A stretch of DNA of 64,000 nucleotides from Rebecca billardiae RCC1528 (Eukaryota > Protista > Haptophyta). The stretch covers positions 1,488,001-1,552,000 of the forward strand of contig OZ251233.1 of assembly GCA_965240325.2 (NCBI GenBank), written 5' to 3'. The position numbers and the translations under genes were made by a program. The notes below the pieces were generated by a model that was given only the letters and a program-made list of their open reading frames with translations, did not search any database and was not told the DNA's origin. This document shows, piece after piece, positions 1 to 64,000 of this stretch. Every line of letters starts with the position of its first letter. Positions within the stretch are counted from its first letter, which is position 1.

Positions 1-468
1 TCAGGACGAGTTGGTACACTGTTGGTACACCCTGGACCAAGTTGGTACATTCCGCGGAAATTTGGTACACTTATTGGTACATTTTCAGGACGAGTTGGTA
101 CATTTTTTGGTACACCCTGGGACAAGTTGGTACACTTTGGGGAGCAGTTGGTACATTATCAGGGAGGAGTTGGTACACTTGGTACACTTTTGTGTGCAAA
201 CTGGTACTACATGGTTGGTACACGTTGGTACACTCATGAAATGTACCAAAGTGTACCATTTATGTACCAAAGTGTACATGGTACACCCAATGACATTTGG
301 TACATTGTCAGGATGCGTTGGTACACTTTGGTACACTATTGGTACACTATTGGTACACTATTGGTACACTATTGGTACAGTATTATTGGTACACTTGGTA
401 CATCTTTACATGTACCAATAGTGTACCAATAGTGTACCAATTATGTACCAAAGTGTACCATGGTACAT
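1..468. repeat. Degenerate satellite-like array of a ~10-11 bp unit (TTGGTACACT-like) that changes orientation several times
   Basis: Dozens of GGTACA words at ~11-235 and ~280-402, and reverse-complement TGTACC words at ~242-270 and ~411-460. 14-bp palindrome TGTACCATGGTACA at 454-467. AT-rich compared with the genes; probably runs off the window start. Confidence 0.85.
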
Positions 469-521
469 CCGCTTAGCTCGGTACACTCCGGTTCTGAGCT
501 CGCGGTTTGGTCGATCTACCC

Positions 522-588
522 GACTCCGGTCAGCGGAAAACCCTCGGTGTGAGCTCGCACCTCGCAAGGTTTTCCGCTGACCGGAGTC
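522..588. repeat. Perfect 21-bp inverted repeat (hairpin)
   Basis: GACTCCGGTCAGCGGAAAACC (522-542) is the exact reverse complement of 568-588. The 25-nt loop contains near-palindrome GGTGTGAGCTCGCACC. Confidence 0.9.
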
Positions 589-693
589 CGGACGCTCCGA
601 GGTCCGTCTCATGTCATACATCGCATCCGACGGGGCTCCGCACTGGCGCTTTCGCCCCCAGTAGTGGTATTTTGTAAGCCCCTTGATGATGAT

Positions 694-694
<1 letters not shown>

Positions 695-734
<40 letters not shown>
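695..734. repeat. (CT)20 microsatellite
   Basis: Direct reading of the sequence. Confidence 0.97.
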
Positions 735-737
<3 letters not shown>

Positions 738-954
738 CGGATGACGATATCGATGATTCGACGCGCGGTTCAGACGCGCGCACGCGCGCGATATATTCTA
801 CGACTACGACGACTGCCGCCACTGCTATGCACCTCGATTCTCGAACCGAGACAAAGTAGCCTGCGCTTGCGTCGTCATTCTCGTAGTATCCGAATTGTCT
901 GTCCCACACGAGCGCGGCTTGCTGCGCCCGGATCCCCCATCGGATCATCAGGTC

Positions 955-1815
955 TCAGGTCTGCAGCTGCGCATCGTCGTTCGCAGCCGCCCCGCGCGCG
1001 GCAGCACCGGCTGCCTCGCCGGCTGCTCCAGCCGCTGCATTTGGCGTCGCGGCTGGCTGTCCGGCGTCGCGGCTCGAGAAGGAGCCAATCGGCGGCAGCG
1101 GCGAGGTGGCGGAGGACGAGCGGCCGGTGGTGGGCAGGCTGGGCGGCGGGCCCGGCAGCGCGGACGCGGCCGGCAGTGGCGCCGCCGCGACGGGCTGCGG
1201 CAGCGCCGACGCCGTGCCCTCGCGCGCCACCGGCGGCAGCGCCGCCGGCGGCGCGCGTCGGATGGTCGGGTCGACGGGCGGCAGCGTGGCCGAGCCCCTT
1301 CGGGTGTCTGCGAGCGTGGGCGGCTGCCGCACCGACTCGACCGGCCCGGCCGAGGCCGGCGCGGCCCGGCTTGTGTCGGCGCGCGCGGGCGCGGGCGTCA
1401 CCGCCGCCGCGCCGGGCGGCGGCGGCGCCGGGCGCACGCGCTCGGCAGGCGGCGGCGGCGGCGGCTGCTGCTGGCCGGCGGGCGCGGACGGCGGGCCGTC
1501 CGCCGAATCGTCCCCGGGCGCGACCTGCGTGCGAGAGCTCCTCTTCGGCGAGCGGCTGAATCCCTGCCCAGCGGACGGCCCGGCAGAGCCGTCGCCCGTC
1601 GTCGCGGCGGCGCCGCCGACCCCGGCCTCGTCCTCGTCCGAGACGCGCACCTCTTCGACCACGCGCTTGCGCCGCCACCAGCCGAAGGCGCACAGGGCGG
1701 CGCAGCACAGCAGCGCCGCGATGGTCAGTCCGACGGACAGCCCGACTATGCTGCCCGTGTCCAGGGCCGGCTCGCTCGCCCTGGCGGCCGTCGCGCCGGA
1801 GGGAGCGCTTCCACT

Positions 1816-1848
<33 letters not shown>

Positions 1849-4800
1849 GCCGCCGGAGCTTGACGCGTCGCCGTCCTCGCCGCCGCCCTCGTCCGTGCCG
1901 GCTGTGTCCGCCACCTGCACGGCCGCAAGCGGGACGCCGACGGCGAGCGCGAGCGCGGAGAGCGGCGTGTTGCGCACGATGGCGGCGACGTCGATGTCGA
2001 GCGCGTGCGGCACGTACACCGCGACGATCAGCACCGTGCCGGCGGTGGGCAGCACCTTGAGAAAGCCCGGCTGCAGGCCGAGCAGCGCGCCGAGCCCGCT
2101 CACAAACTCGGCGCGGCTGGTGTCGTTGAGGCCCTGCTCCGTGTCGAGGGTGAAGATGAGAGTGGTCGTGAGCTCGCCGGGCGGCGAGGGCGGCGGCGCG
2201 AGCGGCGGCGTGGGCGAGGGCGGCGTGCTGGGCGGCGAGGGGCTCGGCGGCGGGCTCGGCGAGTGCGGCTCGCACGAGCTGTCGTCGAACGACGCCGTCG
2301 AGTCGAAGTTGGGCGCGACGGCGTCCGTGCACCCGCCAAACCGGCAGCCGCCCGAGTCGACCGTCGCTGCGGAGAGGAAGTTGGACGCGGCCGAGTCGGT
2401 GCAGCCGGTCACAGGGAAGACGCAGCTGCCGTCGTTCACGTCGGCGCTCGAGTCGTAGTTGCTCGCGTTCCGCAGCGTGCAGCCGCCGAGCACGCAGCTG
2501 CCGTCGTCGAGCGTGGCTGTGGCGGGAGGGAGGCACGCGCGCGCGGGCGAGGGGCGATGGGCGTCACGCACGGCGCGACGGGCGGGCGCGCGCGCGCGCG
2601 GTGCGCCGAAGGCGGCTGCGGTGCGCAGGGGCGCGCGCCGCACCTGCGGCGAGGTAGTTGATGGCGGCGCTGTCGGTGCAGCCGCGCACGTCGTACACGC
2701 ACGAGCCGTCGCTCGTCGTCCCTGCGTGCAGCCGTGTGCCACGCGGTGCGGGGCGCGTGCGCATGGCGCGGGCCGTGAGCGCGGCAGGGCGCGAGCGGCG
2801 GGCCTGCGGCTGGGCGGCGCGCGAGCGGCGGCGGCGGGGCGTGCGGCGCGGGGCGCGCACCGAGCGAGTCGAAGTTGATCGCGCTCGAGTCGACGCACGC
2901 CGCGCGCACGCAGCTGCCATCGTCGGCGTTCGCGGCGGCGGCGTAGTTGTCCGCGGCGCTGTCCGTGCAGCCGCGGACGCTGTACGAGCACGAGCCGTCG
3001 TTCGTCGTCGCGCTCGAGTCGAGGTTGTTGGCCGCCGGGTCGGTGCACCCGCCGTACGCGCACGGGCCGGCGACGGTGGCCTGCGGCACGAAGTCGAGCG
3101 CGAGCGAGTCGGTGCAGCCGGTGACAGGAAACTCGCACGAGCCGTCGTCGTCGGATGCGCCCGAGTCGTAGTTGAGCGCGCTCGGCACCGTGCAGCCCGA
3201 GCCCTGCAGCCGGCGGCCGCGGCGCGCGGCGCTCGCGTTCGCCGCCGTCGGGAAGGGGAGGCACTCGCCCGAGTCGACGGCCGCGGCCGGCAGGTAGTTG
3301 TACATGGTCGAGTCGGTGCAGCCCGCGAGCGCAAAGGCACACGCGCCCGCGCCGGGCTGCACAGTGGCGCTCGGGTCGAAGTTGGTCGCGGCCTCGAGCA
3401 GGCAGCCCGGGAAGGGCACGAAGCAGCTGCCGTCGTCCGCGCTGGCCTGCGGCACGTAGTTGAGCGCGCGCGAGTCGGTGCAGCCGCCGAACGTGTACGC
3501 GCACGCGCCCTGCGGCTGGCGCGTCGCGCTCGCGTTGAAGTTGGTCGCGGTCGGGTTCATGCAGCCCAGCACCTCCGCCACGCACGAGCCGTCGTCGGCC
3601 GTGGCGAACGACGCGAAGTTGAGCGCGGCCGGCGCGGTACAGCCGGGTACGGCGAACACGCACGCGCCCGCTGTCCCCGCGGAGGCCTGCACGGTCGCGG
3701 TCGGGTCGTAGTTGGTCGCGCCGGGCGCCATGCAGCCGAGCACAGCGATGAAGCAGCTGCCGTCGTCCCGCGTCGCCGCGGCCAGGTAGTTGACCGCCGC
3801 CGAGTCGGTGCAGCCCGGCGTCTCGTAGATGCACGCGGCCTTGGCGGTCGCCGCCGAGTTGTAGTTGAGGGCGGCTGGGTCGGTGCAGCCAAAGATGGGC
3901 GGCGGCGGCGCAGGCGGCGGCGCGGAGGGCGGCGGTGGCGAGGGCGAGTCCGGCGGCGGCGAGGGCGGTGGAGGCGAGGGAGGCGGCGGCGAGGGCGTGG
4001 GCGGCACGGGCGGTGAGCCAGGAGACATGGGCGGCAGCGGAGGCGGCGCCTGCGGGGGTGGCGGGGGCTCGCGCGGCGGTGTGGCCGGCGGCGTCGACGG
4101 TGGTGTCGACGGCGGCGCCGACGGCGGCGCCGACGGCGGCGCCGACGGCGGCGCCGACGGCGGCGCCGACGGCGGCGCCGACGGCGGCGCCGACGGCGGC
4201 GTCGATGGCGGCGTCGATGGCGGCATCGACGGCGGCATCGACGGCGGCGTCGACGGCGGCGCCGACGGCGGCGCCGACGGCGGCGCCGACGGCGGCGCCG
4301 ACGGCGGCGTCGATGGCGGTGCGAGCGGCTGCGGGCTCGGCGGCGGCGTGCTCGGCGGCGTTGATGGCGGCGAGAGCGGCGGCGGGCTCGGCGGCGGGCT
4401 CGGCGGCGGCGGGCTCGGAGGTGGCGGACTCGGAGGTGGCGAGCTAGGCGGTAGGCTCGGTGGCGGCGGTGGCGGCGGGGTCGGTGGTGGTGGCGGCGGG
4501 GTTGGTGGCGGTGGTGGCGGCGGGCTCGGTGGCGGCGGGCTCGGCGGCGGGCTGGGCGGCGGCGGCGGCGGTGGGCTGGGCGGCGGCAGGCTCGGCGGTG
4601 GGCTCGGCGGCGGCGGCGGCGGCGGCGACGGTGGTGGCGGGCTTGGCGGCGGGCTCGGCGGCGGCGGCGGCGGCGGGCTCGGCGGCGGTTGGCTCGGTGG
4701 CGGGCTCGGCGGCGGCGGCGGCGGCAGGCTTGGCGGTGGGCTCGGCGGCGGCGGCGGCGGTGCGCCCGGCGGCGAGCTCGGCGGTGGCGGCAGGCTCGGC

Positions 4801-7800
4801 GGCGGCGACGGCGGAGGGACCGGCGGCGGGCTTGGCGGCGGCGGCGGCGGCGGGCTCGGTGGTGGGCTCGGTGGTGGCGGGGGCGGCGGGTTCGGCGGCG
4901 GGCTCGGCGGCGGCGGTGGCGGTAGGCTCGGCGGCGGGCTCGGCGGCGGCGGCGGCGGTGGGCTTGGTGGCGGCGATGGTGGCGGCGGAGGCGGTGGGTT
5001 GGGTGGCGGGCTCGGCGGTGGCGACGGCGGTGGCGGCGGCGGCGGGCTCGGCGGCGGGCTCGGCGGTGGCGGCGGCGGCGGGCTCGGCGGCGGGCTCGGC
5101 GGCGGTGGCGGTGGCGGCTTCGGCGGCGGGCTCGGCGGCGGCGGGCTGGGGGGTGGGCTCGGCGGCGGCGAGGGCGGCGGGCTCGGCGGCGGCGAGGGCG
5201 GGTGTGGCGGAGGGAACGGGGCCGTGCGAGGCGGCGGCGGAAGGCTCGGCGGCGCCGACGGCGGCGGGCTTGGCGGCGGCGGCGGCGGCAGACTCGGCGG
5301 TGCGCTGGGCGGCGGGGTCGGCGGAGGCGGCGGCGGCGCCGACGGTGGCGGCGGCGGCTGGCTGGGCGGCGTGCTGGGCGGCGGCAAAGGCGGCGGAGGC
5401 GGCGGCGCACTCGGCGGCGCGCTTGGTGGCGGCGTCGGCGGCGGGCTCGGGTGAGGGCTGGGCGGCGGTGGCGGTGGCGGGCTTGGCGGCGGGCTTGGCG
5501 GCGGCGGTGGCGGCAGCGACGGCGGCGGGCTCGGCGGCGGCGGTGGAGGCAGGCTTGGCGGCGCGCTCGGCGGCGGCGGGCTCGGCGGCGGGCTTGGCGG
5601 TGCCGACGGCGGCGGGGACGGCGGCGGGCCCGGTGGCGGCGGCGGCGGTGGAGCTGGCGGCGGCGGCGGCGGCGACCTCGGCGGCGGGCTGGGCGGCGGG
5701 TTCGGCGGCGGCAGCGGCGGTGGGCTTGGCGGCGGGCTTGGCGGCGGGTTCGGCGGCGCGTCCGGCGGCGGGCTTGGCGGCGGGCTCGGCGGCGGTGCTG
5801 GCGGCGGCGGCGGGGGTGGGCGCGGTGGCGGGCTCGGCGGCGGGTTCGGCGGCAGTGCCGGCGGCGGGCTCGGCGGCGGGCTTGGCGGCGCCGCCGGCGG
5901 CGGCGACGGGGGTGGGCGCGGTGGCGGGCTTGGCGGTGGGGACGGCGGGGGCGCCGGCGGCGGGCTCGGCGGCGGGCTTGGCGGCGGCGCCGGCGGCGGC
6001 GACGGGGGTGGGCGTGGTGGCGGGCTTGGCGGTGGGGACGGCGGGGGCGCCGGCGGTGGGCTGGGCGGTGTGCTCGGCGGAGGGCTCGGCGGCGGCGCCG
6101 GCGGTGGGCTCGGCGGCGGGCTCGGCGGCGGGCTCGGCGGTGGCGGCGAGGGCGGTGGCGCCGGTGGTGGCGAGGGCGGCGGTGCGGGCGGCGGGCTCGG
6201 TGGCGGCGGCGAGGGCGGCGGCGCCGGCGGCGGGCTTGGCGGCGGGCTCGGCGGCGGGCTCGGCGGCGGGCTCGGCGGCGATGGCGGCGGCAGCGGCATT
6301 GTGCGCGGCGGCGGTGGCGGCGAGGGCGGCGGCGCCGGCGGCGGGCTGGGCGGGGGCGATGGCGGCGGCGAAGGCGGCGGCGGGCTCGGCGGCGGGCTCG
6401 GTGGCGGCGAGGGCGGTGGCGACGGCGGCGGTGGGCTCGGCGGCGGGCTCGGCGGCGGGCTCGGCGGCGGGCTCGGCGGTGGGCTCGGCGGCAGGCTCGG
6501 TGGCGGGCTCGGTGGAGGGCTCGGCGGCGGGCTCGGCGGCGGGCTTGGCGGTGGGCTCGGCGGCGACAATGGCGGTGGCGGCGGCGGGCTCGGCGGCGGC
6601 GACGGTGGCAGGGTGGGCGGCGGCGACGGCGGCGGGGATGGTGGCGGCGATGGCGGCGGCGCAGGCGGCGGGCGCGGCGGCGGCGACGGCGGCGGGCTCG
6701 GCGGCGGCAACGGCGGTGGCGGTGGCGGGTGTGGCGGCGGGCTCGGCGGCGGGCTCGGCGGCGGCGCAGGTGGCGGCGATGGCGGTGGCGATGGCGGCGG
6801 GCTCGGCGGTGGCGGGCTCGGCGGCGGGCTCGGCGGCGGGCTTGGCGGCGGGCTCGGCGGCGGCAATGGCGGCGGCGGCGGCGGGCGTGGCGGCGGGCTC
6901 GGCGGCGGGCTCGGCGGCGGGCTCGGTGGCGGGCTCGGCGGCGGGCTCGGCGGCGGGCTCGGCGGTGGCGCCGGCGGCGGCGAGGGTGGCGGCGAGGGCG
7001 GCGGGCTCGGCGGCGGCGGGCTCGGCGGCGGGCTCGGCGGCGGGCTCGGCGGCGGGCTCGGCGGCGGGCTCGGCGGCGGGCTCGGCGGCGGGCTCGGCGG
7101 CGGGCTCGGTGGCGGGCTCGGCGGCGGGCTCGGCGGCGGGCTCGGCGGCGGCGCGGGCGGCGGGCTCGGCGGCGGGCTCGGCGGCGGGCTCGGCGGCGGG
7201 CTCGGCGGCGGGCTGGGCGGCGGCGGGCTGGGCGGCGGGCTCGGCGGCGGGCTCGGCGGCGGGCTCGGTGGCGGGCTGGGCGGCGGGCTCGGCGGCGGCG
7301 ATGGTGGCGGGCTGGGCGGCGGGCTCGGTGGCGGGCTCGGCGGCGGGCTCGGCGGCGGCGGGCTCGGCGGTGGGCTCGGCGGCGGGCTCGGTGGCGGGCT
7401 GGGTGGTGGCGACGGCGGCGGGCTCGGCGGCGGCGGGCTGGGCGGCGGGCTGGGCGGCGGGCTGGGCGGCGGGCTCGGCGGCGGCGATGGGGGCGGCGAT
7501 GGCGGCGGGCTTGGCGGCGGGCTCGGCGGCGGGCTGGGTGGCGGGCTGGGCGGCGGGCTGGGTGGCGGGCTCGGCGGCGGGCTCGGCGGCGGGCTGGGCG
7601 GCGGGCTGGGTGGCGGCGGGCTGGGCGGCGGGGACGGCGGCGGGGACGGCGGCGGGCTGGGCGGCGGCGAAGGCGGCGGGCTCGGCGGCGGCGGGCTGGG
7701 CGGCGGGCTGGGCGGCGGGCTCGGCGGCGGGCTGGGCGGCGGGCTGGGCGGCGGCGAAGGCGGCGGGCTGGGCGGCGGGCTGGGCGGCGGGCTTGGCGGC

Positions 7801-10800
7801 GGCGGGCTGGGTGGCGGGCTCGGCGGCGGCGGGCTGGGCGGCGGGCTCGGCGGCGGCGCGGGCGGATACGGCGGCGGGCTCGGCGGCGGCGAGAAGTGGA
7901 TGCACGAGTACCCGTCGGGCTCGAGCTTGTACGTCTCCATGCACGAGCAGTAGTAGCTGCCGTTCGTGTTGGTGCAGTTGTGCTCACACAGGTCGATGCG
8001 CTCCGCGCACTCGTCGATGTCGTCGCACCGCCGGCCGTCCGCGTTCAGCCGGTAGCCGGCGAAGCACGCACACGCGCTCGCGCCGACCGTGTTCACGCAG
8101 ACGTGCTCGCAGTCGTTCGGGTCGACGTTGCCCTCGCCGCACTCGTTCACGTCGGAGCAGAACCAGCCCGGCCCCTCGTACCCCGGGTTGCACGTGCACG
8201 TGTACGAGCCCAGCGTGTTGTTGCAGCTCGCGAGCGGGTGGCAGTCGTCCAGCCCGCGCGCGCACTCGTCCACGTCGGTGCAGTTCCGCCCATCGCCCTC
8301 GAACCCGTCGATGCACGTGCAGCTGAAGCCGCCGTCGGTGTTGCGGCAGGTCGCCTGCGCGCCGCAGTCGTCGAGGCCGAGCGCGCACTCGTCGAAGTCG
8401 ACGCAGCGGTTGGTCGTCGCGTTGATCGCGCGGCCGGCGCCGCACACGCACGCGCCCTCGGCCGTGAGCTTGGGCGTGGGCTGCGCGCACGCCGTGCAGT
8501 TGGACGCGCTCGGCCCGTCGCACGCGGCGCAGCCCGCGTCGCACGCACGGCACTCGGAGCTCGGCGCGTGCACGAAGTGCCGCGTCGGGCACGCCGCGAC
8601 GCACGTGCCGTTGTGCAGCAGCGGGAAGAGCGGCGTGCACGAGAGGCACGCGCCGTCGCCCGGCCCGTCGCACGTGGCGCACGACGGGTCGCACGTGCGA
8701 CACACGGTCGCCAGCACCGTCTCGGTGACGGCGGCGCCCGACGGGTCGGTGCTGACGACCTCGGTGGTGGTCGACGCGCTGTACTGCCCGTCGGGGCACG
8801 CGGCGACGCACGCGCCGTCGAGCAGCACCGGCGTGCCGCCCGCCTGGTCGCACGCCGCGCAGTCGGTCGCGCCGCTGCCTGTGCAGCTTGCGCAGGTCGG
8901 CTCGCACGGCGCGCACGTGGCGTCCTCGCCGACAAACTGGCCGGGGTCGCACGCGGAGACGCACGCGCCGAAGGCGCGGCCGGCGGCGTCCGTGCCCGCC
9001 GGGCGCAGGTAGTAGTGCTCGAAGTCCGTCGGGTCGCACGTCGTGCAGTTCGACGCGCCCGCGGCGGCGCACGTGCCGCACGTGTCGGCGCACGCGCCGC
9101 AGCCGACGCCGTCCGGCAGAGGATACTCAGCAGACGAGCACGACGCCGGCACGCACAGCGCCGTGTTGTTGGCCGCGACCTCGTACCCGTCGACGCACGC
9201 GTCGCAGTGCGTGGCGTTCGCGCACGTGGCGCACCGCGCGATCGCGCCCGCGCACGGCGCGCACGCGCCGTCGCTCGCGTACGTGCCGCTCGGGCACGCC
9301 TCCTTGCAGCGGCCGGCGTGCAGCAGCAGCCCGCCATCACACGACAGGCACTGCGTGGACGCGGGCCCGGAGCAGCTCGCGCACTTGAAGTGGCACGCGC
9401 CGCACTCGACGCCGGACGTGCGGACGTACGTGCCCTCCGGGCACGCGCCGAGGCAGCTCGCGCCGAAGATGAACGGGAACGCGGACGACGTGTCGCACGA
9501 GAGGCATGCCGCCGCGCCGTTGCCCACGCACAGCGCGCACGTGCCGTCGCACGGCGCGCACTCGAGCGCGGACGAGCCCGGAACGACGTGGCTCGCGTTC
9601 GGCGCCGACTCGGCGGCGTACGCGCCGAGGGGCGTGCACGCGCCGACGCACGAGCCCGTGGGCGCGTGGTAGAACGGCGTGCCCGTCTGCGGGCACGAGT
9701 CGCACGCGCTGTCGTCCGAGCACGTGTAGCACGACGGGTCGCACGGGTCGCACGGCCCGCCGTCTGCGGGGCACGAGAAGTGCGGCTCGACCTGGTCGCA
9801 CAACGCCGAGCAGCCGTCGTCGCCGAGGACGTTGCCGTCGTCGCACACCTCGTCGCCCGCGACGAGGCCGTCGCCGCACTGCGTCGCGCACTCGTCCGGC
9901 CGGCGCAGCGAGCCGCCCGAGCAGTACCACCCCTCCTCCACCTCGCAGCTCGCCGAGCAGCCATCGCCGGAGAGCGTGTTGTTGTCGTCGCACGGCTCGG
10001 CCCCAATCACGCGCAGCCCGTCGCCGCACGTGGGCGTGCACGCGTCGAGGCCGCCGAGGTCGCCGATCTCCTGGTTCACCGCGGCGCACGTCCAGCCCTG
10101 CTCCACCTCGCAGTAGTAGTTGCACCCGTCGCCCGCGAGCGTGTTGTTGTCGTCGCACTGCTCGACCGAGGAGCGCTTGCCGTTGCCGCAGATGTGGACC
10201 ACTGGCACGACCGTCACGCTGGTGAACCCGCTCAGCTCGAGCGTCTGGTTGGTGGGCACGGGCTCGGTGGCGGTGTCCAGGTCGAAGGGCGACGCGCCGG
10301 GCACCAGCTCGCGCACCTCGACCTCGCACGCCCCCGCGTCGCCCGCCGTGAGGTTGGCGTACAGCGCGGGCTGGTCGCCGACGTGCGGCGGCTCGCCCGT
10401 CGTGTACAGCCGGACGAGCCAGCGCGCCTCGGCGGGCGTCGCGCTCAGGTGGTCGGTGGCGCTGGCGCGGAAGGCCTCCGCCTGGCCGATCGTGTCGAGG
10501 TTGAGGAGCGCCTCCGTCATCTCCGCCGCGCTCGTCCCCGCGCCCAGCCACACGTCCGCCACCTGCCCCCGGAAGCCGAGCGCGAACCGGCAGCCCGCGG
10601 CGTCGAGCGCCGCGCCGCCGCCGCCGCCGGGCGCTCGCAGCGTGACCAGTTGCTCCTCAAACACATAGGGCAGCCCGACGGACGCGTCGACGTAGGGCTG
10701 GTACGGCGCGAGCGAGGCGAGCGACGCGGTGCCGACGAGCGCGCCGAGCACCGGGTGCGCCGGCTGCACGACGATCGACACCGCCGCGTACGCCGAGACG

Positions 10801-13800
10801 TTGTGCCCGGCGTTCAGCGGCTCGCCGTCGAGCGTGAACGCAATCTCGTACTCGAGATTGCGCACGCCGCCGCCGGTCGCGGTGGCGAGGCTCACGCCGA
10901 CGGAGCCGACGGTGGGCATCAGCGAGAGCGCGTCCGCGACCGCGTCCGCGGGCTCGCCGATCGCGAGCTCGGCGCTCGTCGCGCCGTTGAAGCTGAACGC
11001 CCACGCGCCCGCGAACGGGCCGGCCACGGGCGCGCCGTCGGGCACGCTCAGACTCACGAGCAGCACCTCGCCGACGCCCGGCCCGACCGGCGCGGTCTCG
11101 TTCGCCGCGGACGCGCCGACGGGCTCGTCGGGCGGCGCGACCTCCATCGCCGCGACCGAGTACCCGATGTCCAGCTCGCCCGACGTCGCGAGCGTCGAGA
11201 TCGTCGAGGCGACCGCCTTGAGCGAGCTGAAGGCGGAGGCGGAGGTGACGGCGGTCGGCGCGCACCGGCCGGCGGCGGTGAGCGACGCTCCTGTCGCGCA
11301 CGAGGTGCAGCTCGTCTCGAGCGCGCCGGAGCAGCCGAGGCACGTGGCGTGGCACGGCTCGCACCGGCCGGCGGCGGCGTACGTGCCCGCGGGGCACGAC
11401 GCGACGCAGCTCCCCGCGCTCGCCGAGACGGGCAGCAGGTTGGGCGCGGCGCTCGGGCAGGCGGTGCACGCGGACGCACCCGAGCCCTCGCAGCGCGCGC
11501 AGCCTGAGTGGCACGCCGTGCACGCCGGCGCGGCGCCCGAGCTGTCGGCGAAGGTGTTGGCGGGGCAGCCGGCGGCGCCGACGCACGCGCCGCCGATCGC
11601 GAACGGCCGCGGCCCCGCCGTGTCGCACGACGTGCACGACGAGCTCGACGCGGAAGTGCATGCGGCGCATGAGCCGTGGCAGGGCTCGCACGTGCCGTCG
11701 GTGCTCGAGAACAGCCCCGCCGGGCACGCCGCGACGCACGCGCCGGCGACGCCGACGAAGCCGCCGCTCACGCGCGTGTTGAGGAACGGGGTGGTCGACG
11801 CGCTCGCGCACCGCGTGCACCGCGCCGCGCCCGCGCCGTCGCACGCCTGGCACGAGCCGGCGCACTGCGCGCACTCGCCCGCGCCGTTCACGTACTCGCC
11901 CACCGGACAGACGAGAACGCACGCGGGGCCGACGCGCGCCGTGCCCGCGCGGCACGCGGTGCAGCGGAGCGGGCCCGCGCCGTCGCACGCGGCGCACGAC
12001 TCGTCGCACGCCGCGCAGCGGTACACCGTCGTGCCGCCGCTCAGCGCGGCCGCGCGGTACGTGCCGACGGGGCACGCGGGCACGCACGCGCCCGCGCTCA
12101 GGAACGGCGCGATCGCCGACGACGTCGCGGGGCAGGTCGAGAGCGCGCACGGGTGCGGCGGGCAGCTGGAGCACTCGGAGGCGGTGCCGCCCGAGCAGCC
12201 GCGGCAGGAGGGGTGGCACGGCGTGCACACGCCGCTCAGCGAGTTCGCGTACGTGCCGAGCGGGCACTCGACCGCGGTGACGCACGCGCCGCGCGCCGGC
12301 GCGCCGAGCGGCGCGGACGCGACCGCGAGGAACCGACGCTGCTCGAGCGTGCACGTGGTGCACTGGTCGGCGGCGGGGCCGACGCACGCGCCGGTGGCGC
12401 CGCACGCGCCGGAGCACGGCGCGCACGCGCCCGCCGCGTTGACGAAGTGCGCCGCCGGGCAGCCCGCGAGGCACTGCCCGGCGAAGAAGAAGGGGGCGGC
12501 GCCGGCCGCGTCGCACAGCGTGCACGCGTCCGCCTCCTGCGCGCCCGGCGGGTCGCACTCGAGGCAGCTCGGGTGGCAGTCCATCTTCTCGCACGCGGCG
12601 CCGGTGTACCCGTCGTCGCACACGCACGCGCCCTCCTCGCACTGCCCGCGCTCGCCGCACGAGACGTCGGCGCACGGGTCCTGCTGCTCGATCTGCACCT
12701 GCACCTCGACCGAGCCGGCCACGATCGAGACAACGCGGATCCGCGAGGGCGGGATCTGCAGCAGCGCGGCGAGGTTGTTGATCAGGTCGCCCTCGAAGAA
12801 GTCGGTGAGCGAGATGTCGAGGCCGAGGCCGAGCCGCACCGTCGGCAGCGTGCGCACCTCGACGCGCTGGGCGTGGCACACCGTCAGCGTGAGCTCGTTG
12901 GTCGCGTAGTCGAACGTGTTGGCGCCGCAGCTGTCGTCGACGCTCGCCGTGACGGGCGCGCGCCCCTCGAAGCCGGGCAGCGCCGAGTAGGGCGTGCCGT
13001 CGGGCGCGACGTTCGAGTCCTGCACGAAGCGGCCGCCCGCGTACACCTTGAGCCGCTGCGGCGCGGTGTACAGGATCTTGAGCGAGAGCCGGCCGGACGC
13101 GTCGTCTTCGCGCGCGGCGAGTGCGCGCGGGTGCGCGCCATAGTCGAGGATGTGGAAGCGCAAGTGCGCAGGGTTTGTCCCGGAGAAGTCGAGGCGGTAC
13201 GGCTCGCCGCCGGCGGCGATGGCGTGGAAGGTGGAGAGGCGCTTGAGGCAGGTGTACCCGAAGCACCACCCGTGGTCCTGCCCGCCGTTCATCAGGTCCA
13301 CCGTGCCGTCGTTGAGCGCGGTCAGCCCGACCGGCACGAGCGAGCGCGTCTCTGTGTCGCCGTCCATCGACTCGATAATCAGGTAGTGGTACCGCCGGCC
13401 GAGCGAGCCGGGGCACAGGTCGGCGTTCCACTGGTCGGCGCGCGAGACGCAGCCCGGGCGGTACACGCCGTACGCGGGCACGCCGACGCCCGCGTCGTAG
13501 TCCGCCGACGACACGTACCGCGGCGGCAGGATGTAGTTGGTCGGCGTGACACCGTCCGCGCGCACGGGCGACTGCTGCTGCGCGCGCGCGAGCACCGAAG
13601 CGCCCTCGCCCGCGCGCCAGAGCGTGCCGTCGGCGTCGTGCAGGATGGTGTGCTTCCGCCCGTCGCAGTCCATCGAGACGCAGTCGTCGATCGCGATCCA
13701 CGCGCGCGCCGGCGCGTCGAGGAAGAGCATCCGCGCCTCGTCCGTCTGCAGCCGCGAGAAGGCGCGCGACACGAGCGGATGCACCGCGTCGGGCGCCTCG

Positions 13801-15004
13801 CCGTTGCGAAAGAAATTGAGCCGGTTGCCCGCCTGGTGGAACGCGCAGTGCGCGACGAGGGCGTCGGCCCAGCGCGCGGCGGTGACGTGGCGCAGCTCGG
13901 TGCGCCCGTACAGCGCGGCGTACGACGCCTGCGTCCGCGTCCACGGCTTCTTCTCCGGGATCATCGAGTTGAACCCCTGCGAGAAGACGGCGAGCATCAG
14001 CCCGATCGGCGCGCGCGTGCGCGACCAGGTGTACGGGTCTGGCGCGCGCGGCCGCGGCGCGTTGCACGCGTCGAGGGCGGAGGAGCCGACGAAGAGCGCG
14101 CGGCGGACGACGAGCGCCTTCGGCGGCGAGGCGAACTGGTGGGACGCCGAGCTCGGCCCCGCGAAGCCCACGTGCACGCCCACCTTGCAGTCGGCGACCG
14201 ACACGGCAGACAGCTGCAGCCGAGAGTAACCGACCAGCGCCCAGATCCCAAAGTTCCACGCCTTGAACGCGGTGAAGCGGCCGACGTTGACGCACGCGGT
14301 GGCGCCGGGGTCGCGCAGCGCGAGGCCGAGGAGCGAGCCGTGCGCGCGGTTCCGCGCGAACACGTTGATCACGCCGCCCGCCGACGGCACGAAGAGCGCC
14401 TCCAGCAGCGCGCCGTCCGAGCCGGCGTCGACCGAGTCGGCGCCGCCGCCCGCGTCGGCCGCGTCGGCCGCGCTCGCGTCGCACAGCTGCGGCGCGCGGG
14501 AGAACTTGAAGGCGATGCGCTCGGCGCCGGCGACGGCGTTGTCCACGCACACGCACCCCACCGCGCCCGGCCCCACCTCGATCCCCGCCGGCCAGCGCTC
14601 CCAGTTGACGAAGCGCAGGTTGGAGCGGCTCGCGCGGCCGTCGTGCTGCAGCAGCGTCGACGCGCGCACGACCAGGTTGCCGCCGACGAGCGCGCACGTG
14701 CCGTCGACGTGGATGCCCGAGCCGAGCGTGTTGTGCACCACGTTGCCCGACAGGCTCACGTTCGCCACGTCGCGCCCCACGTGGATCCCCGGCGCGTACG
14801 ACACGTCGATCGCGCACTCCTTGGCGTACGACGCGCCGCGGCGCGCGTTGGTGAGCGCCGCAAAGTTGTGCGCGAGCGGAGTGTACGGGAACGCGGCGCT
14901 GAACTGCAGGGTGGCGCGCTCGTCGTGCCCCGCGTGGCCGGTGGTGCGGAACTCGACGTTCGAGAGGTGCGCCACGCCCACCTCGTGCGTCTCCACCACC
15001 GGCG

Positions 15005-15036
<32 letters not shown>

Positions 15037-18000
15037 ACCTTCTCGAACGTGACGAGCGTGTCGACGTGCACGCGCGCGCCGAGCTCCGAGTCCCAGATGG
15101 GCTCGTACGCGGGGCTCTCGAGCTGCGTGGCGGCGCGGACGACGACGGAGCGCGAGAGCAGACCCACCTCCACGCGCATGTCCACGAACTTGGGCGCGCG
15201 CGTCGCGTTGCCCGACGGGTCGTCCGCGCCGTCGTGCCACTCGACGGCCGACGGCCGCGCGTACGCGAGCGGCGCGCCGAGCGTGATCAGCGTGCGGCCC
15301 GGCCGGCGGTTGAGCGGCACCGTGTCGGCGGTGTCGGGCGTGCCCGCGCCGGGGAGCCCCGCGTCGGCGCGCACGCCCGCCCCGCCCGCCGCGAGCGCGT
15401 CGTACCCGTCCGTCCCGTTGATCGCGACGATCGTGTGCACCTCCGCCTCCCAGGGTTCGTACCCGGCGGGCGCGACGACGACCGACGCGCCGAGCGGCCA
15501 CTCGACGTAGCCGTCGAGCTCGAGGTAGGTGGCGCCCGCGTCGACGGAGGCGTTGAGCAGCGCCCACGTCGCGCCGGTGCGGTTGGACACGCCGTGCATC
15601 TCGACCACGCCGAACACCGCGAGCGTCTTCGGCCCGTAGTCCTTGAGCCCGAGCGGCAGCCCGCGCGTGTACCGATCCCCGTGCAGTACAATCTCGGCGC
15701 GCGCGCCGCCCGCCGCACCGTACGGCGCGTCGGGCGCGCCGATGATGAGCTCGGCGCCGCCGCGCACGACGATGTTGACGGCGTGGAGCTCGAGCGTGCC
15801 CGTCGTGTTCTCGTCGAACTGCAGCGCGCCGCGCACCGTGAGCACGTCGAGCACGGGCGGCTGCACGTCGAGCACCACGTGCAGATGCGAGGGGATCTCG
15901 GGAGAGTCCATGAAGCCGGGCGCCGTGCCGTTCCACGTGGTGTTCGTGTCGGACCAGTAGACGACGAGGCGGTTGTTGATGAGGAAGGAGGGCGCGGCGA
16001 AGGGGCAGCCCTCGGGCGGGCACGGCTTCGCCTCCACCAGCCCCTGCACCTCGATGCACGGGTCCCACCACTCGTGCCGGCACGGCGGAGGCCCCTTGAG
16101 CAGAGTCGTGAGCGTCATCGTCCGGTTGTCGAAGAACCAGTCGCCGAGCTCGGCGGGGAGGAGCGGGCGGACGGCGGCGTGCGCGGCGGCGGAGAGGTCG
16201 TGCGGCATGTACGCGGTGTACACGCGCAGCGCGCCCACCGTCGCGCCGAGCGCGTGCTCCGACACCGACGTCTCCCACGGCATCGGCGCGCCGAGCGTCG
16301 CCACGGTCGCGCCCGCGCCGAGCGGCAAGCCAACGGCCGCGCCCGAGACGGTGCTGAGCGGCACGCCGTCGACGAGCAGCGCCATCGCGCCGGCGGGCGC
16401 GGAGAGCGCGAGGCTGAGGTGGTGCCACCCCACCGTCAGCGCCTCGGCCAGCTTCACCGCGTGCCAGCTCGCCGGCGCGCACGTGCCGAACGAGCCGAAG
16501 CAGCCGGCCGCCTCGCATGGCCGAGTCGCGCGCACGCCGACGCACGGCGCGGCGGCGTCCGAGCCGTGCCCGACGAAGAGAAGCATGGCGGGCGCGGTGG
16601 GCGTGGACTCGTACCGGAGCCAGAGCTCGAAGGTGAGCTCGGTCGCGTCGCCGATCGTCGAGCCGTTCACCGGCAGCGCCGCGCCCACCGCCGCCGGCTC
16701 GAGCGCGACGCCGAAGCGCTTGCCCGCGGGCGCGCCGCCCGGCGCGTCGGCCGCGCCGAGCGAGAGAGCGCGCGGCGCGCCCGCGCCCGCGCTCGCGTCG
16801 AGCGCGTCGAGCGCGGCGTCGGGCGCGTCGACGACGCCGTGCAGGCCGAGCGCGGCGTCGGCGCCCTCGCGCACCACGCGCGCCGCCGCGCCGCGCCGCA
16901 GCGCCACGCGCGCGCGCGCGCCGCCGAGCGCGGGCCCGCGGTCGGAGCCGCCGTCCGGCTCGTCAAACCAAAAGTCGTGCGCGAGCGAGCCAAGCAGATT
17001 CGCGCCGTGCACGGAGGCGTTGACGAAGTCGGTGAGGCGCGCGGCGCGCATCGCGCCGAGCACGTCCGCGGCGGGCGGGTCGTCCGCCGGCACGGGCGGC
17101 CGCCCGCCCGCGAACGGCGCCGTCTTCAGCCCCGCCCCCGCGAAGCTCGTGGCGATGTAGTCGGGCTCGTCGCGGTAGCGCGTGCGCACGACGAGCGCGT
17201 CGCCCGCGCGCAGGTCGCCCACGCCCGCGGTGTACTGGCGCACGTCGACGTAGTCGGACTCGAGCAGGTCCCAGTGGAGCTCGTGGACCACGCCCGTGCG
17301 GATCGGCGCCTCGTACCCGCGCCCCAGCGTGCGCCGCTTCAGCTGGTAGTCCGCGCGCAGCGTGGGCAGGTTGGCGTACTCGACCGGACCGACGCACGCG
17401 TCCGCGCGCACGCGGCACGACGTCCAGGGGTCGGAGCCGTCGGACCAGACGAGGCGGCCGCCGGGCTGGAGGACGGCCTCGCGCGGCAGCACGTCGCCGT
17501 TCGACTGCACGAACTCGACCGACAGCCGCTCCACCGCGTCCGCGCCGATCGGCTGCCACTGCCCGCGCGCGCGCGCCCACAGGTCTGTGCGGCCGTATAC
17601 GACCGCGCTGAAGTTGGCGCCCGGCCCGTTGGTGACGGTGACGAGGTAGTCGACGCCGTCGGGGCGCCACTTGTCGGCGAGGAAGTCGGCGTCGTCCTCG
17701 CGGACGAAGCGGCCGCCCGGCGCGTGCGTCAGCTTGAGGTGCACGTTCGCCAGCCCCGTCACCGGCTCCATGTTGTTCAGCGCGAACCGGCGGAAGCCCA
17801 TGCGTGGGCACACGTACCCCGCGCGCCCGTCCGCCCAGAAGCGGGCGTCCGAGGGCGAGTAGCAGCCAGGGTAGCCGCCGGCGTCGAGGAGGGCGTGTGC
17901 GGGGAGGAGCGAGCCGGGCACGCCGGTGCCCACGAGGCTCCCGTCCACGTCGACGAGCACGCCCTCGTGCTTGTGCATCCAGAACACGCGGTACGGCGCG

Positions 18001-21000
18001 CGCTCGAAGCTGAGCAGCTCGGCGCGCGTCTCCCAGCCCCCGCCAAGCGGCGTGAAGCCCTCCTTGGCCAGAGCGCCGAACGCCGCGGTGCCGGGCGCGT
18101 CGAAGTGGGCGAAGGTGACGTTGCGCACGGAGAGGCGGTGCCACGCGGGCGCCTCGATGCCGAGCACCGAGCCCGCCGCGTCCGGCGCCACGCGCGGCGG
18201 CAGCACGCCCACGATCAGCGTGTCGGCCAGCACGTTGGTACCCCACTCTCCGAGCAGGAGCCCGCCCTGCGCGCCGGGGTACTCGATGCCGCGCGCCGCG
18301 TTGTCGACGAGCTGGAAGTTGCGCAGCGTGAGCGAGGCGACGCGCGAGATCTGCACGCCGTTCACGTTGTTGCGGTACGCCAGCAGCCCGTCGAACGTCG
18401 TGTGCACGTACGGGTTGTTCGGCCCGACCGGCTGGCACGGCAGCTCGCGCGGCAGCCACTCGTCGTACAGCCTGAGGCCGTACCTCCCGCACGAGTGCGC
18501 GACGTTGTCCGCCCAGCGCAGCATGGGCACGTGGCGCGGGCAGACGCCCTGCGCCTGGGGCGTGCCGACCGACGCGCCCGAGATCTCCGCCTCCGTCTTG
18601 TACCAGAACCCGTAGTTCTGCGCCCCCGCCGCCGCGTTGCCCTCGAGCGCGTTGTCGGCGCTCGTCACCCAGAACGCGGCGGGCGTTTGGTCGGTGTTGA
18701 GGAGCGCGTTCGACTCGCGCGTGAGGACGGCGAGGTTGCGCAGGATCTGGTTCTTCGTCTCGATCGCGTCCTCGATGAAGTACGTGTGCCCCATCACGTT
18801 GTACGCCACGTTGTCCGTGATGCGCAGGTGGTGCACGCCGTGGATCGTGAACGCGCGGTTGAAAGACTCGTGCACCGCGCACCCGCGGATGAACGACCGT
18901 CGCACGTGACCGATCATGTGGAAGTGCACGGGGTACTTGCCGAGGGAGAAGGCCTGGCCGACGCGGTGGAACTCGACGTGCGAGAGGCGGCCGATCAGCG
19001 ACTCGTGCCCCTCCGAGTGCAGCATCAGCGTGCCGCCCATCATCGTCTCGGCGCTCTCGTCGTCGCCGCGGAGCACGACCGTGCGACTGAGCAGCCCGAC
19101 CTCGGCGCGCATCGGCACGAGCTGTCCGCCCACGAACACGTCTTCGCCCGAGTGGTCGTGCGCGAGCTTGGGGGAGACCTCGAGGACGGTGGGCGAGGGG
19201 CGCGCGGTGATCGTCACCTGCTCCGCCTCGTGCATGTCGTGCCCCGTCGGCGCGACCACCACCTGATCGCCCACCTGCCACGGCACTGGCTCGAGAAGCT
19301 CGAGAGATGACGCGTTGGCGAGCGCGCTCGACGCGAGCCGCGTCCACGTGCGCCCCACGGGCGCGCCGTGCATGTCGAGCGTGCAGAAGCGGCAGCCGAG
19401 GACCTTCGCGCCGTACACGGGCAGCTCGGTCGACTGCCGCGTGCCGTGCAGCGTGATCGTCGCCCTGTGCGCGAACGGCTCCGCCTCGGTGCCGACGGTG
19501 AGCGCCCCGCGGTGTACAAAGATGTACGAAGCGTCAAGGGTGAGGTCAGACTCGTCGAGGAAGGTGAGGCTGCCCTCGATGAGGAGGAGGAAGAGGCGCG
19601 GCGGCGAGACGTCGAGGAGGACGGACTGGCCGCGCGGGATCTGCACCGAGTCGCCCTCCACCGGCGGCGCGAGCCCGCCCCACGTCGTCGGGCGCGACCA
19701 CAGGTCGACGTACGCATACACCGCCGCGCTCGCGCCCGCGCCCGCCCCCGCGACGGACACGCGGACGGCATACGCGCCGGGGCGCGAGGCGTCGGTGCGG
19801 CCGTGCGCGGCGGTGACGCACTCGATCGCCCACGCGCTCGCGGCGAGCACCGCGCACGGCAGCCCGCCGATCGTCACGCTCACGTTCGCCGCGCCCGTCG
19901 CGCTCGCGTTCGCGCCCGAGCTGTCGACGCCAAGCAGCCGCGCGCCGGCGATCGTGACGCGCGTGCCGCCGGCCGTCGAGCCGCGGCGCGGCGCGACGGC
20001 GTGGACGACGGGCGTGGCGCTCGCGCGGAGCGCGGCGGCGGCGGGCACGTGCTCGAGCAGCTCGAGCGGCACGCCCGCCACCGACGCCTCCGCGAGCGCG
20101 ATCGCCGCGTTCGGCGGCGGCGCGAGCGCGGCCGCGCCGTCGTCGACGGTCGCGGAGGCGTGCACGCGCACGGCCGACACGCCCGCGCCCACGTCTGCGA
20201 GCGCGATCGTCGTCGTGAGCGGCGGCGCGCAGGTGGCGCGCGCGACGAGGGTGCCGCCGGTGCCGCCGCACGCGTCGGCGAGGCCGAGCGTCCACACGCC
20301 GCGCGAGCACCGCCGCAGCCCGCCGCACGCCGCGAGCACCGCCGCGGACGCGTCGCGCGCGCAGCCGGTCACAAAATCGGCCGTGTAGCCCGCGGCGCAG
20401 CTGCCGCCGACCGCGCCGCCGCCGTACGAGGCGAAGTCGACGGCGACGATGGTGTCCGTGCCGCACGAGAGGTCGAGCCAGCTGGTGGACGAGGCGCACG
20501 CGTGCGTCGCGCCCGCCAGCCCGGCGCGCACGTCCACCTCGCCGCCGGCGAACACCCACTCGCCGCCCGCGCCGCCCGCGCCGCCCGCGCCGCCCGCGCC
20601 GCCCGCGCCGCCCGCGCGCACGGCGATGGCCACGCGCTCCGGCGGCACGCCCGCCCAGGTGAGCTCGATCGAGTCGGCGCGCGCAAAGGTGCCAGCGACG
20701 CCGCGCGAGGCGAGGAGGAGCTCGAACACCGCCTCCCGCCCGTCCGGCCCCGCCGCGAGCGCGAGCGTCGACGCGTCGCCGTCGGTGAGCGGCGGCGGCA
20801 GCGGCGCGAGCGCGCCCTCGGCCGGGCTCAGCACGCCGACCGGCGCCGCGCCCGCCGGCGTGGCGGCGGCGACGGCGGCGAGGTGCGAGGGCGAGCGCCA
20901 GACGTAGTACCGCCGGCCGTCGAGGAGGCGCGCGCCCGCCGTCGCGAGCGCGAGCGCGTACGGCTCGCCCGCCGTGAGCAGCGGCGAGAACCGCCCGTCC

Positions 21001-24000
21001 GAAGCCTCGACCGAGCCGGGTGCCGGCTCGCGCGCGCACGCCAGCACGGCGCGCGCGCTCGCGAGCGCGCCGCCCGCGCGCGCGACGTGCTGGACGGTCG
21101 TCCACTGCGAGTCGGCGTCGATCGAGACGGCGTCGGCGGCGGTGCGCGTCGCGACGAGCACGAGCGCGTCCGACGCGCCCACCGACTCCGCCAGCCCCAG
21201 CCCCGCCAGCTTCCGGACCATCGTCTCAAAGTCCGGGGGAACGCTCACCAGGTTGGCCACGAGCAGGACGACGTGGTCGCCCAGTTGAGTCGCGCCCACC
21301 TCGAAGGCGAGGGCGTTGAGCTCGGTGGCGGAGTTGCGCGCGGCGGAGAAGGCGTGGCGGAGGCCGCCCGTCGCGCCGTCGATCGTCACGGCGAGCGCGC
21401 CGCGCGCCCGCGCCAGGTGCGCCGGCAGCGCGCGGCCGTTGAGCGTCAGGTCGAAGTCCGCATCCGCGCCGACGCTCTCCGCACGAACGTCGACGTCCAT
21501 GCAATTTCGGCCCGGCGGCGCGTGCAGCGGCAGCGCGGCGGCGGGCGCGGGCGAGGCGGGCGGCGGGACGAGCGCGCTCGAGTGCGCCACCGTCGCGTTG
21601 CACGCCAGCTCGGCCGAGCCCGCCGCGCCGAGCAGCGCCGGCTCGGACGCGCGGCGCGCGCGCACGCGGAGTCGCGGCGCGCTGCCCTGCTCGCTCAGCC
21701 ATTCATTGTCAGCGGTCGCGAACGCGCGCACGCCGCTGCCGGTGACGTGCTCGAGGAGCAGCGTGAGGCCGTCGCCGCGCGCGCGGCCGGGCGCGGCCTG
21801 CCACGCGCGCAGCAGCGCCGAGAGGTCCGTCGAGTTCACCAGCGCCGAGTCCTGCCGCCATTCCTCGACCTCCCAAGTCACAGCCGTCGCGTTGCGGCCC
21901 GCGGCCGCGTCGGCGGCCGAGGTGAGCCGCGGCCGGCCGGTGAGGTCGGCCCGGGCGGCGGCGAGCGGGGCGGGCGGCGTGCCGCCGTCGAGGGTGAGGC
22001 GCACGCTCACCCGCCCGACGCGCGCGCTGCTCGTCACCGCCGTCAGCTGCAGCTCCGCGTCGAGCACCGCGTCGGACGGCCCGAGCGGCACTGAGCCGAA
22101 CGCCAGAGCAACCGTCATCGCCGGCAGCAGCTCGACGGAGTTCTGCCAGCTGAGCACCGTGGTGGCCGCCCCGCGCGGGTGCTCGGAGGCGAGGCCGGCG
22201 GCGGCGGTCTCGGTGGTGACCTCCACGCCCGCGCCCACCTCCACCGGCGGCGCGTACGGCGGCGCGCCCGCCGCGAGCGGCTCCGGCGCGAACGCATACG
22301 CGCCGTCTGCGTCGCCCGCGTCGCGAAGCAGCGCGGGCGCGGCGCAGCGGAGCAGGGCGGAGCCGGACGCCGCGCCGGCGTCGTCGGCGTCGGCCGTGGC
22401 GTTGCGCAGCGGCGCGCACACGCGGTCGCACAGCGAGACGGACGTGTGCGCCGCCGAGAGCCCCGAGCCGGACACGACCACCTCCGCGCCGCCGCCGAGC
22501 CCGGCCGCGACATCGCCCGCAGGCACGGCCGCGCCGACGCCGCCGAGCGCGAGCGGGATTGAGAGTGCGCGCGCGCCGCCGGCCGCGCTCGCGTTGGCCG
22601 CGCCCCAGCCGCGCACGAGGACTCGAACGTCGTACTCGCCCGCGGCGAGCGGCGCTTCGAGCTTGCACTCGAGCGACGACGCGTCCGCGCATGCAAGCAC
22701 CGCGCACGGCGCGCCGCGGCCGAGCCGCGGCGACGCGCGCGCGCCCACCGCCACGCTCGTGTTGGCGCAGCCGGCGGGCGCGGGCGCGAGCTGAGCTCCG
22801 CTCAGCGTCAGGCTGAGGCCGTCGACGCCGAGCGTCGCGCTCGCGAGCTGCGGCGTGCGCGCCGTCGCGTAGGAGAAGGCGAGCTCGCCGCCGCCGTCCA
22901 CGCCCGACTCGCGCCCGCCCACCCACACGCGCACGCGCGCCGCCGCGGCGCCGCCGGCCGGGTCCGCGCCCGCGGCGGGCGCCGCGTCCGTCGCGCCGAG
23001 GGGCGGCGTGGCGCAGACGAGAGCGTGCACCTCCGCGCGCGAGATGACGCACTCGGCGCCGCCGATGCGGACGGTGTTGTCCGAGCCGCGCGCGGCGGAG
23101 AACCCCTCGCCGCGCACGGTGAGCAGCGTGCCGCCGTACACGCTGCCGTCCGCGGGCTCGAGCTCGAGCAGGGCCGAGCGCATGCGCACCGCGCCGCGCG
23201 CGCCGTCGAGCGCGTGCGCCGCGCCCAGCCCGTCGACGAGCACGGTCAGGGGCAACGGCACGAGCGCCGAGTTGCGCGGCGCGCGCATGGTGACGAGCAG
23301 CAGCGCGCCGCCTGAGCTGAACGTGGCGGGCTCGGCAAGCGCCTCGAGCACGCCCGCCGCCTCCGCACCGACCAGGGCGCTCGCGTTTGCAGCCGGCGCG
23401 AACGTTGAGGCGTTGAAGGCGCTGGCGTTGTACGCGGCGCCGCGGCCGGCGGCGGCGACCGCGGACTCGACCGGCAGGAAGAGGGTCGCGTTGAGAACGT
23501 CGCCCTCGCGCACGCCGTCGTTGGGCGATGAGTCGAGCAGCAGCGGCGTGTGCGCGAGCGAGTAGCGGTGCTCGCACGGCGCGGCCGCGCCGCACACCGC
23601 GCCGCGCACCGCCACGGGGACTTCGGCGAAGTACGAGCCCGCAAAGTCGGTGCTGGCGAGCGCGGCGAGCGCGCGGCGCGCGGCGCTGAGCCCGAGCTCG
23701 CCATCTGCCTCGCTGCGCGCCGCCGCCTCGTCCACGGCGGCGGCGAGGGCGGCGATCGTGTCGCGCGCGGTGGGCTCGGCGCCGCCGAGCCACAAGCCCG
23801 ACCCGCCGCCAAAACTGCCGAGCGCAGGCGCCGCTAGCGAGTCCGTCGCGCCGCCGAAGAGGAGCCGGCGCCGGCGCTCAGCCAGTGGCGGCGGCGGGCT
23901 CGGCGGCGGGCTCGGCGGCGAGCTCGGCGGCGGGCTCGGCGGCGGGCTTGGTGGCGGGCTCGGCGACGGCGGCGGGCGCGGTGGCGGGCTGGGCGGCGGG

Positions 24001-27000
24001 CGCGGCGGCGGGCTGGGCGGCGGGCTGGGCGGCGGCGGCGTGCTCGGCGGCGGGCGCGGCGGTGGGGACGGTGGCGGCATCGGCGGCAGTGCCGGCGGCG
24101 GGCTCGGCGGCGGGCTGGGCGGCGGGCTCGGCGGCGGCGGCGGCGGCAAGCTCGGCGGCGGGCTCGGCGGTGGCAGCGGTGGCGGCGGCGTGGGCGGCGG
24201 CGCCGGTGGTGGCGAGGGCGGCGGCGAGGGCGGCGGGCTCGGTGGTGGCGGCGCTGGCGGCGGCGGCGCCGGCGGCGGGCTCGGCGGCGGGCTGGGCGGC
24301 GGGCTGGGCGGCGAGGGCGGCGGCAGCGGCTCCGTGCGCGGCGGTGGCGGCGGCACGGGCGGCGGCGCCGGCGGAGGGCTCGGCGGCGGCGACGGCGGTG
24401 GCGGGCTCGGCGGCGGGCTCGGCGGCGGGCTGGGCGGCGGCGGCGGCGGCGCGCTCGGCGGCGGGGTCGGCGGCGGCAGCGGCGGCGGCGGCGAGGGCGG
24501 CGACGCCGGTGGTGGCGAGGGCGGCGGCGAGGGCGGCGGGCTCGGCGGCGGCGGCGAGGGCGGCGGCGCGGGCGGCGGGCTCGGCGGCGGCGGGCTGGGC
24601 GGCGGCGAGGGCGGCGGCGCCGGCGGCGGGCTGGGCGGCGGGCTGGGCGGCGGGCTCGGCGGCGAGGGCGGCGGCAGCGGCTCCGTGCGCGGCGGCGGCG
24701 GCGGCGAGGGCGGCGGCGCCGGCGGCGGGCTCGGCGGCGGCGATGTCGGCGGCGGTGGCGGCGGCGGGCTCGGCGGCGGGCTCGGCGGCGGGCTCGGCGG
24801 CGGGCTGGGCGGCGGCGGCGGCGGCAGGCTTGGCGGTGGGCTCGGCGGCGGCAGCGGCGGCGCGCCTGGCGGCGGGCTCGGCGGCGGCAGCGGCGGCGCG
24901 CTCGGCGGCGGGTTGGGCGGCGGGTTGGGCGGCGGGCTCGGCGGCGGGCGCGGCGGCGGCGCGCTCGGCGGCGGGCTCGGCGGCGGGCTCGGCGGCGGGC
25001 TCGGCGGCGGCGGGCTCGGCGGTGGGCTTGGCGGCGGGCTCGGCGGCGGGGTTGGCGGCGGCGGCGGGCTTGGCGGCGGGCTCGGCGGCGGCGCGGGCGG
25101 CGGGCTCGGCGGCGGGCTCGGCGGCGGGCTCGGCGGCGGCGGGCTCGGCGGCGGGCTCGGCGGCGGCGGGCTGGGCGGCGGGCTCGGCGGTGGGCTCGGC
25201 GGCGGGCTCGGCGGCGGCGGGCTCGGCGGCGGGCTCGGCGGCGGGCTCGGCGGCGGGCTCGGCGGCGGCGGGCTCGGCGGCGGGCTCGGCGGCGGCGGCG
25301 GCGGGCTCGGCGGCGGCGGCGAGGCGAAGAGCACTCGCAGTGCTCCCTCATACGGCGGCAGCACGCACACGATGGACGAGGGCGACGACGAGAGCACGGG
25401 CGCGCACGGCCGGCCGTCGACGGTGGGCGGCGCGCCCTCCGCCCAGACCAGGGCGGCGCCGAGCCCGCGCCCGCGCAGCGTGAGCGCGCCGCCGCCGCGC
25501 AGCGAGCTCGCCGCAGGCTCGATCGCCTCAATCGCCGGCACCGCGGCGAAGGTGGGCTCGTCGCGACCGCCCGGCACGCGCGACGGCGGCAGTGCGTACC
25601 CGCCGCCAAAGCCCGCGCGCGGCGCGAGCCAGAAGCGCACGCGCGCGGGCGCGCCGAGCGGCACGCCTGCCGCCAGCGGGTCCGCGGCGGTCGCGCACGT
25701 GCCGGACTCGCCGTCCGGGGCGAGCGAGAGCAGCGCGCACGGCGCGTCGCCGACTTGGACGCGCGCGGCGGACGTGTCGTTGCCCAGCCCGCGCCCGCGC
25801 AGCGTGAGCACCGAGCCCGGCGGCGCGGTCGGCGGGCTCACCGACGCGAGGATTGGCGTGCCGACGTACGTGAAGACCACGCCGGCCGCCGGCGCGCCGA
25901 GCCCCGCGTCCGCGAGCCCGACCGTGACGTTCTGCGCGTGCGCGTCCGCCGCCGGGTCGTAGCCCGCTCGCTCGGGCGCGGCCGGGTCGAGGCGCAGCGG
26001 CGCGGTCGAGCCGCCGGTCTCGCACTCGAGCGACCAGCCGTCGGCGTGGCGCACGGCGCACGGCATGCCGCCAATCATCACGACCGTCGCGCCCGCCGCG
26101 CCCGCCGGCGCGCTGCTCGCGTTGTACAGGTGCTCGCCGGTCAGCCGAACGAGCGTGCCGCCACCCGCCGCGCCGCTGTCGGGCGACACCGACGCGACGC
26201 TCGGGAGCTGCTGCGTGGCGTTGGGCGCGGGCGCGGCCTCGGGGTCGGCCGCCGCCGCGCCGCCAAGGCGCAGCTTGTCGCCGGCCCCGACGAGCGCGAG
26301 CTCGGGCGTCGCGAGCGCGCGCGCGTGCACACCGCCCGAGGCGTCGAGGAACTCGACGAGCGCGCGCGCGCGCGCGCCGGGCGCGCTCGGCGTCGGCGCC
26401 ATCGCGCCCAGCGTGCAGCTCAGCGCGCCGAGGGACGCGGCGTCGGTGTCGCAGGGCGCGGAGGCGAGCACGGCGCGCGTGCACGCGCCCGAGCCGCCGT
26501 CCTCGTCGTCGCACGGCACGGCCGCCGCCTCGGCGCCCGCCGAGCCCTCCGCGCCGTCGAGCAGCACCAGGCTCACGCGCACGCGAGCGCTGTCATCCGC
26601 AAACGGTCCACCGCCGAGCGTGAGCCGCGCGCCGCCGAACACTGAGGCTTCGGGCGCGGCGAGGCCGTCCGCGCCGACGCCGACGGTGGCGTTGACGCTA
26701 TACCGCACCAGGTGCGAGCCGAGCGCGTTGCCCAGCGGCTGCACGCGCAGGCGCACGCGCGCCAAGCCGCCGCCGTGCGGAGGCGCGGCGCACGCGAGCG
26801 CGCCCGCCGCGCGCGACGCGCCCGCGGCGGGCGGCGCGCACGCCGCGCCGTCGACCGTCCCCTCGGCAGGCTGGCGCGTGTCGCCGAGCGCGAGCGGCGC
26901 GGCGAGCACGAGGAGGTCGCCCGCGCGCACGACCGGCGTGGCCGACGCGTTCGCCGCCGCCGCCGCCGCCTCGAGCTCCGCAGCGCTCAGGCCGTCGGCG

Positions 27001-30000
27001 CCCACCGCGGCGGCGCCGACCGCGCCGACCGCGCGCAGCGGCGCCACACCGTCCGCGCCGCCGGCGAGCGCGTGCGCGCACGCGCCCACGCCGGAGACGG
27101 CCGCCTCGCCGACATACTCGGGCGCGACGGAGTAGACAGAGGCGCCGCCGCGCTCGCCGCCGCACACCTGCGCCTCGTTCCCGCCGCACAGCGCGGCGCA
27201 CGTCGCGCCGTCGTCGTCGGCGGGGTTTCCGAACGGCGTCTTCTCGGTGCGCGAGCGGTAGGCCGGGTTGGCACACGCGCACAGCTTGTTGTTGCGCGTC
27301 GACTGCAGCGCGAACAGGGATGCACCCGCGCCGACGCAGAGCGCGTTGCACTCCTCGAGCGTCCACGGGTGCCCGCCGGACACCCCGCCCACGTACTCAC
27401 GGAACACCGCCACGTACCGCCGCGTCTTGGGCGGGAAGCCGCGAAGCACAGAGTCCTGCTCGGCGACGATTAAATCGCCGGTCTCGAAGCAGCCGGCGTA
27501 ATGTGGCCGCCACGCGGCAAAGGAGCCCCCGCAGCCCGCGGCCGCGCGGCCGCGCACGCGCACGCTGAGCTGCGGGCCCGGCGCGGGCATCACCACGTGC
27601 GCGTCGTCCAGCGGGAAGAGCCGCACGCCGCCGCTCGCCAGCACGGACACGGCCGCGGTCGGCTCGACCGCCGCCGCCGCGACCGAGCCCGGCGGCGGCG
27701 GCGTCAGGTGCGCGTACTCTGTGACGACGGCGGCGCGCGACGCGAGCGCGGGCGGCGTCGCGATCGCGCTCGCGTTCGCTGTGCCGTTGGTGCTCGCGTT
27801 CGCACCACCGCCCACCATCGGCGGCCCGTCGAGCCCGCCCTCGATCGCGGGCACGTACGCCCGCAGCCCGCTGGCGTTGGTGAGCACCAGCGCGCCGCCG
27901 TCGCCCGTGTCCAGACCGACGAGCTCCGCTTGGTAAGTGATGCCGCCGCTGGGTGTGCCGAGCCGGACGAGGTGCGGCGGCGTGCTGCCGACGGGCTGGA
28001 ACGCGCCGAACGCGGCGCGCGCGGGCTCGTCGCCCTCCTCGCCCAGCGCCCACGCCACGCGCGCCGCCTCGCCGCGCGACACCGCCGCCGAGTCGGCGGG
28101 CGCCCGCTCGAGAGACAGCTCGACCGCGCCGCGCGCGCACGTCTGCGCGCGCGCAATCGTCGCGAGCGCAATGTCCTGCTGCGAGCCGGCGCGGACGAGG
28201 CGGAGCGGCGGGAGCGGGCGGGCGTGCGAGCACTCGGGCTCGTGCAGCCGGAGCGCGAACGTCGTCTCCGCCACGCTGCTCTCGAGCGCCACCGCCTCGA
28301 CCTCCGTCACCGCCGGCCAGCCGGGGCCGGGGCCGTTGCCATCCGCGTCGGCCGCGTAGGGAAGGGCGCCGCCCTCGCGCGCGTCCGCGTCGGCGAGCTC
28401 GCGCGCGACGGTGGAGCGGCGCACGTGGAGCGGCGCGGTGGAGATCGCGAGGTCGTCGATCCACACCGCCCCGCGCATCGAGTCTTGCTCGCCGTACCGG
28501 TCGTGCATGTGCCGGTCGCTCGGCGCATCCAGGTAGACTGCGCAAAGGCACAAGCGCGCGCGCGCGCACGCGAGCGCGCGCCGGCCGCGAGGCGCGCGAG
28601 TGAGCGCGCGCAGGCGCGGAGGGGCGGGCGGAGGTGCGCGGGCGCGAGGCGGCGCGGCGCGGCGCGAAGGCGCGATCGGGCGCGCGCGCACATCCGAGCA
28701 CTTGGTGGTTGTTCGGCCCGTACGCCGCGTCCATCTGCGCGTCGAGGTCGATGCACTTGTGGTGCCAAGCACCGTCGTCTTGGACGGGCGCAAAGCTGGC
28801 CGCGCGCCGGTGCACGTTGGCGCCGCTCGAGTCGTCGTTGAGCTGGACGGAGGCCCAGTGCCAGCCGATCGAGCTGGCGGTGGAGGTGAAGATGAGCACG
28901 TTGCCCACCGCGCCCGGCTCCAGCCGATACGCCAGGCATAAGTACGGGTACTCGCTCGTACTAAACCCCTGCGTCGTCTGCGCGCCCTCGAGGCCCGACG
29001 GGTTCCACCAGCGGAAGTTCCGGCCGTACGAGCCGGCGACGACGCCCGCGCCGGCGGTGGACCAGGCGGGGGCGCCGCGCAGCGCGTACCGCCCGCAGAA
29101 CGCCTCGCGCGCGTCCGACACCGCCGGGTCGTTGTCGAACGTGCGCGCCCAGTCATCGGGGCCGCCCGGCCCCCCTTCGAACGTGTCCGCCTCCCACAGG
29201 CCGAGGCGCGCGTTGGGTGGGTAGGCCTTCCACTCGTTGGGCCGGCGCGGGTTGGGCGGCGGCAGCGGGCCGACGGCGTCGAGGGACGGACCGATCGGCA
29301 CCTCGAGCTGCGCGCCGGACTGCACGTCCACCAGCGTCGCCGACCACTCGCAGACCGGCTCGAAGAGCGAGCGCGCCGCGTCGGCGAGCTCGTGCGGACG
29401 AGCGTCTTTCGGCAGCGGCGCCGTTGTGCGGTTGAGCAGCGCGAGCGCGAGGCCGGAGGCGTTGGCGAGCGTGAGCGTCTGCACGTGCTCGTGCGCGAGC
29501 GCCGTGCCGAACGCGCCGACCAGCTCGTCGCCGCCCGCCGCGTCGAACCCGCCGGCCGCGCCCGCGCGCGCCAGCGCCAGCTGCACTCGGTGCGCGACGA
29601 CTGCGTCTCCGAGCCGGCGCACGCTCGCGCCGCCCGCCGGCACCTCGTGCAGCTGCAGGCCGAGGCGGGCGTAGTCCCAGCCGGTGGTGTCGGCGAACCA
29701 GAGGTCGAGCAGCACCCGCTCGCCCGCCGCGAGCCCGAGCCGCTCCTGCGCGCACGCCAGCCCCGCGTCCCAGCTCATCGACCCTGTCTGTGTCGTGCAC
29801 ACGGGCTCGTCGCCGCCCGCGACCGGCCCGGCGCCCGGCTCACCAAATGGGCGGGCGGGCGTGCCGACGAAGAGGACGGCGCGCTCGCTGGCGTGCATGT
29901 GGAGGGAGTAGTTGCCCGCGCGCGGCGCCTCGAACCAGCCCACCATCCGGCCGACGTAGTAGTCCTTGAAGTCGCTCCCCACCTTGGGCGGCCACGAGAA

Positions 30001-31098
30001 GGCACCCAGTGAGAGCACGGCGTCCGCGGCCGCGGCGCCGTCGTGCGCCGCCGAGTGCGCGCCGGCCACGTTCGCCGCGCGGCGGGTCTCCGCGAGCGCG
30101 GTGAGCGTGGCGAGCGAGTGCGACGGCTGCCCGTCGTACCGCTCAAAGCGCACGCCGCGCGCGCCGAGGTGCTGCCACCCGCCCGAGTACGGCGCCGGCT
30201 CGGGGTCGGCGGGCGCGTCGCCGACGACGCACTCGAACGAGCCAGCGGCCGGCCGGCCGGTGACGGCGCACGGGAGGTCGCCGACGCGCACGTCGAGGCC
30301 CGCCGCGTCGCCCGGCGGGAACCCCTCGCCGTGCACCGTCAGCGTCGCGCCGCCCTCCACGCTCGACAGCGCGGGCGTCACCGCCGACACGTGCGCGCGC
30401 ACGTCGAGCGCGTGGCCGCGCACCGGTAGCGCGCCAAACAGGTCGGGCGTGCGCGCGGCGGGGTGGAGCACGGCGTCGCCGTCGGCGCCGGCGGTGGAGA
30501 CGTTGTGCGGGCCGCCGACGAGCGGGCCGCTCGCGACGCACGTCGGCCCGTTCAGCGGGCCGAGCAGGTTGCCGTCTTCGTCGTACCGGCGGCACACGCG
30601 CCGGTCCGGCAAGTGCGCGCCGCCGACCGAGCCGCCGCGCCCGTCGTCGACGAGCGCCCACGCGTCGCCGGTGGAGCGCCGGCCGTTGAAGTGGACGAGC
30701 TCGCCCGCGCGCACGCTCGGCGAGCGGACGGCCGTCACGTTCGGCGTGACCGCCGCCTGGTACGTGTACGTGCACGCGCTCGACGTGTCGCGGCACGTCG
30801 CGGGCACGCCGTCGACGAGCACGGTCACGCCGACGTCGACGTCGTTGCCGGCGGCGAGCGGGTCGGGCAGCGGCGGCGTGGTGCAGACGAGCTGCGTCGT
30901 CGTCGACGAGAAGGTCTCGAGCGGGCATGGCGTCGGCCCGATGAACACGCTCGCGGGCGAGTACAGCGAGCCAAAGTTGGCGCCGCGGATGGTGAGCGAC
31001 TGCCCGCCCGCGCGCGAGCCGCGCGTGGCCGAGAGGTCGGTGATGACGGCGCCGGTCGCGCCGCCCACGAGCGCGCACAGCAAAAGCGCGCCGCGCAT
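955..31098 (-). CDS. Giant fibrocystin-L/PKHD1L1-like type-I membrane protein, 9,907 aa; exons 31098-28692, 28537-2861, 2721-2644, 2516-955
   Basis: Signal peptide MRGALLLCALVGGATG. Three GT-AG introns (28538-28691, 2722-2860, 2517-2643) join four ORFs in frame: 29,724 nt = 9,908 codons, with sensible junctions VLG-F-YLD, DSL-G-TTSDGSC and YLAA-A-TLDDGSC. Many IPT/TIG repeats; PA14-like region. G8 (WSRPTTWGGLAPPVEGDSVQIP) followed by beta-helix motifs (KYPVHFHMIG, GHTYFIEDAIETKN). A second G8 and the fibrocystin-L-type motifs DDCVSMDCDG, ESMDGDTETRSL and GGQDHGWCFGYTCLKRLSTF. TM IVGLSVGLTIAALLCCAALCAFGWW followed by RRKR at 1675-1749. Confidence 0.9.
2270..3893 (-). repeat. 17 tandem ~26-aa GCTDxxAxN(Y/F)xxxAxxDDGSC repeats (within giant CDS)
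   Basis: Counted in the spliced translation; each has two Cys and conserved N and DDGS residues. Confidence 0.9.
3897..7893 (-). repeat. Extensin/HRGP-like (SPPP)n stalk 2, ~1,330 aa (within giant CDS)
   Basis: GGCGGCGGGCTC-type 12/15-nt repeats on + encode SPPP/SPPPP, grading into PPSA/PPST near 4080-4380. Confidence 0.95.
7900..12680 (-). other. Cys-rich region of giant CDS: EGF, two furin-like (FU) repeat runs, 3 Myxococcus-type CGxG-x-E-x-CDDxN repeats, ~5 Ca-binding EGF domains
   Basis: CHxSCxxC..CxxC..CPxGxY repeats at ~11260-12580 and ~8460-9750. CGNGKRSSVEQCDDNNTLAGDGC-type repeats at ~9770-10192. CxDxDEC...CxNTxGSYxCxC at ~7900-8405. Confidence 0.88.
23885..25323 (-). repeat. Extensin/HRGP-like (SPPP)n stalk 1, ~480 aa, inserted in the IPT array of the giant CDS
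   Basis: Translation is almost pure S/A-PPP repeats. Confidence 0.95.
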
Positions 31099-31561
31099 CT
31101 CGATCCGAGCGAGCGAGCGGGCGGCGATGCGGGGCGTGCCGGCGTTACGGTCGGCGACGGGGGATGCTCCTGCGCCGCAGCCTTAGCCGCGCTCACCAGT
31201 TGCGCCCTGGTTGCGCCCACACATCGAGGGCTCGTCCGGTTAGCAGCCCCGCCAATTACTGCTGCCACTGGTAGTACACAAACCGAACATGAAAGCAAGG
31301 AATCACAGTCGAGATCTTCTTCTCAAGACTGGTACTGTGGCGGTGTCTTTGTGCAGTGTTGTTGACGAAGCGTGCCCGGGCAGTTTGTGCTGGTTTATCA
31401 TAACTGCATGGATTTGTAGGATCGCGGAGAGTTTGGGGCTTTGACAGGTGGTGCGGGTAAAACTGCCTAAAATAGCACCACAGGGTGAATAATAATACTA
31501 CCCGTACCACCAAGTACCACTTCAAAGTTCACACGAATCGTGTGAGAGCGATGGCGGCACC

Positions 31562-32725
31562 TCACCCGATGAGATCGAGCATGTCGTCCGAGTCGTCGCC
31601 GCCGGCCCCGCCACCACATGCAGGCTCGGCCGCGGGAAGCTCGGCGCCGAGCGCCGGTGGCAGTGCGGCTGCCGCCGCGACCACCGCCGCCGTAGCATCA
31701 TCAGGCTCGCCCGCGAGGAGCGCATCCGCGGCCGCGGCGGCGGCTGCGGCGGCTGCGGCGGGCCTCGGCGGCGCGGCGGCGGACGTCACGTCCGTGCCGT
31801 TCATGTGGCAGAAGCGGCAGAACCAGTCGCCCTCGGGCACGTCGCACGCGCGCATCGGCGGCATCACGCACTCCAGGTGGAACGCGCGCGGGCAGCCGTC
31901 GCACAGGATGAGGTGGCCGCCAAAGCCGCACGCCGAGCACCACGAGTCCTGGTCGTCGTCCTCGTCGTCGTCGCCGAAGTCGGCGTCAGCGGCCGCGTCG
32001 TCGGCGTCGGCCGAGTCGGACGCGGCATCGGCGCCACCCCGCCCACCGCGCGCGCCCCTCCCGTCGTCCGCGCTGCTGCCGCCCGCGTCGGACGAGCCGT
32101 CGCTTAGCACATACGACTTGGCGCGCGCGGCCGCCGCGCGCCGCGGCCTGCGCACCGGCTGCTGGAGGGGCGACGGCGGCGAGGCCGGCGGGCGGCGAGC
32201 CGCTGCGCGACCGCTTGCGCTCGCGCCACCGCGCTGCTGCCCGCGCGCCGCCGGGCGCTTGCGCTTGCGCGCGGGCGCCGCCGCGCCCGTGGCGCTGGCG
32301 CGGCGGCCGCCAGCCGGATGCCGCGCGCGCGGGCGAGCGCGCGCGCGCGCTGCGGGCCCTTCGGCCGGGCCGTCGTCGTCCTCGTCGTCATCCGCGGCCT
32401 GAGTGAACCCATCGCCGGCCGTGTCGGCCGGCTGATCCGTCGGCCTCGCCCCCGCTTGCCGCGGCGCGAGCGTCTCGCCGCCGTCGCTCAGGCGCGCAAA
32501 CGCCGCCTGCAGCCGCTGGAACGCCTGCGTGGCGCCATCGAGCGCGCACCGGTCGGGATGCACCTCGAGGGCGAGCGCGCGGTAGCTTCGGCGGACTACC
32601 GCCAGCGGCGCGCCGCGCGGCAGACCGAGTACGCCGGCATCGTCGTCGCCTGCGCACGCCAAGATGCGCGCGACCGCGCCGTCGGCAGCCATCGTACGAT
32701 CGGCGTCGCGCGACGATGCGCTCAT
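31562..32725 (-). CDS. J-domain (DnaJ) + PHD-finger protein (start 32725 or 32692)
   Basis: VLGL..VRRSYRALALEVHPDRC..ATQAFQRLQAAFARL (HPD motif). PHD C4HC3: WCSACGFGGHLILCDGCPRAFHLEC..VPEGDWFCRFC. NLS-like RKRKRP. Confidence 0.9.
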   Translation of the reverse strand: MSASSRDADRTMAADGAVARILACAGDDDAGVLGLPRGAPLAVVRRSYRALALEVHPDRCALDGATQAFQRLQAAFARLSDGGETLAPRQAGARPTDQPADTAGDGFTQAADDDEDDDGPAEGPAARARARPRARHPAGGRRASATGAAAPARKRKRPAARGQQRGGASASGRAAARRPPASPPSPLQQPVRRPRRAAAARAKSYVLSDGSSDAGGSSADDGRGARGGRGGADAASDSADADDAAADADFGDDDEDDDQDSWCSACGFGGHLILCDGCPRAFHLECVMPPMRACDVPEGDWFCRFCHMNGTDVTSAAAPPRPAAAAAAAAAAADALLAGEPDDATAAVVAAAAALPPALGAELPAAEPACGGGAGGDDSDDMLDLIG

Positions 32726-32940
32726 GCTCGACGATTATTGCCAGTTACTTTCTGCCACTATCATAGACACCTCATCGACGAAACGAAATGGCGAACTCGC
32801 TGCAGAGATCGAACATCCATGGCGCGAAGCAACCAGGACGGTTTGGCCACCGCCCTTGGTGGCGGCCGCCGCAAAGTTTGAAGCCCGATGGCTGCTCCTG
32901 GTGCTGCGCTGCTCATGGCCATCCGGCGAGCCTGCGCCTA

Positions 32941-35900
32941 ATGAGCCGCAGCGGTCGCAGCGCTCACGCGGGCGCGGCACGGCGGCAGCGCGTGCTGGCG
33001 GCGAGCTCGGCGGCAGGGCCCGCGGCGCGTGCGCTCGCGTGCGCCGCGCTCGCGTGCGCCACCGGCGCGCGCGCGCTCGCGACGGTCGACGTCTCGAGCG
33101 GCGGCGGCGTGAGCTGCGCGCGCGCGGCATGGAGCGGGGTCAGCTTCTGCTGGGGCGACAACCAGTTCGGCCAGCTCGGACTGGGCGACACGCTCAACCG
33201 CGGCGACCTGCGGCGCGAGATGGGCGACCGTCTCCCGGCCTTCAACCTCGGCGATTCTGAGGAGAGCGTCGAGCTCGTGCGCACGTCCGGCGTGCACACG
33301 TGCGCGGTGCTGCACGACGGCGAGGTGCGCTGCGTCGGGTACAACGCGCTCGGGCAGCTCGGTCTGGAGGACACGCAGAACCGCGGCGCGCGCGCGCGCG
33401 ACCTCGGCGGCTGGCTCCCAGCCGTGCACCTCGGCGCGCGCGCGCTCGCAATCGCCGTCGAGTGCTCGCGCCACCACACGTGCGCGCTGCTGGCCGGCGG
33501 CCGCGTGAAGTGCTGGGGCGCGAACACGCACGGGCAGCTCGGGGTGGGCGACCGCGCGCCGCGCGGCGTCGCGCGCGACGAGATGGGCGAGCGCCTCCCC
33601 GCCGTCGCGCTCCCGCCGCGCTCGGGCACCGCGGTCGGCATCGGGCTCGGCAGCGCGGCCGCGTGCGCGCTCACCGATCGGGGCAGCGTCGTCTGCTGGG
33701 GCGACATCCTGGGCGCGCCGGCGGGCGGGCTGGAGCCGATGGTGGTCCCGCTCGGCGCGCGCGAGCGCGCGTCGCAGCTCAGCGTGGCGGCGCGCGTGCT
33801 CTGCGCCACGCTCGGCTCCGGCCGCGTCAAGTGCGCGGGCGATAACAGCAGAGGCCAGCTCGGGCTGGGGGACCGGCGCTCGCGCGCGCTCGCTGAGGGC
33901 GGGCTGGGCCACCGGCACCCGGCGCTTGGGGACGGGCTCCCGCCGCTCGAGCTGGGCCGCGGGGTCGGCGCCGCCGCCGTGCACACCGGCGGGCTGCACA
34001 CCTGCGCGCACCTCCGCGGCGGCGCGGTCAAGTGCTGGGGGCTCGGCTACATGGGACAGCTTGGCTACGGGGACCGGCGCGACCGCGGCGCGGCCGCCGG
34101 CACGATGGGCGACTGGCTGCCCGCGGTGCCGCTCGACGCGGGGAGGCGCGCGGTGCACGTGCTCGCGTCCGAGCTGCACACGATGCTCTCCCTCGACGAC
34201 GGCACCGTGCGCTGCTTCGGCGGCGCCATGCAGGTGCGAAGAAGCGCGGCAGCGCGCCGCCCAGCCAGACAGTCGCGCCGCGCCGCGCGCCGAGCCACGA
34301 TGCCCGCGCGAGCCGGGCCGCATACTCACGCGCGACCCTCGCGCCGCGGCGCACGGCGCGCGCGCAGGGCCGGCTGGGCTACGGCGACACGTTCTTGCGA
34401 GGCGACACCCCCGCAACCACGCCGGCAGACCTGCCCGCGGTGCCCCTGCCCTTTGAGTTGGCCGCCGAGAGCCCGGCGCCGCCGCCGCCGCCGGCCGTGC
34501 GCCGGAGCTGGCTGCCGCCGCCCGCGGCGCCCTGGCCGCCGTCGCCGCTGCCGCCGCGTCCGCCGCCCGCGCGGCCGCCGCGCTCGCCGCCGACGCCGCC
34601 GCCTGGCCGGCCGCCGCATGCGCCGCCGACGCCGCCGCCGCACCCGCCGCCACGACTGCCGCCGAGCAGGCCGCCCGCGCCGCCGCCTTCGCCGCTGCCC
34701 GCACGGCCGCCCGCCCCGCCGCCTTCGCCGAGGCCGGCGGTGCCGCCCGCCCCGCCGCCGTCCTCTCCGCCGCCGCCGCCGCCGCTGCCGCCGCCATCGC
34801 CGCTGCCCTCGGCGCCTCCGCAGCCTCCGCCGCACCCGCCGCCGCCGCCGCCGCCGGCCCGGCCGCCGCCGCCGCCGCCGAGCCCGCCACCCTCGCCGCC
34901 GCCCACACCGCCGCCAAGCCCACCGCCTTGGGCGCCGCCGTCGCCGCCGCCCGGCCCGCCGCCGAGCGCGCCCCCGAGCCCGCCGCCGCCATCGCCGCCG
35001 CCGAGCCCGCCGCCGCCACCGCCGCCGAGCCCGCCGCCGCCACCGCCGCCGCCGTCGCCGCCGCCGCCCGGCCCGCCGCCCAGCCCGCCGCCACCCCCGC
35101 CGCCCAGCCCGCCGCCGCCGCCGCCGCCCAGCCCGCCGCCGCCAAGCCCGCTCCCGCCGCCCGCGCCGCCGCGCGCCCCGCCGCCGCCCTCGCCCTTCAG
35201 CCCGCCGCCGCTGTCGCCTCCCGGAAGCTTCACCCTCGCCGCCATGCACATTGGCTCCGAGGCGCGCACCCTGTCCCTCGCCGCGCGCGCGCGCATGGAG
35301 GGCGGGCTCGCCGCGCTGCTGCACTGCCCGGCGGAGTGGGTGCGCGTGCAGACGGTCGAGGCGCGTGAGCACGTGCCGCCGCGCCGCCGCGCCGAGCTGC
35401 CGGCCGGCGCGGAGGGCACGACCAGGCACCTGGTCGCTTTCATCTCGTTCTTCTGGGCGGACGCTCGGCGGCTGCATGGCGTGCAGAGAGTGGTAGGCGA
35501 GGGCTCGGCGCACGCGCTCCGCGACGCCACCGGGCAGCGAGTGCTGTGGGTGGAGTTTGTGGACGCCCCACCGAACCCGCCGCCGACGCCGCCGCCACCC
35601 TCTTCGCCGCCGCCGGGCGCGCCGCCGACGCCGCCGCCGTCCGCGCCACCGCCGCCGCCGCCATCGCCGCCGCCGCCGCCGCCGCCGTCGCCGTCGCCGC
35701 CGCCGCCGAGCCCACCGCCCTCGCCGCCACCGCGTCCGCCGCCCTCGCCCTCGCCGCCGCCGCCGCCCAGCCCGCCGCCGCCCAGCCCGCTGCCACCACC
35801 ACCGCTGCCTCCGCCGCCGCCGCCGCCCAGCCCGCCGCCGCCCAGCCCGCCGCCACCGCCGCCACCATCGCCGCCGCCACCGAGCCCGCGACCGCCGCCG

Positions 35901-36824
35901 CCGCCGCATCCTCCGCCGCCGCCGCCATCGCGGCCGCCGCCGCCGCCAACGGGCTCGCCGCGTCCACCGCCCTCGCCGCCCAAGCCGCCGCCGCCCTCGC
36001 CCAGCCCGCCGCCACCGCCGCCGCCCTCGCCGCCGCCGCCCTCGCCGCCGCCGCCCTCGCCCTCGCCGCCGCCGCCGCCCGCGCCGCCGCCGCCCTCGCC
36101 CTCGCCGCCGCCGCCCACACACCCAGTGCCCGTGCCGCCGCCCGCGCCGCCCGCGCACCCTCCGCCGAGCGGGCGCGCAGCGAGCGACGGCAGCGGCGAC
36201 GGAGCCGGCTTCTCGCGGTGGGGCCTCCCCGGCAGCGGCGGCAGTCGGGGCCCGACGCTCGGTGGCGGCCGGGGCGGCGGCCCGACCCTCGGCGGCGGGC
36301 GCGGGGGCGCGATCACGCGGCGGCCGGGGCGCGCTCGGCCGGGCACGGGCAGCGCGGGCCAGCTGGCGCTGCTGCTGCTCGTCATCGTCGCGAGCGTGCT
36401 CGGCGCGTGCTGCACGTGGTCGGCGGTGCGCGCCGTCTTCGGCCGCACCAGCTGTTGGCACCGCACCTCGCGCGCGCTCGGCGGCGGCTGCGACTCGCTC
36501 CGCCGGCTGATGTGGCGGCTCTGGGGCGAGCGGCTGGACACGTACGTCGAGGTGATCGACGAGCGAGACGGCTTCAGCCCGAGCAAGCGGCCGGTCTCGC
36601 GTTCAAAGTCGAACCTGCACGCGGCCGCGCGGCGCGAGGGCGAGAGGACCGCGTCGCCCGCGGTGCGCGGCCGCGCGGGCTACGGCGGCCGCCCGGCGCC
36701 GCTGCTGCACGGCGGCTCGGACTCGACGCTCACCAGCGGGCCGCGCAGCGGCCGGGCGGGAGTGCGCTTCGCGCAGAACGGCGCCGGCGCGCGCGCCGGC
36801 GGCCAGCGCTCGCCCTTCGTGTGA
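32941..36824 (+). CDS. RCC1-repeat (beta-propeller) protein with Pro-rich stalk, SEA-like module and C-terminal TM; exons 32941-34233, 34368-36824 (~1,249 aa)
   Basis: Repeats HTCA..G.VKCWG.N..GQLG.GD...RG....MG..LP.V.L. GT-AG intron 34234-34367 restores FGGAMQ-GRLGYGD. Two SPPP blocks; TM LALLLLVIVASVLGACCTWSAV. Start codon uncertain (an in-frame ATG also exists at 32788). Confidence 0.85.
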
Positions 36825-37689
36825 TTCGAGGCGCCTGACCAGTCAGCAGTGCTACGACTGCTATACTACTGTACCGCCCTTGCCCTTGGCTATATATATC
36901 TCTTTTACTTTTTAGTTCGGGCCGCGGGGAAGATACTCGCTAGCGTACTCTTCGATGGCGCTCCGGCGCGCGTGTCGGCGTGAGCTCTGACGGCCGGCGC
37001 GTAAGGGGGCGCGCGCGAGGGCGGCCGCGGGCGCGATTGATGCAGCCTGGCCCTGGGACCTCTGAACGACAACTCTGACATGACGAGACCTTCTCTTCAG
37101 TCTCTTGGACCGGTATTCCGATGATCGGCCGACGACGGCCTGCCGGCCCTGCCGCACTCCCCGCAGCTCCAGAGGCGACGGTGCGCTCGATGACGGTCGT
37201 GATTTGGATGACTGCAGATCATCGTCGTCAGGGGGCCGAGTGACGACGGCCAACAGTGATGACGATGATCTGCTGAGAGTCAGAGAGTCAGAGAGTCAGA
37301 CTCACTACTCAGACGATCGAGTCGTCAGAGTGCCAGCACGAGACTCTGTCGAGAGACCGAGCCTCGGACCAAGGGCGAAAGGCCGGCGGAGAGAGGCGGC
37401 CAGAATAGCGCGCTGAATAGAGTCCGCGGGAGTCAGTCCGCCAGTACGGAGATGACGGGAAGTAACGGCGGAGTGAGATTCACGGATAGTCTTCGGAGCG
37501 CATATGCAGCACTGCTGAGCATCAGTCGCAGCAGACGGTCAGACCTCGGAGGCTTCCGAAGACGCGGTTCACGAGTCGTCGTCATCCGATTCAGTAGAGC
37601 CCACGGAATTTCTCATCAATTGACAATTTGACGGTCCGCGACTACTCCGTCTGCTCACGGCACACTGCTGCACCAAGACTGCAGCAGCG

Positions 37690-38430
37690 TCACCACGCGG
37701 GGCGTGCGGGCGCCACGTAGTCGGCCGCGCCCGGCGTGCGGTAGGTCGGCTTGAGATGGTCCGGGCGTGTATCACGGCGTATGTTCTTCTGTTTGCTCCG
37801 CGTCTTCCGCCGCTTGCCCGCGCGCCCCGGCGCGTCGTCGCCCGAATTGCGCGCTGGATGCGCATCCGCGGCGGGAGCCGCGCTCTCCGCCCGCCCCGGT
37901 GAGCCGCTGGCCGCTTTCCGCGCTGGCTCGGCTGGCGTCTCGCTCTCGTCCTCGCGTGCGGCCGCCGTGCGCTGCGACTTGCCCTTCCGCTTCTTGCTCG
38001 TCACCGCCCCCTGAGCTCCGACGGCGGGCGCAGCTGCGTCCAGCCGCGCCGGGGCCCTGGCGGCGATCACGGCGCTGCGCCCAAGCTCCTCCTCCTCGTC
38101 GCTGTCGGCGCTGCTGTGCGCGGCGTCCGCGTCCCCACTAGCGGCGGTGGATGCCTTGCGCCCCTGCGCACGCTCGAGCTCCTCGCGCGCCTCGCGTCGC
38201 TGCTGCTTCTTCAGGCTCTTCTGCAGCTTGCTCGTGGCGAGGTCGTCAGTAGGGGCCTGCGCGCCTGCCGGCTTGGTCGGCTCGGCGGACGCACCGAGGC
38301 CGAGGCGCGCGGGCCGCGCGCTCGGCAGCTCGGAGGGCTGCGAGGCGCGCGCGTCAGTAGCGGCGGCATCCTCACCGCACCACCCTGCGACGATCTTGAG
38401 CGCCTTGTTCGACGCGACGATGCTCGGCAT
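37690..38430 (-). CDS. Conserved-looking basic/acidic nuclear protein, DUF3245-like (246 aa)
   Basis: ATG at 38430. Motifs KALKIVAGW, RPARLGLGA, KLQKSLKK, DSDEEEELGRSA and a basic C-terminus RRKTRSKQKNIRRDTRP. Family name recalled, not searched. Confidence 0.65.
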   Translation of the reverse strand: MPSIVASNKALKIVAGWCGEDAAATDARASQPSELPSARPARLGLGASAEPTKPAGAQAPTDDLATSKLQKSLKKQQRREAREELERAQGRKASTAASGDADAAHSSADSDEEEELGRSAVIAARAPARLDAAAPAVGAQGAVTSKKRKGKSQRTAAAREDESETPAEPARKAASGSPGRAESAAPAADAHPARNSGDDAPGRAGKRRKTRSKQKNIRRDTRPDHLKPTYRTPGAADYVAPARPAW

Positions 38431-38621
38431 CGTGGACAAGGCCCGCCCGGGCGGCCACGATGGCGCCGCCACTTTCGGAATTTGCGCGCGTCGAGGGCCG
38501 CCATCGTTGATCGGCCGAGCCCGGTCTCGCACACGCCTGGCCGAGTGGCCGGCCACCCGGCCGCTCGCGCGGAGAGAGCGGGACCGGCCGCCGGTGGAGC
38601 CGCGCGCGTGCGTCGTCCTCC

Positions 38622-39239
38622 ATGGCCCGCCTGCTGCGCTCGTGCTGCCCGTGCCTCAGGCGAGGCCCCGGAATTATCGAGCGCTTTCACCACGCGCAGG
38701 ACAAGAAGAAGGCGACGGTCGACAAGGAGACAAAGGGGCTGCTCTCGGAGACGTACGGCCTCGACGAGGAAGTGGATGGCGGAGAGGAGGGTACGCTCAT
38801 CCCCGCGCGCACGCCCGAGCACAGCGGTCACCAGTCCTCTCACCTCGCCCGCCGCGCCGCGCCGCGCGCCATGTGCGCTACTGCCGCGCAGGCGAGGCAG
38901 CCATGGAGCTGCAGGGACCGATCTCGTCGGAGCGGATCAAGGCGCTCCTCGACCGGCAGGTGTGCGCCTCGCCACACGCGCACCACCGCCCCTCGCCGCC
39001 CCCGTGCCCCCACCTCCGCCCGCGACTCCTCCCACCACCGTCCCTTCCATCTCGCGCCCGACTCGCCGCGCGAGCAGGTCGCCCTCACTTCTGAGATCGA
39101 GAATGAATTCGACGACGACGACGACGAGGGGGACGACGGCGAGGAAGACGGCGCGGACGGCGCGGAAGGGGACCACGGGGACGAGGAGGACGAGGAGGAC
39201 GAGGGCGGCGCCGCGATCGTCAAGCCTCCAAGGGCGTAG
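38622..39239 (+). CDS. Small acidic protein with N-terminal CCPC motif; exons 38622-38790, 38892-38959, 39078-39239 (132 aa)
   Basis: Two GT-AG introns (38791-38891, 38960-39077) give a 399-nt frame with coding-like codon usage: ...GEEG-EAAMELQGPISSERIKALLDRQ-VALTSEIENEFDDDD... Confidence 0.75.
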   Translation: MARLLRSCCPCLRRGPGIIERFHHAQDKKKATVDKETKGLLSETYGLDEEVDGGEEGTLIPARTPEHSGHQSSHLARRAAPRAMCATAAQARQPWSCRDRSRRSGSRRSSTGRCAPRHTRTTAPRRPRAPTSARDSSHHRPFHLAPDSPREQVALTSEIENEFDDDDDEGDDGEEDGADGAEGDHGDEEDEEDEGGAAIVKPPRA

Positions 39240-39339
39240 TCCGCCGGGCTGTGCGGGATCGCTGGTCGCGGTGCGACTGCGAGGCAGCCTCCCACGGCCA
39301 CGCCCTCGTGGCGGGTAGGGTCGGGCGCGTCCCCGCGCG

Positions 39340-39430
39340 CAGGCTGCGTCGAGCGGCTCCGCCACGCGCATCACAGCCAGAGCGCGCCCCCACGCTCAGG
39401 CTGCGTCGAGCGGCTCCGCCACGCGCATCA
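39340..39430. repeat. 34-bp direct repeat, two copies
   Basis: CAGGCTGCGTCGAGCGGCTCCGCCACGCGCATCA at 39340-39373 and 39397-39430. Confidence 0.85.
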
Positions 39431-40211
39431 TAACAGCCACGTCGAGGCGCCCAGTCACCGCCAGCCGCCACTCGCCGCCTGCGCCAACGCCCAACCCAGA
39501 ACCCAGAATATAATGCAGATATGAATATGGTCGTCGTCATCATGCTGCTTAGATTGCGCAGCATGCTATATTTGCTGCGCGCTATCATTTATTCATCATC
39601 TAGATAATGCTGATGTGCGCGTGATGCGATTGACGCGTAATAATCAGGATGGCGACTACGAGTGTCGAGTACGACGATATTTATTGATGGCTGATCAGCC
39701 TGATCACTCCTGCTGATCACTGATGCCGTCGATGATCGCGGTCCGGGTGATGGCCCGGCGTCTTTACTGTGTGCGCGCCGCACTACGCGGCATGCACGGC
39801 GCGCGGTCCCGCGACGACGGACCGACGGCTCCGTCGGCGGCTCCGGAGAGTCCAGTCCGACTGAGTAGTAGTGAGATGACAGGGTCGGTCGGCTGAGTCC
39901 GACTCGCTCGGCCATTGATATGCGGCAGCATTATTATCCGAAATAATAACTCAATAATAATAAGGTCGATCGATCTGCTGCTGACTCATCAGTCATCATC
40001 AAACAAACAGCATCAGGCACAACAGTGGCTCGGGACTGCATGAACGCATCGTCGGCGGGGTGATGCCCGCTGATGGCGCCCGCACCCGCAGCGCGCGCAC
40101 GCGGCGCGGCCGGTCCGAGTACTGGCTGTACTGGGGGTTCACACGTAGCAGTGGGATGGTGTGCTGCAACCTTCGAGTCGATCCCGCGCATGCGGCGGGA
40201 TGCGTAACACA

Positions 40212-43200
40212 TCAGACGAGAGCCAGCTGCTCGTCGGCAGCCGCAACAGCCGCTGCAGCCTTGGACGCAGCCTGCGCACGGCGGCGAGCGCGCAGCCGGG
40301 CGATGGCGACGACCACGGCAGTCATCGCCGAGACGGCGAGCAACCCGGCGCCGAGCTCGAGAACAGCAGTCGCAGGTGCATCCGTGTCAACGGCGTGGAG
40401 CTTGCGGGTGTGCGTGAACCGCGAAGTGCATTGGCCGTTCAGCCAGCAGACGAAGCGCATCAGCTCGCGGGTCGAGAGGGCCGAGGCCGTGATGCGCTGC
40501 GCGCGAGAGGTGGCGGTGCAGTGGCAGGGCGCGCACGCCGCACGCCGAGGACTCCAGCAGGTGAGCTTGATGCAGCGGTGGGCGCACGTCACGGCCGGCC
40601 GCTCGCGCGCAGTGCACACGCACCCACAGGACGCACTGGAAGCTCTGGCAGCCGATGGGCTCGTTCTTTCGGATCAGCTTGTCATTCGCGTCGCCTTTCA
40701 CCTTGTCGTAGATGTCGTAGTAGATCTTGTCGTAGTAGCCGTTCTGCGCATAGATCGTGTCAGCGCCTGCGCCGCCGTCGATGACGTTGTAGCCCTTGCC
40801 AGCAGTGATGACGTCGTCACCATCGCCGCCTGCGCGCGGTCGCGGCCGCCGGGCCGTGGTCATCGCAAAGGTGCGCTCCGCACGGGATCGGCGCATCAAC
40901 GCGGGGTGCGGCGCCGCCGACGCCGCGCTCACCGTAAAGGTAGCTCGTGGCCTTGCCGCCCAGGTTATCGCCACCGACGACCACATCGTCGCCCGCGCCG
41001 CCGTACAGCTTGTTGAGCACGTTTCCACCCGCTCCAGGAGTGGAAACTTCGTCGATGCCGCCGTTGCCGCCGTAGATGCTGTCGTCGCCATCACCGCCTG
41101 CGCGCAGCCGCAGAGCGCGGAGTGGAGACGCGCGCGCACGCATGCACAGGCGCGGCGTGGAAGGGAAGGTGCGGCAGCCGTCGGATGGATGCGCTCTCGC
41201 GGCGCGCGCGCGCTGCGGGAAGGGCTGCTTTGCGCGCTGGGCCGCGCAGGCTCACCCTCAGCGCGATTGTATGCCTTGCCAGCAGTACCGCCGGAACCAT
41301 CGGCATAGCCCCCGTCTCCAGCGTAGATCTTGTCGGCGCCCGCGCCGCCATAGAGGTAGTTGGTCACGGAGCCGCCCGTACCCCCGACGCCATATCCGGC
41401 CGCCGCGTCACCGGCAGTGATGATGTCGTCGCCGTCGTCGCCGTACGCTTTGGCAACGCTGGCGCCGCCATAAGCCTTGCCAGAAGCGCTGCTGCTGCTG
41501 CCATATCCGGCAGAGCCAGACCTGATGATGTCGTCGCCAGCCCCACCGCGAAGCGTCGCCGTGACGGAGCCGGCCTGTGCTGCGCCTGGGGTAGCAGAGG
41601 AGGATTCGGCCCAGCCGCCGCCGTCGGCCTGGAGGTAGTCATTGCCGTCGCCACCACTGAGGGTCGCGACGACCGAGCCGCCCCGCGCATACCCACCATA
41701 GGCGTTGCCGCCGGCGTTGCCGTTGGCATCGGCAACCCTGAGGATGTCCTCGCCGTCGCCACCGCTGAGCGAGGCCGTCAGCGAGCCGCCCTGCGCACTG
41801 TAGGCCTCCTGCCCCGCATAGTTCGTGGCATAGCCGGCGCCGTAGACCCGGATTTCGTCGTCGCCCGCACCGCCAGCAAGCGTCGCGCTCGTAGAGCCGC
41901 CCCTCGAGTCGTAGCCAGCGCCCCAGCCTGCGTATCTCACGATGAGGGTGTCGTCGCCCGCACCGCCGTCAGCGGTGACGGTCTGGGCGCCGCCCACCGA
42001 GTCTTGAGTCGACGGCCTCCCTCCCTGGTGACTGGCCCAGCCGCTGCCGTCCGCCGTGAGATAATCGTCTCCATCGCCGAGACTAACCGTTGCGGTATTC
42101 GACCCGCCCGTGCCGTACGCGCCCCATGCACCTCCGTAATATAGCTCGACGGTGTCGTCGCCGCCGCCTGCGTTGATGTTGGTCGTCACGTCCCCACCCT
42201 CTCCGTGGTCATATCCGTGGCCGGCGCCGTAGATGCGGATGACGTCGTCGCCGGCGCCGGCGTCGATCGTCGAGGTGACCGAGCCACCCTTCGCCCCGGC
42301 GGAACCCGTGTACATGGAGTTCGACCAGCCGCCGCGCTTGGTATAGACAAAGTCATCGCCATCGCCCACGTCGATGTCGACGATCACCGAGCCGCCCTGC
42401 GCAGTGCCGTCATTCCCGTAGCCGCCCCCGTCCACTTGGACCCAGTCGTCGCCCGCGCCGCCGACGACCTTCGCCTCCAGAAGGCCGGCCTGAGAGTTGG
42501 CCCCGATTGCCCAGCCAGATTGGTAGACTCGGAAGTAGTCGCCGACGCCGTCAAGGTAGCCGCCCCCGTTGAGGTAGTTGTACACAGCTCCGCCGATCCC
42601 GCCGGCGTCGGCTCTGCCTGACGACCCTCCGAAGAGCTTGTCAAACCCAAGTCCACCTGCGCGGCGCGCGAGAGCGGGCGGCGTCGGGAGTGGCGGGCAG
42701 CGGAGGCACGAGTGAGATTCCTTCTCGCACCGGGCCGGCCGAGCCCGCGCGGCGCATCATCATCGCGCCGAGGAGCGGATGGCCATCGGCGCGCAGATTC
42801 GCGTGCGCGCATGCGACGCGCGAGCCCGTGCCATAGACCAAGTTCTTCGCGTAACCGCCGTCGTTCCGATCGCCGGCGGTGCTGTCCCCGCCGTCCCCGC
42901 CGTAAAGCAGGTCCCACCCACCGTACCCGTAGATCTCGTTGTAGGAGTTGGTGACGGGGCCACTCGCACCATAGGACCCGTCCTTGCCTATGAGGGTGTT
43001 CGGGTTCGCGTCACCCCGGAGAGCCACCAGCGCGCGGCCGCGACGGGCGCCATGCTCCCTGCGCGCGTGCGGCACGCGCACGCGGAGCCGCGCTGCTGAC
43101 GGACGCGACCGCGGGCACCCGCGCCGCAGCACACACGGGGCACGTGGCACAGACGCGCGCGCAGCAGCGGTGGCGGCGCACGAGTACAGTAGTCGCGCGT

Positions 43201-43280
43201 CGCACGTACCGCGAGGCAGCGCAGAGCGCCGCGGCGCAAGCCAGGAGGACGTAGACGAGCAGCGCGACCCCGCGAGCCAT
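40212..43280 (-). CDS. Signal peptide + RTX/hemolysin-type Ca2+-binding repeat protein + C-terminal TM; exons 43280-43210, 43058-42832, 42656-41256, 41097-40933, 40829-40624, 40496-40212 (784 aa)
   Basis: MARGVALLVYVLLACAAALCAA signal peptide. More than 15 GGxGxDxI/L nonapeptides (GGAGDDEIR, GGDGNDYLQ, GGAGADKIY). Five introns, one GC-AG (42657-42831), give 2,355 nt in frame. TM LGAGLLAVSAMTAVVVAIA followed by RLRARRR. The last intron is the least certain. Confidence 0.85.
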
Positions 43281-43753
43281 CCTCGCCAGCGAGGGCGCAG
43301 CACGCCGCGTGGGTCGCAACAGGGCCAACAGCCTACAAAATATTAGCGCGCCGCGCCTGTGACCAAGTTTTAGGCGCGAGCGTGGGGGCGGGCGCCGGGC
43401 GGGGCCGGGTAGATACACATCACCAATCACCTAGCAGACACCTGTATCACCATCATTATTATTATAAATAAATGGGATGGTGATAGGGGGCCCATATATT
43501 ATTTTGAGTAAAGAACCATCAAATAGTTCAGTTACAACCATCAAAGGACCGCCATCAAGTGCTTTATGATAATAAGCGTTTGAGTTTTGGGGGAAAATCT
43601 CACCAATCAAGCTGAAGCGCAGATCGAATCTCGCCTGGCTGATGAGCTACAAACGGACTGAAATTGTTTCGTCATCGTCCTTGTTGCAAGGGTGGTCACG
43701 GCCCCTCGCTGCTGAGCACGCCGAGCGATCTGGCGCGGTCTCGCGGCTTGTTT

Positions 43754-44489
43754 AGATGGCCTCGCGCGCCGCGCGCGCCTTGCCCGGCTTCGCCTGTCTC
43801 CGGCGCCTCGGCCGCCGTGCACGCATGCGCCGCCAAACCGCAAGCTCGGCATACCTCTCAGCCAAGCGTGCACGTGCCTTGCGCGACGCGACGCGGGCAT
43901 TGCCGCCGGGCGATGCAGCCGTAGTGTGAGCGCGCGCCGTGAAGCCTCGGCGCGGATCGAGAGCAATGAAATGATGCCGCGTACGCGCGTGCGGACCGTC
44001 TGTGCGTTGAGCTAGCACTCAGAGCAGTGCTGAAAAAGCTTGACGATTGACTTTCTTGCCGGGGCGATCGTCATGTCGCATCGTCACGCCAGGCCCGCAC
44101 GCACGTCATAGTACCGTATGCCTTCTTGGCTACAACGCTCGACTAGTCTTCACGAGTTGCAGCGTCGCGATAGCCCTTCGTTCAACGGAGGACCGTGATG
44201 TCCATTGGTGGTTGGTGCCGTCAGCAGTTGTCGACAGCTGGCCGAGACGTTGAAGACACTCTCGATCCGCGCCGAGGCTTCACGGCGCGCGCTCACACTA
44301 CGGCTGCATCGCCCGGCGGCAATGCCCGCGTCGCGTCGCGCATGGCACGTGCACGCTCGGCTGAGAGGTATGGCCGAGCTTGCGGTTTGGCGGCGCATGC
44401 GTGCACGGCGGCCGAGGCGCGAGACAGGCCCTCTGAGACAGGCGAAGCCTGGCAAGGCGCGCGGCGCGCTGCGGCGCGCCAGGCCATCT
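43754..44489. repeat. Long inverted repeat: arms 43754-43963 and 44259-44489, ~295-bp spacer
   Basis: The reverse complement of 43754-43963 (CTCTCGATCCGCGCCGAGGCTTCACGG...AGGCCATCT) matches 44259-44489 with few substitutions and small indels. Confidence 0.9.
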
Positions 44490-44490
44490 C

Positions 44491-45000
44491 GAAGGCGGGG
44501 CTCCGCTCCGCCCAGTCCGCCCAGCCCGGGCTCGTGGACTGCGCGGCCGCCGCTGACACACAGTCGGGCCGCGCACTCCTTGATGATACATCACACATCA
44601 AGACAAGCGCGTGGGCACGTCGATCGGTGGCAGTGGGGTGCGCTGCGAGACGACGGCGGGGGACTCTGGCCTGCTCTGCTCGTCGCCACTGATGCCTGCA
44701 GCAGCAGCACGCTGCACCGACGACGCCTCGAGACGGCGGAAGGCGGCCGGCGACAGCGTCTTGCGATCGCGCAGCCGTGGTGCGGAGCTCAGCGGCCGAG
44801 TGGGCGAGCTGCGCGCTCGGGTTGGGCTTGTGGGCGGCCACGCGTCACGAAGGGCAGGCGCACCCGGCGCCGGGGCGGCGGCGCCGTGCGCGTCCGGCGG
44901 CGGGATGGCGGCGGTGCCCACCACGAAGGCGGGGCTCCGCTCCGCCCAGTCCGCCCAGCCCGGGCTCGTGGGCTGCGCGGCCGCCACACTCGGGCCGCGC
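44491..45000. repeat. ~60-80 bp direct duplication (44491-~44574 vs 44925-~45000)
   Basis: GAAGGCGGGGCTCCGCTCCGCCCAGTCCGCCCAGCCCGGGCTCGTGG(A/G)CTGCGCGGCCGCC occurs twice; the second copy lies inside the 44598-46697 ORF. Confidence 0.9.
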
Positions 45001-48000
45001 GCCTTGTGGCCAGCCGTCGTCGCTGTCGGCGGGCGGGCAGGTAGCGCGTTGTGGATCGCTCCGGCGGCCGTCGCGAACGGTGCGGTGAGCGAGCTGGGGC
45101 CGGGCGCGCGGCGTGTGGGCTCCTCGTCGGCACTCGCCGTGCCCACCCCGCGCCGCAGCGCGTCGGGAGACTCCTCGAGCCCGAGCCGCGTTCGCCGCAC
45201 GTGCGCGTCCACCGACGACTGCTCCCGCCGCTTCGTCGCCTGCAGCGACGCCGGGTGCGCGGGCCAGCTGCCGTCGTGCTCGGAGAACGTGTGGTGTCGC
45301 CGCCGCGCGTGGGCGAGCGCGGCAGGGTGCGCCGGAAGGGCGGTCGCGCCCGCCGGCGCGTCGAGCCGCGAACTGAGCGGCTGCCCGGGGCCGTCGGGCC
45401 TCGGGGGCGGGGACGGCGCCTCCGCTGACGGCGGCGGCTTGGCACCTGGCTCGCGCGCCGCGGCCGCCGTCGCAAGGTGTGGTGGCGGCGGCGGTTGCCG
45501 ACCGAGCGCTGGCGAGACGCTCCGCGCCGCAGGCCTGCCGCCGCCGAAGCTTGTGGACTGCGGGCGGCTGCGGCCAGCCTGCGCGGCCGTGGCGTGGCCC
45601 TTGCCGAACGACGCACTCAGCGAGGGCTGCTGGCGGCGCGTGTGCTCCGGTGGTGCGCCGCCGCCACCGCTGCCGCCGGCCTGCGAGCTGGGCTGTGCGC
45701 CGCAGCCGCAGCCGCCCGGCGCGCGGGGCGGGAATGGGAGCGGTGGGTGCTGCGCCGCTCCTCGAGCGGCCGAACGGTCGTGAGTGGGGGAGCGGGCTGC
45801 GGCAGCAGACCGGCCATGGGCGGAAGGGCTCGCCGCGCCGCGGCCGCCGCCGCTCGCGGCCGCGAGCGGCTCGGACGCGACCGCTCTGCTGCTCGCGAGA
45901 GAGGGGGCTGCTGCGTCGGTGCCGGCTTCGGCATTGCTGCCGCTGCTGGGCGCGGGCGTCGTCGCCGAGGGCATGCCGCTGCTCGCTGCTTGCGGCGCCG
46001 GGAGCGCCACACCCCGTGGCGTGTGCACCGCCGGCACACGCAACTCTGCAGCGCGGAGGTGCTGCGCGGCGCGCGCCGGCAGCGCGCCCACCTCCGCGCC
46101 GAGATGCAGCACGAGATCGAGATGCAGATTGAGATCGACCACGGACGCCGTGGCTGCGGTGGCGGTGGGTGTGGAGCTCGAGCCGCGCGTCGGTGCGCTT
46201 GACTGCTCCGCCGCCGCGGACGCGGGCAGGCGCCCCGGCCTGGGCGAGCGCGCGCCACCGCGGCTCGGCGGTGCTGGCACGGCCAGGCTGGCAGCGATGG
46301 TCGCTGCGGGCTCGACCGTCGCTGTGTCGGCTTCGGCGGCTGTGGGCATCGCGGCCTTGAGCTCGTGCGCCTCCTGCGCGAGAAGCTCGAGCAGGACGTC
46401 GACGCCCACCGCGAACGCTGGGCTGTGCTCGGCCGCACCCGCCTCGAGCGCGGCGCTCAGTGCGGCCGTCAGCCGGTCGGCGTGCGACTGCGCCGGCACC
46501 GCCGCCGCCGGGGCCTGAGCACCGCCGTCGGCCGCGCGCCCGGCACCACCACGCGCAGCCTCGACGCCTGCCGTCGGCTCGAGCGCGCTCGGCGGGCGAG
46601 CTTGAGCAGGCTCGGCGCGCAGGTGGTCGCGCATCGCAGCGATCAGCGCCGCCGCCGCCGCGAGCTCCTCCTCCGCCCCGCGCGCCCACTGCCGCACCGC
46701 GCCGCCTGCGCGTGAGCCGCGTCACGCACCGCGCTCCGCGGCGCAGGCGGCTGCGCGCTCTCGGCCTCCGACGCATCCGCCTCGGCCTCCTTCTGCGCAG
46801 AGCCGGCGCCCGCGGCGCGCGGCGTGTGTGACCCTGGCGTCATCCACCCGTGCCTCTCGAGCGCGGCGCGCATGTCTTCCACGAGCTCGGCGGGCGGCGA
46901 GCACTCGGCGTGCGGCGAGACAGGACCTGCGTCCAACGGCGGCCGCGCGCCGGCCGGCAGCGCAAGGCGCGCGCCGTCGCCGATGCGCTGGTGCAGCTGC
47001 TCGGCGAGCCTCGGTGCGCCGTCGTCCGCGCGCGGCCCGCCCTTGAGCGACAGCCGCGTCGACGGAGGCAGCGAGCCGCAGGGCGAACGCAGCATGCCCA
47101 CGATCGACAGCCGCCCGGACTCCCCGGAGGCAAGTCCCCTGCTCGGCCGTCGACTGGACGTGGCCGAGCGCGCGGCGGAGAGCTCGCCGCCGTCCTCGCT
47201 GCGGATGTCGTCGACGTCGGCGAAGGCTCGCGGCGCGTGCGCGAGCTCCTTGACGAGGGCCGCACGGCGCGCCAGCGCCGAGCTCGCCTCCGACGGGCGC
47301 CAGCCCTCGAGCGACACGCGCTCGGCGCTGCGCTGCTGCGCAAGCAGCGCGGCGCGCAGCGCTGCGCCCGGCGCCGCCGGCCGCGTGATGCGCCGGAAGA
47401 GCTTGGCGAGGAAGGTGACGTACGCGAACTCGTCGGTGCCCTCGGTCCACGTGTCCACGAGCTCGAACAACCCCGCGCAGAACGCCTCGATCGGCATCCC
47501 CTCGCGCGTGTCGTACGCCGCCATGTCCGACTCCCAGTCGGCGAGGATGAGCGCGCGGCATGCGGCGCGCGGCTCGTCGGCGTCGATCACGCCGAGCGCA
47601 CGGCCGATGCGCTCATACAGGTCGACGTACGCCTGCTCGGTCATGCGCTGGTCGCACGCGAGCCCCGCCGCGTTCCAGTACCGCGCCAGCCCGGTGAGGA
47701 CGGTGGGCGAGCCGATCAGCGCCTTGCGCTTCTCTGCGTCTCGCGCGCTCTCCTCCGGCTGCCGAGCATGTGGTACGGGACGGCGCCGCGCTCGCGCTGC
47801 TCGCGCGTGCGCTCAAAGTGGAAGCGATCGACAGTGGCGGGCGACCTTGAGCCCACGCCGTCGGCGAGCGTGCGTGGGCCGCCCTCCGCGCCAAGCGCCA
47901 TCGCGGCCGCGACCTCGAACGCGCTCGAGGTCGACGACTCGGTCGGCTTTGGCTGCGCGCCGAGCGGCTGGTCATGCGCGACTGGCTCGGGGCGCGAGCC

Positions 48001-48123
48001 ACCACGCGAGTGTGTGAGGCTGTCAAAGGCCTCGTTCAGGCTCACCGCGCCGTCGTGCGTTGCGTGGCGCCGCCGCGGCCGCGCGCGCACCTCGTGTAGC
48101 GCGTCCAAAGCGTCTGGCGGCAT
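44598..48123 (-). CDS. Hypothetical protein with degenerate EF-hand-like domain and long disordered tail; frame breaks near 47758 and 46701
   Basis: Coding-like ORFs 47716-48123, ~46643-47758 (KRKALIGSPTVLTGLARYW...AFCAGLFELVDTWTEGTDEFAYVTFLAKLFRRIT) and 44598-~46720 abut in different frames. Exact structure unresolved. Confidence 0.6.
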
Positions 48124-48320
48124 CGTGTCAAGGGCCGTAATCGTGTGCACGGACGGATTTGACGACCGACTGCGTCTGTTCGCGCAATAAAAGGGTGGTC
48201 AGGGTCCCTGACCAGGAGATCGGGTAAGATCGACTGGCTCTTCCCGGCCCTTGTAAGAAGCCGGCTAACGGTCGCGGCTCACTCGCGCAGTGAGTCGGCG
48301 AGGGGGAGCGGCGGCGCGGC

Positions 48321-51300
48321 ATGGGCAACTCAGAGTCGCAGGCCGTGCGCAACGTGGACAAGCGCACGGCGCGCCGCGACCACGCGCCCAAGTTCAAGCA
48401 GGCGATCGCGCGGTACCGCGTCGAGCACACGGACGAGGACGGCGTCGTCGCCGCCGAGCAGCCGCGTGTGGATGAGGCGGGGCGGCTGGGCGAGCGGCTG
48501 CGCGTGTGCGTGCGCAGGCGGCCCATCTTCGCGCACGAGGAGGAGGCGGGCGAGTTCGACGTGCTCAGCTGCTCGCGCACCTCGATCGTCGTGCACGACG
48601 GCCGGCTGCACCCGGACTGCCGCCACCTCTTCATCAGCCACCACGTCTTCGGCTTCGACCGCGTGTTCGACGAGCGCGCGTCGTCGGCGGACGTGTACGC
48701 CGACGCGGTCGCGCCGCTCGTCCGCGCGTGCGTGCACGAGCGCGCCCCCGCGTGCGTCCTCATGTACGGCCAGACCGGCTCGGGCAAGACGTTTACGACG
48801 CGCGGGTTGCTCGGCCTCGCGGCGGCGCAGCTGTTCGCAGAGGTGGGCGAGGGCGACGAGGTGAGCGTGGCGTACGCCGAGCTGGCGGGGCTCGGGATGC
48901 GCGACATGCTCAACGGCGCCGCGCCGTGCCAGCTCCTCACCGACCGCAGCGGCGAGGTGCAGGTCGTGCCTTCCCTGGAGGTCCCCGTCTCGGACGCGCC
49001 CGCGCTGCTCGCGCTCGTCGAGCTGTGCGTGGCGCTGCGCGCGACGGCGGCGACGGGGGTGCACGACGCGTCGTCGCGCTCGCACGCGTTCTGTCGCATC
49101 CACGTGCGCCGCGCCGGGCACCCGCCCGGCGAGTGCGGCTCGCTCACGCTGATCGACCTCGCGGGCTCGGAGCAGAGGATCGACACGGAAGCGCACACCG
49201 CGCGCCGCACCAAGGAGTCCGCCGCGATCAACTCGTCGCTGATGGCGCTGAAGGAGAGCGTGCGCGCGCTCTCGCGCGGGGAGGGGTGGCACACGCTCGC
49301 CGGCGGGCGGCACCCGCTCACCCAGCTCCTCCGCCCGTGCTTCACGCAGCCGCACGCGCGCAGCCTCGTGCTCGCGACGGTGTCGCCTTCCTCCAAGGAT
49401 ACGGAGCACGCGCTCAACACGCTGCGGCACGCGTCGCTCATGGACGGGCGCTCGGACGAGGGCGGCACGTCGTGGGTGGGCGGCGGCGAGGTGCGCCGGC
49501 AGGACATCGGCGAGATCGACATCCACGGCACCCAGGCCAAGCGGCGCGCCGAGGCGGAGGCGCTCGCCACGCGGCGCGACGGCGCGCCCAGGGGCGGCGG
49601 CGGCGGCGCCGACGACTCGATCGGCGCGAGCGCGGCGCAGGCGAGCGAGCGTCGGCGCGAGGCGCGCGCCGACGCGGCGGCGTTCAAGCGCGCCGAGCGG
49701 CAGGCGATGCGCGCGCTCAAGGCCGCCGCGCCCGAGCAGCTCGACGCGCTCCTCGCCGAGCGCGAGCGCGCCAGCGCCGGGCCCTCTCTGAATCGGTTCC
49801 AGGCGGCGCGCCTCACGTCGCGCGCGGCGAACGGGCCCTGGCCCGGCGGGAGCGGCGGCGGGCTGGCGCACGCGCGCGCCGAGGCGGGAGGCCGGGCGGC
49901 GGCGCGCGAGGTGCCGCCGCCGGGCGCCGACGACGAGCCGGACGAGTGGGCGCCCGGACCGCCCGGACGCGTGCCGCGCGCGCCGCCGCCCAAGCACGCG
50001 CCGCGCCGCGGCAGCAGCGTCGACATCGCCACCGACGCCGCCGCCCTTTGCGAGCCGGGTGGCGGCTCAGCCGAGGACGAGGACGACTGGACTGGCCTAG
50101 CCGCTGCGGGTGCGACGGACACGCGGCGGCGCGGCGCGGACGCGCGGGCGACGCGGCCGCCCGTGGACCCGGCAGAGCGCCGCGCCGGACCTTCGGCCGC
50201 CTCGCGCCGTGCGCACGCCGCCGCCGCCGCCGCGGCCGACGCCTCTTCCGCCGCCGCTGCTGGCTTCCGCCATGCTGATGCCGACCAGAGCGAGCACTGG
50301 GGTGCAGGCGGCGGCGGTGGCTGGGGCGGCAGCGGCGGCGGTGGCTGGGGCGGCGGCCGCGAGCGCGGGGGGCCGCGCTCAGAGGCGCACGCCTCCGCGG
50401 CGGCTGGGCTTGGGTTTGGCGCGGCCGCGGCGACGCGCGCGTCGACGGCCGTCGCCCGGTTCGGCCGCCGCGCCACGCCACCGACCTCCGGAGACTCAGC
50501 GCACGGCGGGGCGGACTGGGGCGACGCCGGCGGAGCTGAGAGCGGCACCGAGCTCGATGGCTCGGACGAGGGGGCCTGGTGGCACGGCGCTCGGCGCGCC
50601 GCGGGCGACAGTCGCCCGCCCTCGCGGCCACCCTCTGGTCTGTCCTCACGCGAGCGCGCCGCCGCCCACGGCCGGCGCGCCGCCGCGGCCTCGGCTGGGG
50701 CCTCCGGTGCGGACACGCCGCGTGCTGGCTGTGGCGGTGGGGCCGGGAGCGTCGGCACATCGCGCGGCGGGACGCCGCGCGGCGGTGGCGGTGGCGCGGC
50801 CGCGGGGCGGCCGCCGCCCGCGCCCGTCGCCGCGCCGAGGCACGCCGCCGCCCCTTTGCCCGCATCGCCCTCGGCCGCAGCCGCCGCCGCAGCCGCCGCC
50901 GCCGACCCCGTCTCTCCTGGGAGCAGCCAGATACAATCTCGGCTGGAGGCGGCGAGAGCGCGGCGCGAGGCGCTCGAGCGCGCGCGGCGCGAGCAGCTGC
51001 TGCGGCGGCAGGGCAGCAGCGGTGGGAGCGGCGGCGCGCTCGCGGCCGCCGGCCCCGCCTCGGCGGCGGCGGGTGGCGCAGACGAAACCAGCATGGCCGC
51101 CGCTACCGCGCCGCCTGACCATCGCGCGGAGCTGGCGCGGCTGCAGGCAGCGATCGACGCGCTGCCGCGCACGCGCGTGCACGACGCCGCGCGCGCAGGG
51201 CTCACCCGCCAGCGTGACGTGCACCGCGCCGCTCTCCTGCGCGAGCGGCGGCGCGCGGAGCAGGCTAGTCGCGCGGCCGCGGCCGGCCACGTCCCTGCCT

Positions 51301-51680
51301 CGGCCGCCGCGGCCGGCGGCGTGAGCGGCGCGCCGAGCGGCACGCCGAGTGCACCCGCGCGCGAGCCGGACGCGGAGCCGCGCGCGCGATCGCCGCTGGG
51401 CCCGCTGAATGGCGCGGCGGATCTGGCGCGCGAGCCGTCGCCCGCGCGCGCGCCGCTGAGCGCGGCCGACGCGACGGCGCCCTCACGCTCAGGCGTGCGC
51501 AAGCCGACCCGCCGCGTCGTGCGCGACTTTGACGCGGCCGAGTCGGACGAGGTGAGCGTGCGCGTCGACGACCACGTGGACGTGCTCGCCGACGATGGCG
51601 ACTCGGCGTGGGTGGAGGTGCGGCACATGCGCACGGACGAGCTCGGCCTGCTGCCGCGCGAGTGCATCGCCGGGCTGTGA
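48321..51680 (+). CDS. Kinesin-13-like motor protein with N-myristoylation motif and C-terminal SH3 domain (1,119 aa)
   Basis: RVCVRRRPI, P-loop GQTGSGKT, switch I SSRSH, switch II LIDLAGSE, ESAAINSSLMALKE, LATVSP..DTEHALNTLRHA. N-terminus MGNSES. C-terminus VVRDFDAAESDEVSV..DHVDVL..AWVEVR..GLLPRECI. Confidence 0.92.
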   Translation: MGNSESQAVRNVDKRTARRDHAPKFKQAIARYRVEHTDEDGVVAAEQPRVDEAGRLGERLRVCVRRRPIFAHEEEAGEFDVLSCSRTSIVVHDGRLHPDCRHLFISHHVFGFDRVFDERASSADVYADAVAPLVRACVHERAPACVLMYGQTGSGKTFTTRGLLGLAAAQLFAEVGEGDEVSVAYAELAGLGMRDMLNGAAPCQLLTDRSGEVQVVPSLEVPVSDAPALLALVELCVALRATAATGVHDASSRSHAFCRIHVRRAGHPPGECGSLTLIDLAGSEQRIDTEAHTARRTKESAAINSSLMALKESVRALSRGEGWHTLAGGRHPLTQLLRPCFTQPHARSLVLATVSPSSKDTEHALNTLRHASLMDGRSDEGGTSWVGGGEVRRQDIGEIDIHGTQAKRRAEAEALATRRDGAPRGGGGGADDSIGASAAQASERRREARADAAAFKRAERQAMRALKAAAPEQLDALLAERERASAGPSLNRFQAARLTSRAANGPWPGGSGGGLAHARAEAGGRAAAREVPPPGADDEPDEWAPGPPGRVPRAPPPKHAPRRGSSVDIATDAAALCEPGGGSAEDEDDWTGLAAAGATDTRRRGADARATRPPVDPAERRAGPSAASRRAHAAAAAAADASSAAAAGFRHADADQSEHWGAGGGGGWGGSGGGGWGGGRERGGPRSEAHASAAAGLGFGAAAATRASTAVARFGRRATPPTSGDSAHGGADWGDAGGAESGTELDGSDEGAWWHGARRAAGDSRPPSRPPSGLSSRERAAAHGRRAAAASAGASGADTPRAGCGGGAGSVGTSRGGTPRGGGGGAAAGRPPPAPVAAPRHAAAPLPASPSAAAAAAAAAADPVSPGSSQIQSRLEAARARREALERARREQLLRRQGSSGGSGGALAAAGPASAAAGGADETSMAAATAPPDHRAELARLQAAIDALPRTRVHDAARAGLTRQRDVHRAALLRERRRAEQASRAAAAGHVPASAAAAGGVSGAPSGTPSAPAREPDAEPRARSPLGPLNGAADLAREPSPARAPLSAADATAPSRSGVRKPTRRVVRDFDAAESDEVSVRVDDHVDVLADDGDSAWVEVRHMRTDELGLLPRECIAGL

Positions 51681-51995
51681 GCCGCACTCGGCACTGCGCG
51701 CGCTGGGGCCGTCGCAGACTTATTTCGCTCCTCCGTCCTCGGATTGGCGGCGTCGTGTTGCCGTCCCAGTCGGGCTCAACGCCGGGGCCTGGCAGCCGCC
51801 CAAGCCTACGTAACTACGGATAGCCGCGTGCTGCCGCCATGCGTCATCTGTCAGATAATCATCGTGTGAACGAATCGCGTGCTTGCGATGAATGTAGTCG
51901 ATCACAGCCTGACACGGCGGATTCGACGCGCCTGCTATCATATCATGATGGTGATGCGCGCGCCGAATTTAGGCGCGCCGCGCGCTTCAGCAGCG

Positions 51996-51997
<2 letters not shown>

Positions 51998-52077
<80 letters not shown>
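51998..52077. repeat. (AT)~40 microsatellite
   Basis: Direct reading of the sequence. Confidence 0.97.
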
Positions 52078-52081
<4 letters not shown>

Positions 52082-52548
52082 ATAATGTTTTTATTTTCGC
52101 CGCCACGCGCTCGATGACGACTCGCAGACTCGACGACTCACTGAGTCGACTGGTTAGCTAGTAAAAACGGCGGCAAGCAAGTTATTGGGACGTCGCGTTT
52201 TGTTGCGCACGACTGCTGTATTTTCTAGAAACGGATGTCATGACGGATGAAGATCGGCGCCCGGGGCCCGTTCACGGCGGGCCGTTGCGCACGTCCGTTG
52301 GACTCTGTTGCGACGATGCCGGATGGCGTGCGGTCAGGCACGGTCGTGCGGCGCAGCAGAGAGCAGAAGGATGGCGACCCGGGCGAACAATGGACACGAA
52401 TGACGCCGCCTGCGGCCTCGAATGGTATGGGCGGCATGCGCGTGGCTGCTTCGACGGATCGAGTTCAGAATGATGGGCACAGATAGGCAGTGTGCAAGGG
52501 AGCGAGCAGGGGACAGTGCGCTTGCAAGGCAGCGCGGCCGCGCAGCAC

Positions 52549-55500
52549 TCAGCCGATGATCTTCTTCGGCCGCGCTGCTCCCAGGCCGGTGCTCGGCCCG
52601 CTCCCGGACCCGCCACTCGGGGGTAGCCGAGGCGGAGGCGTAGGCTTAGGGAGGGGTTTCGGTGCCGCCTTGGGCGGCGGCGGTGGTGGCGACGGTGGTG
52701 GCGGCTTAGGCGCCGGCTTCGGCGGCGGCGGCGGTGGCGGCTTTGGCGGCGGTGGTGGCGGCGGCTTCGGCGCCGGCTTCGGCGGCGGCGGCGGTGGTGG
52801 CTTCGGTGCCGGCTTCGGCGGCGGTGGCGGTGGCGACTTTGGCGGCGGTGGTGGCGGCGGCTTCGGCGCCGGCTTCGGCGGCGGCGGAGGTGGCGGCTTT
52901 GGTGCCGGCTTAGGCGGTGGCGGCTTTGGCGCCGGCTTTGGTGGTGGCGGCGGCGGTGGCCTCTTCGCCGGCGCCGCGCCTGATGTGATCACACGCTTGG
53001 CGCGTGCCCCGCCCAGGTTGAAGAGCGAGCCACCCGCGGGCTTGGCCGGCGCGGGCTTGGCGCGGGGCGGCAGCGCCACACGCTGCGCCGGCGTGCGCAC
53101 GATCGAGCGCACGGGCGGCAGCGGGCCCGGTGGCGGCTTCGCCACCGGCTTGGGCGGCGGCGGCGGAGGCGGCAGCCGGCGTGGTGGCGGCGGTGGCGGC
53201 GGCTTGCGAACCGGCTTTGGCGCCGGCTTGGGCGGCGGCTTACGCGCAGGCGGCTTTGGAGCCGCCTTCGCCGCCGGCTTGCTCGCCGGCTTCGCCCCGA
53301 ACAGCGAGCCGAAGAAGGACGGCTGCGGCGCGGACGGCGGCTTGGCCACCGGCTTGGGCGGCGGCGGCGGCGCCTTCACGATGGCACGCACCGGCGGCGG
53401 CGGCGGCGGCTTGGGCGCCGGCTTGGGCGGCGGCGGCTTCGCCACCACCTTTGGCGGCGGCGGCGGCGGCGGCTTGCGCACCGGCTTGGGCGGCGGTGGC
53501 TTCGCAACCACCTTTGGCGGCGGCGGCGGCGGCGGCGGCCGACGCACGACAGCTGGTGGCGGCCGCGCCCCGGGCGCCGTGATCACCTTGCGCGTGCGTG
53601 CGCCGCCCAGGCCAAACGCAGAGGTGCCCGCCGGCTTGGACGGCGTGGGCGACGCGCGCGGCGGCAGCGCCACACGCTGTGCCGGCGTGCGCACGATCGA
53701 GCGCACGGGCGGCAGCGGGCCCGGCGGCGGCTTCGCCACCGGCTTGGGCGGCGGCGGCGGCGGCGGCAGCCGGCGTGGCGGCGGCGGCGGCGGCCGGCGC
53801 ACCGGCTTGGGTGGCGGCTTGGGCGCCGGCTTGGGCACCGGCTTGGGCGCCGGCTTGGGCGCCGGCTTGGGCGCCGGCTTGGCCGCCGGCTTCGCCCCGA
53901 ACAGCGACTCGAAGAAGGACGGGCGCGGCGCGGACGGCGGCTTGGCCACCGGCTTGGGCGGCGGCGGCGGCGCCTTCACGATGGCACGCACCGGCGGCGG
54001 CGGTGGCGGCTTGGGCGCCGGCTTGGGCGGCGGCGGCTTCGCCACCACCTTTGGCGGCGGTGGCGGCGGCGGCGGCTTCACCACCGGCTTCGGCGGCGGC
54101 GGCTTGACCGCCACCGGCTTGGGCGGCGGCGGCCGCGCCCCGGGCGCCGTGATCACCTTGCGCGTGCGTGCGCCGCCCAGGCCAAACGCAGACGTGCCCG
54201 CCGGCTTGGACGGCGTGGGCGACGCGCGCGGCGGCAGCGCCACACGCTGCGCCGGCGTGCGCACGATCGAGCGCACGGGCGGCAGAGGACCCGGCGGCGG
54301 CTTCGCCACCGGCTTGGGCGGCGGCGGCGGCGGCGGCCGGCGCACCGGCTTGGGCGCCGGCTTGGGCGCCGGCTTCAGAGCCGGCTTGGCCGCCGGCTTC
54401 GCCCCGAACAGCGAGCCGAAGAAGGACGGGCGCGGCGCGGACGGCGGCTTGGCCACCGGCTTGGGCGGCGGCGGTGGCGCCGGCTTCACAATCGTTCGCA
54501 CCGGCGGCGGCGGCGGCGGCGGCTTGGGCGCTGGCTTGGGCGGCGGCGGCTTCGCCACGAGCTTGGGAGGCGGCGGCGGCGGCGGCGGCTTGGGCACCGG
54601 CTTGGGCGGCGGCGGCGCGGCCACGATCGGCTTGGGCGGCGGCGGCGGCGGCGGCGCGCGGGGCGGCGGTACCGGCGACGCCGTGATCACCTTGACGTTG
54701 CGAGCGCCGCCGATGGGCCCGCCGAAGCTGAAGGGCGACGGGCGCGATTTGGGCGCGGGCGTGCGCGGCGCAGGGCGCGCGGGGCGGGGCGCGACGGGCG
54801 CGGACGTGCGCACCGCCGCCCGCACAGGGGCGAGGCGCGGCCCGGACGGCGGCGGCGGCGGCGGGCTGAAGAAGGACGGCGGCAGCCTGATCTGCCCCTC
54901 CGGCGGCGGCGGCGGCTTGCCGATGTACACGGGCGGACCCGACGGCGGCGGCGGCGCAGCCTTGCGAGCGGGCGGCGGCGAGCGCGGAGCAAGCGTTGCG
55001 CGCTGCGCCGGCGCACGCACAATCGAGCGCACGGGCGGCAGCGGGGCCGGCGGCGGCTTCGCCACCGGCTTGGGCGGCGGCGGCGGCCGGCGCACCGGCT
55101 TCGGCGGCGGCTTCCGTGCGGGCTTCGCCGCCGGCTTCGCCCCGAACAGCGAGTCGAAGAAGGACGGGCGCGGCGCGGACGGCGGCTTGGCCACCGGCTT
55201 GGGCGGCGGCGGCGGCGCCTTCACGATGGCACGCACCGGCGGCGGCGGTGGCGGCTTGGGCGCCGGCTTGGGCGGCGGCGGCTTCGCCACCACCTTTGGC
55301 GGCGGCGGCGGCGGCGGCGGCTTCACCACCGGCTTGGGCGGCGGCGGCTTGACTGCCACCGGCTTGGGCGGCGGCGGCCGCGCCCCGGGCGCAGTGATCA
55401 CCTTGCGCGTGCGTGCGCCACCCAGGCCAAACGCAGAGGTGCCCGCCGGCTTGGACGGCGTGGGCGACGCGCGCGGCGGCAGCGCCACACGCTGCGCCGG

Positions 55501-57594
55501 CGTGCGCACGATCGAGCGCACGGGCGGCAGCGGGCCCGGCGGCGGCTTCGCCACCGGCTTGGGCGGCGGCGGCGGCGGCGGCAGCCGGCGTGGCGGCGGC
55601 GGCGGCGGCGGCCGGCGCACCGGCTTTGGCGCCGGCTTGGGCGGCGGCTTGGGCGCCGGCTTCAGAGCCGGCTTGGGCGCCGGCTTCGCCCCGAACAGCG
55701 AGTCAAAGAAAGACGGGCGCGGCGCGGACGGCGGCTTGGCCACCGGCTTGGGCGGCGGCGGCGGCGCCTTCACGATGGCACGCACCGGCGGCGGCGGTGG
55801 CGGCTTGGGCGCCGGCTTGGGCGGCGGCGGCTTCGCCACCACCTTTGGCGGCGGCGGTGGTGGCGGCGGCTTCACCACCGGCTTCGGCGGCGGCGGCTTG
55901 ACCGCCACCGGCTTGGGCGGCGGCGGCTTGACCGCCACCGGCTTGGGCGGCGGCGGCCGCGCCCCGGGCGCCGTGATCACCTTGCGAGTGCGTGCGCCGC
56001 CCAGGCCAAACGCAGAGGTGCCCGCCGGCTTGGACGGCGTGGGCGACGCGCGCGGCGGCAGAGCCACACGCTGCGCCGGCGTGCGCACGATCGAGCGCAC
56101 GGGCGGCAGCGGGCCCGGCGGCGGCTTCGCCACCGGCTTGGGCGGCGGCGGCGGAGGCGGCAGCCGGCGTGGCGGCGGCGGCGGCGGCGGCCGGCGCACC
56201 GGCTTGGGTGGCGGCTTGGGCGCGGGCTTGGGCGCAGGCTTGGGCGCCGGCTTGGGCGCCGGCTTCAGAGCCGGCGTGCTCGCTGGCTTAGGCGCGAACA
56301 GCGAGTCGAAGAAGGACGGGCGCGGCGCGGACGGCGGCTTGGCCACCGGCTTGGGCGGCGGCGGCGGCGCCTTCACGATGGCACGCACCGGCGGCGGCGG
56401 TGGCGGCTTGGGCGCCGGCTTGGGCGGCGGCGGCTTCGCCACCACCTTTGGCGGCGGCGGTGGTGGCGGCGGCTTCACCACCGGCTTGGGCGGCGGCGGC
56501 TTGACCGCCACCGGCTTGGGCGGCGGCGGCCGCGCCCCGGGCGCCGTGATCACCTTGCGAGTGCGTGCGCCGCCCAGGCCAAACGCAGACGTGCCCGCCG
56601 GCTTGGACGGCGTGGGCGACGCGCGCGGCGGCAGCGCCACACGCTGCGCCGGCGTGCGCACGATCGAGCGCACGGGCGGCAGCGGGCCCGGCGGCGGCTT
56701 CGCCACCGGCTTGGGCGGCGGCGGCGGCGGCGGCTTCGGCACCGGCTTGGGCGGCGGAGGTGGTGGCGGGGCGCGGCGGGGCGGCGGTGGCGGCTTGGGC
56801 GCTGGCTTGGGCGGCGGCGGCTTGGCGACCACCTTGGGCGGCGGTGGCGGCGGTGGCGGCTTGGGCGCAGGCTTGGGCGCCGGCTTCAGAGCCGGCGTGC
56901 TCGCTGGCTTAGGCGCAAACAGCGAGTCGAAGAAGGACGGCTGCGGCGGCGACGGCGGCTTGGCCATCGGCTTGGGCGGCGGCGGCGGCGGCTTGGCCAC
57001 CGGCTTGGGCGGCGGCGGCGGCGCCTTCACGATGGCACGCACCGGCGGCGGCGGCGGCGGCGGCGGCTTGGGCACCGCCTTGGGCGGCGGCGGCGGCGGC
57101 TTCACCACCGGCTTCGGCGGCGGCGGCTTGACCGCCACCGGCTTGGGCGGCGGCGGCCGCGCCCCGGGCGCCGTGATCACCTTGCGAGTGCGTGCGCCAC
57201 CCAGGCCAAACGCAGACGTGCCCGCCGGCTTGGACGGCGTGGGCGACGCGCGCGGCGGCAGCGCCACACGCTGCGCCGGCGTGCGCACGATCGAGCGCAC
57301 GGGCGGCAGCGGGCCCGGCGGCGGCTTCGCCACCGGCTTGGGCGGCGGCGGCGGCGGCGGCTTCGGCACCGGCTTGGGCGGCGGAGGTGGTGGCGGGGCG
57401 CGGCGGGGCGGCGGTGGCGGCGGCTTCGCCACCGGCTTGGGCGCCGGTGGAGTCGCGGGCTTGGGAGCAAAAAGCGAGTCGAAGAGCGACGGCTGCGGCG
57501 GCGACGGCGGCTTGGCCACCGGCTTGGGCGGTGGCGGCGGCGGCTTGGCCACCGGCTTGGGCGGCGGCGGCGGCGCCTTCACGATGGCACGCAC

Positions 57595-57625
<31 letters not shown>

Positions 57626-57661
57626 GGCTTGGGCGGCGGCGGCTTCAGGACAACCTTTGGA

Positions 57662-57694
<33 letters not shown>

Positions 57695-59185
57695 TTCACC
57701 ACCGGCTTGGGCGGCGGCGGCTTGACCGCCACCGGCTTGGGCGGCGGCGGCGGCGGCGGCGGCGCCGGCAGCGCCCTCGGCGCAGGCTTGGCCATCGGAG
57801 CTGTGATCACCTTCACCTGACGCGCACCGCCGAGCTTCAGACCCGCGGGCGGCTTGGGCGGCGGCGGCTTGGGCGGCGGCGGCAGCGGCTTGGGCGGCGG
57901 CGGCGCGCGGCGCACGACCGGCTTGGGCGGCGGCGGCGGCGGCGGCTTGGGCGGCGGCGGCTTGGGCGGCGGCGGCGCGGCGCGCAGCACCGGCTTGGGC
58001 GGCGGCGGCGCCGGCTTGGGCGGCGGCGGCTTGGCCACGATCTTCGGCGCGGCAGGCGCGCTGCTGCGCGGGCCGAAGAGCGAGTCGAGGAACGACGGGG
58101 CCGGCGCACTCGGTGGCGGCGCTGCCTTGAGCACCGGCTTGGGCGGCGGCGGCGGCGGCGGCTTGGGCGGCGGCGGCTTGGGCGGCGGCGGCGCGGCGCG
58201 CAGCACCGGCTTGGGCGGCGGCGGCGCCGGCTTGGGCGGCGGCGGCTTCGCCACGATCTTCGGCGCGGCAGGCGCGCTGCTGCGCGGGCCGAAGAGCGAG
58301 TCGAGGAACGACGGGGCCGGCGCACTCGGTGGCGGCGCTGCCTTGAGCACCGGCTTGGGCGGCGGCGGCGGCGGCGGCTTGGGCGGCGGCGGCTTGGGCG
58401 GCGGCGGCGCGGCGCGCAGCACCGGCTTGGGCGGCGGCGGCGCCGGCTTGGGCGGCGGCGGCTTGGCCACGATCTTCGGCGCGGCAGGCGCGCTGCTGCG
58501 CGGGCCGAAGAGCGAGTCGAGGAACGACGGGGCCGGCGCGCTCGGCGCACGCACCGGTGGCGGCGTGGGCGGCGGCGGCACGCGCACGGGCGGCGGCGGC
58601 GGTGGCTTGATCACGAGCTTGGGGCGAGCCGGCAGCGGCGGCGGCGGCGGCGGCTTGGCCACGGGCTTGGGCGGCGGCGGCTGGCGCAGGATCGGTTTGG
58701 GCGGCGGCGGCGGGGGGGGCGGCCGGGCCGCGGCACCGGCCGACGGCTTGCCGATCACCTTGACCGTGCGCGGGGCCCCAAGCTTCTGACCGAAGCCCGC
58801 CGTCGGGGCGGCGGGGCCTGTCGGCGTCGTGGGCGGCGGCGGCGGCGGCCGCGGCGCCAGCAGGCCTTGGCGGGGCGGCAGCGGCACCGGAGTGATCGGC
58901 TTCAAGCGCGACACGGGCCTGGCCGGTGGCGGCGGCGGCGGAGCAGGCGGCGGCGGCGCGGCAGGCGGCGGCGGCGGCGGCGGCGGCAGCGGCTTGGGTG
59001 GCGGCGGTGTCGGGCGGATGGTCAGCTTGGGCGGCGGCGGCGGCGGCGGCGGCACCTTCACAGGCGGCGGCGGCGGCGGCGGCCGGATGGCAAGCTTGGG
59101 CGGCGGAGGCGGCGGCGGCGGAGGTGTGGCCTTGGGCTGCGAGGCGCCACCGCCAAAGAGCCCGCCGAAGAGCGGTGGCGGCGGT

Positions 59186-59218
<33 letters not shown>

Positions 59219-59647
59219 GGCTGCGGAGCACCGCCGCCGAAGAGCCCGCCGAAGAGCGGTGGCGGCGGCGAGGCAGGCGGCTTGGGCGCAGGCGCCGGCT
59301 TGGGCGGCGGCGGCGGCGCTCGGATGGCCAGCTTGGGCGGCGGCGGCGGCGGCGGCGGCTTCTTCACCGGCGGCGGTGGCGGCGGCCGGATGGCAAGCTT
59401 GGGCGGCGGCGGCGGCGGCGGCGGCACCTTCACAGGCGGGAGCGGCGGCGACTTGCGCACGGCGACCTTGGGCGGCGGCGGCGGTGGCGGCGGCGGCGGC
59501 GGCGACGGCTTGGGCGGCGGCGGCAGCGAAATCTTGGGCACCTGGACCTTCGGAAGCTCGACCTTGGGCGGCTTGAACTCGGGCACCTTGATCTCGGGCA
59601 CCTTGATCTCGGGCACCTTGATCTCGGGCACCTTCAGCGTCGGCGGC

Positions 59648-59694
<47 letters not shown>

Positions 59695-60672
59695 AACCGG
59701 CGCGGCGCCCGAGCGCGGCTCGGCGGCCTTGGTCAGGGCGTCATCAATCTCGTTAATCCGCTTGGCGATGTTCCCGGTGACCGAGTCGGAGAGGTCCTGC
59801 ACCGCGTCCTTCGCCGCGTCGGCGAGCTTCTCCGGCGCCTCCTGGATGCTCTTCGCCACGCGGCCGGGCGTCGCCGCGATGTCCTCCTTCAGCTTCTCCG
59901 TCGCGCGGCGTGCCTGGTCCTGTGCTTCGGCAACCTTCCGACCGGGAAGCGTCACGATCTCGTCGACCGTGCGCTGCACGCTGGACTTGACGGCGTCGCC
60001 CGCCTTCTGCGCGATGCCCGTGGCGGTGCCCGCCGCGGCGTTTCCTGCAGCCTTCGCCGCCTTCGCCGCGAGCCCGCCCACGTCCACCTTCGGCAGCTCG
60101 GGCGGCGGAGGGCGCGGCGGCTTGGGCGGCGGCGGCGGCGGCGGCGGCGGCGCGACCGGCGCTGGCGGCGGCGGCGGCGGCGGCGCCGGCTTGGGCGGCG
60201 GCGACGCCGGGCTCGGCGGCGGCGAGGTCGGGATCGTCACAGGGGGCGGCGGCACAACCGTCACCGGCTCCACCGGTGGTGGTGGTGGTGGCGGCGGCGG
60301 CGGCGGCGGCGCCACGGGCGCCGGCGCCGGCGCCGCAACGGGCGGCGGCGGCGACGGCGGCGGCGGCATCGGCGTGACAGGCGGCGGCAGCGGCGTGGGC
60401 TTGGGCCGCGGTGCGATCGGCGGGGGCAGAGGGGTGGACCCCGCCGGGGCCGGCGACCCCGACTTGGGCTCCTCGTCATCGGCGCCGGCCGAGGCGTCGT
60501 CGAGGCCGTTTGATGAGAGGACCACCGGCGGGCGCGTGCGCGCGACACGGCGTCGCGCGCCAAGGAGCGACGAGGCGGACGGCCCGGGCTTGGATGGGTT
60601 CACCAGACCCACCGACAGCTCGGCGCACGCGAGGAGGCCGAGCAGGAGCGCAAGCGCGCCCCGCTGCCCCAT
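52549..60672 (-). CDS. Pro/Lys-rich repetitive disordered protein (2,707 aa) with signal peptide + transit-peptide-like N-terminus
   Basis: Single 8.1-kb ORF with ATG at 60672. Hydrophobic leader MGQRGALALLLGLLACAELSVG followed by an Arg/Ser-rich acid-free segment. Amphipathic helical block, (VPEIK)n, and higher-order repeats with FFDSLF and GGARxxKVIT motifs. Confidence 0.85.
52980..58540 (-). repeat. Higher-order coding repeats: eight units of roughly 0.6 kb, plus three 216-nt units
   Basis: GATCACCTTGCG-containing block near 53580, 54150, 55396, 55975, 56548 and 57175. CGAGTCGAGGAACGAC at 58081, 58297 and 58513 (216-nt period). Confidence 0.9.
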
Positions 60673-61049
60673 GGCGCCTGACGACGGGATTACGCACACC
60701 GCGCGAGGATCGCGACGTCAGGGCCGAAGATTGCAGCCGAGGCCTTCGGGGTCTCGTTCGCCGCGTGGTCCAGCCCTTGGATGCTCGGCTCCGGCCGTGA
60801 CAAATACGCAGCGCAAATTAGTCCGGCGCGCTGACTGTTTCTGGATGATGATGGAAGTTCCAAGTACTACTGAGTCCGGATGCAGCCTCCCGATCGCCCG
60901 GACGGAGGCGCACGGGCTCGCGCGACGGCCCACACTGAACCGGGAGACTGAACACTGGCAAGGCACCACCACCCGTCACATGGCAACGATGGCTGCCCGG
61001 CGCTAACGGGCAACAATCACCAAGCAAGAGCGTTGCAGCCCACAGCACC

Positions 61050-61774
61050 ATGCAGGTGGACGGCGTCACCTTCTCGGCAGTCGTGGGCGGGCTCGTGCTC
61101 CTGCTGTTCTGCCGCGACCACGTGCTCGAGCTGTGCCGCAGCCGCGTGCGACGGCTCACGGCACAGGCGGCGCCGCCTCCGGAGACGGCCGCGGAGCCAC
61201 CCGCTGAGGCAGCGCCCTTCAGCGTGCCACGCCCGCGCAAGGGGGATGCCGTGCAGCCCATCAGCGCTGTGACGAGACACAACGAGCAACAGACGCCGGC
61301 GAGTCCCGCCGAGCCCCCAGCGGAGGTGCGCTCCTCCGCCCGCGCGCGCGCTCGCCCGCACGTGCCTCCCTGTGCGGGTCAAGTCACTGACCGCGCGGCA
61401 CGCGCGCCTGGCGTCGTGCGCAGCAGGTGGGAGTGCACGCGCCCGAGGAGGCGGAGCGGCACGTGCGCGCGCGTCTCAAGTACACTGTCGACGGCAACGT
61501 GCGCTGGCTGCGCGACTCCGTCGAGTCCGGCTGTGCCGCGGACGCGTGCGCGGCGGTGCGCGAGCTCGACGCCGTGTTCGAGCACCTCAAGACACTAGGA
61601 CTGCGCGGCCGCCACCGCACGGTGGAGTACTGCAACGCGCTCGTGGACGCCGACGGAGTGGACCTGCTGCACACGCTGACGAAGACGCCGGCCCCGGCCG
61701 GGCCCGAACAGCTCGCGCTGCGCGACAGCGCTACTGTCCTCTTCCGGCAGGTGGTGCCCCTCATCTACAGCTGA
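61050..61774 (+). CDS. Small protein with N-terminal TM anchor and helical C-terminal domain; exons 61050-61325, 61424/61427-61774 (~207 aa)
   Basis: Hydrophobic VTFSAVVGGLVLLLFC. GAG|GTGCGC donor and CAGCAG acceptor join in phase 0 to ORF VGVHAPEEAERH...FRQVVPLIYS. Confidence 0.75.
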
Positions 61775-62893
61775 CGATGAGTCAACTGGCAACTGACTGC
61801 TCCGGGACGGTTCAACAGTGTGTGACATACTCTTGTCACACACTGTTGTCTTGAGTAGAGTAGTAGACCAATTCTAGTCGTACTGATGATTTACAGAATA
61901 CCTCTGTGAGCTGCTGACTAGACACCGCTCGAGGTGACTCGACATGAGCCCGGCCAATGCCACTGAATGAGCGGTCGGAGGGCGCACGGCTCACTGCTCA
62001 GCCTGATGGCTGATGATATTCATCTGTCCCGAATAATAACGATTAACGTGACTGTTAAGACTGCGTGCCCGCACCAGTCTCACCAGTGGGTCTGTGGTAC
62101 TAGACACTGGTCGCCGAAGTCGAAGACTCTTGAGGCCTCGAGTCAGTCAGACAGTCGGGTCGTGCCTCGAATGGTGTGAGCACCGTCACCGTGCCCGTGC
62201 CGGGCCGTGGACAGACGCCGTGGTGCCCAATGAGCAATGAGCACCAGCCGTCATTATCGGACGACGCAGCCTGCTGTTGGTCGCCAGGCGGGCAGGATTG
62301 ATGTCACTCAGATTGTTGAACATTGACACTGTAGACCTGTAGTTAATGCCTCGTCGACGACGCAGACGTCGACGTCGTCTCGCGCGTGACACGTGGCCTG
62401 GCCTCCGATCGCCGGACCGCCACCGACGAATGAACGAATCACGGTCCGAGCAGGAATAAACTCAGGCTACTGAGGCTTTATACTACGACTGTCCAATGGT
62501 AACATTACTCTCCGCGGCGGCTCGCGTTTAACTCTGTCGTTTAAACACAGGTGAGCCGGGATTCTAATTATTGAGAATTGTCTGATGCCAGTCTGGCTAA
62601 TTTTAGATGCATGCAGTACCAGTCTAAGGATGATGGCGATGCACGGGCATCATCATCGCTGATGCTGTAGCCGGCACTATCGACTTCTTCTCTAGTGACT
62701 CTCTCTAGTGGAATGCATCATCGGCTTAAGACTGGAACTGAGACCTGTAGGCCGTGGCCGGTCGCGTCGTCCGGATGCGGCGATGCAGTTACAGCCTGAC
62801 AGTTGGCCGCGTGCATTGCGCCCGTCGAGAGAAATCGCAGATGCTCTCAGGCCGAGCGAGACTTGTAGTTCAGACCAGTTCGGCGCGAGCGCA

Positions 62894-63157
62894 TCACACC
62901 ACCAGCTTCTTCTCGTACATGTAACGGCCACGACATGTTTGCGAGCAGAAAGCGACATCGGCCGCGAGCAGCACGTCAGCGCCCGGCGCCCTCGGCTCCC
63001 GACACATGGCGCACTCGTGGATGTTTGGCCGTCTCAACGAGGCCCGCTGCAGCATCCACGCGAGGTCCTTATCGCTGTCGCGCGCGTCGAGCGCGCCCTG
63101 TGATTGCATCTCCCCAGAGGACGTTGACGCGCTGGTCGGGGGAGAGTTGGCCGGCAT
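62894..63157 (-). CDS. FCS-like zinc-finger (FLZ/DUF581-like) microprotein, 87 aa
   Basis: ATG at 63157; CAMCREPRAPGADVLLAADVAFCSQTCR fits C-x2-C-x17-FCS-x2-C-R. Confidence 0.65.
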   Translation of the reverse strand: MPANSPPTSASTSSGEMQSQGALDARDSDKDLAWMLQRASLRRPNIHECAMCREPRAPGADVLLAADVAFCSQTCRGRYMYEKKLVV

Positions 63158-64000
63158 GTCGACAAAGACGGCGCACTGTGATCGCGAGATCCCACGTCCT
63201 CCTAAGCCAGAATACGGCGAGATTCGGAGATTCCGCTGGGAGCTTAAAAACATCAGCGCCCCCCTCTGCCAGGTGGACGGGTGCCACCTGAGCGCTATGA
63301 TAAACGGCATATTACAGTATTGGAGAATGGAGAATCTTTCCTACTACGCTACTACCACTTTACCCACGGCCGGCGTCGGCCGCCGCGTCGGAAGCCGACG
63401 ACGGGCGAATGACCGGTTTCCTTTGGGACCGTTTGATCCAGATTGACAATAAATGTGGCTGAGTCAGTTAGAATCGCACTATTCGGCCAAGGGAAACTTT
63501 TTTCGAGCAAAGCGCGGTTGAAGAAAGTGAAAACCCGCTGACTCACCCGCCAAGCTCAGAGCGGCCGCGCAGCATGTCTGCCGTGGCGCCGGGACCGCTG
63601 GGCCGTCATGGAAGAGCCGGTGCGTCGGAGCCAACTGGGCTCGGTCGCATACGAGTCTGTAGGGAGGTGATCGTAGCGAGCACCGCTGACATGCGGCATG
63701 CTGGACGAGGAGTGACTGAGACGTGCAGCAGCTGCTCGCGGCCATCCGCCGACGCGGACTGCCTCGACAACGGACAAGCGGCAGACACGCTACCTGCAGG
63801 CCTGACAGGGGGCACTGAGCAAGCTGCGCCAGTGGGTGCGGCATTGGCCTGCGTTTCTAGCTGCGCCGTGACATCTTGACACGCTGGTCGCCGCCCGGCG
63901 GCGCGCGCGCGCTGCGCGCGCGGCGCGGCTGAGCCCGAGTGGAGCGCCTCAGATCCTATCTGACTCAAGCTTCTCAGAAATTCAAAAAAATCAAAATGGC

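What the first reader, a model, noticed from the sequence alone, without database searches (positions are those of the whole stretch)
955..31098. A ~1-MDa single-pass fibrocystin-L-like giant carried on extensin-like polyproline stalks
Seen: four ORFs splice cleanly into one 9,907-aa protein with a 25.7-kb exon, signal peptide, TM and a ~240-aa cytosolic tail. Established: IPT/PA14/G8/beta-helix is the PKHD1/PKHD1L1 architecture (about 4,000 aa in animals, on cilia/stereocilia), and SPPP repeats are hydroxyproline-glycosylated PPII rods in algal agglutinins and mastigoneme proteins. Inference: the ~1,330-aa and ~480-aa stalks at ~0.3 nm/residue would hold the fibrocystin head roughly 0.4-0.55 um off the membrane. 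That makes it a candidate molecular component of flagellar hairs, scales or haptonema, or a tethered glycan-capture filament.
Basis: partly seen in the sequence, partly recalled or inferred. Interest (0 to 1): 0.88.

Follow-up and report, generated by a model that had tools for sequence, protein, structure and literature searches.

The report
Giant fibrocystin-L protein on proline stalks
A very GC-rich alga, probably a haptophyte, carries a real four-exon gene for a 9,907-residue membrane protein: a relative of the animal cilia and stereocilia protein fibrocystin-L, with two long Ser-Pro-Pro-Pro spacers that no other retrieved relative has; its location, sugar coat and function are still only inferred.

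Summary
On the minus strand, four exons (31098-28692, 28537-2861, 2721-2644, 2516-955) join through three phase-1 GT-AG introns into a 9,907-aa, 991-kDa protein. It has a signal peptide, one strong transmembrane helix and a 239-aa tail.

Homology supports the splicing:
- Sixteen relatives align without a break across junction 1.
- Junctions 2 and 3 rebuild two canonical 20-residue two-cysteine modules.

No RNA run was listed, so there is no transcript evidence.

The core belongs to the fibrocystin-L family (E 1e-236, 35-39% identity). The N-terminus and both G8/beta-helix units lie in the same order as in fibrocystin-L, and a profile search supports the PA14 domain. Fibrocystin-L is already reported in haptophytes.

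What looks new is the size, a C-terminal cysteine-rich/stalk/module/anchor cassette, and two SPPP tracts of 491 and 1,333 aa. None of 69 retrieved relatives or 26 metagenome loci has such a tract.

The 0.4-0.55 um stand-off is a contour length and therefore an upper bound. Hydroxyproline glycosylation, a flagellar location and glycan capture are untested. Two polybasic linkers suggest the protein may be cleaved or shed.

Verdict: a new variant of a known kind, of moderate interest.

The parts
31048..31098 (-). Start codon and predicted signal peptide (aa 1-17)
   Evidence: First ATG after an in-frame stop; hydrophobic N-terminus, KD 1.87
30760..31047 (-). First IPT/TIG domain (aa 18-113); a second lies near aa 236-300
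   Evidence: Pfam TIG E 2.4e-22, two stretches
29653..29964 (-). PA14-like domain (about aa 379-482)
   Evidence: Pfam gives only GLEYA at E 0.1. Profile A1, built with relatives, hits the PA14 structure 6qdi at 5.8e-10 and Flo5 at 7.6e-7
28428..29199 (-). Pfam-less beta-jelly-roll (CBM-like) domain, aa 634-838, split by intron 1
   Evidence: 16 homologues align across the junction. The AF2 model of homologue P0077 (pLDDT 89) is nearest CBM22/CBM16
28538..28691 (-). Intron 1 (154 nt, phase 1, GTGCGC...GCGCAG)
27156..27368 (-). WSC-like domain (aa 1192-1262), below the Pfam cut-off
   Evidence: Pfam WSC E 2.4e-5, 24.9 bits against a cut-off of 27.8
23847..25319 (-). Stalk 1: 491-aa SPPP tract (aa 1875-2365), ending in ERRRRLL
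   Evidence: 72% Pro, 70 SPPP units, 12-nt period, longest exact repeat 74 nt
20229..20471 (-). SUEL/rhamnose-binding lectin-like domain (aa 3491-3571), below the Pfam cut-off
   Evidence: Pfam SUEL_Lectin E 6.6e-6, 26.9 bits against a cut-off of 31.4
19332..19685 (-). G8 domain 1 (aa 3753-3870)
   Evidence: Pfam G8 E 6.3e-33
18474..19040 (-). CEMIP-type parallel beta-helix 1 (aa 3968-4156)
   Evidence: Pfam CEMIP_beta-hel E 1.1e-50; aligns to fibrocystin-L residues 2069-2835
15555..15938 (-). G8 domain 2 (aa 5002-5129), followed by beta-helix 2 to about aa 6090
   Evidence: Pfam G8 E 2e-19; giant 5084-6075 aligns to fibrocystin-L 3108-3958
7887..12674 (-). Cysteine-rich region (aa 6090-7685): EGF, furin-like/VSP-like repeats, DUF4215 and four Ca-binding EGF domains
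   Evidence: Pfam EGF_CA 1.7e-20, cEGF, DUF4215, EGF_Teneurin; high Cys density
3897..7895 (-). Stalk 2: 1,333-aa SPPP tract (aa 7683-9015)
   Evidence: 73% Pro, 190 SPPP units. Ser is coded by both the AGC and TCG families and Pro by all four codons. Longest exact repeat 87 nt
2263..3887 (-). Array of 17 two-cysteine modules CTDxxAxNYxxxATxDDGSC (aa 9020-9469), spanning introns 2 and 3; an RRGRRLQ linker sits at aa 9242
   Evidence: no Pfam family
2722..2860 (-). Intron 2 (139 nt, phase 1)
2517..2643 (-). Intron 3 (127 nt, phase 1)
1903..2178 (-). Juxtamembrane domain of about 90 aa (aa 9501-9592), possibly SEA-like, followed by an acidic Gly/Asp linker
   Evidence: The sequence pattern is read by eye as beta-alpha-beta-beta-alpha-beta. 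There is only a weak Atlas lead to mucin-16 SEA (0.81) and no Pfam hit
1675..1746 (-). Transmembrane helix (aa 9645-9668)
   Evidence: Strongest hydrophobic window, KD 2.44, followed by RRKR
955..1674 (-). Cytosolic tail (239 aa, Pro/Ala/Ser-rich, with PPPPPP and PPPP runs) and the TGA stop at 955-957

Best explanation
This is one real gene for a type I membrane glycoprotein of the fibrocystin-L (PKHD1L1) family, enlarged about 2.3-fold by insertions and a C-terminal fusion. From the N-terminus it runs: signal peptide, IPT-IPT-PA14, a CBM-like jelly-roll, WSC-like and further IPT domains, then stalk 1 (491 aa of SPPP). After that come IPT and lectin-like modules, the two conserved G8/beta-helix units, and about 1,600 aa of EGF/furin-like cysteine repeats. 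Stalk 2 (1,333 aa of SPPP) follows, then 17 small disulfide modules, a juxtamembrane domain, one TM helix and a 239-aa proline-rich cytosolic tail. Shown: the gene structure, the topology signals, family membership of the core, and protein-level constraint on the stalks. Inferred: the SPPP tracts adopt extended polyproline-II conformation, probably hydroxylated and O-glycosylated as in green-algal HRGPs. They would act as spacers that present the sugar-binding-type head well outside the cell or flagellar coat. The contour length is about 410 nm for stalk 2, and stalk 1 adds about 150 nm for the N-terminal module. On this reading the protein is a long surface fibril for adhesion, coat formation or sensing, coupled to the cytoplasm through its tail.
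For: Gene model and coding signal. Junction 1 is validated by 16 colinear homologues; junctions 2 and 3 restore canonical modules. Family: the core hits fibrocystin-L at E 5e-236 to 1e-199, against 1e-71 or weaker for fibrocystin. G8 unit 1 aligns to unit 1 and unit 2 to unit 2. The N-terminus is colinear with proteins of about 4,000 aa from residue 20 or so, and PA14 is supported by profile. Pfam finds TIG, G8 and CEMIP_beta-hel. Stalks: Ser is coded by two unrelated codon families and Pro by four codons, and the frame is kept across both tracts. Topology: a single strong TM plus a signal peptide. Precedent: PPII at about 3.1 A per residue, and an MST3 PPII filament of about 800 nm tethered in the ciliary membrane (PMC11015965). 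FPC-L is a stereocilia-coat protein (PMC13424714). Earlier scan notes report HPAT and P4H genes in this genome (not checked here).
Against: No transcript or peptide evidence was obtainable. No close orthologue was found, so conservation of the stalks cannot be shown. Hydroxyproline glycosylation is established for Viridiplantae, and I found no paper on it for haptophytes. An isolated polyproline chain is semi-flexible (my own knowledge), so the real height may be well below the contour length. The polybasic linkers ERRRR|LL after stalk 1 and RRGRR|LQ inside the module array could mean the mature protein is cut into pieces. WSC, SUEL and LamG calls fall below Pfam thresholds. The localisation is unknown.
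Confidence: 0.55

Rival explanations
1. A processed and shed matrix or coat glycoprotein. The precursor is made as modelled but is cut by a kexin/furin-type convertase at the polybasic linkers (after aa 2361 and/or aa 9246). The fibrocystin-like ectodomain is then released, or held only non-covalently, and ends up in scales, mucilage or the pericellular matrix rather than as a tethered filament.
For: ERRRRLL lies directly after stalk 1 and RRGRRLQ in a break in the module array, both in linker context. R.[KR]R occurs 3 times against 0.9 expected. Fibrocystin and fibrocystin-L carry an Rx[KR]R site, undergo convertase and ADAM cleavage, and are shed (PMC13566292). A scan note describes RRxL linkers in a paralogue (unchecked).
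Against: The motif counts are small (RR.?L 7 against 2.9 expected). No protease or cleavage data exist. The long conserved-frame tail and TM argue that a membrane-bound form matters.
Confidence: 0.2
2. An over-fused gene model. The locus gives two or more mRNAs, or the SPPP tracts (or parts of them) are removed as introns, so no 9,907-aa chain exists.
For: In 86% GC repeat DNA all frames stay open (ORFs 3557-7987 and 4444-7944 on the same strand), so an open frame through the stalks is weak evidence on its own. No RNA data were available. The public protein collection held no matching product of 1,350-15,000 aa.
Against: The flanking domains are in the same frame across both tracts. Ser uses the AGC and TCG families and Pro uses four codons, as expected for selection on the peptide. 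The three verified introns are only 127-154 nt. Each part lacks what it would need to stand alone: only exon 1 has a signal peptide and only exon 4 a TM.
Confidence: 0.12
3. The stalk lengths are assembly artefacts. The gene is real, but the 12-nt tandem arrays are expanded or collapsed, so the 491- and 1,333-aa figures and the 1-MDa mass are unreliable.
For: The arrays are 1.4 kb and 3.8 kb of a 12-nt period at 74% match. The sequencing technology behind this window is unknown to me.
Against: The repeats are degenerate; the longest exact repeat is 87 nt. The frame is preserved on both sides. If this is the published Diacronema lutheri assembly, it was built from PacBio reads with N50 23 kb (PMC8379373), but the identity is not verified.
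Confidence: 0.1

Closest known systems
Fibrocystin-L (PKHD1L1), animals and several protist lineages
   Same: Signal peptide, an N-terminal IPT-IPT-PA14 start, further IPT domains, two G8 plus parallel beta-helix units in the same order, and a single C-terminal TM. Identity is 35-39% over the core and these are the best named hits. The family is already reported in Haptophyta (Pei & Grishin 2017, as cited in PMC13566292).
   Different: 9,907 aa against about 4,200. It has two SPPP tracts (0 of 69 relatives have one) and about 3,500 extra residues between the second beta-helix unit and the TM. The tail is 239 aa against 9 aa in human FPC-L (PMC13424714). At least 7 IPT domains were detected, against 12 in P0074.
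Unnamed environmental fibrocystin-L-like proteins P0074 (3,968 aa) and P0069 (6,319 aa)
   Same: P0074 shares the N-terminal IPT-IPT-PA14-jelly-roll order, both G8 units, a TM and a 209-aa tail. P0069 is the only other giant found and also carries the jelly-roll domain.
   Different: Neither has a Pro-rich tract, the EGF/furin block or the two-Cys module array. Identity is only 30-40%.
Chlamydomonas mastigoneme proteins MST3/MST1 and sexual agglutinins (green-algal HRGPs)
   Same: Long Ser/Pro-rich tracts that form glycosylated PPII shafts hundreds of nm long, tethered in the flagellar membrane and carrying globular or lectin-like domains (PMC11015965; PMC2113723).
   Different: MST3 is anchored by a PKD2-like multi-pass domain and is wrapped by MST1; here there is a single TM helix. 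The globular domains share no homology. The lineage differs (haptophyte), and Hyp-glycosylation is unproven there.
CEMIP / TMEM2 (CEMIP2)
   Same: A G8 plus CEMIP-type beta-helix unit (Pfam CEMIP_beta-hel E 1e-50).
   Different: They have one G8 unit, are about 1,400 aa, and have no IPT array. The hits to fibrocystin-L are far stronger.
Plant extensins
   Same: Ser-Pro3-4 repeats as the dominant motif (260 SPPP units in total).
   Different: No Tyr cross-linking motifs (one Tyr in 1,824 stalk residues and no YxY or VYK). It is membrane-anchored and chimeric, and it is not a plant protein.

Membership tests
Fibrocystin-L (PKHD1L1) family | Two G8 domains, each followed by a parallel beta-helix, in conserved order | tested here: met
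   Pfam G8 twice and CEMIP_beta-hel. Unit 1 aligns with FPC-L 2069-2835 at 422 bits and unit 2 with 3108-3958 at 303 bits; the cross-matches are weaker.
Fibrocystin-L (PKHD1L1) family | Array of IPT/TIG domains starting right after the signal peptide | tested here: met
   At least 7 TIG stretches. The N-terminus is colinear with relatives of about 4,000 aa from residue 20 or so.
Fibrocystin-L (PKHD1L1) family | PA14 domain in the N-terminal region | tested here: met
   Below Pfam threshold alone (GLEYA E 0.1). Profile A1, built with relatives, hits PA14 structures (6qdi 5.8e-10, Flo5 7.6e-7). The aligned position matches PA14 in the relatives.
Fibrocystin-L (PKHD1L1) family | Closer to fibrocystin-L than to fibrocystin or CEMIP | tested here: met
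   FPC-L hits score 680-805 bits and fibrocystin hits 260 bits or fewer.
Fibrocystin-L (PKHD1L1) family | Type I topology: signal peptide plus a single C-terminal TM | tested here: met
   Hydropathy scan only; no dedicated predictor was available.
Fibrocystin-L (PKHD1L1) family | Divergent SEA domain after the second beta-helix unit, before the TM | tested here: inconclusive
   A ferredoxin-like half-motif lies at aa 6035-6090 (TRADD-like_N E 8.6e-4, below the cut-off). The juxtamembrane domain at aa 9501-9592 has only a weak Atlas lead to SEA.
Fibrocystin-L (PKHD1L1) family | Very short cytosolic tail (9 aa in human FPC-L) | tested here: not met
   The tail is 239 aa. However, protist relatives have tails of 43-321 aa, so this feature defines the animal protein rather than the family.
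Hydroxyproline-rich glycoproteins (extensin-type) | Repeated Ser-Pro3-5 motifs | tested here: met
   70 and 190 SPPP units in the two stalks.
Hydroxyproline-rich glycoproteins (extensin-type) | Prolyl 4-hydroxylation, Hyp-O-arabinosylation and Ser-O-galactosylation | not testable with these tools
   This needs glycoproteomics. Scan notes report HPAT and P4H genes elsewhere in the genome, which I did not check.
Hydroxyproline-rich glycoproteins (extensin-type) | Tyr cross-linking motifs (YxY, VYK) of classical extensins | tested here: not met
   No YxY or VYK, and one Tyr across both stalks.
Mastigoneme axis protein (MST3 type) | PKD2-like multi-pass channel domain as the membrane anchor | tested here: not met
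   There is a single hydrophobic helix only and no PKD-channel Pfam hit in exon 4.

The most novel reading that the evidence does not exclude
A haptophyte builds a surface or flagellar hair as a single polypeptide. A fibrocystin-L head rich in sugar-binding-type modules sits at the tip of a glycosylated polyproline-II shaft about half a micron long, which is rooted by one TM helix and a proline-rich tail. That would extend plant/green-alga-type HRGP shafts to a distant lineage. It would also suggest that forming or sensing through a ciliary or cell-surface coat is the ancestral job of the fibrocystin-L family.
Probability: 0.25. Interest if true: 0.75.

Novelty: new variant of a known kind. 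Interest (0 to 1): 0.55.

Why it matters
Fibrocystin and fibrocystin-L are disease proteins (ARPKD and hearing loss) whose ectodomain function is still unclear. A protist member mounted on long spacers and decorated with lectin-type modules points to a coat-forming or ligand-reaching role, and it gives a tractable unicellular system for testing that idea. It would also be evidence that extensin-like SPPP shafts serve as molecular spacers outside the green lineage. Finally, it shows how a protein of about 1 MDa can be built from a known scaffold by inserting repeats and fusing on an anchor cassette.

Tried and rejected
- **RNA evidence.** The look-up of sequencing runs listed no RNA run, so read laying could not be used.
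- **Close orthologues or public gene models.** I searched the core against proteins of 1,350-4,290 aa and of 4,700-15,000 aa, exon 4, and exon 1 against 1.84 billion representatives. One metagenome scan gave 26 loci. Nothing exceeded about 42% identity, so the stalks cannot be shown to be conserved.
- **Fold of the two-Cys module array.** The single-sequence AF2 model failed (pLDDT 36.5). Pfam found nothing even at E 10.
- **Juxtamembrane domain.** It shows no significant similarity to the matching part of the proteins that share the module-TM cassette, so that resemblance is architectural only.
- **Hidden non-coding inserts in exon 2.** Rejected: GC3 stays at or above 0.82 everywhere outside stalk 2 and the last 50 residues.
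- **Classical cross-linking extensin.** Rejected: there are no Tyr motifs.
- **MST3-type anchor.** Rejected: there is a single TM.
- **Literature.** Searches for haptophyte HRGPs and for pavlovophyte flagellar hairs returned nothing usable. Pei & Grishin 2017 is not held and is cited second-hand.
- **P0074 contig look-up.** It found no record.

Full report
**Observation**

The minus strand of 955-31098 holds an 8,906-codon ORF (2436-29156) flanked by overlapping ORFs 27397-31098 and 955-3834. Reading the translations shows that the first 208 or so and the last 140 or so codons of the big ORF are out-of-frame, Arg-rich sequence. Real domain sequence continues in the neighbouring ORFs.

Three short introns join the pieces exactly. 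All have the donor G|GTGCG and the acceptor CAG|, and all are phase 1. The exons are 28692-31098, 2861-28537, 2644-2721 and 955-2516, and the introns are 154, 139 and 127 nt at 85-86% GC.

The CDS is 29,724 nt and encodes 9,907 aa of 990.8 kDa. Exon 2 is 25,677 nt.

**Is it coding, and is it one gene?**

- GC3 is 0.86-0.98 in every segment, cytosolic tail included, against GC2 of 0.45-0.65 outside the repeats.
- A 50-codon sliding window never drops below 0.82 outside stalk 2 and the last 50 residues, so nothing suggests hidden non-coding inserts.
- Junction 1 cuts a domain of about 200 aa (aa 634-838). Sixteen homologues from a search of 1.84 billion representatives align colinearly and without a gap across residue 803. 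For example, WHHKCIDLDAQMDAAYGPNNHQVLG|FYLDAP...GAVWIDDLAIS aligns with WHHKCIDLDAQLDASLGAKNHEIQAIIM...GAFHIDDFRVS.
- Junctions 2 and 3 fall inside two members of an array of 17 two-cysteine modules. After splicing, both have the modal 20-residue Cys-Cys spacing and the consensus CTDxxAxNYxxxATxDDGSC.
- Only exon 1 carries a signal-peptide-like start, and only exon 4 carries a strong hydrophobic helix (aa 9645-9668, followed by RRKR). That gives a type I topology with a 239-aa tail.

No RNA run was listed for the locus. The splicing therefore rests on homology and repeat continuity, not on transcripts.

**The stalks**

Stalk 1 covers aa 1875-2365 (491 aa, 72% Pro, 70 SPPP units). Stalk 2 covers aa 7683-9015 (1,333 aa, 73% Pro, 190 SPPP units).

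At the DNA level they are 12-nt tandem arrays at 74% match, but they are degenerate. The longest exact repeat is 87 nt.

An open frame alone means little here, because other frames of this 86% GC repeat are also open. Three points argue for translation:
- The flanking domains are in frame across both tracts.
- Ser is coded by two unrelated codon families (AGC/AGT 169 and TCN 75 in stalk 2).
- Pro is coded by all four codons.

The exact lengths remain unverified.

**What it is**

Pfam gives the following:

| Domain | Result |
|---|---|
| IPT/TIG | at least 7 stretches |
| G8 | two copies (6e-33, 2e-19) |
| CEMIP-type beta-helix | 1e-50 |
| EGF_CA / cEGF | four copies |
| DUF4215, EGF/furin-like repeats | present |
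| WSC, SUEL-lectin, LamG | below the curated cut-off |

The 2,451-aa core hits fibrocystin-L from fishes, amphibians, mammals, a crinoid, a tunicate, the green alga Cymbomonas and unnamed marine eukaryotes. E-values run down to 5e-236 at 35-39% identity. Fibrocystin itself scores far lower.

Unit 1 (giant 3644-4396) aligns to fibrocystin-L 2069-2835, and unit 2 (giant 5084-6075) aligns to 3108-3958. Cross-matches are weaker, so both ancestral units are kept in order. The N-terminus is colinear from residue 20 or so with relatives of about 4,000 aa.

The PA14 call is weak on its own. A profile built with those relatives hits the solved PA14 domains 6qdi (5.8e-10) and Flo5 (7.6e-7).

The domain split by intron 1 has no Pfam family. 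A confident AF2 model of a homologue (pLDDT 89) is a beta-jelly-roll nearest CBM22/CBM16, with TM-scores of 0.4-0.57.

The protein is therefore a fibrocystin-L family member. [quoted passage not shown]

**What is unusual**

1. **Size.** Only one other relative above 4,700 aa was found: P0069, 6,319 aa, 30% identity.
2. **SPPP tracts.** None of the 69 retrieved family members, and none of the 26 metagenome loci with up to 10 kb of flank, has a tract of 50% Pro or more.
3. **Extra C-terminal sequence.** About 3,500 residues lie between the second beta-helix unit and the membrane: a cysteine-rich EGF/furin block, stalk 2, the 17-module array, a short SPPP linker, a domain of about 90 aa and an acidic linker.

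Nine of the 15 proteins found with exon 4 have the same modules followed by a TM helix within about 60-250 residues. P0221 adds a Pro linker and an intervening domain. This looks like a reusable anchor cassette, although the juxtamembrane domains themselves are not detectably similar.

The nearest solved example of the module is a single copy in MPEG1/perforin-2 (6u2j residues 333-353, E 0.028; tentative). An Atlas feature search points to uncharacterised, mostly haptophyte clusters.

**Mechanism**

Established knowledge:
- PPII helices extend about 3.1 A per residue.
- In Chlamydomonas, the hydroxylated and glycosylated PPII region of MST3 spans about 800 nm and is tethered in the ciliary membrane (PMC11015965).
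- Fibrocystin-L is a stereocilia-coat protein (PMC13424714).

Inference: stalk 2 gives a contour length of about 413 nm between the membrane-proximal modules and the EGF/G8 head. Stalk 1 adds about 152 nm between the head and the N-terminal IPT/PA14/CBM-like/WSC module.

These are upper bounds. From my own knowledge, bare polyproline is semi-flexible, so the real height depends on glycosylation and crowding.

I found no paper on Hyp-glycoproteins in haptophytes. Earlier scan notes report HPAT and P4H genes and other giant SPPP proteins in this genome, but I did not check them.

The most likely role is a long surface or flagellar fibril for adhesion, coat building or sensing. The Pro-rich tail (PPPPPP and seven PxxP) is a possible cytoplasmic docking site. 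None of the localisation claims (hairs, scales, haptonema) could be tested.

**Rivals**

- **Cleavage or shedding.** Two polybasic linkers, ERRRRLL directly after stalk 1 and RRGRRLQ in a gap of the module array, fit convertase sites. Fibrocystins are known to be cleaved and shed, so the mature product may be fragments or a shed matrix protein.
- **Over-fused model or repeat-length artefact.** Neither can be excluded without long cDNA and long genomic reads.

**Organism**

The window is 59-87% GC. An earlier scan note calls the genome a pavlovophyte haptophyte. This fits the 73.25% GC of the PacBio assembly of Diacronema lutheri (PMC8379373), but I did not verify the identity.

**Verdict**

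This is a new variant of a known family, not a new kind of system. Interest is moderate, and it would be higher if the tethered-filament reading is shown experimentally.

Noticed in passing
window 28428-29199 (aa 634-838 of the protein): A domain of about 200 aa with no Pfam family (conserved W-H-x-K-C-I-x-L-D-x-Q-L-D and W-I-D-D-F motifs). It recurs in many marine eukaryotic surface proteins, sometimes three times per protein and often beside TSP3, PKD or LamG domains. The AF2 model of a homologue is a CBM22/CBM16-like jelly-roll.
   Followed up: partly
window 2263-3887: Seventeen tandem two-cysteine modules CTDxxAxNYxxxATxDDGSC with no Pfam family. The same modules precede a TM helix in 9 of 15 unrelated environmental proteins. 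One copy resembles MPEG1/perforin-2 residues 333-353 (6u2j, E 0.028).
   Followed up: partly
window 23850-23880 and 3180-3215 (aa 2355-2365 and 9240-9250): Polybasic linkers ERRRRLL and RRGRRLQ, which are possible proprotein-convertase cleavage sites. A scan note reports similar RRxL linkers in a paralogous fibrocystin-like gene of the same genome.
   Followed up: partly
window 28538-28691, 2722-2860, 2517-2643: All three introns are phase 1, 127-154 nt and 85-86% GC, and they share the donor GTGCG(C/G)(C/G)C. This may be a useful splice signature for this genome.
   Followed up: no
window 695-734: A (CT)20 microsatellite about 220 nt downstream of the stop codon, in a region where GC falls to about 65%. 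It probably lies in the 3' UTR or the intergenic region.
   Followed up: no
window 48321-51677 (+): A single ORF encoding a kinesin motor (Pfam E 1.7e-50) with a C-terminal SH3 domain, which is an uncommon combination.
   Followed up: no
window 32788-35493 (+) and 40390-42585 (-): The neighbouring ORFs are an RCC1-like repeat protein and a protein with RTX calcium-binding nonapeptide repeats; the latter is already noted by the scan. No glycosyltransferase lies next to the giant gene.
   Followed up: no

Follow-up and report, generated by a model that had tools for sequence, protein, structure and literature searches.

The window, the whole 64,000-nucleotide stretch of the Rebecca billardiae genome that was analyzed, contains a complete gene for a 2,707-residue protein whose helical head has its homologues in plastid-targeted proteins of diatoms. 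On sequence evidence the family that they form together is undescribed, and the first-pass annotation had used the same word for the protein: Pfam, homology and literature searches yielded no Pfam family, named relative or paper for it. The explanation that best fits the sequence, held with roughly even confidence, is that this nucleus-encoded protein would serve as a plastid scaffold or tether, in the form of a multivalent rod bearing short stickers.

52549 to 60672, minus strand: complete single-exon coding sequence of 2,707 codons plus a stop, based on the open reading frame list, the translation, the coding GC3 pattern and its single copy

The reading frame is uninterrupted on the minus strand, opening at 60699, with its first ATG at 60672 and its stop at 52549-52551. 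A genome search found it to be single copy. By our own arithmetic, a random open reading frame at about 80% GC is expected to reach about 110 codons, compared with the 2,707 found here. In the non-repetitive helical segment, the GC content of the three codon positions is 0.745, 0.546 and 0.908, a coding pattern that appears in this frame only and resembles that of the neighboring kinesin gene. Copies of the repeated motifs also differ at the third codon positions of the minus frame (TCG/TCC/TCT, CTC/CTT/CTG and TTC/TTT). Because of its length, positional GC content, third-position variation and homology, the frame represents more than chance or mirror-frame noise, and the sequence is confirmed as one intact protein-coding gene. 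An exhaustive HMMER search of 1.84 billion representatives returned no entry for the protein in public protein sets. Genes of this class are therefore overlooked by annotation pipelines in very GC-rich genomes.

From the N- to the C-terminus, the protein consists of a signal peptide, an acid-free stretch, an acidic patch, a proline rod, the helical head, a PEVK-like stretch and a Pro/Lys tail. The parts preceding the tail are as follows.

60607 to 60672, minus strand: signal-peptide-like N-terminus, residues 1-22, by direct reading; its style is that of FCP, PRK and PsbO leaders
60502 to 60606, minus strand: transit-peptide-like stretch, residues 23-57, with 35 residues, no Asp or Glu, six Ser, five Arg, five Pro and a net charge of +6
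60469 to 60501, minus strand: acidic patch DDASAGADDEE, residues 58-68, from the translation; the diatom relatives are likewise acidic right after the transit-like part
60088 to 60468, minus strand: first proline rod, residues 69-195, from the translation; its DNA resembles hundreds of genomic poly-Pro stretches
59713 to 60087, minus strand: helical "ATPG-repeat" head, residues 196-320, from homology searches and hydrophobic moments
59518 to 59640, minus strand: PEVK-like (VPEIK)n / LPKVx stretch, residues 345-385, collinear with the diatom (LPKVE/VPKIx)n

The composition is extreme, with 44.0% Pro, 11.9% Ala, 10.2% Lys, 5.4% Arg, 4.2% Ser, one Cys, one Tyr, no Trp and a net charge of +381. 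There are 128 runs of at least four prolines, the longest with up to 18. Asp and Glu together make up only 1.6% of the whole protein, which renders an acid-free stretch within it less striking.

The helical head, of 125 residues, is the sole part of the protein with detectable homologues. Against diatom proteins from Skeletonema, Chaetoceros and other genera, it gave an hhalign probability of 98.8% (E 8.4e-17), and the exhaustive HMMER search with the head matched the diatom proteins P0002 and P0004 (phmmer E 1.2e-4, 1.84 billion representatives). Pairwise BLASTP of the focal and diatom proteins (3e-12) was collinear over the head, the Pro stretch and the LPKV repeats. After the head, this alignment runs through VELPK..PKI.LP, and the corresponding family feature, PxPP followed by (LPKVE/VPKIx)n, is present in the focal protein. 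In the reverse search, the diatom profile recovered the gene at 8.8e-14. The head of the family is built of tandem 22-residue, Pro-punctuated amphipathic helices (V.ETVEEIKATPGKVADAA-type) ahead of a PEVK-like stretch, and these helices, with their invariant ATPG(K/R) punctuation, are also found in the focal protein. Family examples include Skeletonema marinoi KAK1744258.1 (P0005/P0002), Chaetoceros debilis A0A7S3V8V1 and the short form P0004. The head is moderately amphipathic, with a muH of 0.4-0.6 that lies mostly under the classical surface-seeking boundary. Membership of the Pfam family Apolipoprotein A1/A4/E (PF01442) was rejected, as the head scored 18.8 bits and P0004 29.1 bits against a curated cut-off of 90 bits; judged from the sequences, the resemblance is one of helix periodicity only.

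The diatom relatives share with the focal protein the homologous head, the collinear Pro stretch with LPKV/VPEIK repeats, a bipartite-type leader and a Lys-rich, low-complexity tail. In contrast, the head of the diatom relatives is preceded by a Gly-rich hydrophobic hairpin (conserved PP turn, FGGP), where the focal segment is Ala/Lys/Gly-rich and not hydrophobic. They also possess E/K/A/R-rich helical spacers and two to five SANTA-like six-strand beta domains where the focal protein has Pro/Lys rods, and the focal protein is 1.5-3.5 times as long. Profile A3 of the SANTA-like domain (APRGVPTI..W..DGSI.G..SGS.YFL) had no match in the whole genome, and the short diatom form P0004 likewise has no such domain. 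Because the hairpin and the SANTA-like domains are missing, the function of the focal protein may have changed. A shorter paralogue elsewhere in the genome, L072, combines the same head with the Gly-rich hydrophobic hairpin, a KRVKRVISAP motif and five GGLFGG motifs.

The first-pass annotation had described a signal peptide followed by a Ser/Arg-rich, acid-free stretch and read the two as bipartite plastid targeting; closer inspection confirmed the description and supported the reading. Residues 1-22 resolve into an n-region (MGQRG), an h-region (ALALLLGLLACA) and a c-region (ELSVG), with possible cuts after SVG, leaving L at +1, or after ACA at residue 17, leaving E; the 35 acid-free residues come next, and the acidic patch is probably the start of the mature protein. 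Plastid controls from the same genome (three FCP groups, PRK and PsbO) show a signal peptide and then 20-27 acid-free, S/A/R/P-rich residues, while the secretory controls (calreticulin, a fibrocystin-like protein and C1 peptidases) have an Asp or Glu within about 0-12 residues after the signal peptide. Among the diatom relatives, 14 of the 15 aligned members have a signal peptide, F (once W) at +1 and an S/T-rich transit stretch; the fifteenth, P0016, begins inside its own leader. Counting P0018 and P0021, the leader is canonical in 16 of the 17 members read. The transit-like stretch of the paralogue ends in ASAVSM, as do FCP transit peptides. Import of the focal protein into the plastid is therefore likely, given the leaders of the diatom relatives, the transit-like stretch of the paralogue and the matching style of the host plastid leaders.

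The residue at +1 bears on where import would end. A signal peptide with F (or W) at +1 and a transit stretch behind it is the hard-wired criterion of ASAFind, and in diatoms nothing marks periplastidial proteins more clearly than the lack of F, Y, W or L at this position (PMC12136025). Measured by the leader of the diatom family (F/Y/W/L at +1, then an acid-poor stretch), the focal protein has L or E according to the cut and 35 acid-free residues. With E at +1 after the ACA cut, and H at +1 in the paralogue, the protein could stop in the periplastidial compartment or the chloroplast-ER lumen despite its bipartite leader, as a spacer or tether between the pairs of outer plastid membranes, a role that a rigid cationic rod would suit. 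This is very unlikely. The SVG cut gives the focal protein L at +1, as in PsbO of the host (that of PRK is Y), and the F at +1 of the diatom relatives signifies full import. Moreover, two LHC groups of R. billardiae have no obvious F, so that the rule is looser here.

A matrix protein rich in Pro and Lys, secreted to the cell covering, the scales or the surface of the flagella and similar to the PRPs and extensins, would also begin with a signal peptide. In such a protein the Pro runs would be hydroxylated, the polycation would glue acidic polysaccharides and the Phe motifs would be sites of cross-linking or packing. The very high Pro content, with its 128 runs, is typical of secreted algal rod proteins; poly-Pro coding stretches number in the hundreds in this genome; and a membrane anchor is lacking, since the C-terminus as read from the translation has no hydrophobic tail, either of the GPI or the transmembrane type. 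Extensins and the HRGP superfamily share the signal peptide, the long polyproline-II-forming runs and the Lys-rich Pro repeats. However, the Ser-(Hyp)3-5 glycomodules that dominate HRGPs, among them the Ser-Hyp4 modules of extensins, and their Tyr cross-link motifs are essentially absent from the focal protein, with nine SPPP against 73 KPPP and one Tyr in 2,707 residues. The single Cys and the lack of a usable density of N-glycosylation sites likewise argue against secretion. In HRGPs the mature protein follows the signal peptide directly, whereas here, unlike in the secretory controls, a transit-like stretch of 35 residues comes next. Together with the canonical plastid leaders of the diatom head homologues and the FCP-like transit end of the paralogue, these features render secretion unlikely.

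The Pro/Lys tail, about 2,100 residues long, comes after the head and the PEVK-like stretch.

59149 to 59259, minus strand: two PLFGGLFGG motifs, residues 472-480 and 500-508, from the translation
52552 to 58797, minus strand: sticker array, residues 626-2707, with Pro/Lys spacers between motifs, from the motif listing and tandem-repeat structure
Minus strand: motif A, starting at residues 715, 787, 859, 1061, 1245, 1452, 1653, 1836, 2082, 2251 and 2451
Minus strand: motif B, with cores starting at residues 632, 948, 1158, 1367, 1558, 1751, 1988, 2166, 2356, 2554 and 2698
56914 to 56940, minus strand: motif A example PSFFDSLFA, residues 1245-1253, a short helix as predicted by AF2
57169 to 57219, minus strand: motif B example TSAFGLGGARTRKVITA, residues 1152-1168, from the translation
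57917 to 58545, minus strand: three near-identical 72-residue (216-bp) units, each with PSFLDSLFG, from TRF and the motif list
52552 to 52599, minus strand: C-terminal B-type motif GPSTGLGAARPKKIIG, then the stop, from the translation

Re-examination of the translation gave the same motif counts as the first-pass annotation and the same sticker-and-spacer layout, down to the last B copy directly before the stop. Motif A (P-[SL]-[FL]-[FL]-[DEG]-S-L-F, PSFFDSLF-type) occurs 11 times, with one further degenerate copy, PPSFFSPP. Motif B (G-[GA]-[AP]-R-x2-3-[KR]-[VI]-I-[TG], FGLGGARxxKVIT-type) also occurs 11 times, usually preceded by F/L-G/N-L. Motifs A and B and the two PLFGGLFG motifs amount to 24 aromatic stickers. 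Gaps from motif to motif measure 72-152 residues (mean 98.4, s.d. 20.1). Of the 46 Phe residues, 43 lie within motifs and two more in the degenerate A copy. For one unit, AF2 predicted no tertiary fold (pTM 0.14), the sole helix falling on motif A (FFDSL, unit residues 138-142). The order of the motifs is strictly A-B-A-B over 18 motifs from residue 859 to 2554, as the annotation had proposed, and such alternation is a trivial outcome of the tandem duplication of an A+B unit.

The repetition itself could mean that the tail arose by runaway expansion of low-complexity sequence and binds nothing specifically, or that the gene is silent, the motifs being kept only by a young array homogenized by unequal crossing over. 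Core units are 86-91% identical to each other, the three 216-bp units are 99% identical (TRF period 216, 2.9 copies, 99% matches), and public protein sets do not contain the gene. However, the frame is still open over 8.1 kb, and the motifs persist in the edge units, which have diverged to 64-77% identity, with synonymous, third-position codon variation and conservative replacements only (F/L, D/E/G and G/A). Similar FG motifs are found in the paralogue and in the diatoms, and an expansion of this kind is most unlikely. The motifs recurring along the diatom tails are of the SLFGLGG and GLFGLFG types, and GGLFGLFG / GGLFGGLFGG also occur in these relatives; a profile-profile comparison of the focal repeat units with them was not significant, and their apparent equivalence to motifs A and B is by eye only.

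The combination of stickers and rods resembles several known systems. In the GLFG-type FG nucleoporin domains of the Nup98/Nup100 class, which are cytosolic or nuclear, motifs lie 10-20 residues apart in uncharged polar linkers. As in the focal protein, cohesive Phe-Gly motifs (LFGGLFGG, FGLGG) are the only hydrophobic elements of an unfolded chain, but the focal protein differs in its spacing of about 100 residues, its highly cationic linkers and its leader. TonB, with its Glu-Pro/Lys-Pro rod, and titin PEVK are rigid or elastic Pro-rich spacers. Their Lys-Pro and VPEIK-type repeats, like those of the focal protein, are expected to adopt an extended polyproline-II form, as rods or springs bridging a set distance. 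In the absence of the TonB C-terminal domain and of the Ig/Fn3 context of titin, this likeness is one of composition only.

A more specific version of the plastid scaffold explanation is that the protein is the Rubisco linker of its host, with motif A, motif B or both binding form ID Rubisco and condensing the pyrenoid matrix in the manner of PYCO1. Haptophytes and centric diatoms both lack a known linker, and for the latter this is an acknowledged gap (PMC13655443; bioRxiv 10.1101/2023.10.26.564148). The linkers EPYC1, CsLinker and PYCO1 form a functional class, not a homologous family, and the focal protein shares its repeated short stickers in an unfolded, very basic chain. The closest parallel is PYCO1 of Phaeodactylum tricornutum, also a red-plastid alga, which has a plastid leader, a pI of 10, a largely unfolded chain and aromatics confined to two alternating stickers in tandem repeats (PMC10288592, PMC13655443). 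However, PYCO1 has six repeats of about 80 residues, W/Y stickers (KWSPR, GTGYNP) and a prion-like composition, whereas the repeats of the focal protein measure about 200 residues, its stickers are F-based and its Pro content is high, with Rubisco binding as a candidate property; no sequence similarity was seen between the two. The stickers of EPYC1 and CsLinker are short helices within a basic, unfolded repeat chain (PMC13655443), and motif A is likewise a predicted short helix. These two are non-homologous green-lineage proteins of about 300 residues with simple transit peptides, five or six stickers and spacers of about 50 residues. In the known linkers the spacers are roughly 50-80 flexible residues, compared with about 98 residues of stiff Pro/Lys rod here, and the focal protein exceeds each of them in length by a factor of 4-8 (PMC13655443, PMC10288592). 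In addition, some pavlovophytes show no visible pyrenoid (PMC5853415), and the conserved part of the family is a membrane- or lipid-type head, not the stickers. Overall, a linker in this strict sense appears distinctly unlikely.

Under the preferred plastid scaffold explanation, the signal peptide would take the protein into the ER and the transit-peptide-like stretch would then pass it into the complex, red-lineage plastid. The mature protein of about 2,650 residues belongs to the family shared with diatoms; in R. billardiae, tandem duplication has remade the tail as a polycationic rod of Pro and Lys some 2,100 residues in length. If entirely polyproline-II, this rod could be up to about 0.6-0.7 micrometre long, presenting two kinds of Phe/Gly-based sticker in alternation at roughly one per 100 residues: motif A as a helix of 1.5 turns, and motif B as an FGLGG turn with a basic, beta-strand-like KVIT. 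The head may rest on a plastid membrane or lipid surface while the cationic rods run along anionic surfaces or between them. Many weak contacts of the periodic aromatic stickers, with themselves or with a partner, could then organize a plastid sub-compartment; candidate partners would be Rubisco, a membrane or a lipid globule.

A broader proposal, to be regarded as highly speculative, is that the focal protein and its diatom relatives are the missing organizers of Rubisco or the pyrenoid matrix in red-plastid algae without PYCO1, namely haptophytes and centric diatoms. As membrane-anchored, rod-spaced multivalent tethers, they would link Rubisco or the pyrenoid shell to the traversing thylakoids. 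The common membrane-seeking head would be combined with Phe/Gly motifs as contact points and, in diatoms, with SANTA-like beads on helical spacers.

In haptophytes, no Rubisco linker, thylakoid spacer or similar internal plastid scaffold is known, and the gene supplies a specific candidate whose design is plain, with stiff cationic rods that display 24 aromatic stickers. More usefully, it also leads to a conserved diatom family of plastid-targeted proteins that has never been studied and is open to tagging and knockout in existing model species. If import is true, the protein would be an unusually long and Pro-rich cargo to cross four plastid membranes. Moreover, one type of head would then bear either of two spacers that resemble each other physically and differ chemically: in diatoms, helical rods carrying beta beads; in R. 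billardiae, polyproline rods carrying linear motifs.

The frame encoding the Pro/Lys-rich protein is a single uninterrupted ORF of 2,707 codons with an ATG start, on the minus strand at window positions 52549-60672. It belongs to a eukaryotic assembly of 72 Mb in 41 contigs that encodes FCP-type light-harvesting proteins and whose plastid contig carries form ID-type rbcL and rbcS, features that together indicate a red-lineage alga. The G+C content across the window is 72-87%, an extreme that agrees with the 73% published for Diacronema lutheri of the Pavlovales (PMC8379373). By our own arithmetic, a random ORF at the composition of the window would extend to about 110 codons on average. The non-repetitive head of the protein, a helical segment of ATPG repeats, has GC1/2/3 values of 0.745/0.546/0.908 in this frame, which is a coding signature; those of the adjacent kinesin gene are 0.795/0.651/0.914, and the coding pattern is absent from both shifted frames. 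Within the repeats, GC3 does not discriminate between the strands because a Gly-rich mirror ORF of 1,776 codons on the plus strand (window 52490-57820), lying opposite the proline codons, also has a GC3 of 0.895. The strand was assigned from the start codon, variation at third positions, homology and the head. Specifically, the ATG, the leader and the homologues are found in the minus frame only, and the motif copies differ from one another at third positions of that frame. The gene is present in a single copy, with the head and the motif-A coding pattern occurring elsewhere in the genome only as chance-level near-matches.

The mirror ORF illustrates the coding-like appearance of antisense ORFs in this genome. 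The adjoining kinesin motor protein (window 48321-51680, plus strand; 1,119 residues, SH3 domain at the C terminus) is likewise overlain by an antisense ORF, of 1,188 codons. Further away, an ORF of 8,906 codons (window 2436-29156, minus strand) overlaps a TIG/IPT-domain, fibrocystin-like ORF (27397-31098, minus strand). The latter starts with a plain signal peptide, while the longer ORF starts in an Arg/Ala-rich frame that is non-coding in look. A perfect (AT)39 microsatellite (window 52000-52077) lies on the 3' side of the Pro/Lys-rich gene, some 470 bases from its stop codon, in surroundings of about 75-80% GC.

Pro makes up 44% of the encoded protein, Ala 12%, Lys 10%, Arg 5%, and Asp plus Glu only 1.6%. 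The protein has a net charge of +381; Cys and Tyr occur once each, and Trp is absent. Its segments are as follows.

Segments of the Pro/Lys-rich protein (residues)
1-22: signal-peptide-like region
23-57: Ser/Arg/Pro-rich stretch of 35 residues without Asp or Glu
58-68: acidic patch
69-195: proline rod
196-320: helical head
345-385: VPEIK and LPKV repeats, titin PEVK-like in look
472-508: two PLFGGLFGG motifs
626-2707: sticker array

The sticker array contains 11 copies each of motif A (PSFFDSLF-type) and motif B (FGLGGARxxKVIT-type), the last B copy forming the end of the protein. The two alternate strictly across residues 859-2554, and neighbouring stickers are separated by 72-152 residues (mean 98.4, s.d. 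20.1), in the form of Pro runs interrupted by short Lys/Val elements such as KVVAK, VRAIVKA and KLAIR. The motifs account for 43 of the 46 Phe residues, and a degenerate copy of A holds another two. The six core repeat units are 86-91% identical, indicating that the array is young and homogenised. The edge units are 64-77% identical and retain both motifs, with conservative changes only and several synonymous codons. When one unit was modeled with AlphaFold2, no tertiary structure was obtained (pTM 0.14), and the sole secondary structure in the sticker region was a short helix on the FFDSL of motif A. The sticker-and-spacer layout described in the first-pass annotation was accurate.

Relatives of the protein were recovered through its head. 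Poly-Pro words flooded a word-index protein search with residues 1-345, which returned only P0001, an unrelated low-complexity match that was rejected. The same type of search with residues 196-336 gave no match among proteins of 0.55-1.75 times the query length. An exhaustive HMMER search of 1.84 billion representatives with the head alone returned no copy of the protein, which thus seems to be missing from every public set of protein predictions. This search identified two real relatives, P0002 and P0004; a further match, P0003, was a repeat artefact and was discarded. P0002 has 1,353 residues and comes from Skeletonema, its cluster including the 'hypothetical protein' KAK1744258.1 of S. marinoi, and P0004 has 413 residues and is of metagenome origin. 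Searching from P0002 added about 17 members. None of them has a name, and they derive from Chaetoceros debilis, Striatella, Nitzschia and environmental data. No relative turned up when metagenomes were scanned with the head, ESM Atlas searches with the N-terminus of the protein and with P0004 gave no usable match, and the only Pfam match of the head and P0004 was a sub-threshold one to Apolipoprotein.

The members of this diatom family share a common plan. Behind the leader come a stretch of Lys and Pro and a hydrophobic hairpin rich in Gly, then helices of 22 residues with ATPG(K/R) as punctuation, and after these PxPP, (LPKVE/VPKIx)n and long E/K/A/R helical stretches. The repeats consist of T.SLFGLGG and a 55-residue beta domain, often followed by GGLFGLFG. 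The head matches the family profile with a probability of 98.8% (E 8.4e-17), and the BLASTP alignment with P0002 (3e-12) covers 214 columns, continuing across the Pro stretch and into the LPKV repeats. In the reciprocal direction, a search of the genome with the diatom profile recovered the gene at 8.8e-14.

In 14 of the 15 aligned members, and also in P0018 and P0021, the leader comprises a signal peptide, Phe (Trp once) at +1 and a hydroxylated (S/T-rich) transit stretch; the remaining aligned member, P0016, begins inside its leader. Within the R. billardiae genome, plastid leaders take comparable forms. Three FCP groups have such leaders (..ALA\|FNGPAMRAP.., ..AVA\|FNGPAMRAP.. and ..SLA\|FNGPAPRP..), and those of PRK and PsbO read ..ASA\|YSAVSRSALRR.. 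and ..AGA\|LKSGPARSAF... In each of these plastid controls the cut is followed by an acid-free run of 20-27 residues, while the secretory controls (calreticulin, the window's TIG-domain fibrocystin-like protein and several C1 peptidases) have Asp or Glu within about 0-12 residues. The acid-free run of the Pro/Lys-rich protein is 35 residues. Cleavage after SVG would leave Leu at +1, as in PsbO, and this is one of the residues (F, Y, W or L) that ASAFind allows there (PMC12136025). An alternative cut after ACA would leave Glu at +1, which under the rule for diatoms would indicate a periplastidial location. In the leaders of two LHC groups (loci L041 and L049), the signal peptide is not followed by an obvious Phe (e.g. 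..SLALLDPINPPPSRSK..), and the F(+1) rule seems to be looser in R. billardiae than in diatoms.

Homology and the in-genome leader controls thus lend real support to the plastid location originally proposed, and judging from its sequence the protein is probably imported into the plastid. The main rival, a secreted matrix protein rich in Pro and Lys, is unlikely, since Ser-Pro3 modules and Tyr are nearly absent and the head is homologous to a diatom family with plastid leaders. A cytosolic protein, as formin FH1, WH2, FFAT-like or clathrin-box motifs might suggest, was rejected on account of the signal peptide and the lack of a matching domain.

The diatom profile also identified a second locus in the same genome, L072 (G000:C5:59419-62676), where a paralogue lies on the minus strand at about L072 1100-3150. 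Its three exons encode a protein of about 600 residues that has a signal peptide and a transit-like stretch ending in ASAVSM, as the FCP transit peptides of this genome do. A motif-B-like KRVKRVISAP, five GGLFGG-type motifs within Lys/Pro/Ala spacers, the Gly-rich hydrophobic hairpin and ATPG helices are present. The paralogue is nearer the diatom plan than the giant protein, and these features indicate that R. billardiae holds both a short, diatom-like form and a giant form.

The beta domain, which is repeated in plastid-targeted diatom relatives (e.g. P0031:765-825 and P0019:596-660), was not found in the R. billardiae genome by profile search. AlphaFold2 predicts a confident six-strand fold (pLDDT >94 over residues 46-101), which within the PDB is matched best by the SANTA domain of the centromere protein M18BP1 (9r6h_A; Foldseek probability 0.99, but E 0.08). 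One member marginally matches Pfam SANTA at E 0.032, and a PDB sequence search with the domain returned nothing significant. A SANTA-like identity may be considered a weak but consistent lead. For the rebuilt alignment, row P0029:645-761 was left out. The order of elements is alike in the two groups, being FG motif, bead, FG motif in diatoms and B, rod, A in the giant protein. However, when the profiles of the repeat units were compared, the only part to align was FSLFGLGG against SAFGLGGAR (12 columns, probability 1%), which is not significant, and the motifs would share a visual resemblance only. The papers searched describe no SANTA-like fold or domain inside plastids, and they contained nothing on the diatom family or on haptophyte plastid proteins rich in proline.

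A precedent for the sticker-and-spacer layout within the red lineage is PYCO1, which has two alternating aromatic stickers, one binding RbcS and the other self-associating (PMC10288592, PMC13655443). In contrast to known linkers, the spacers of the R. billardiae protein are twice as long and proline-stiff, and the protein is far longer than any of them. Moreover, what the family conserves is a head of membrane/lipid type, and some pavlovophytes have no visible pyrenoid (PMC5853415). For these reasons a role as a Rubisco linker, the example first suggested, is retained as a minority sub-hypothesis of low probability. The preferred candidate function, to which we give about an even chance, is that of a multivalent tether or scaffold inside the plastid.
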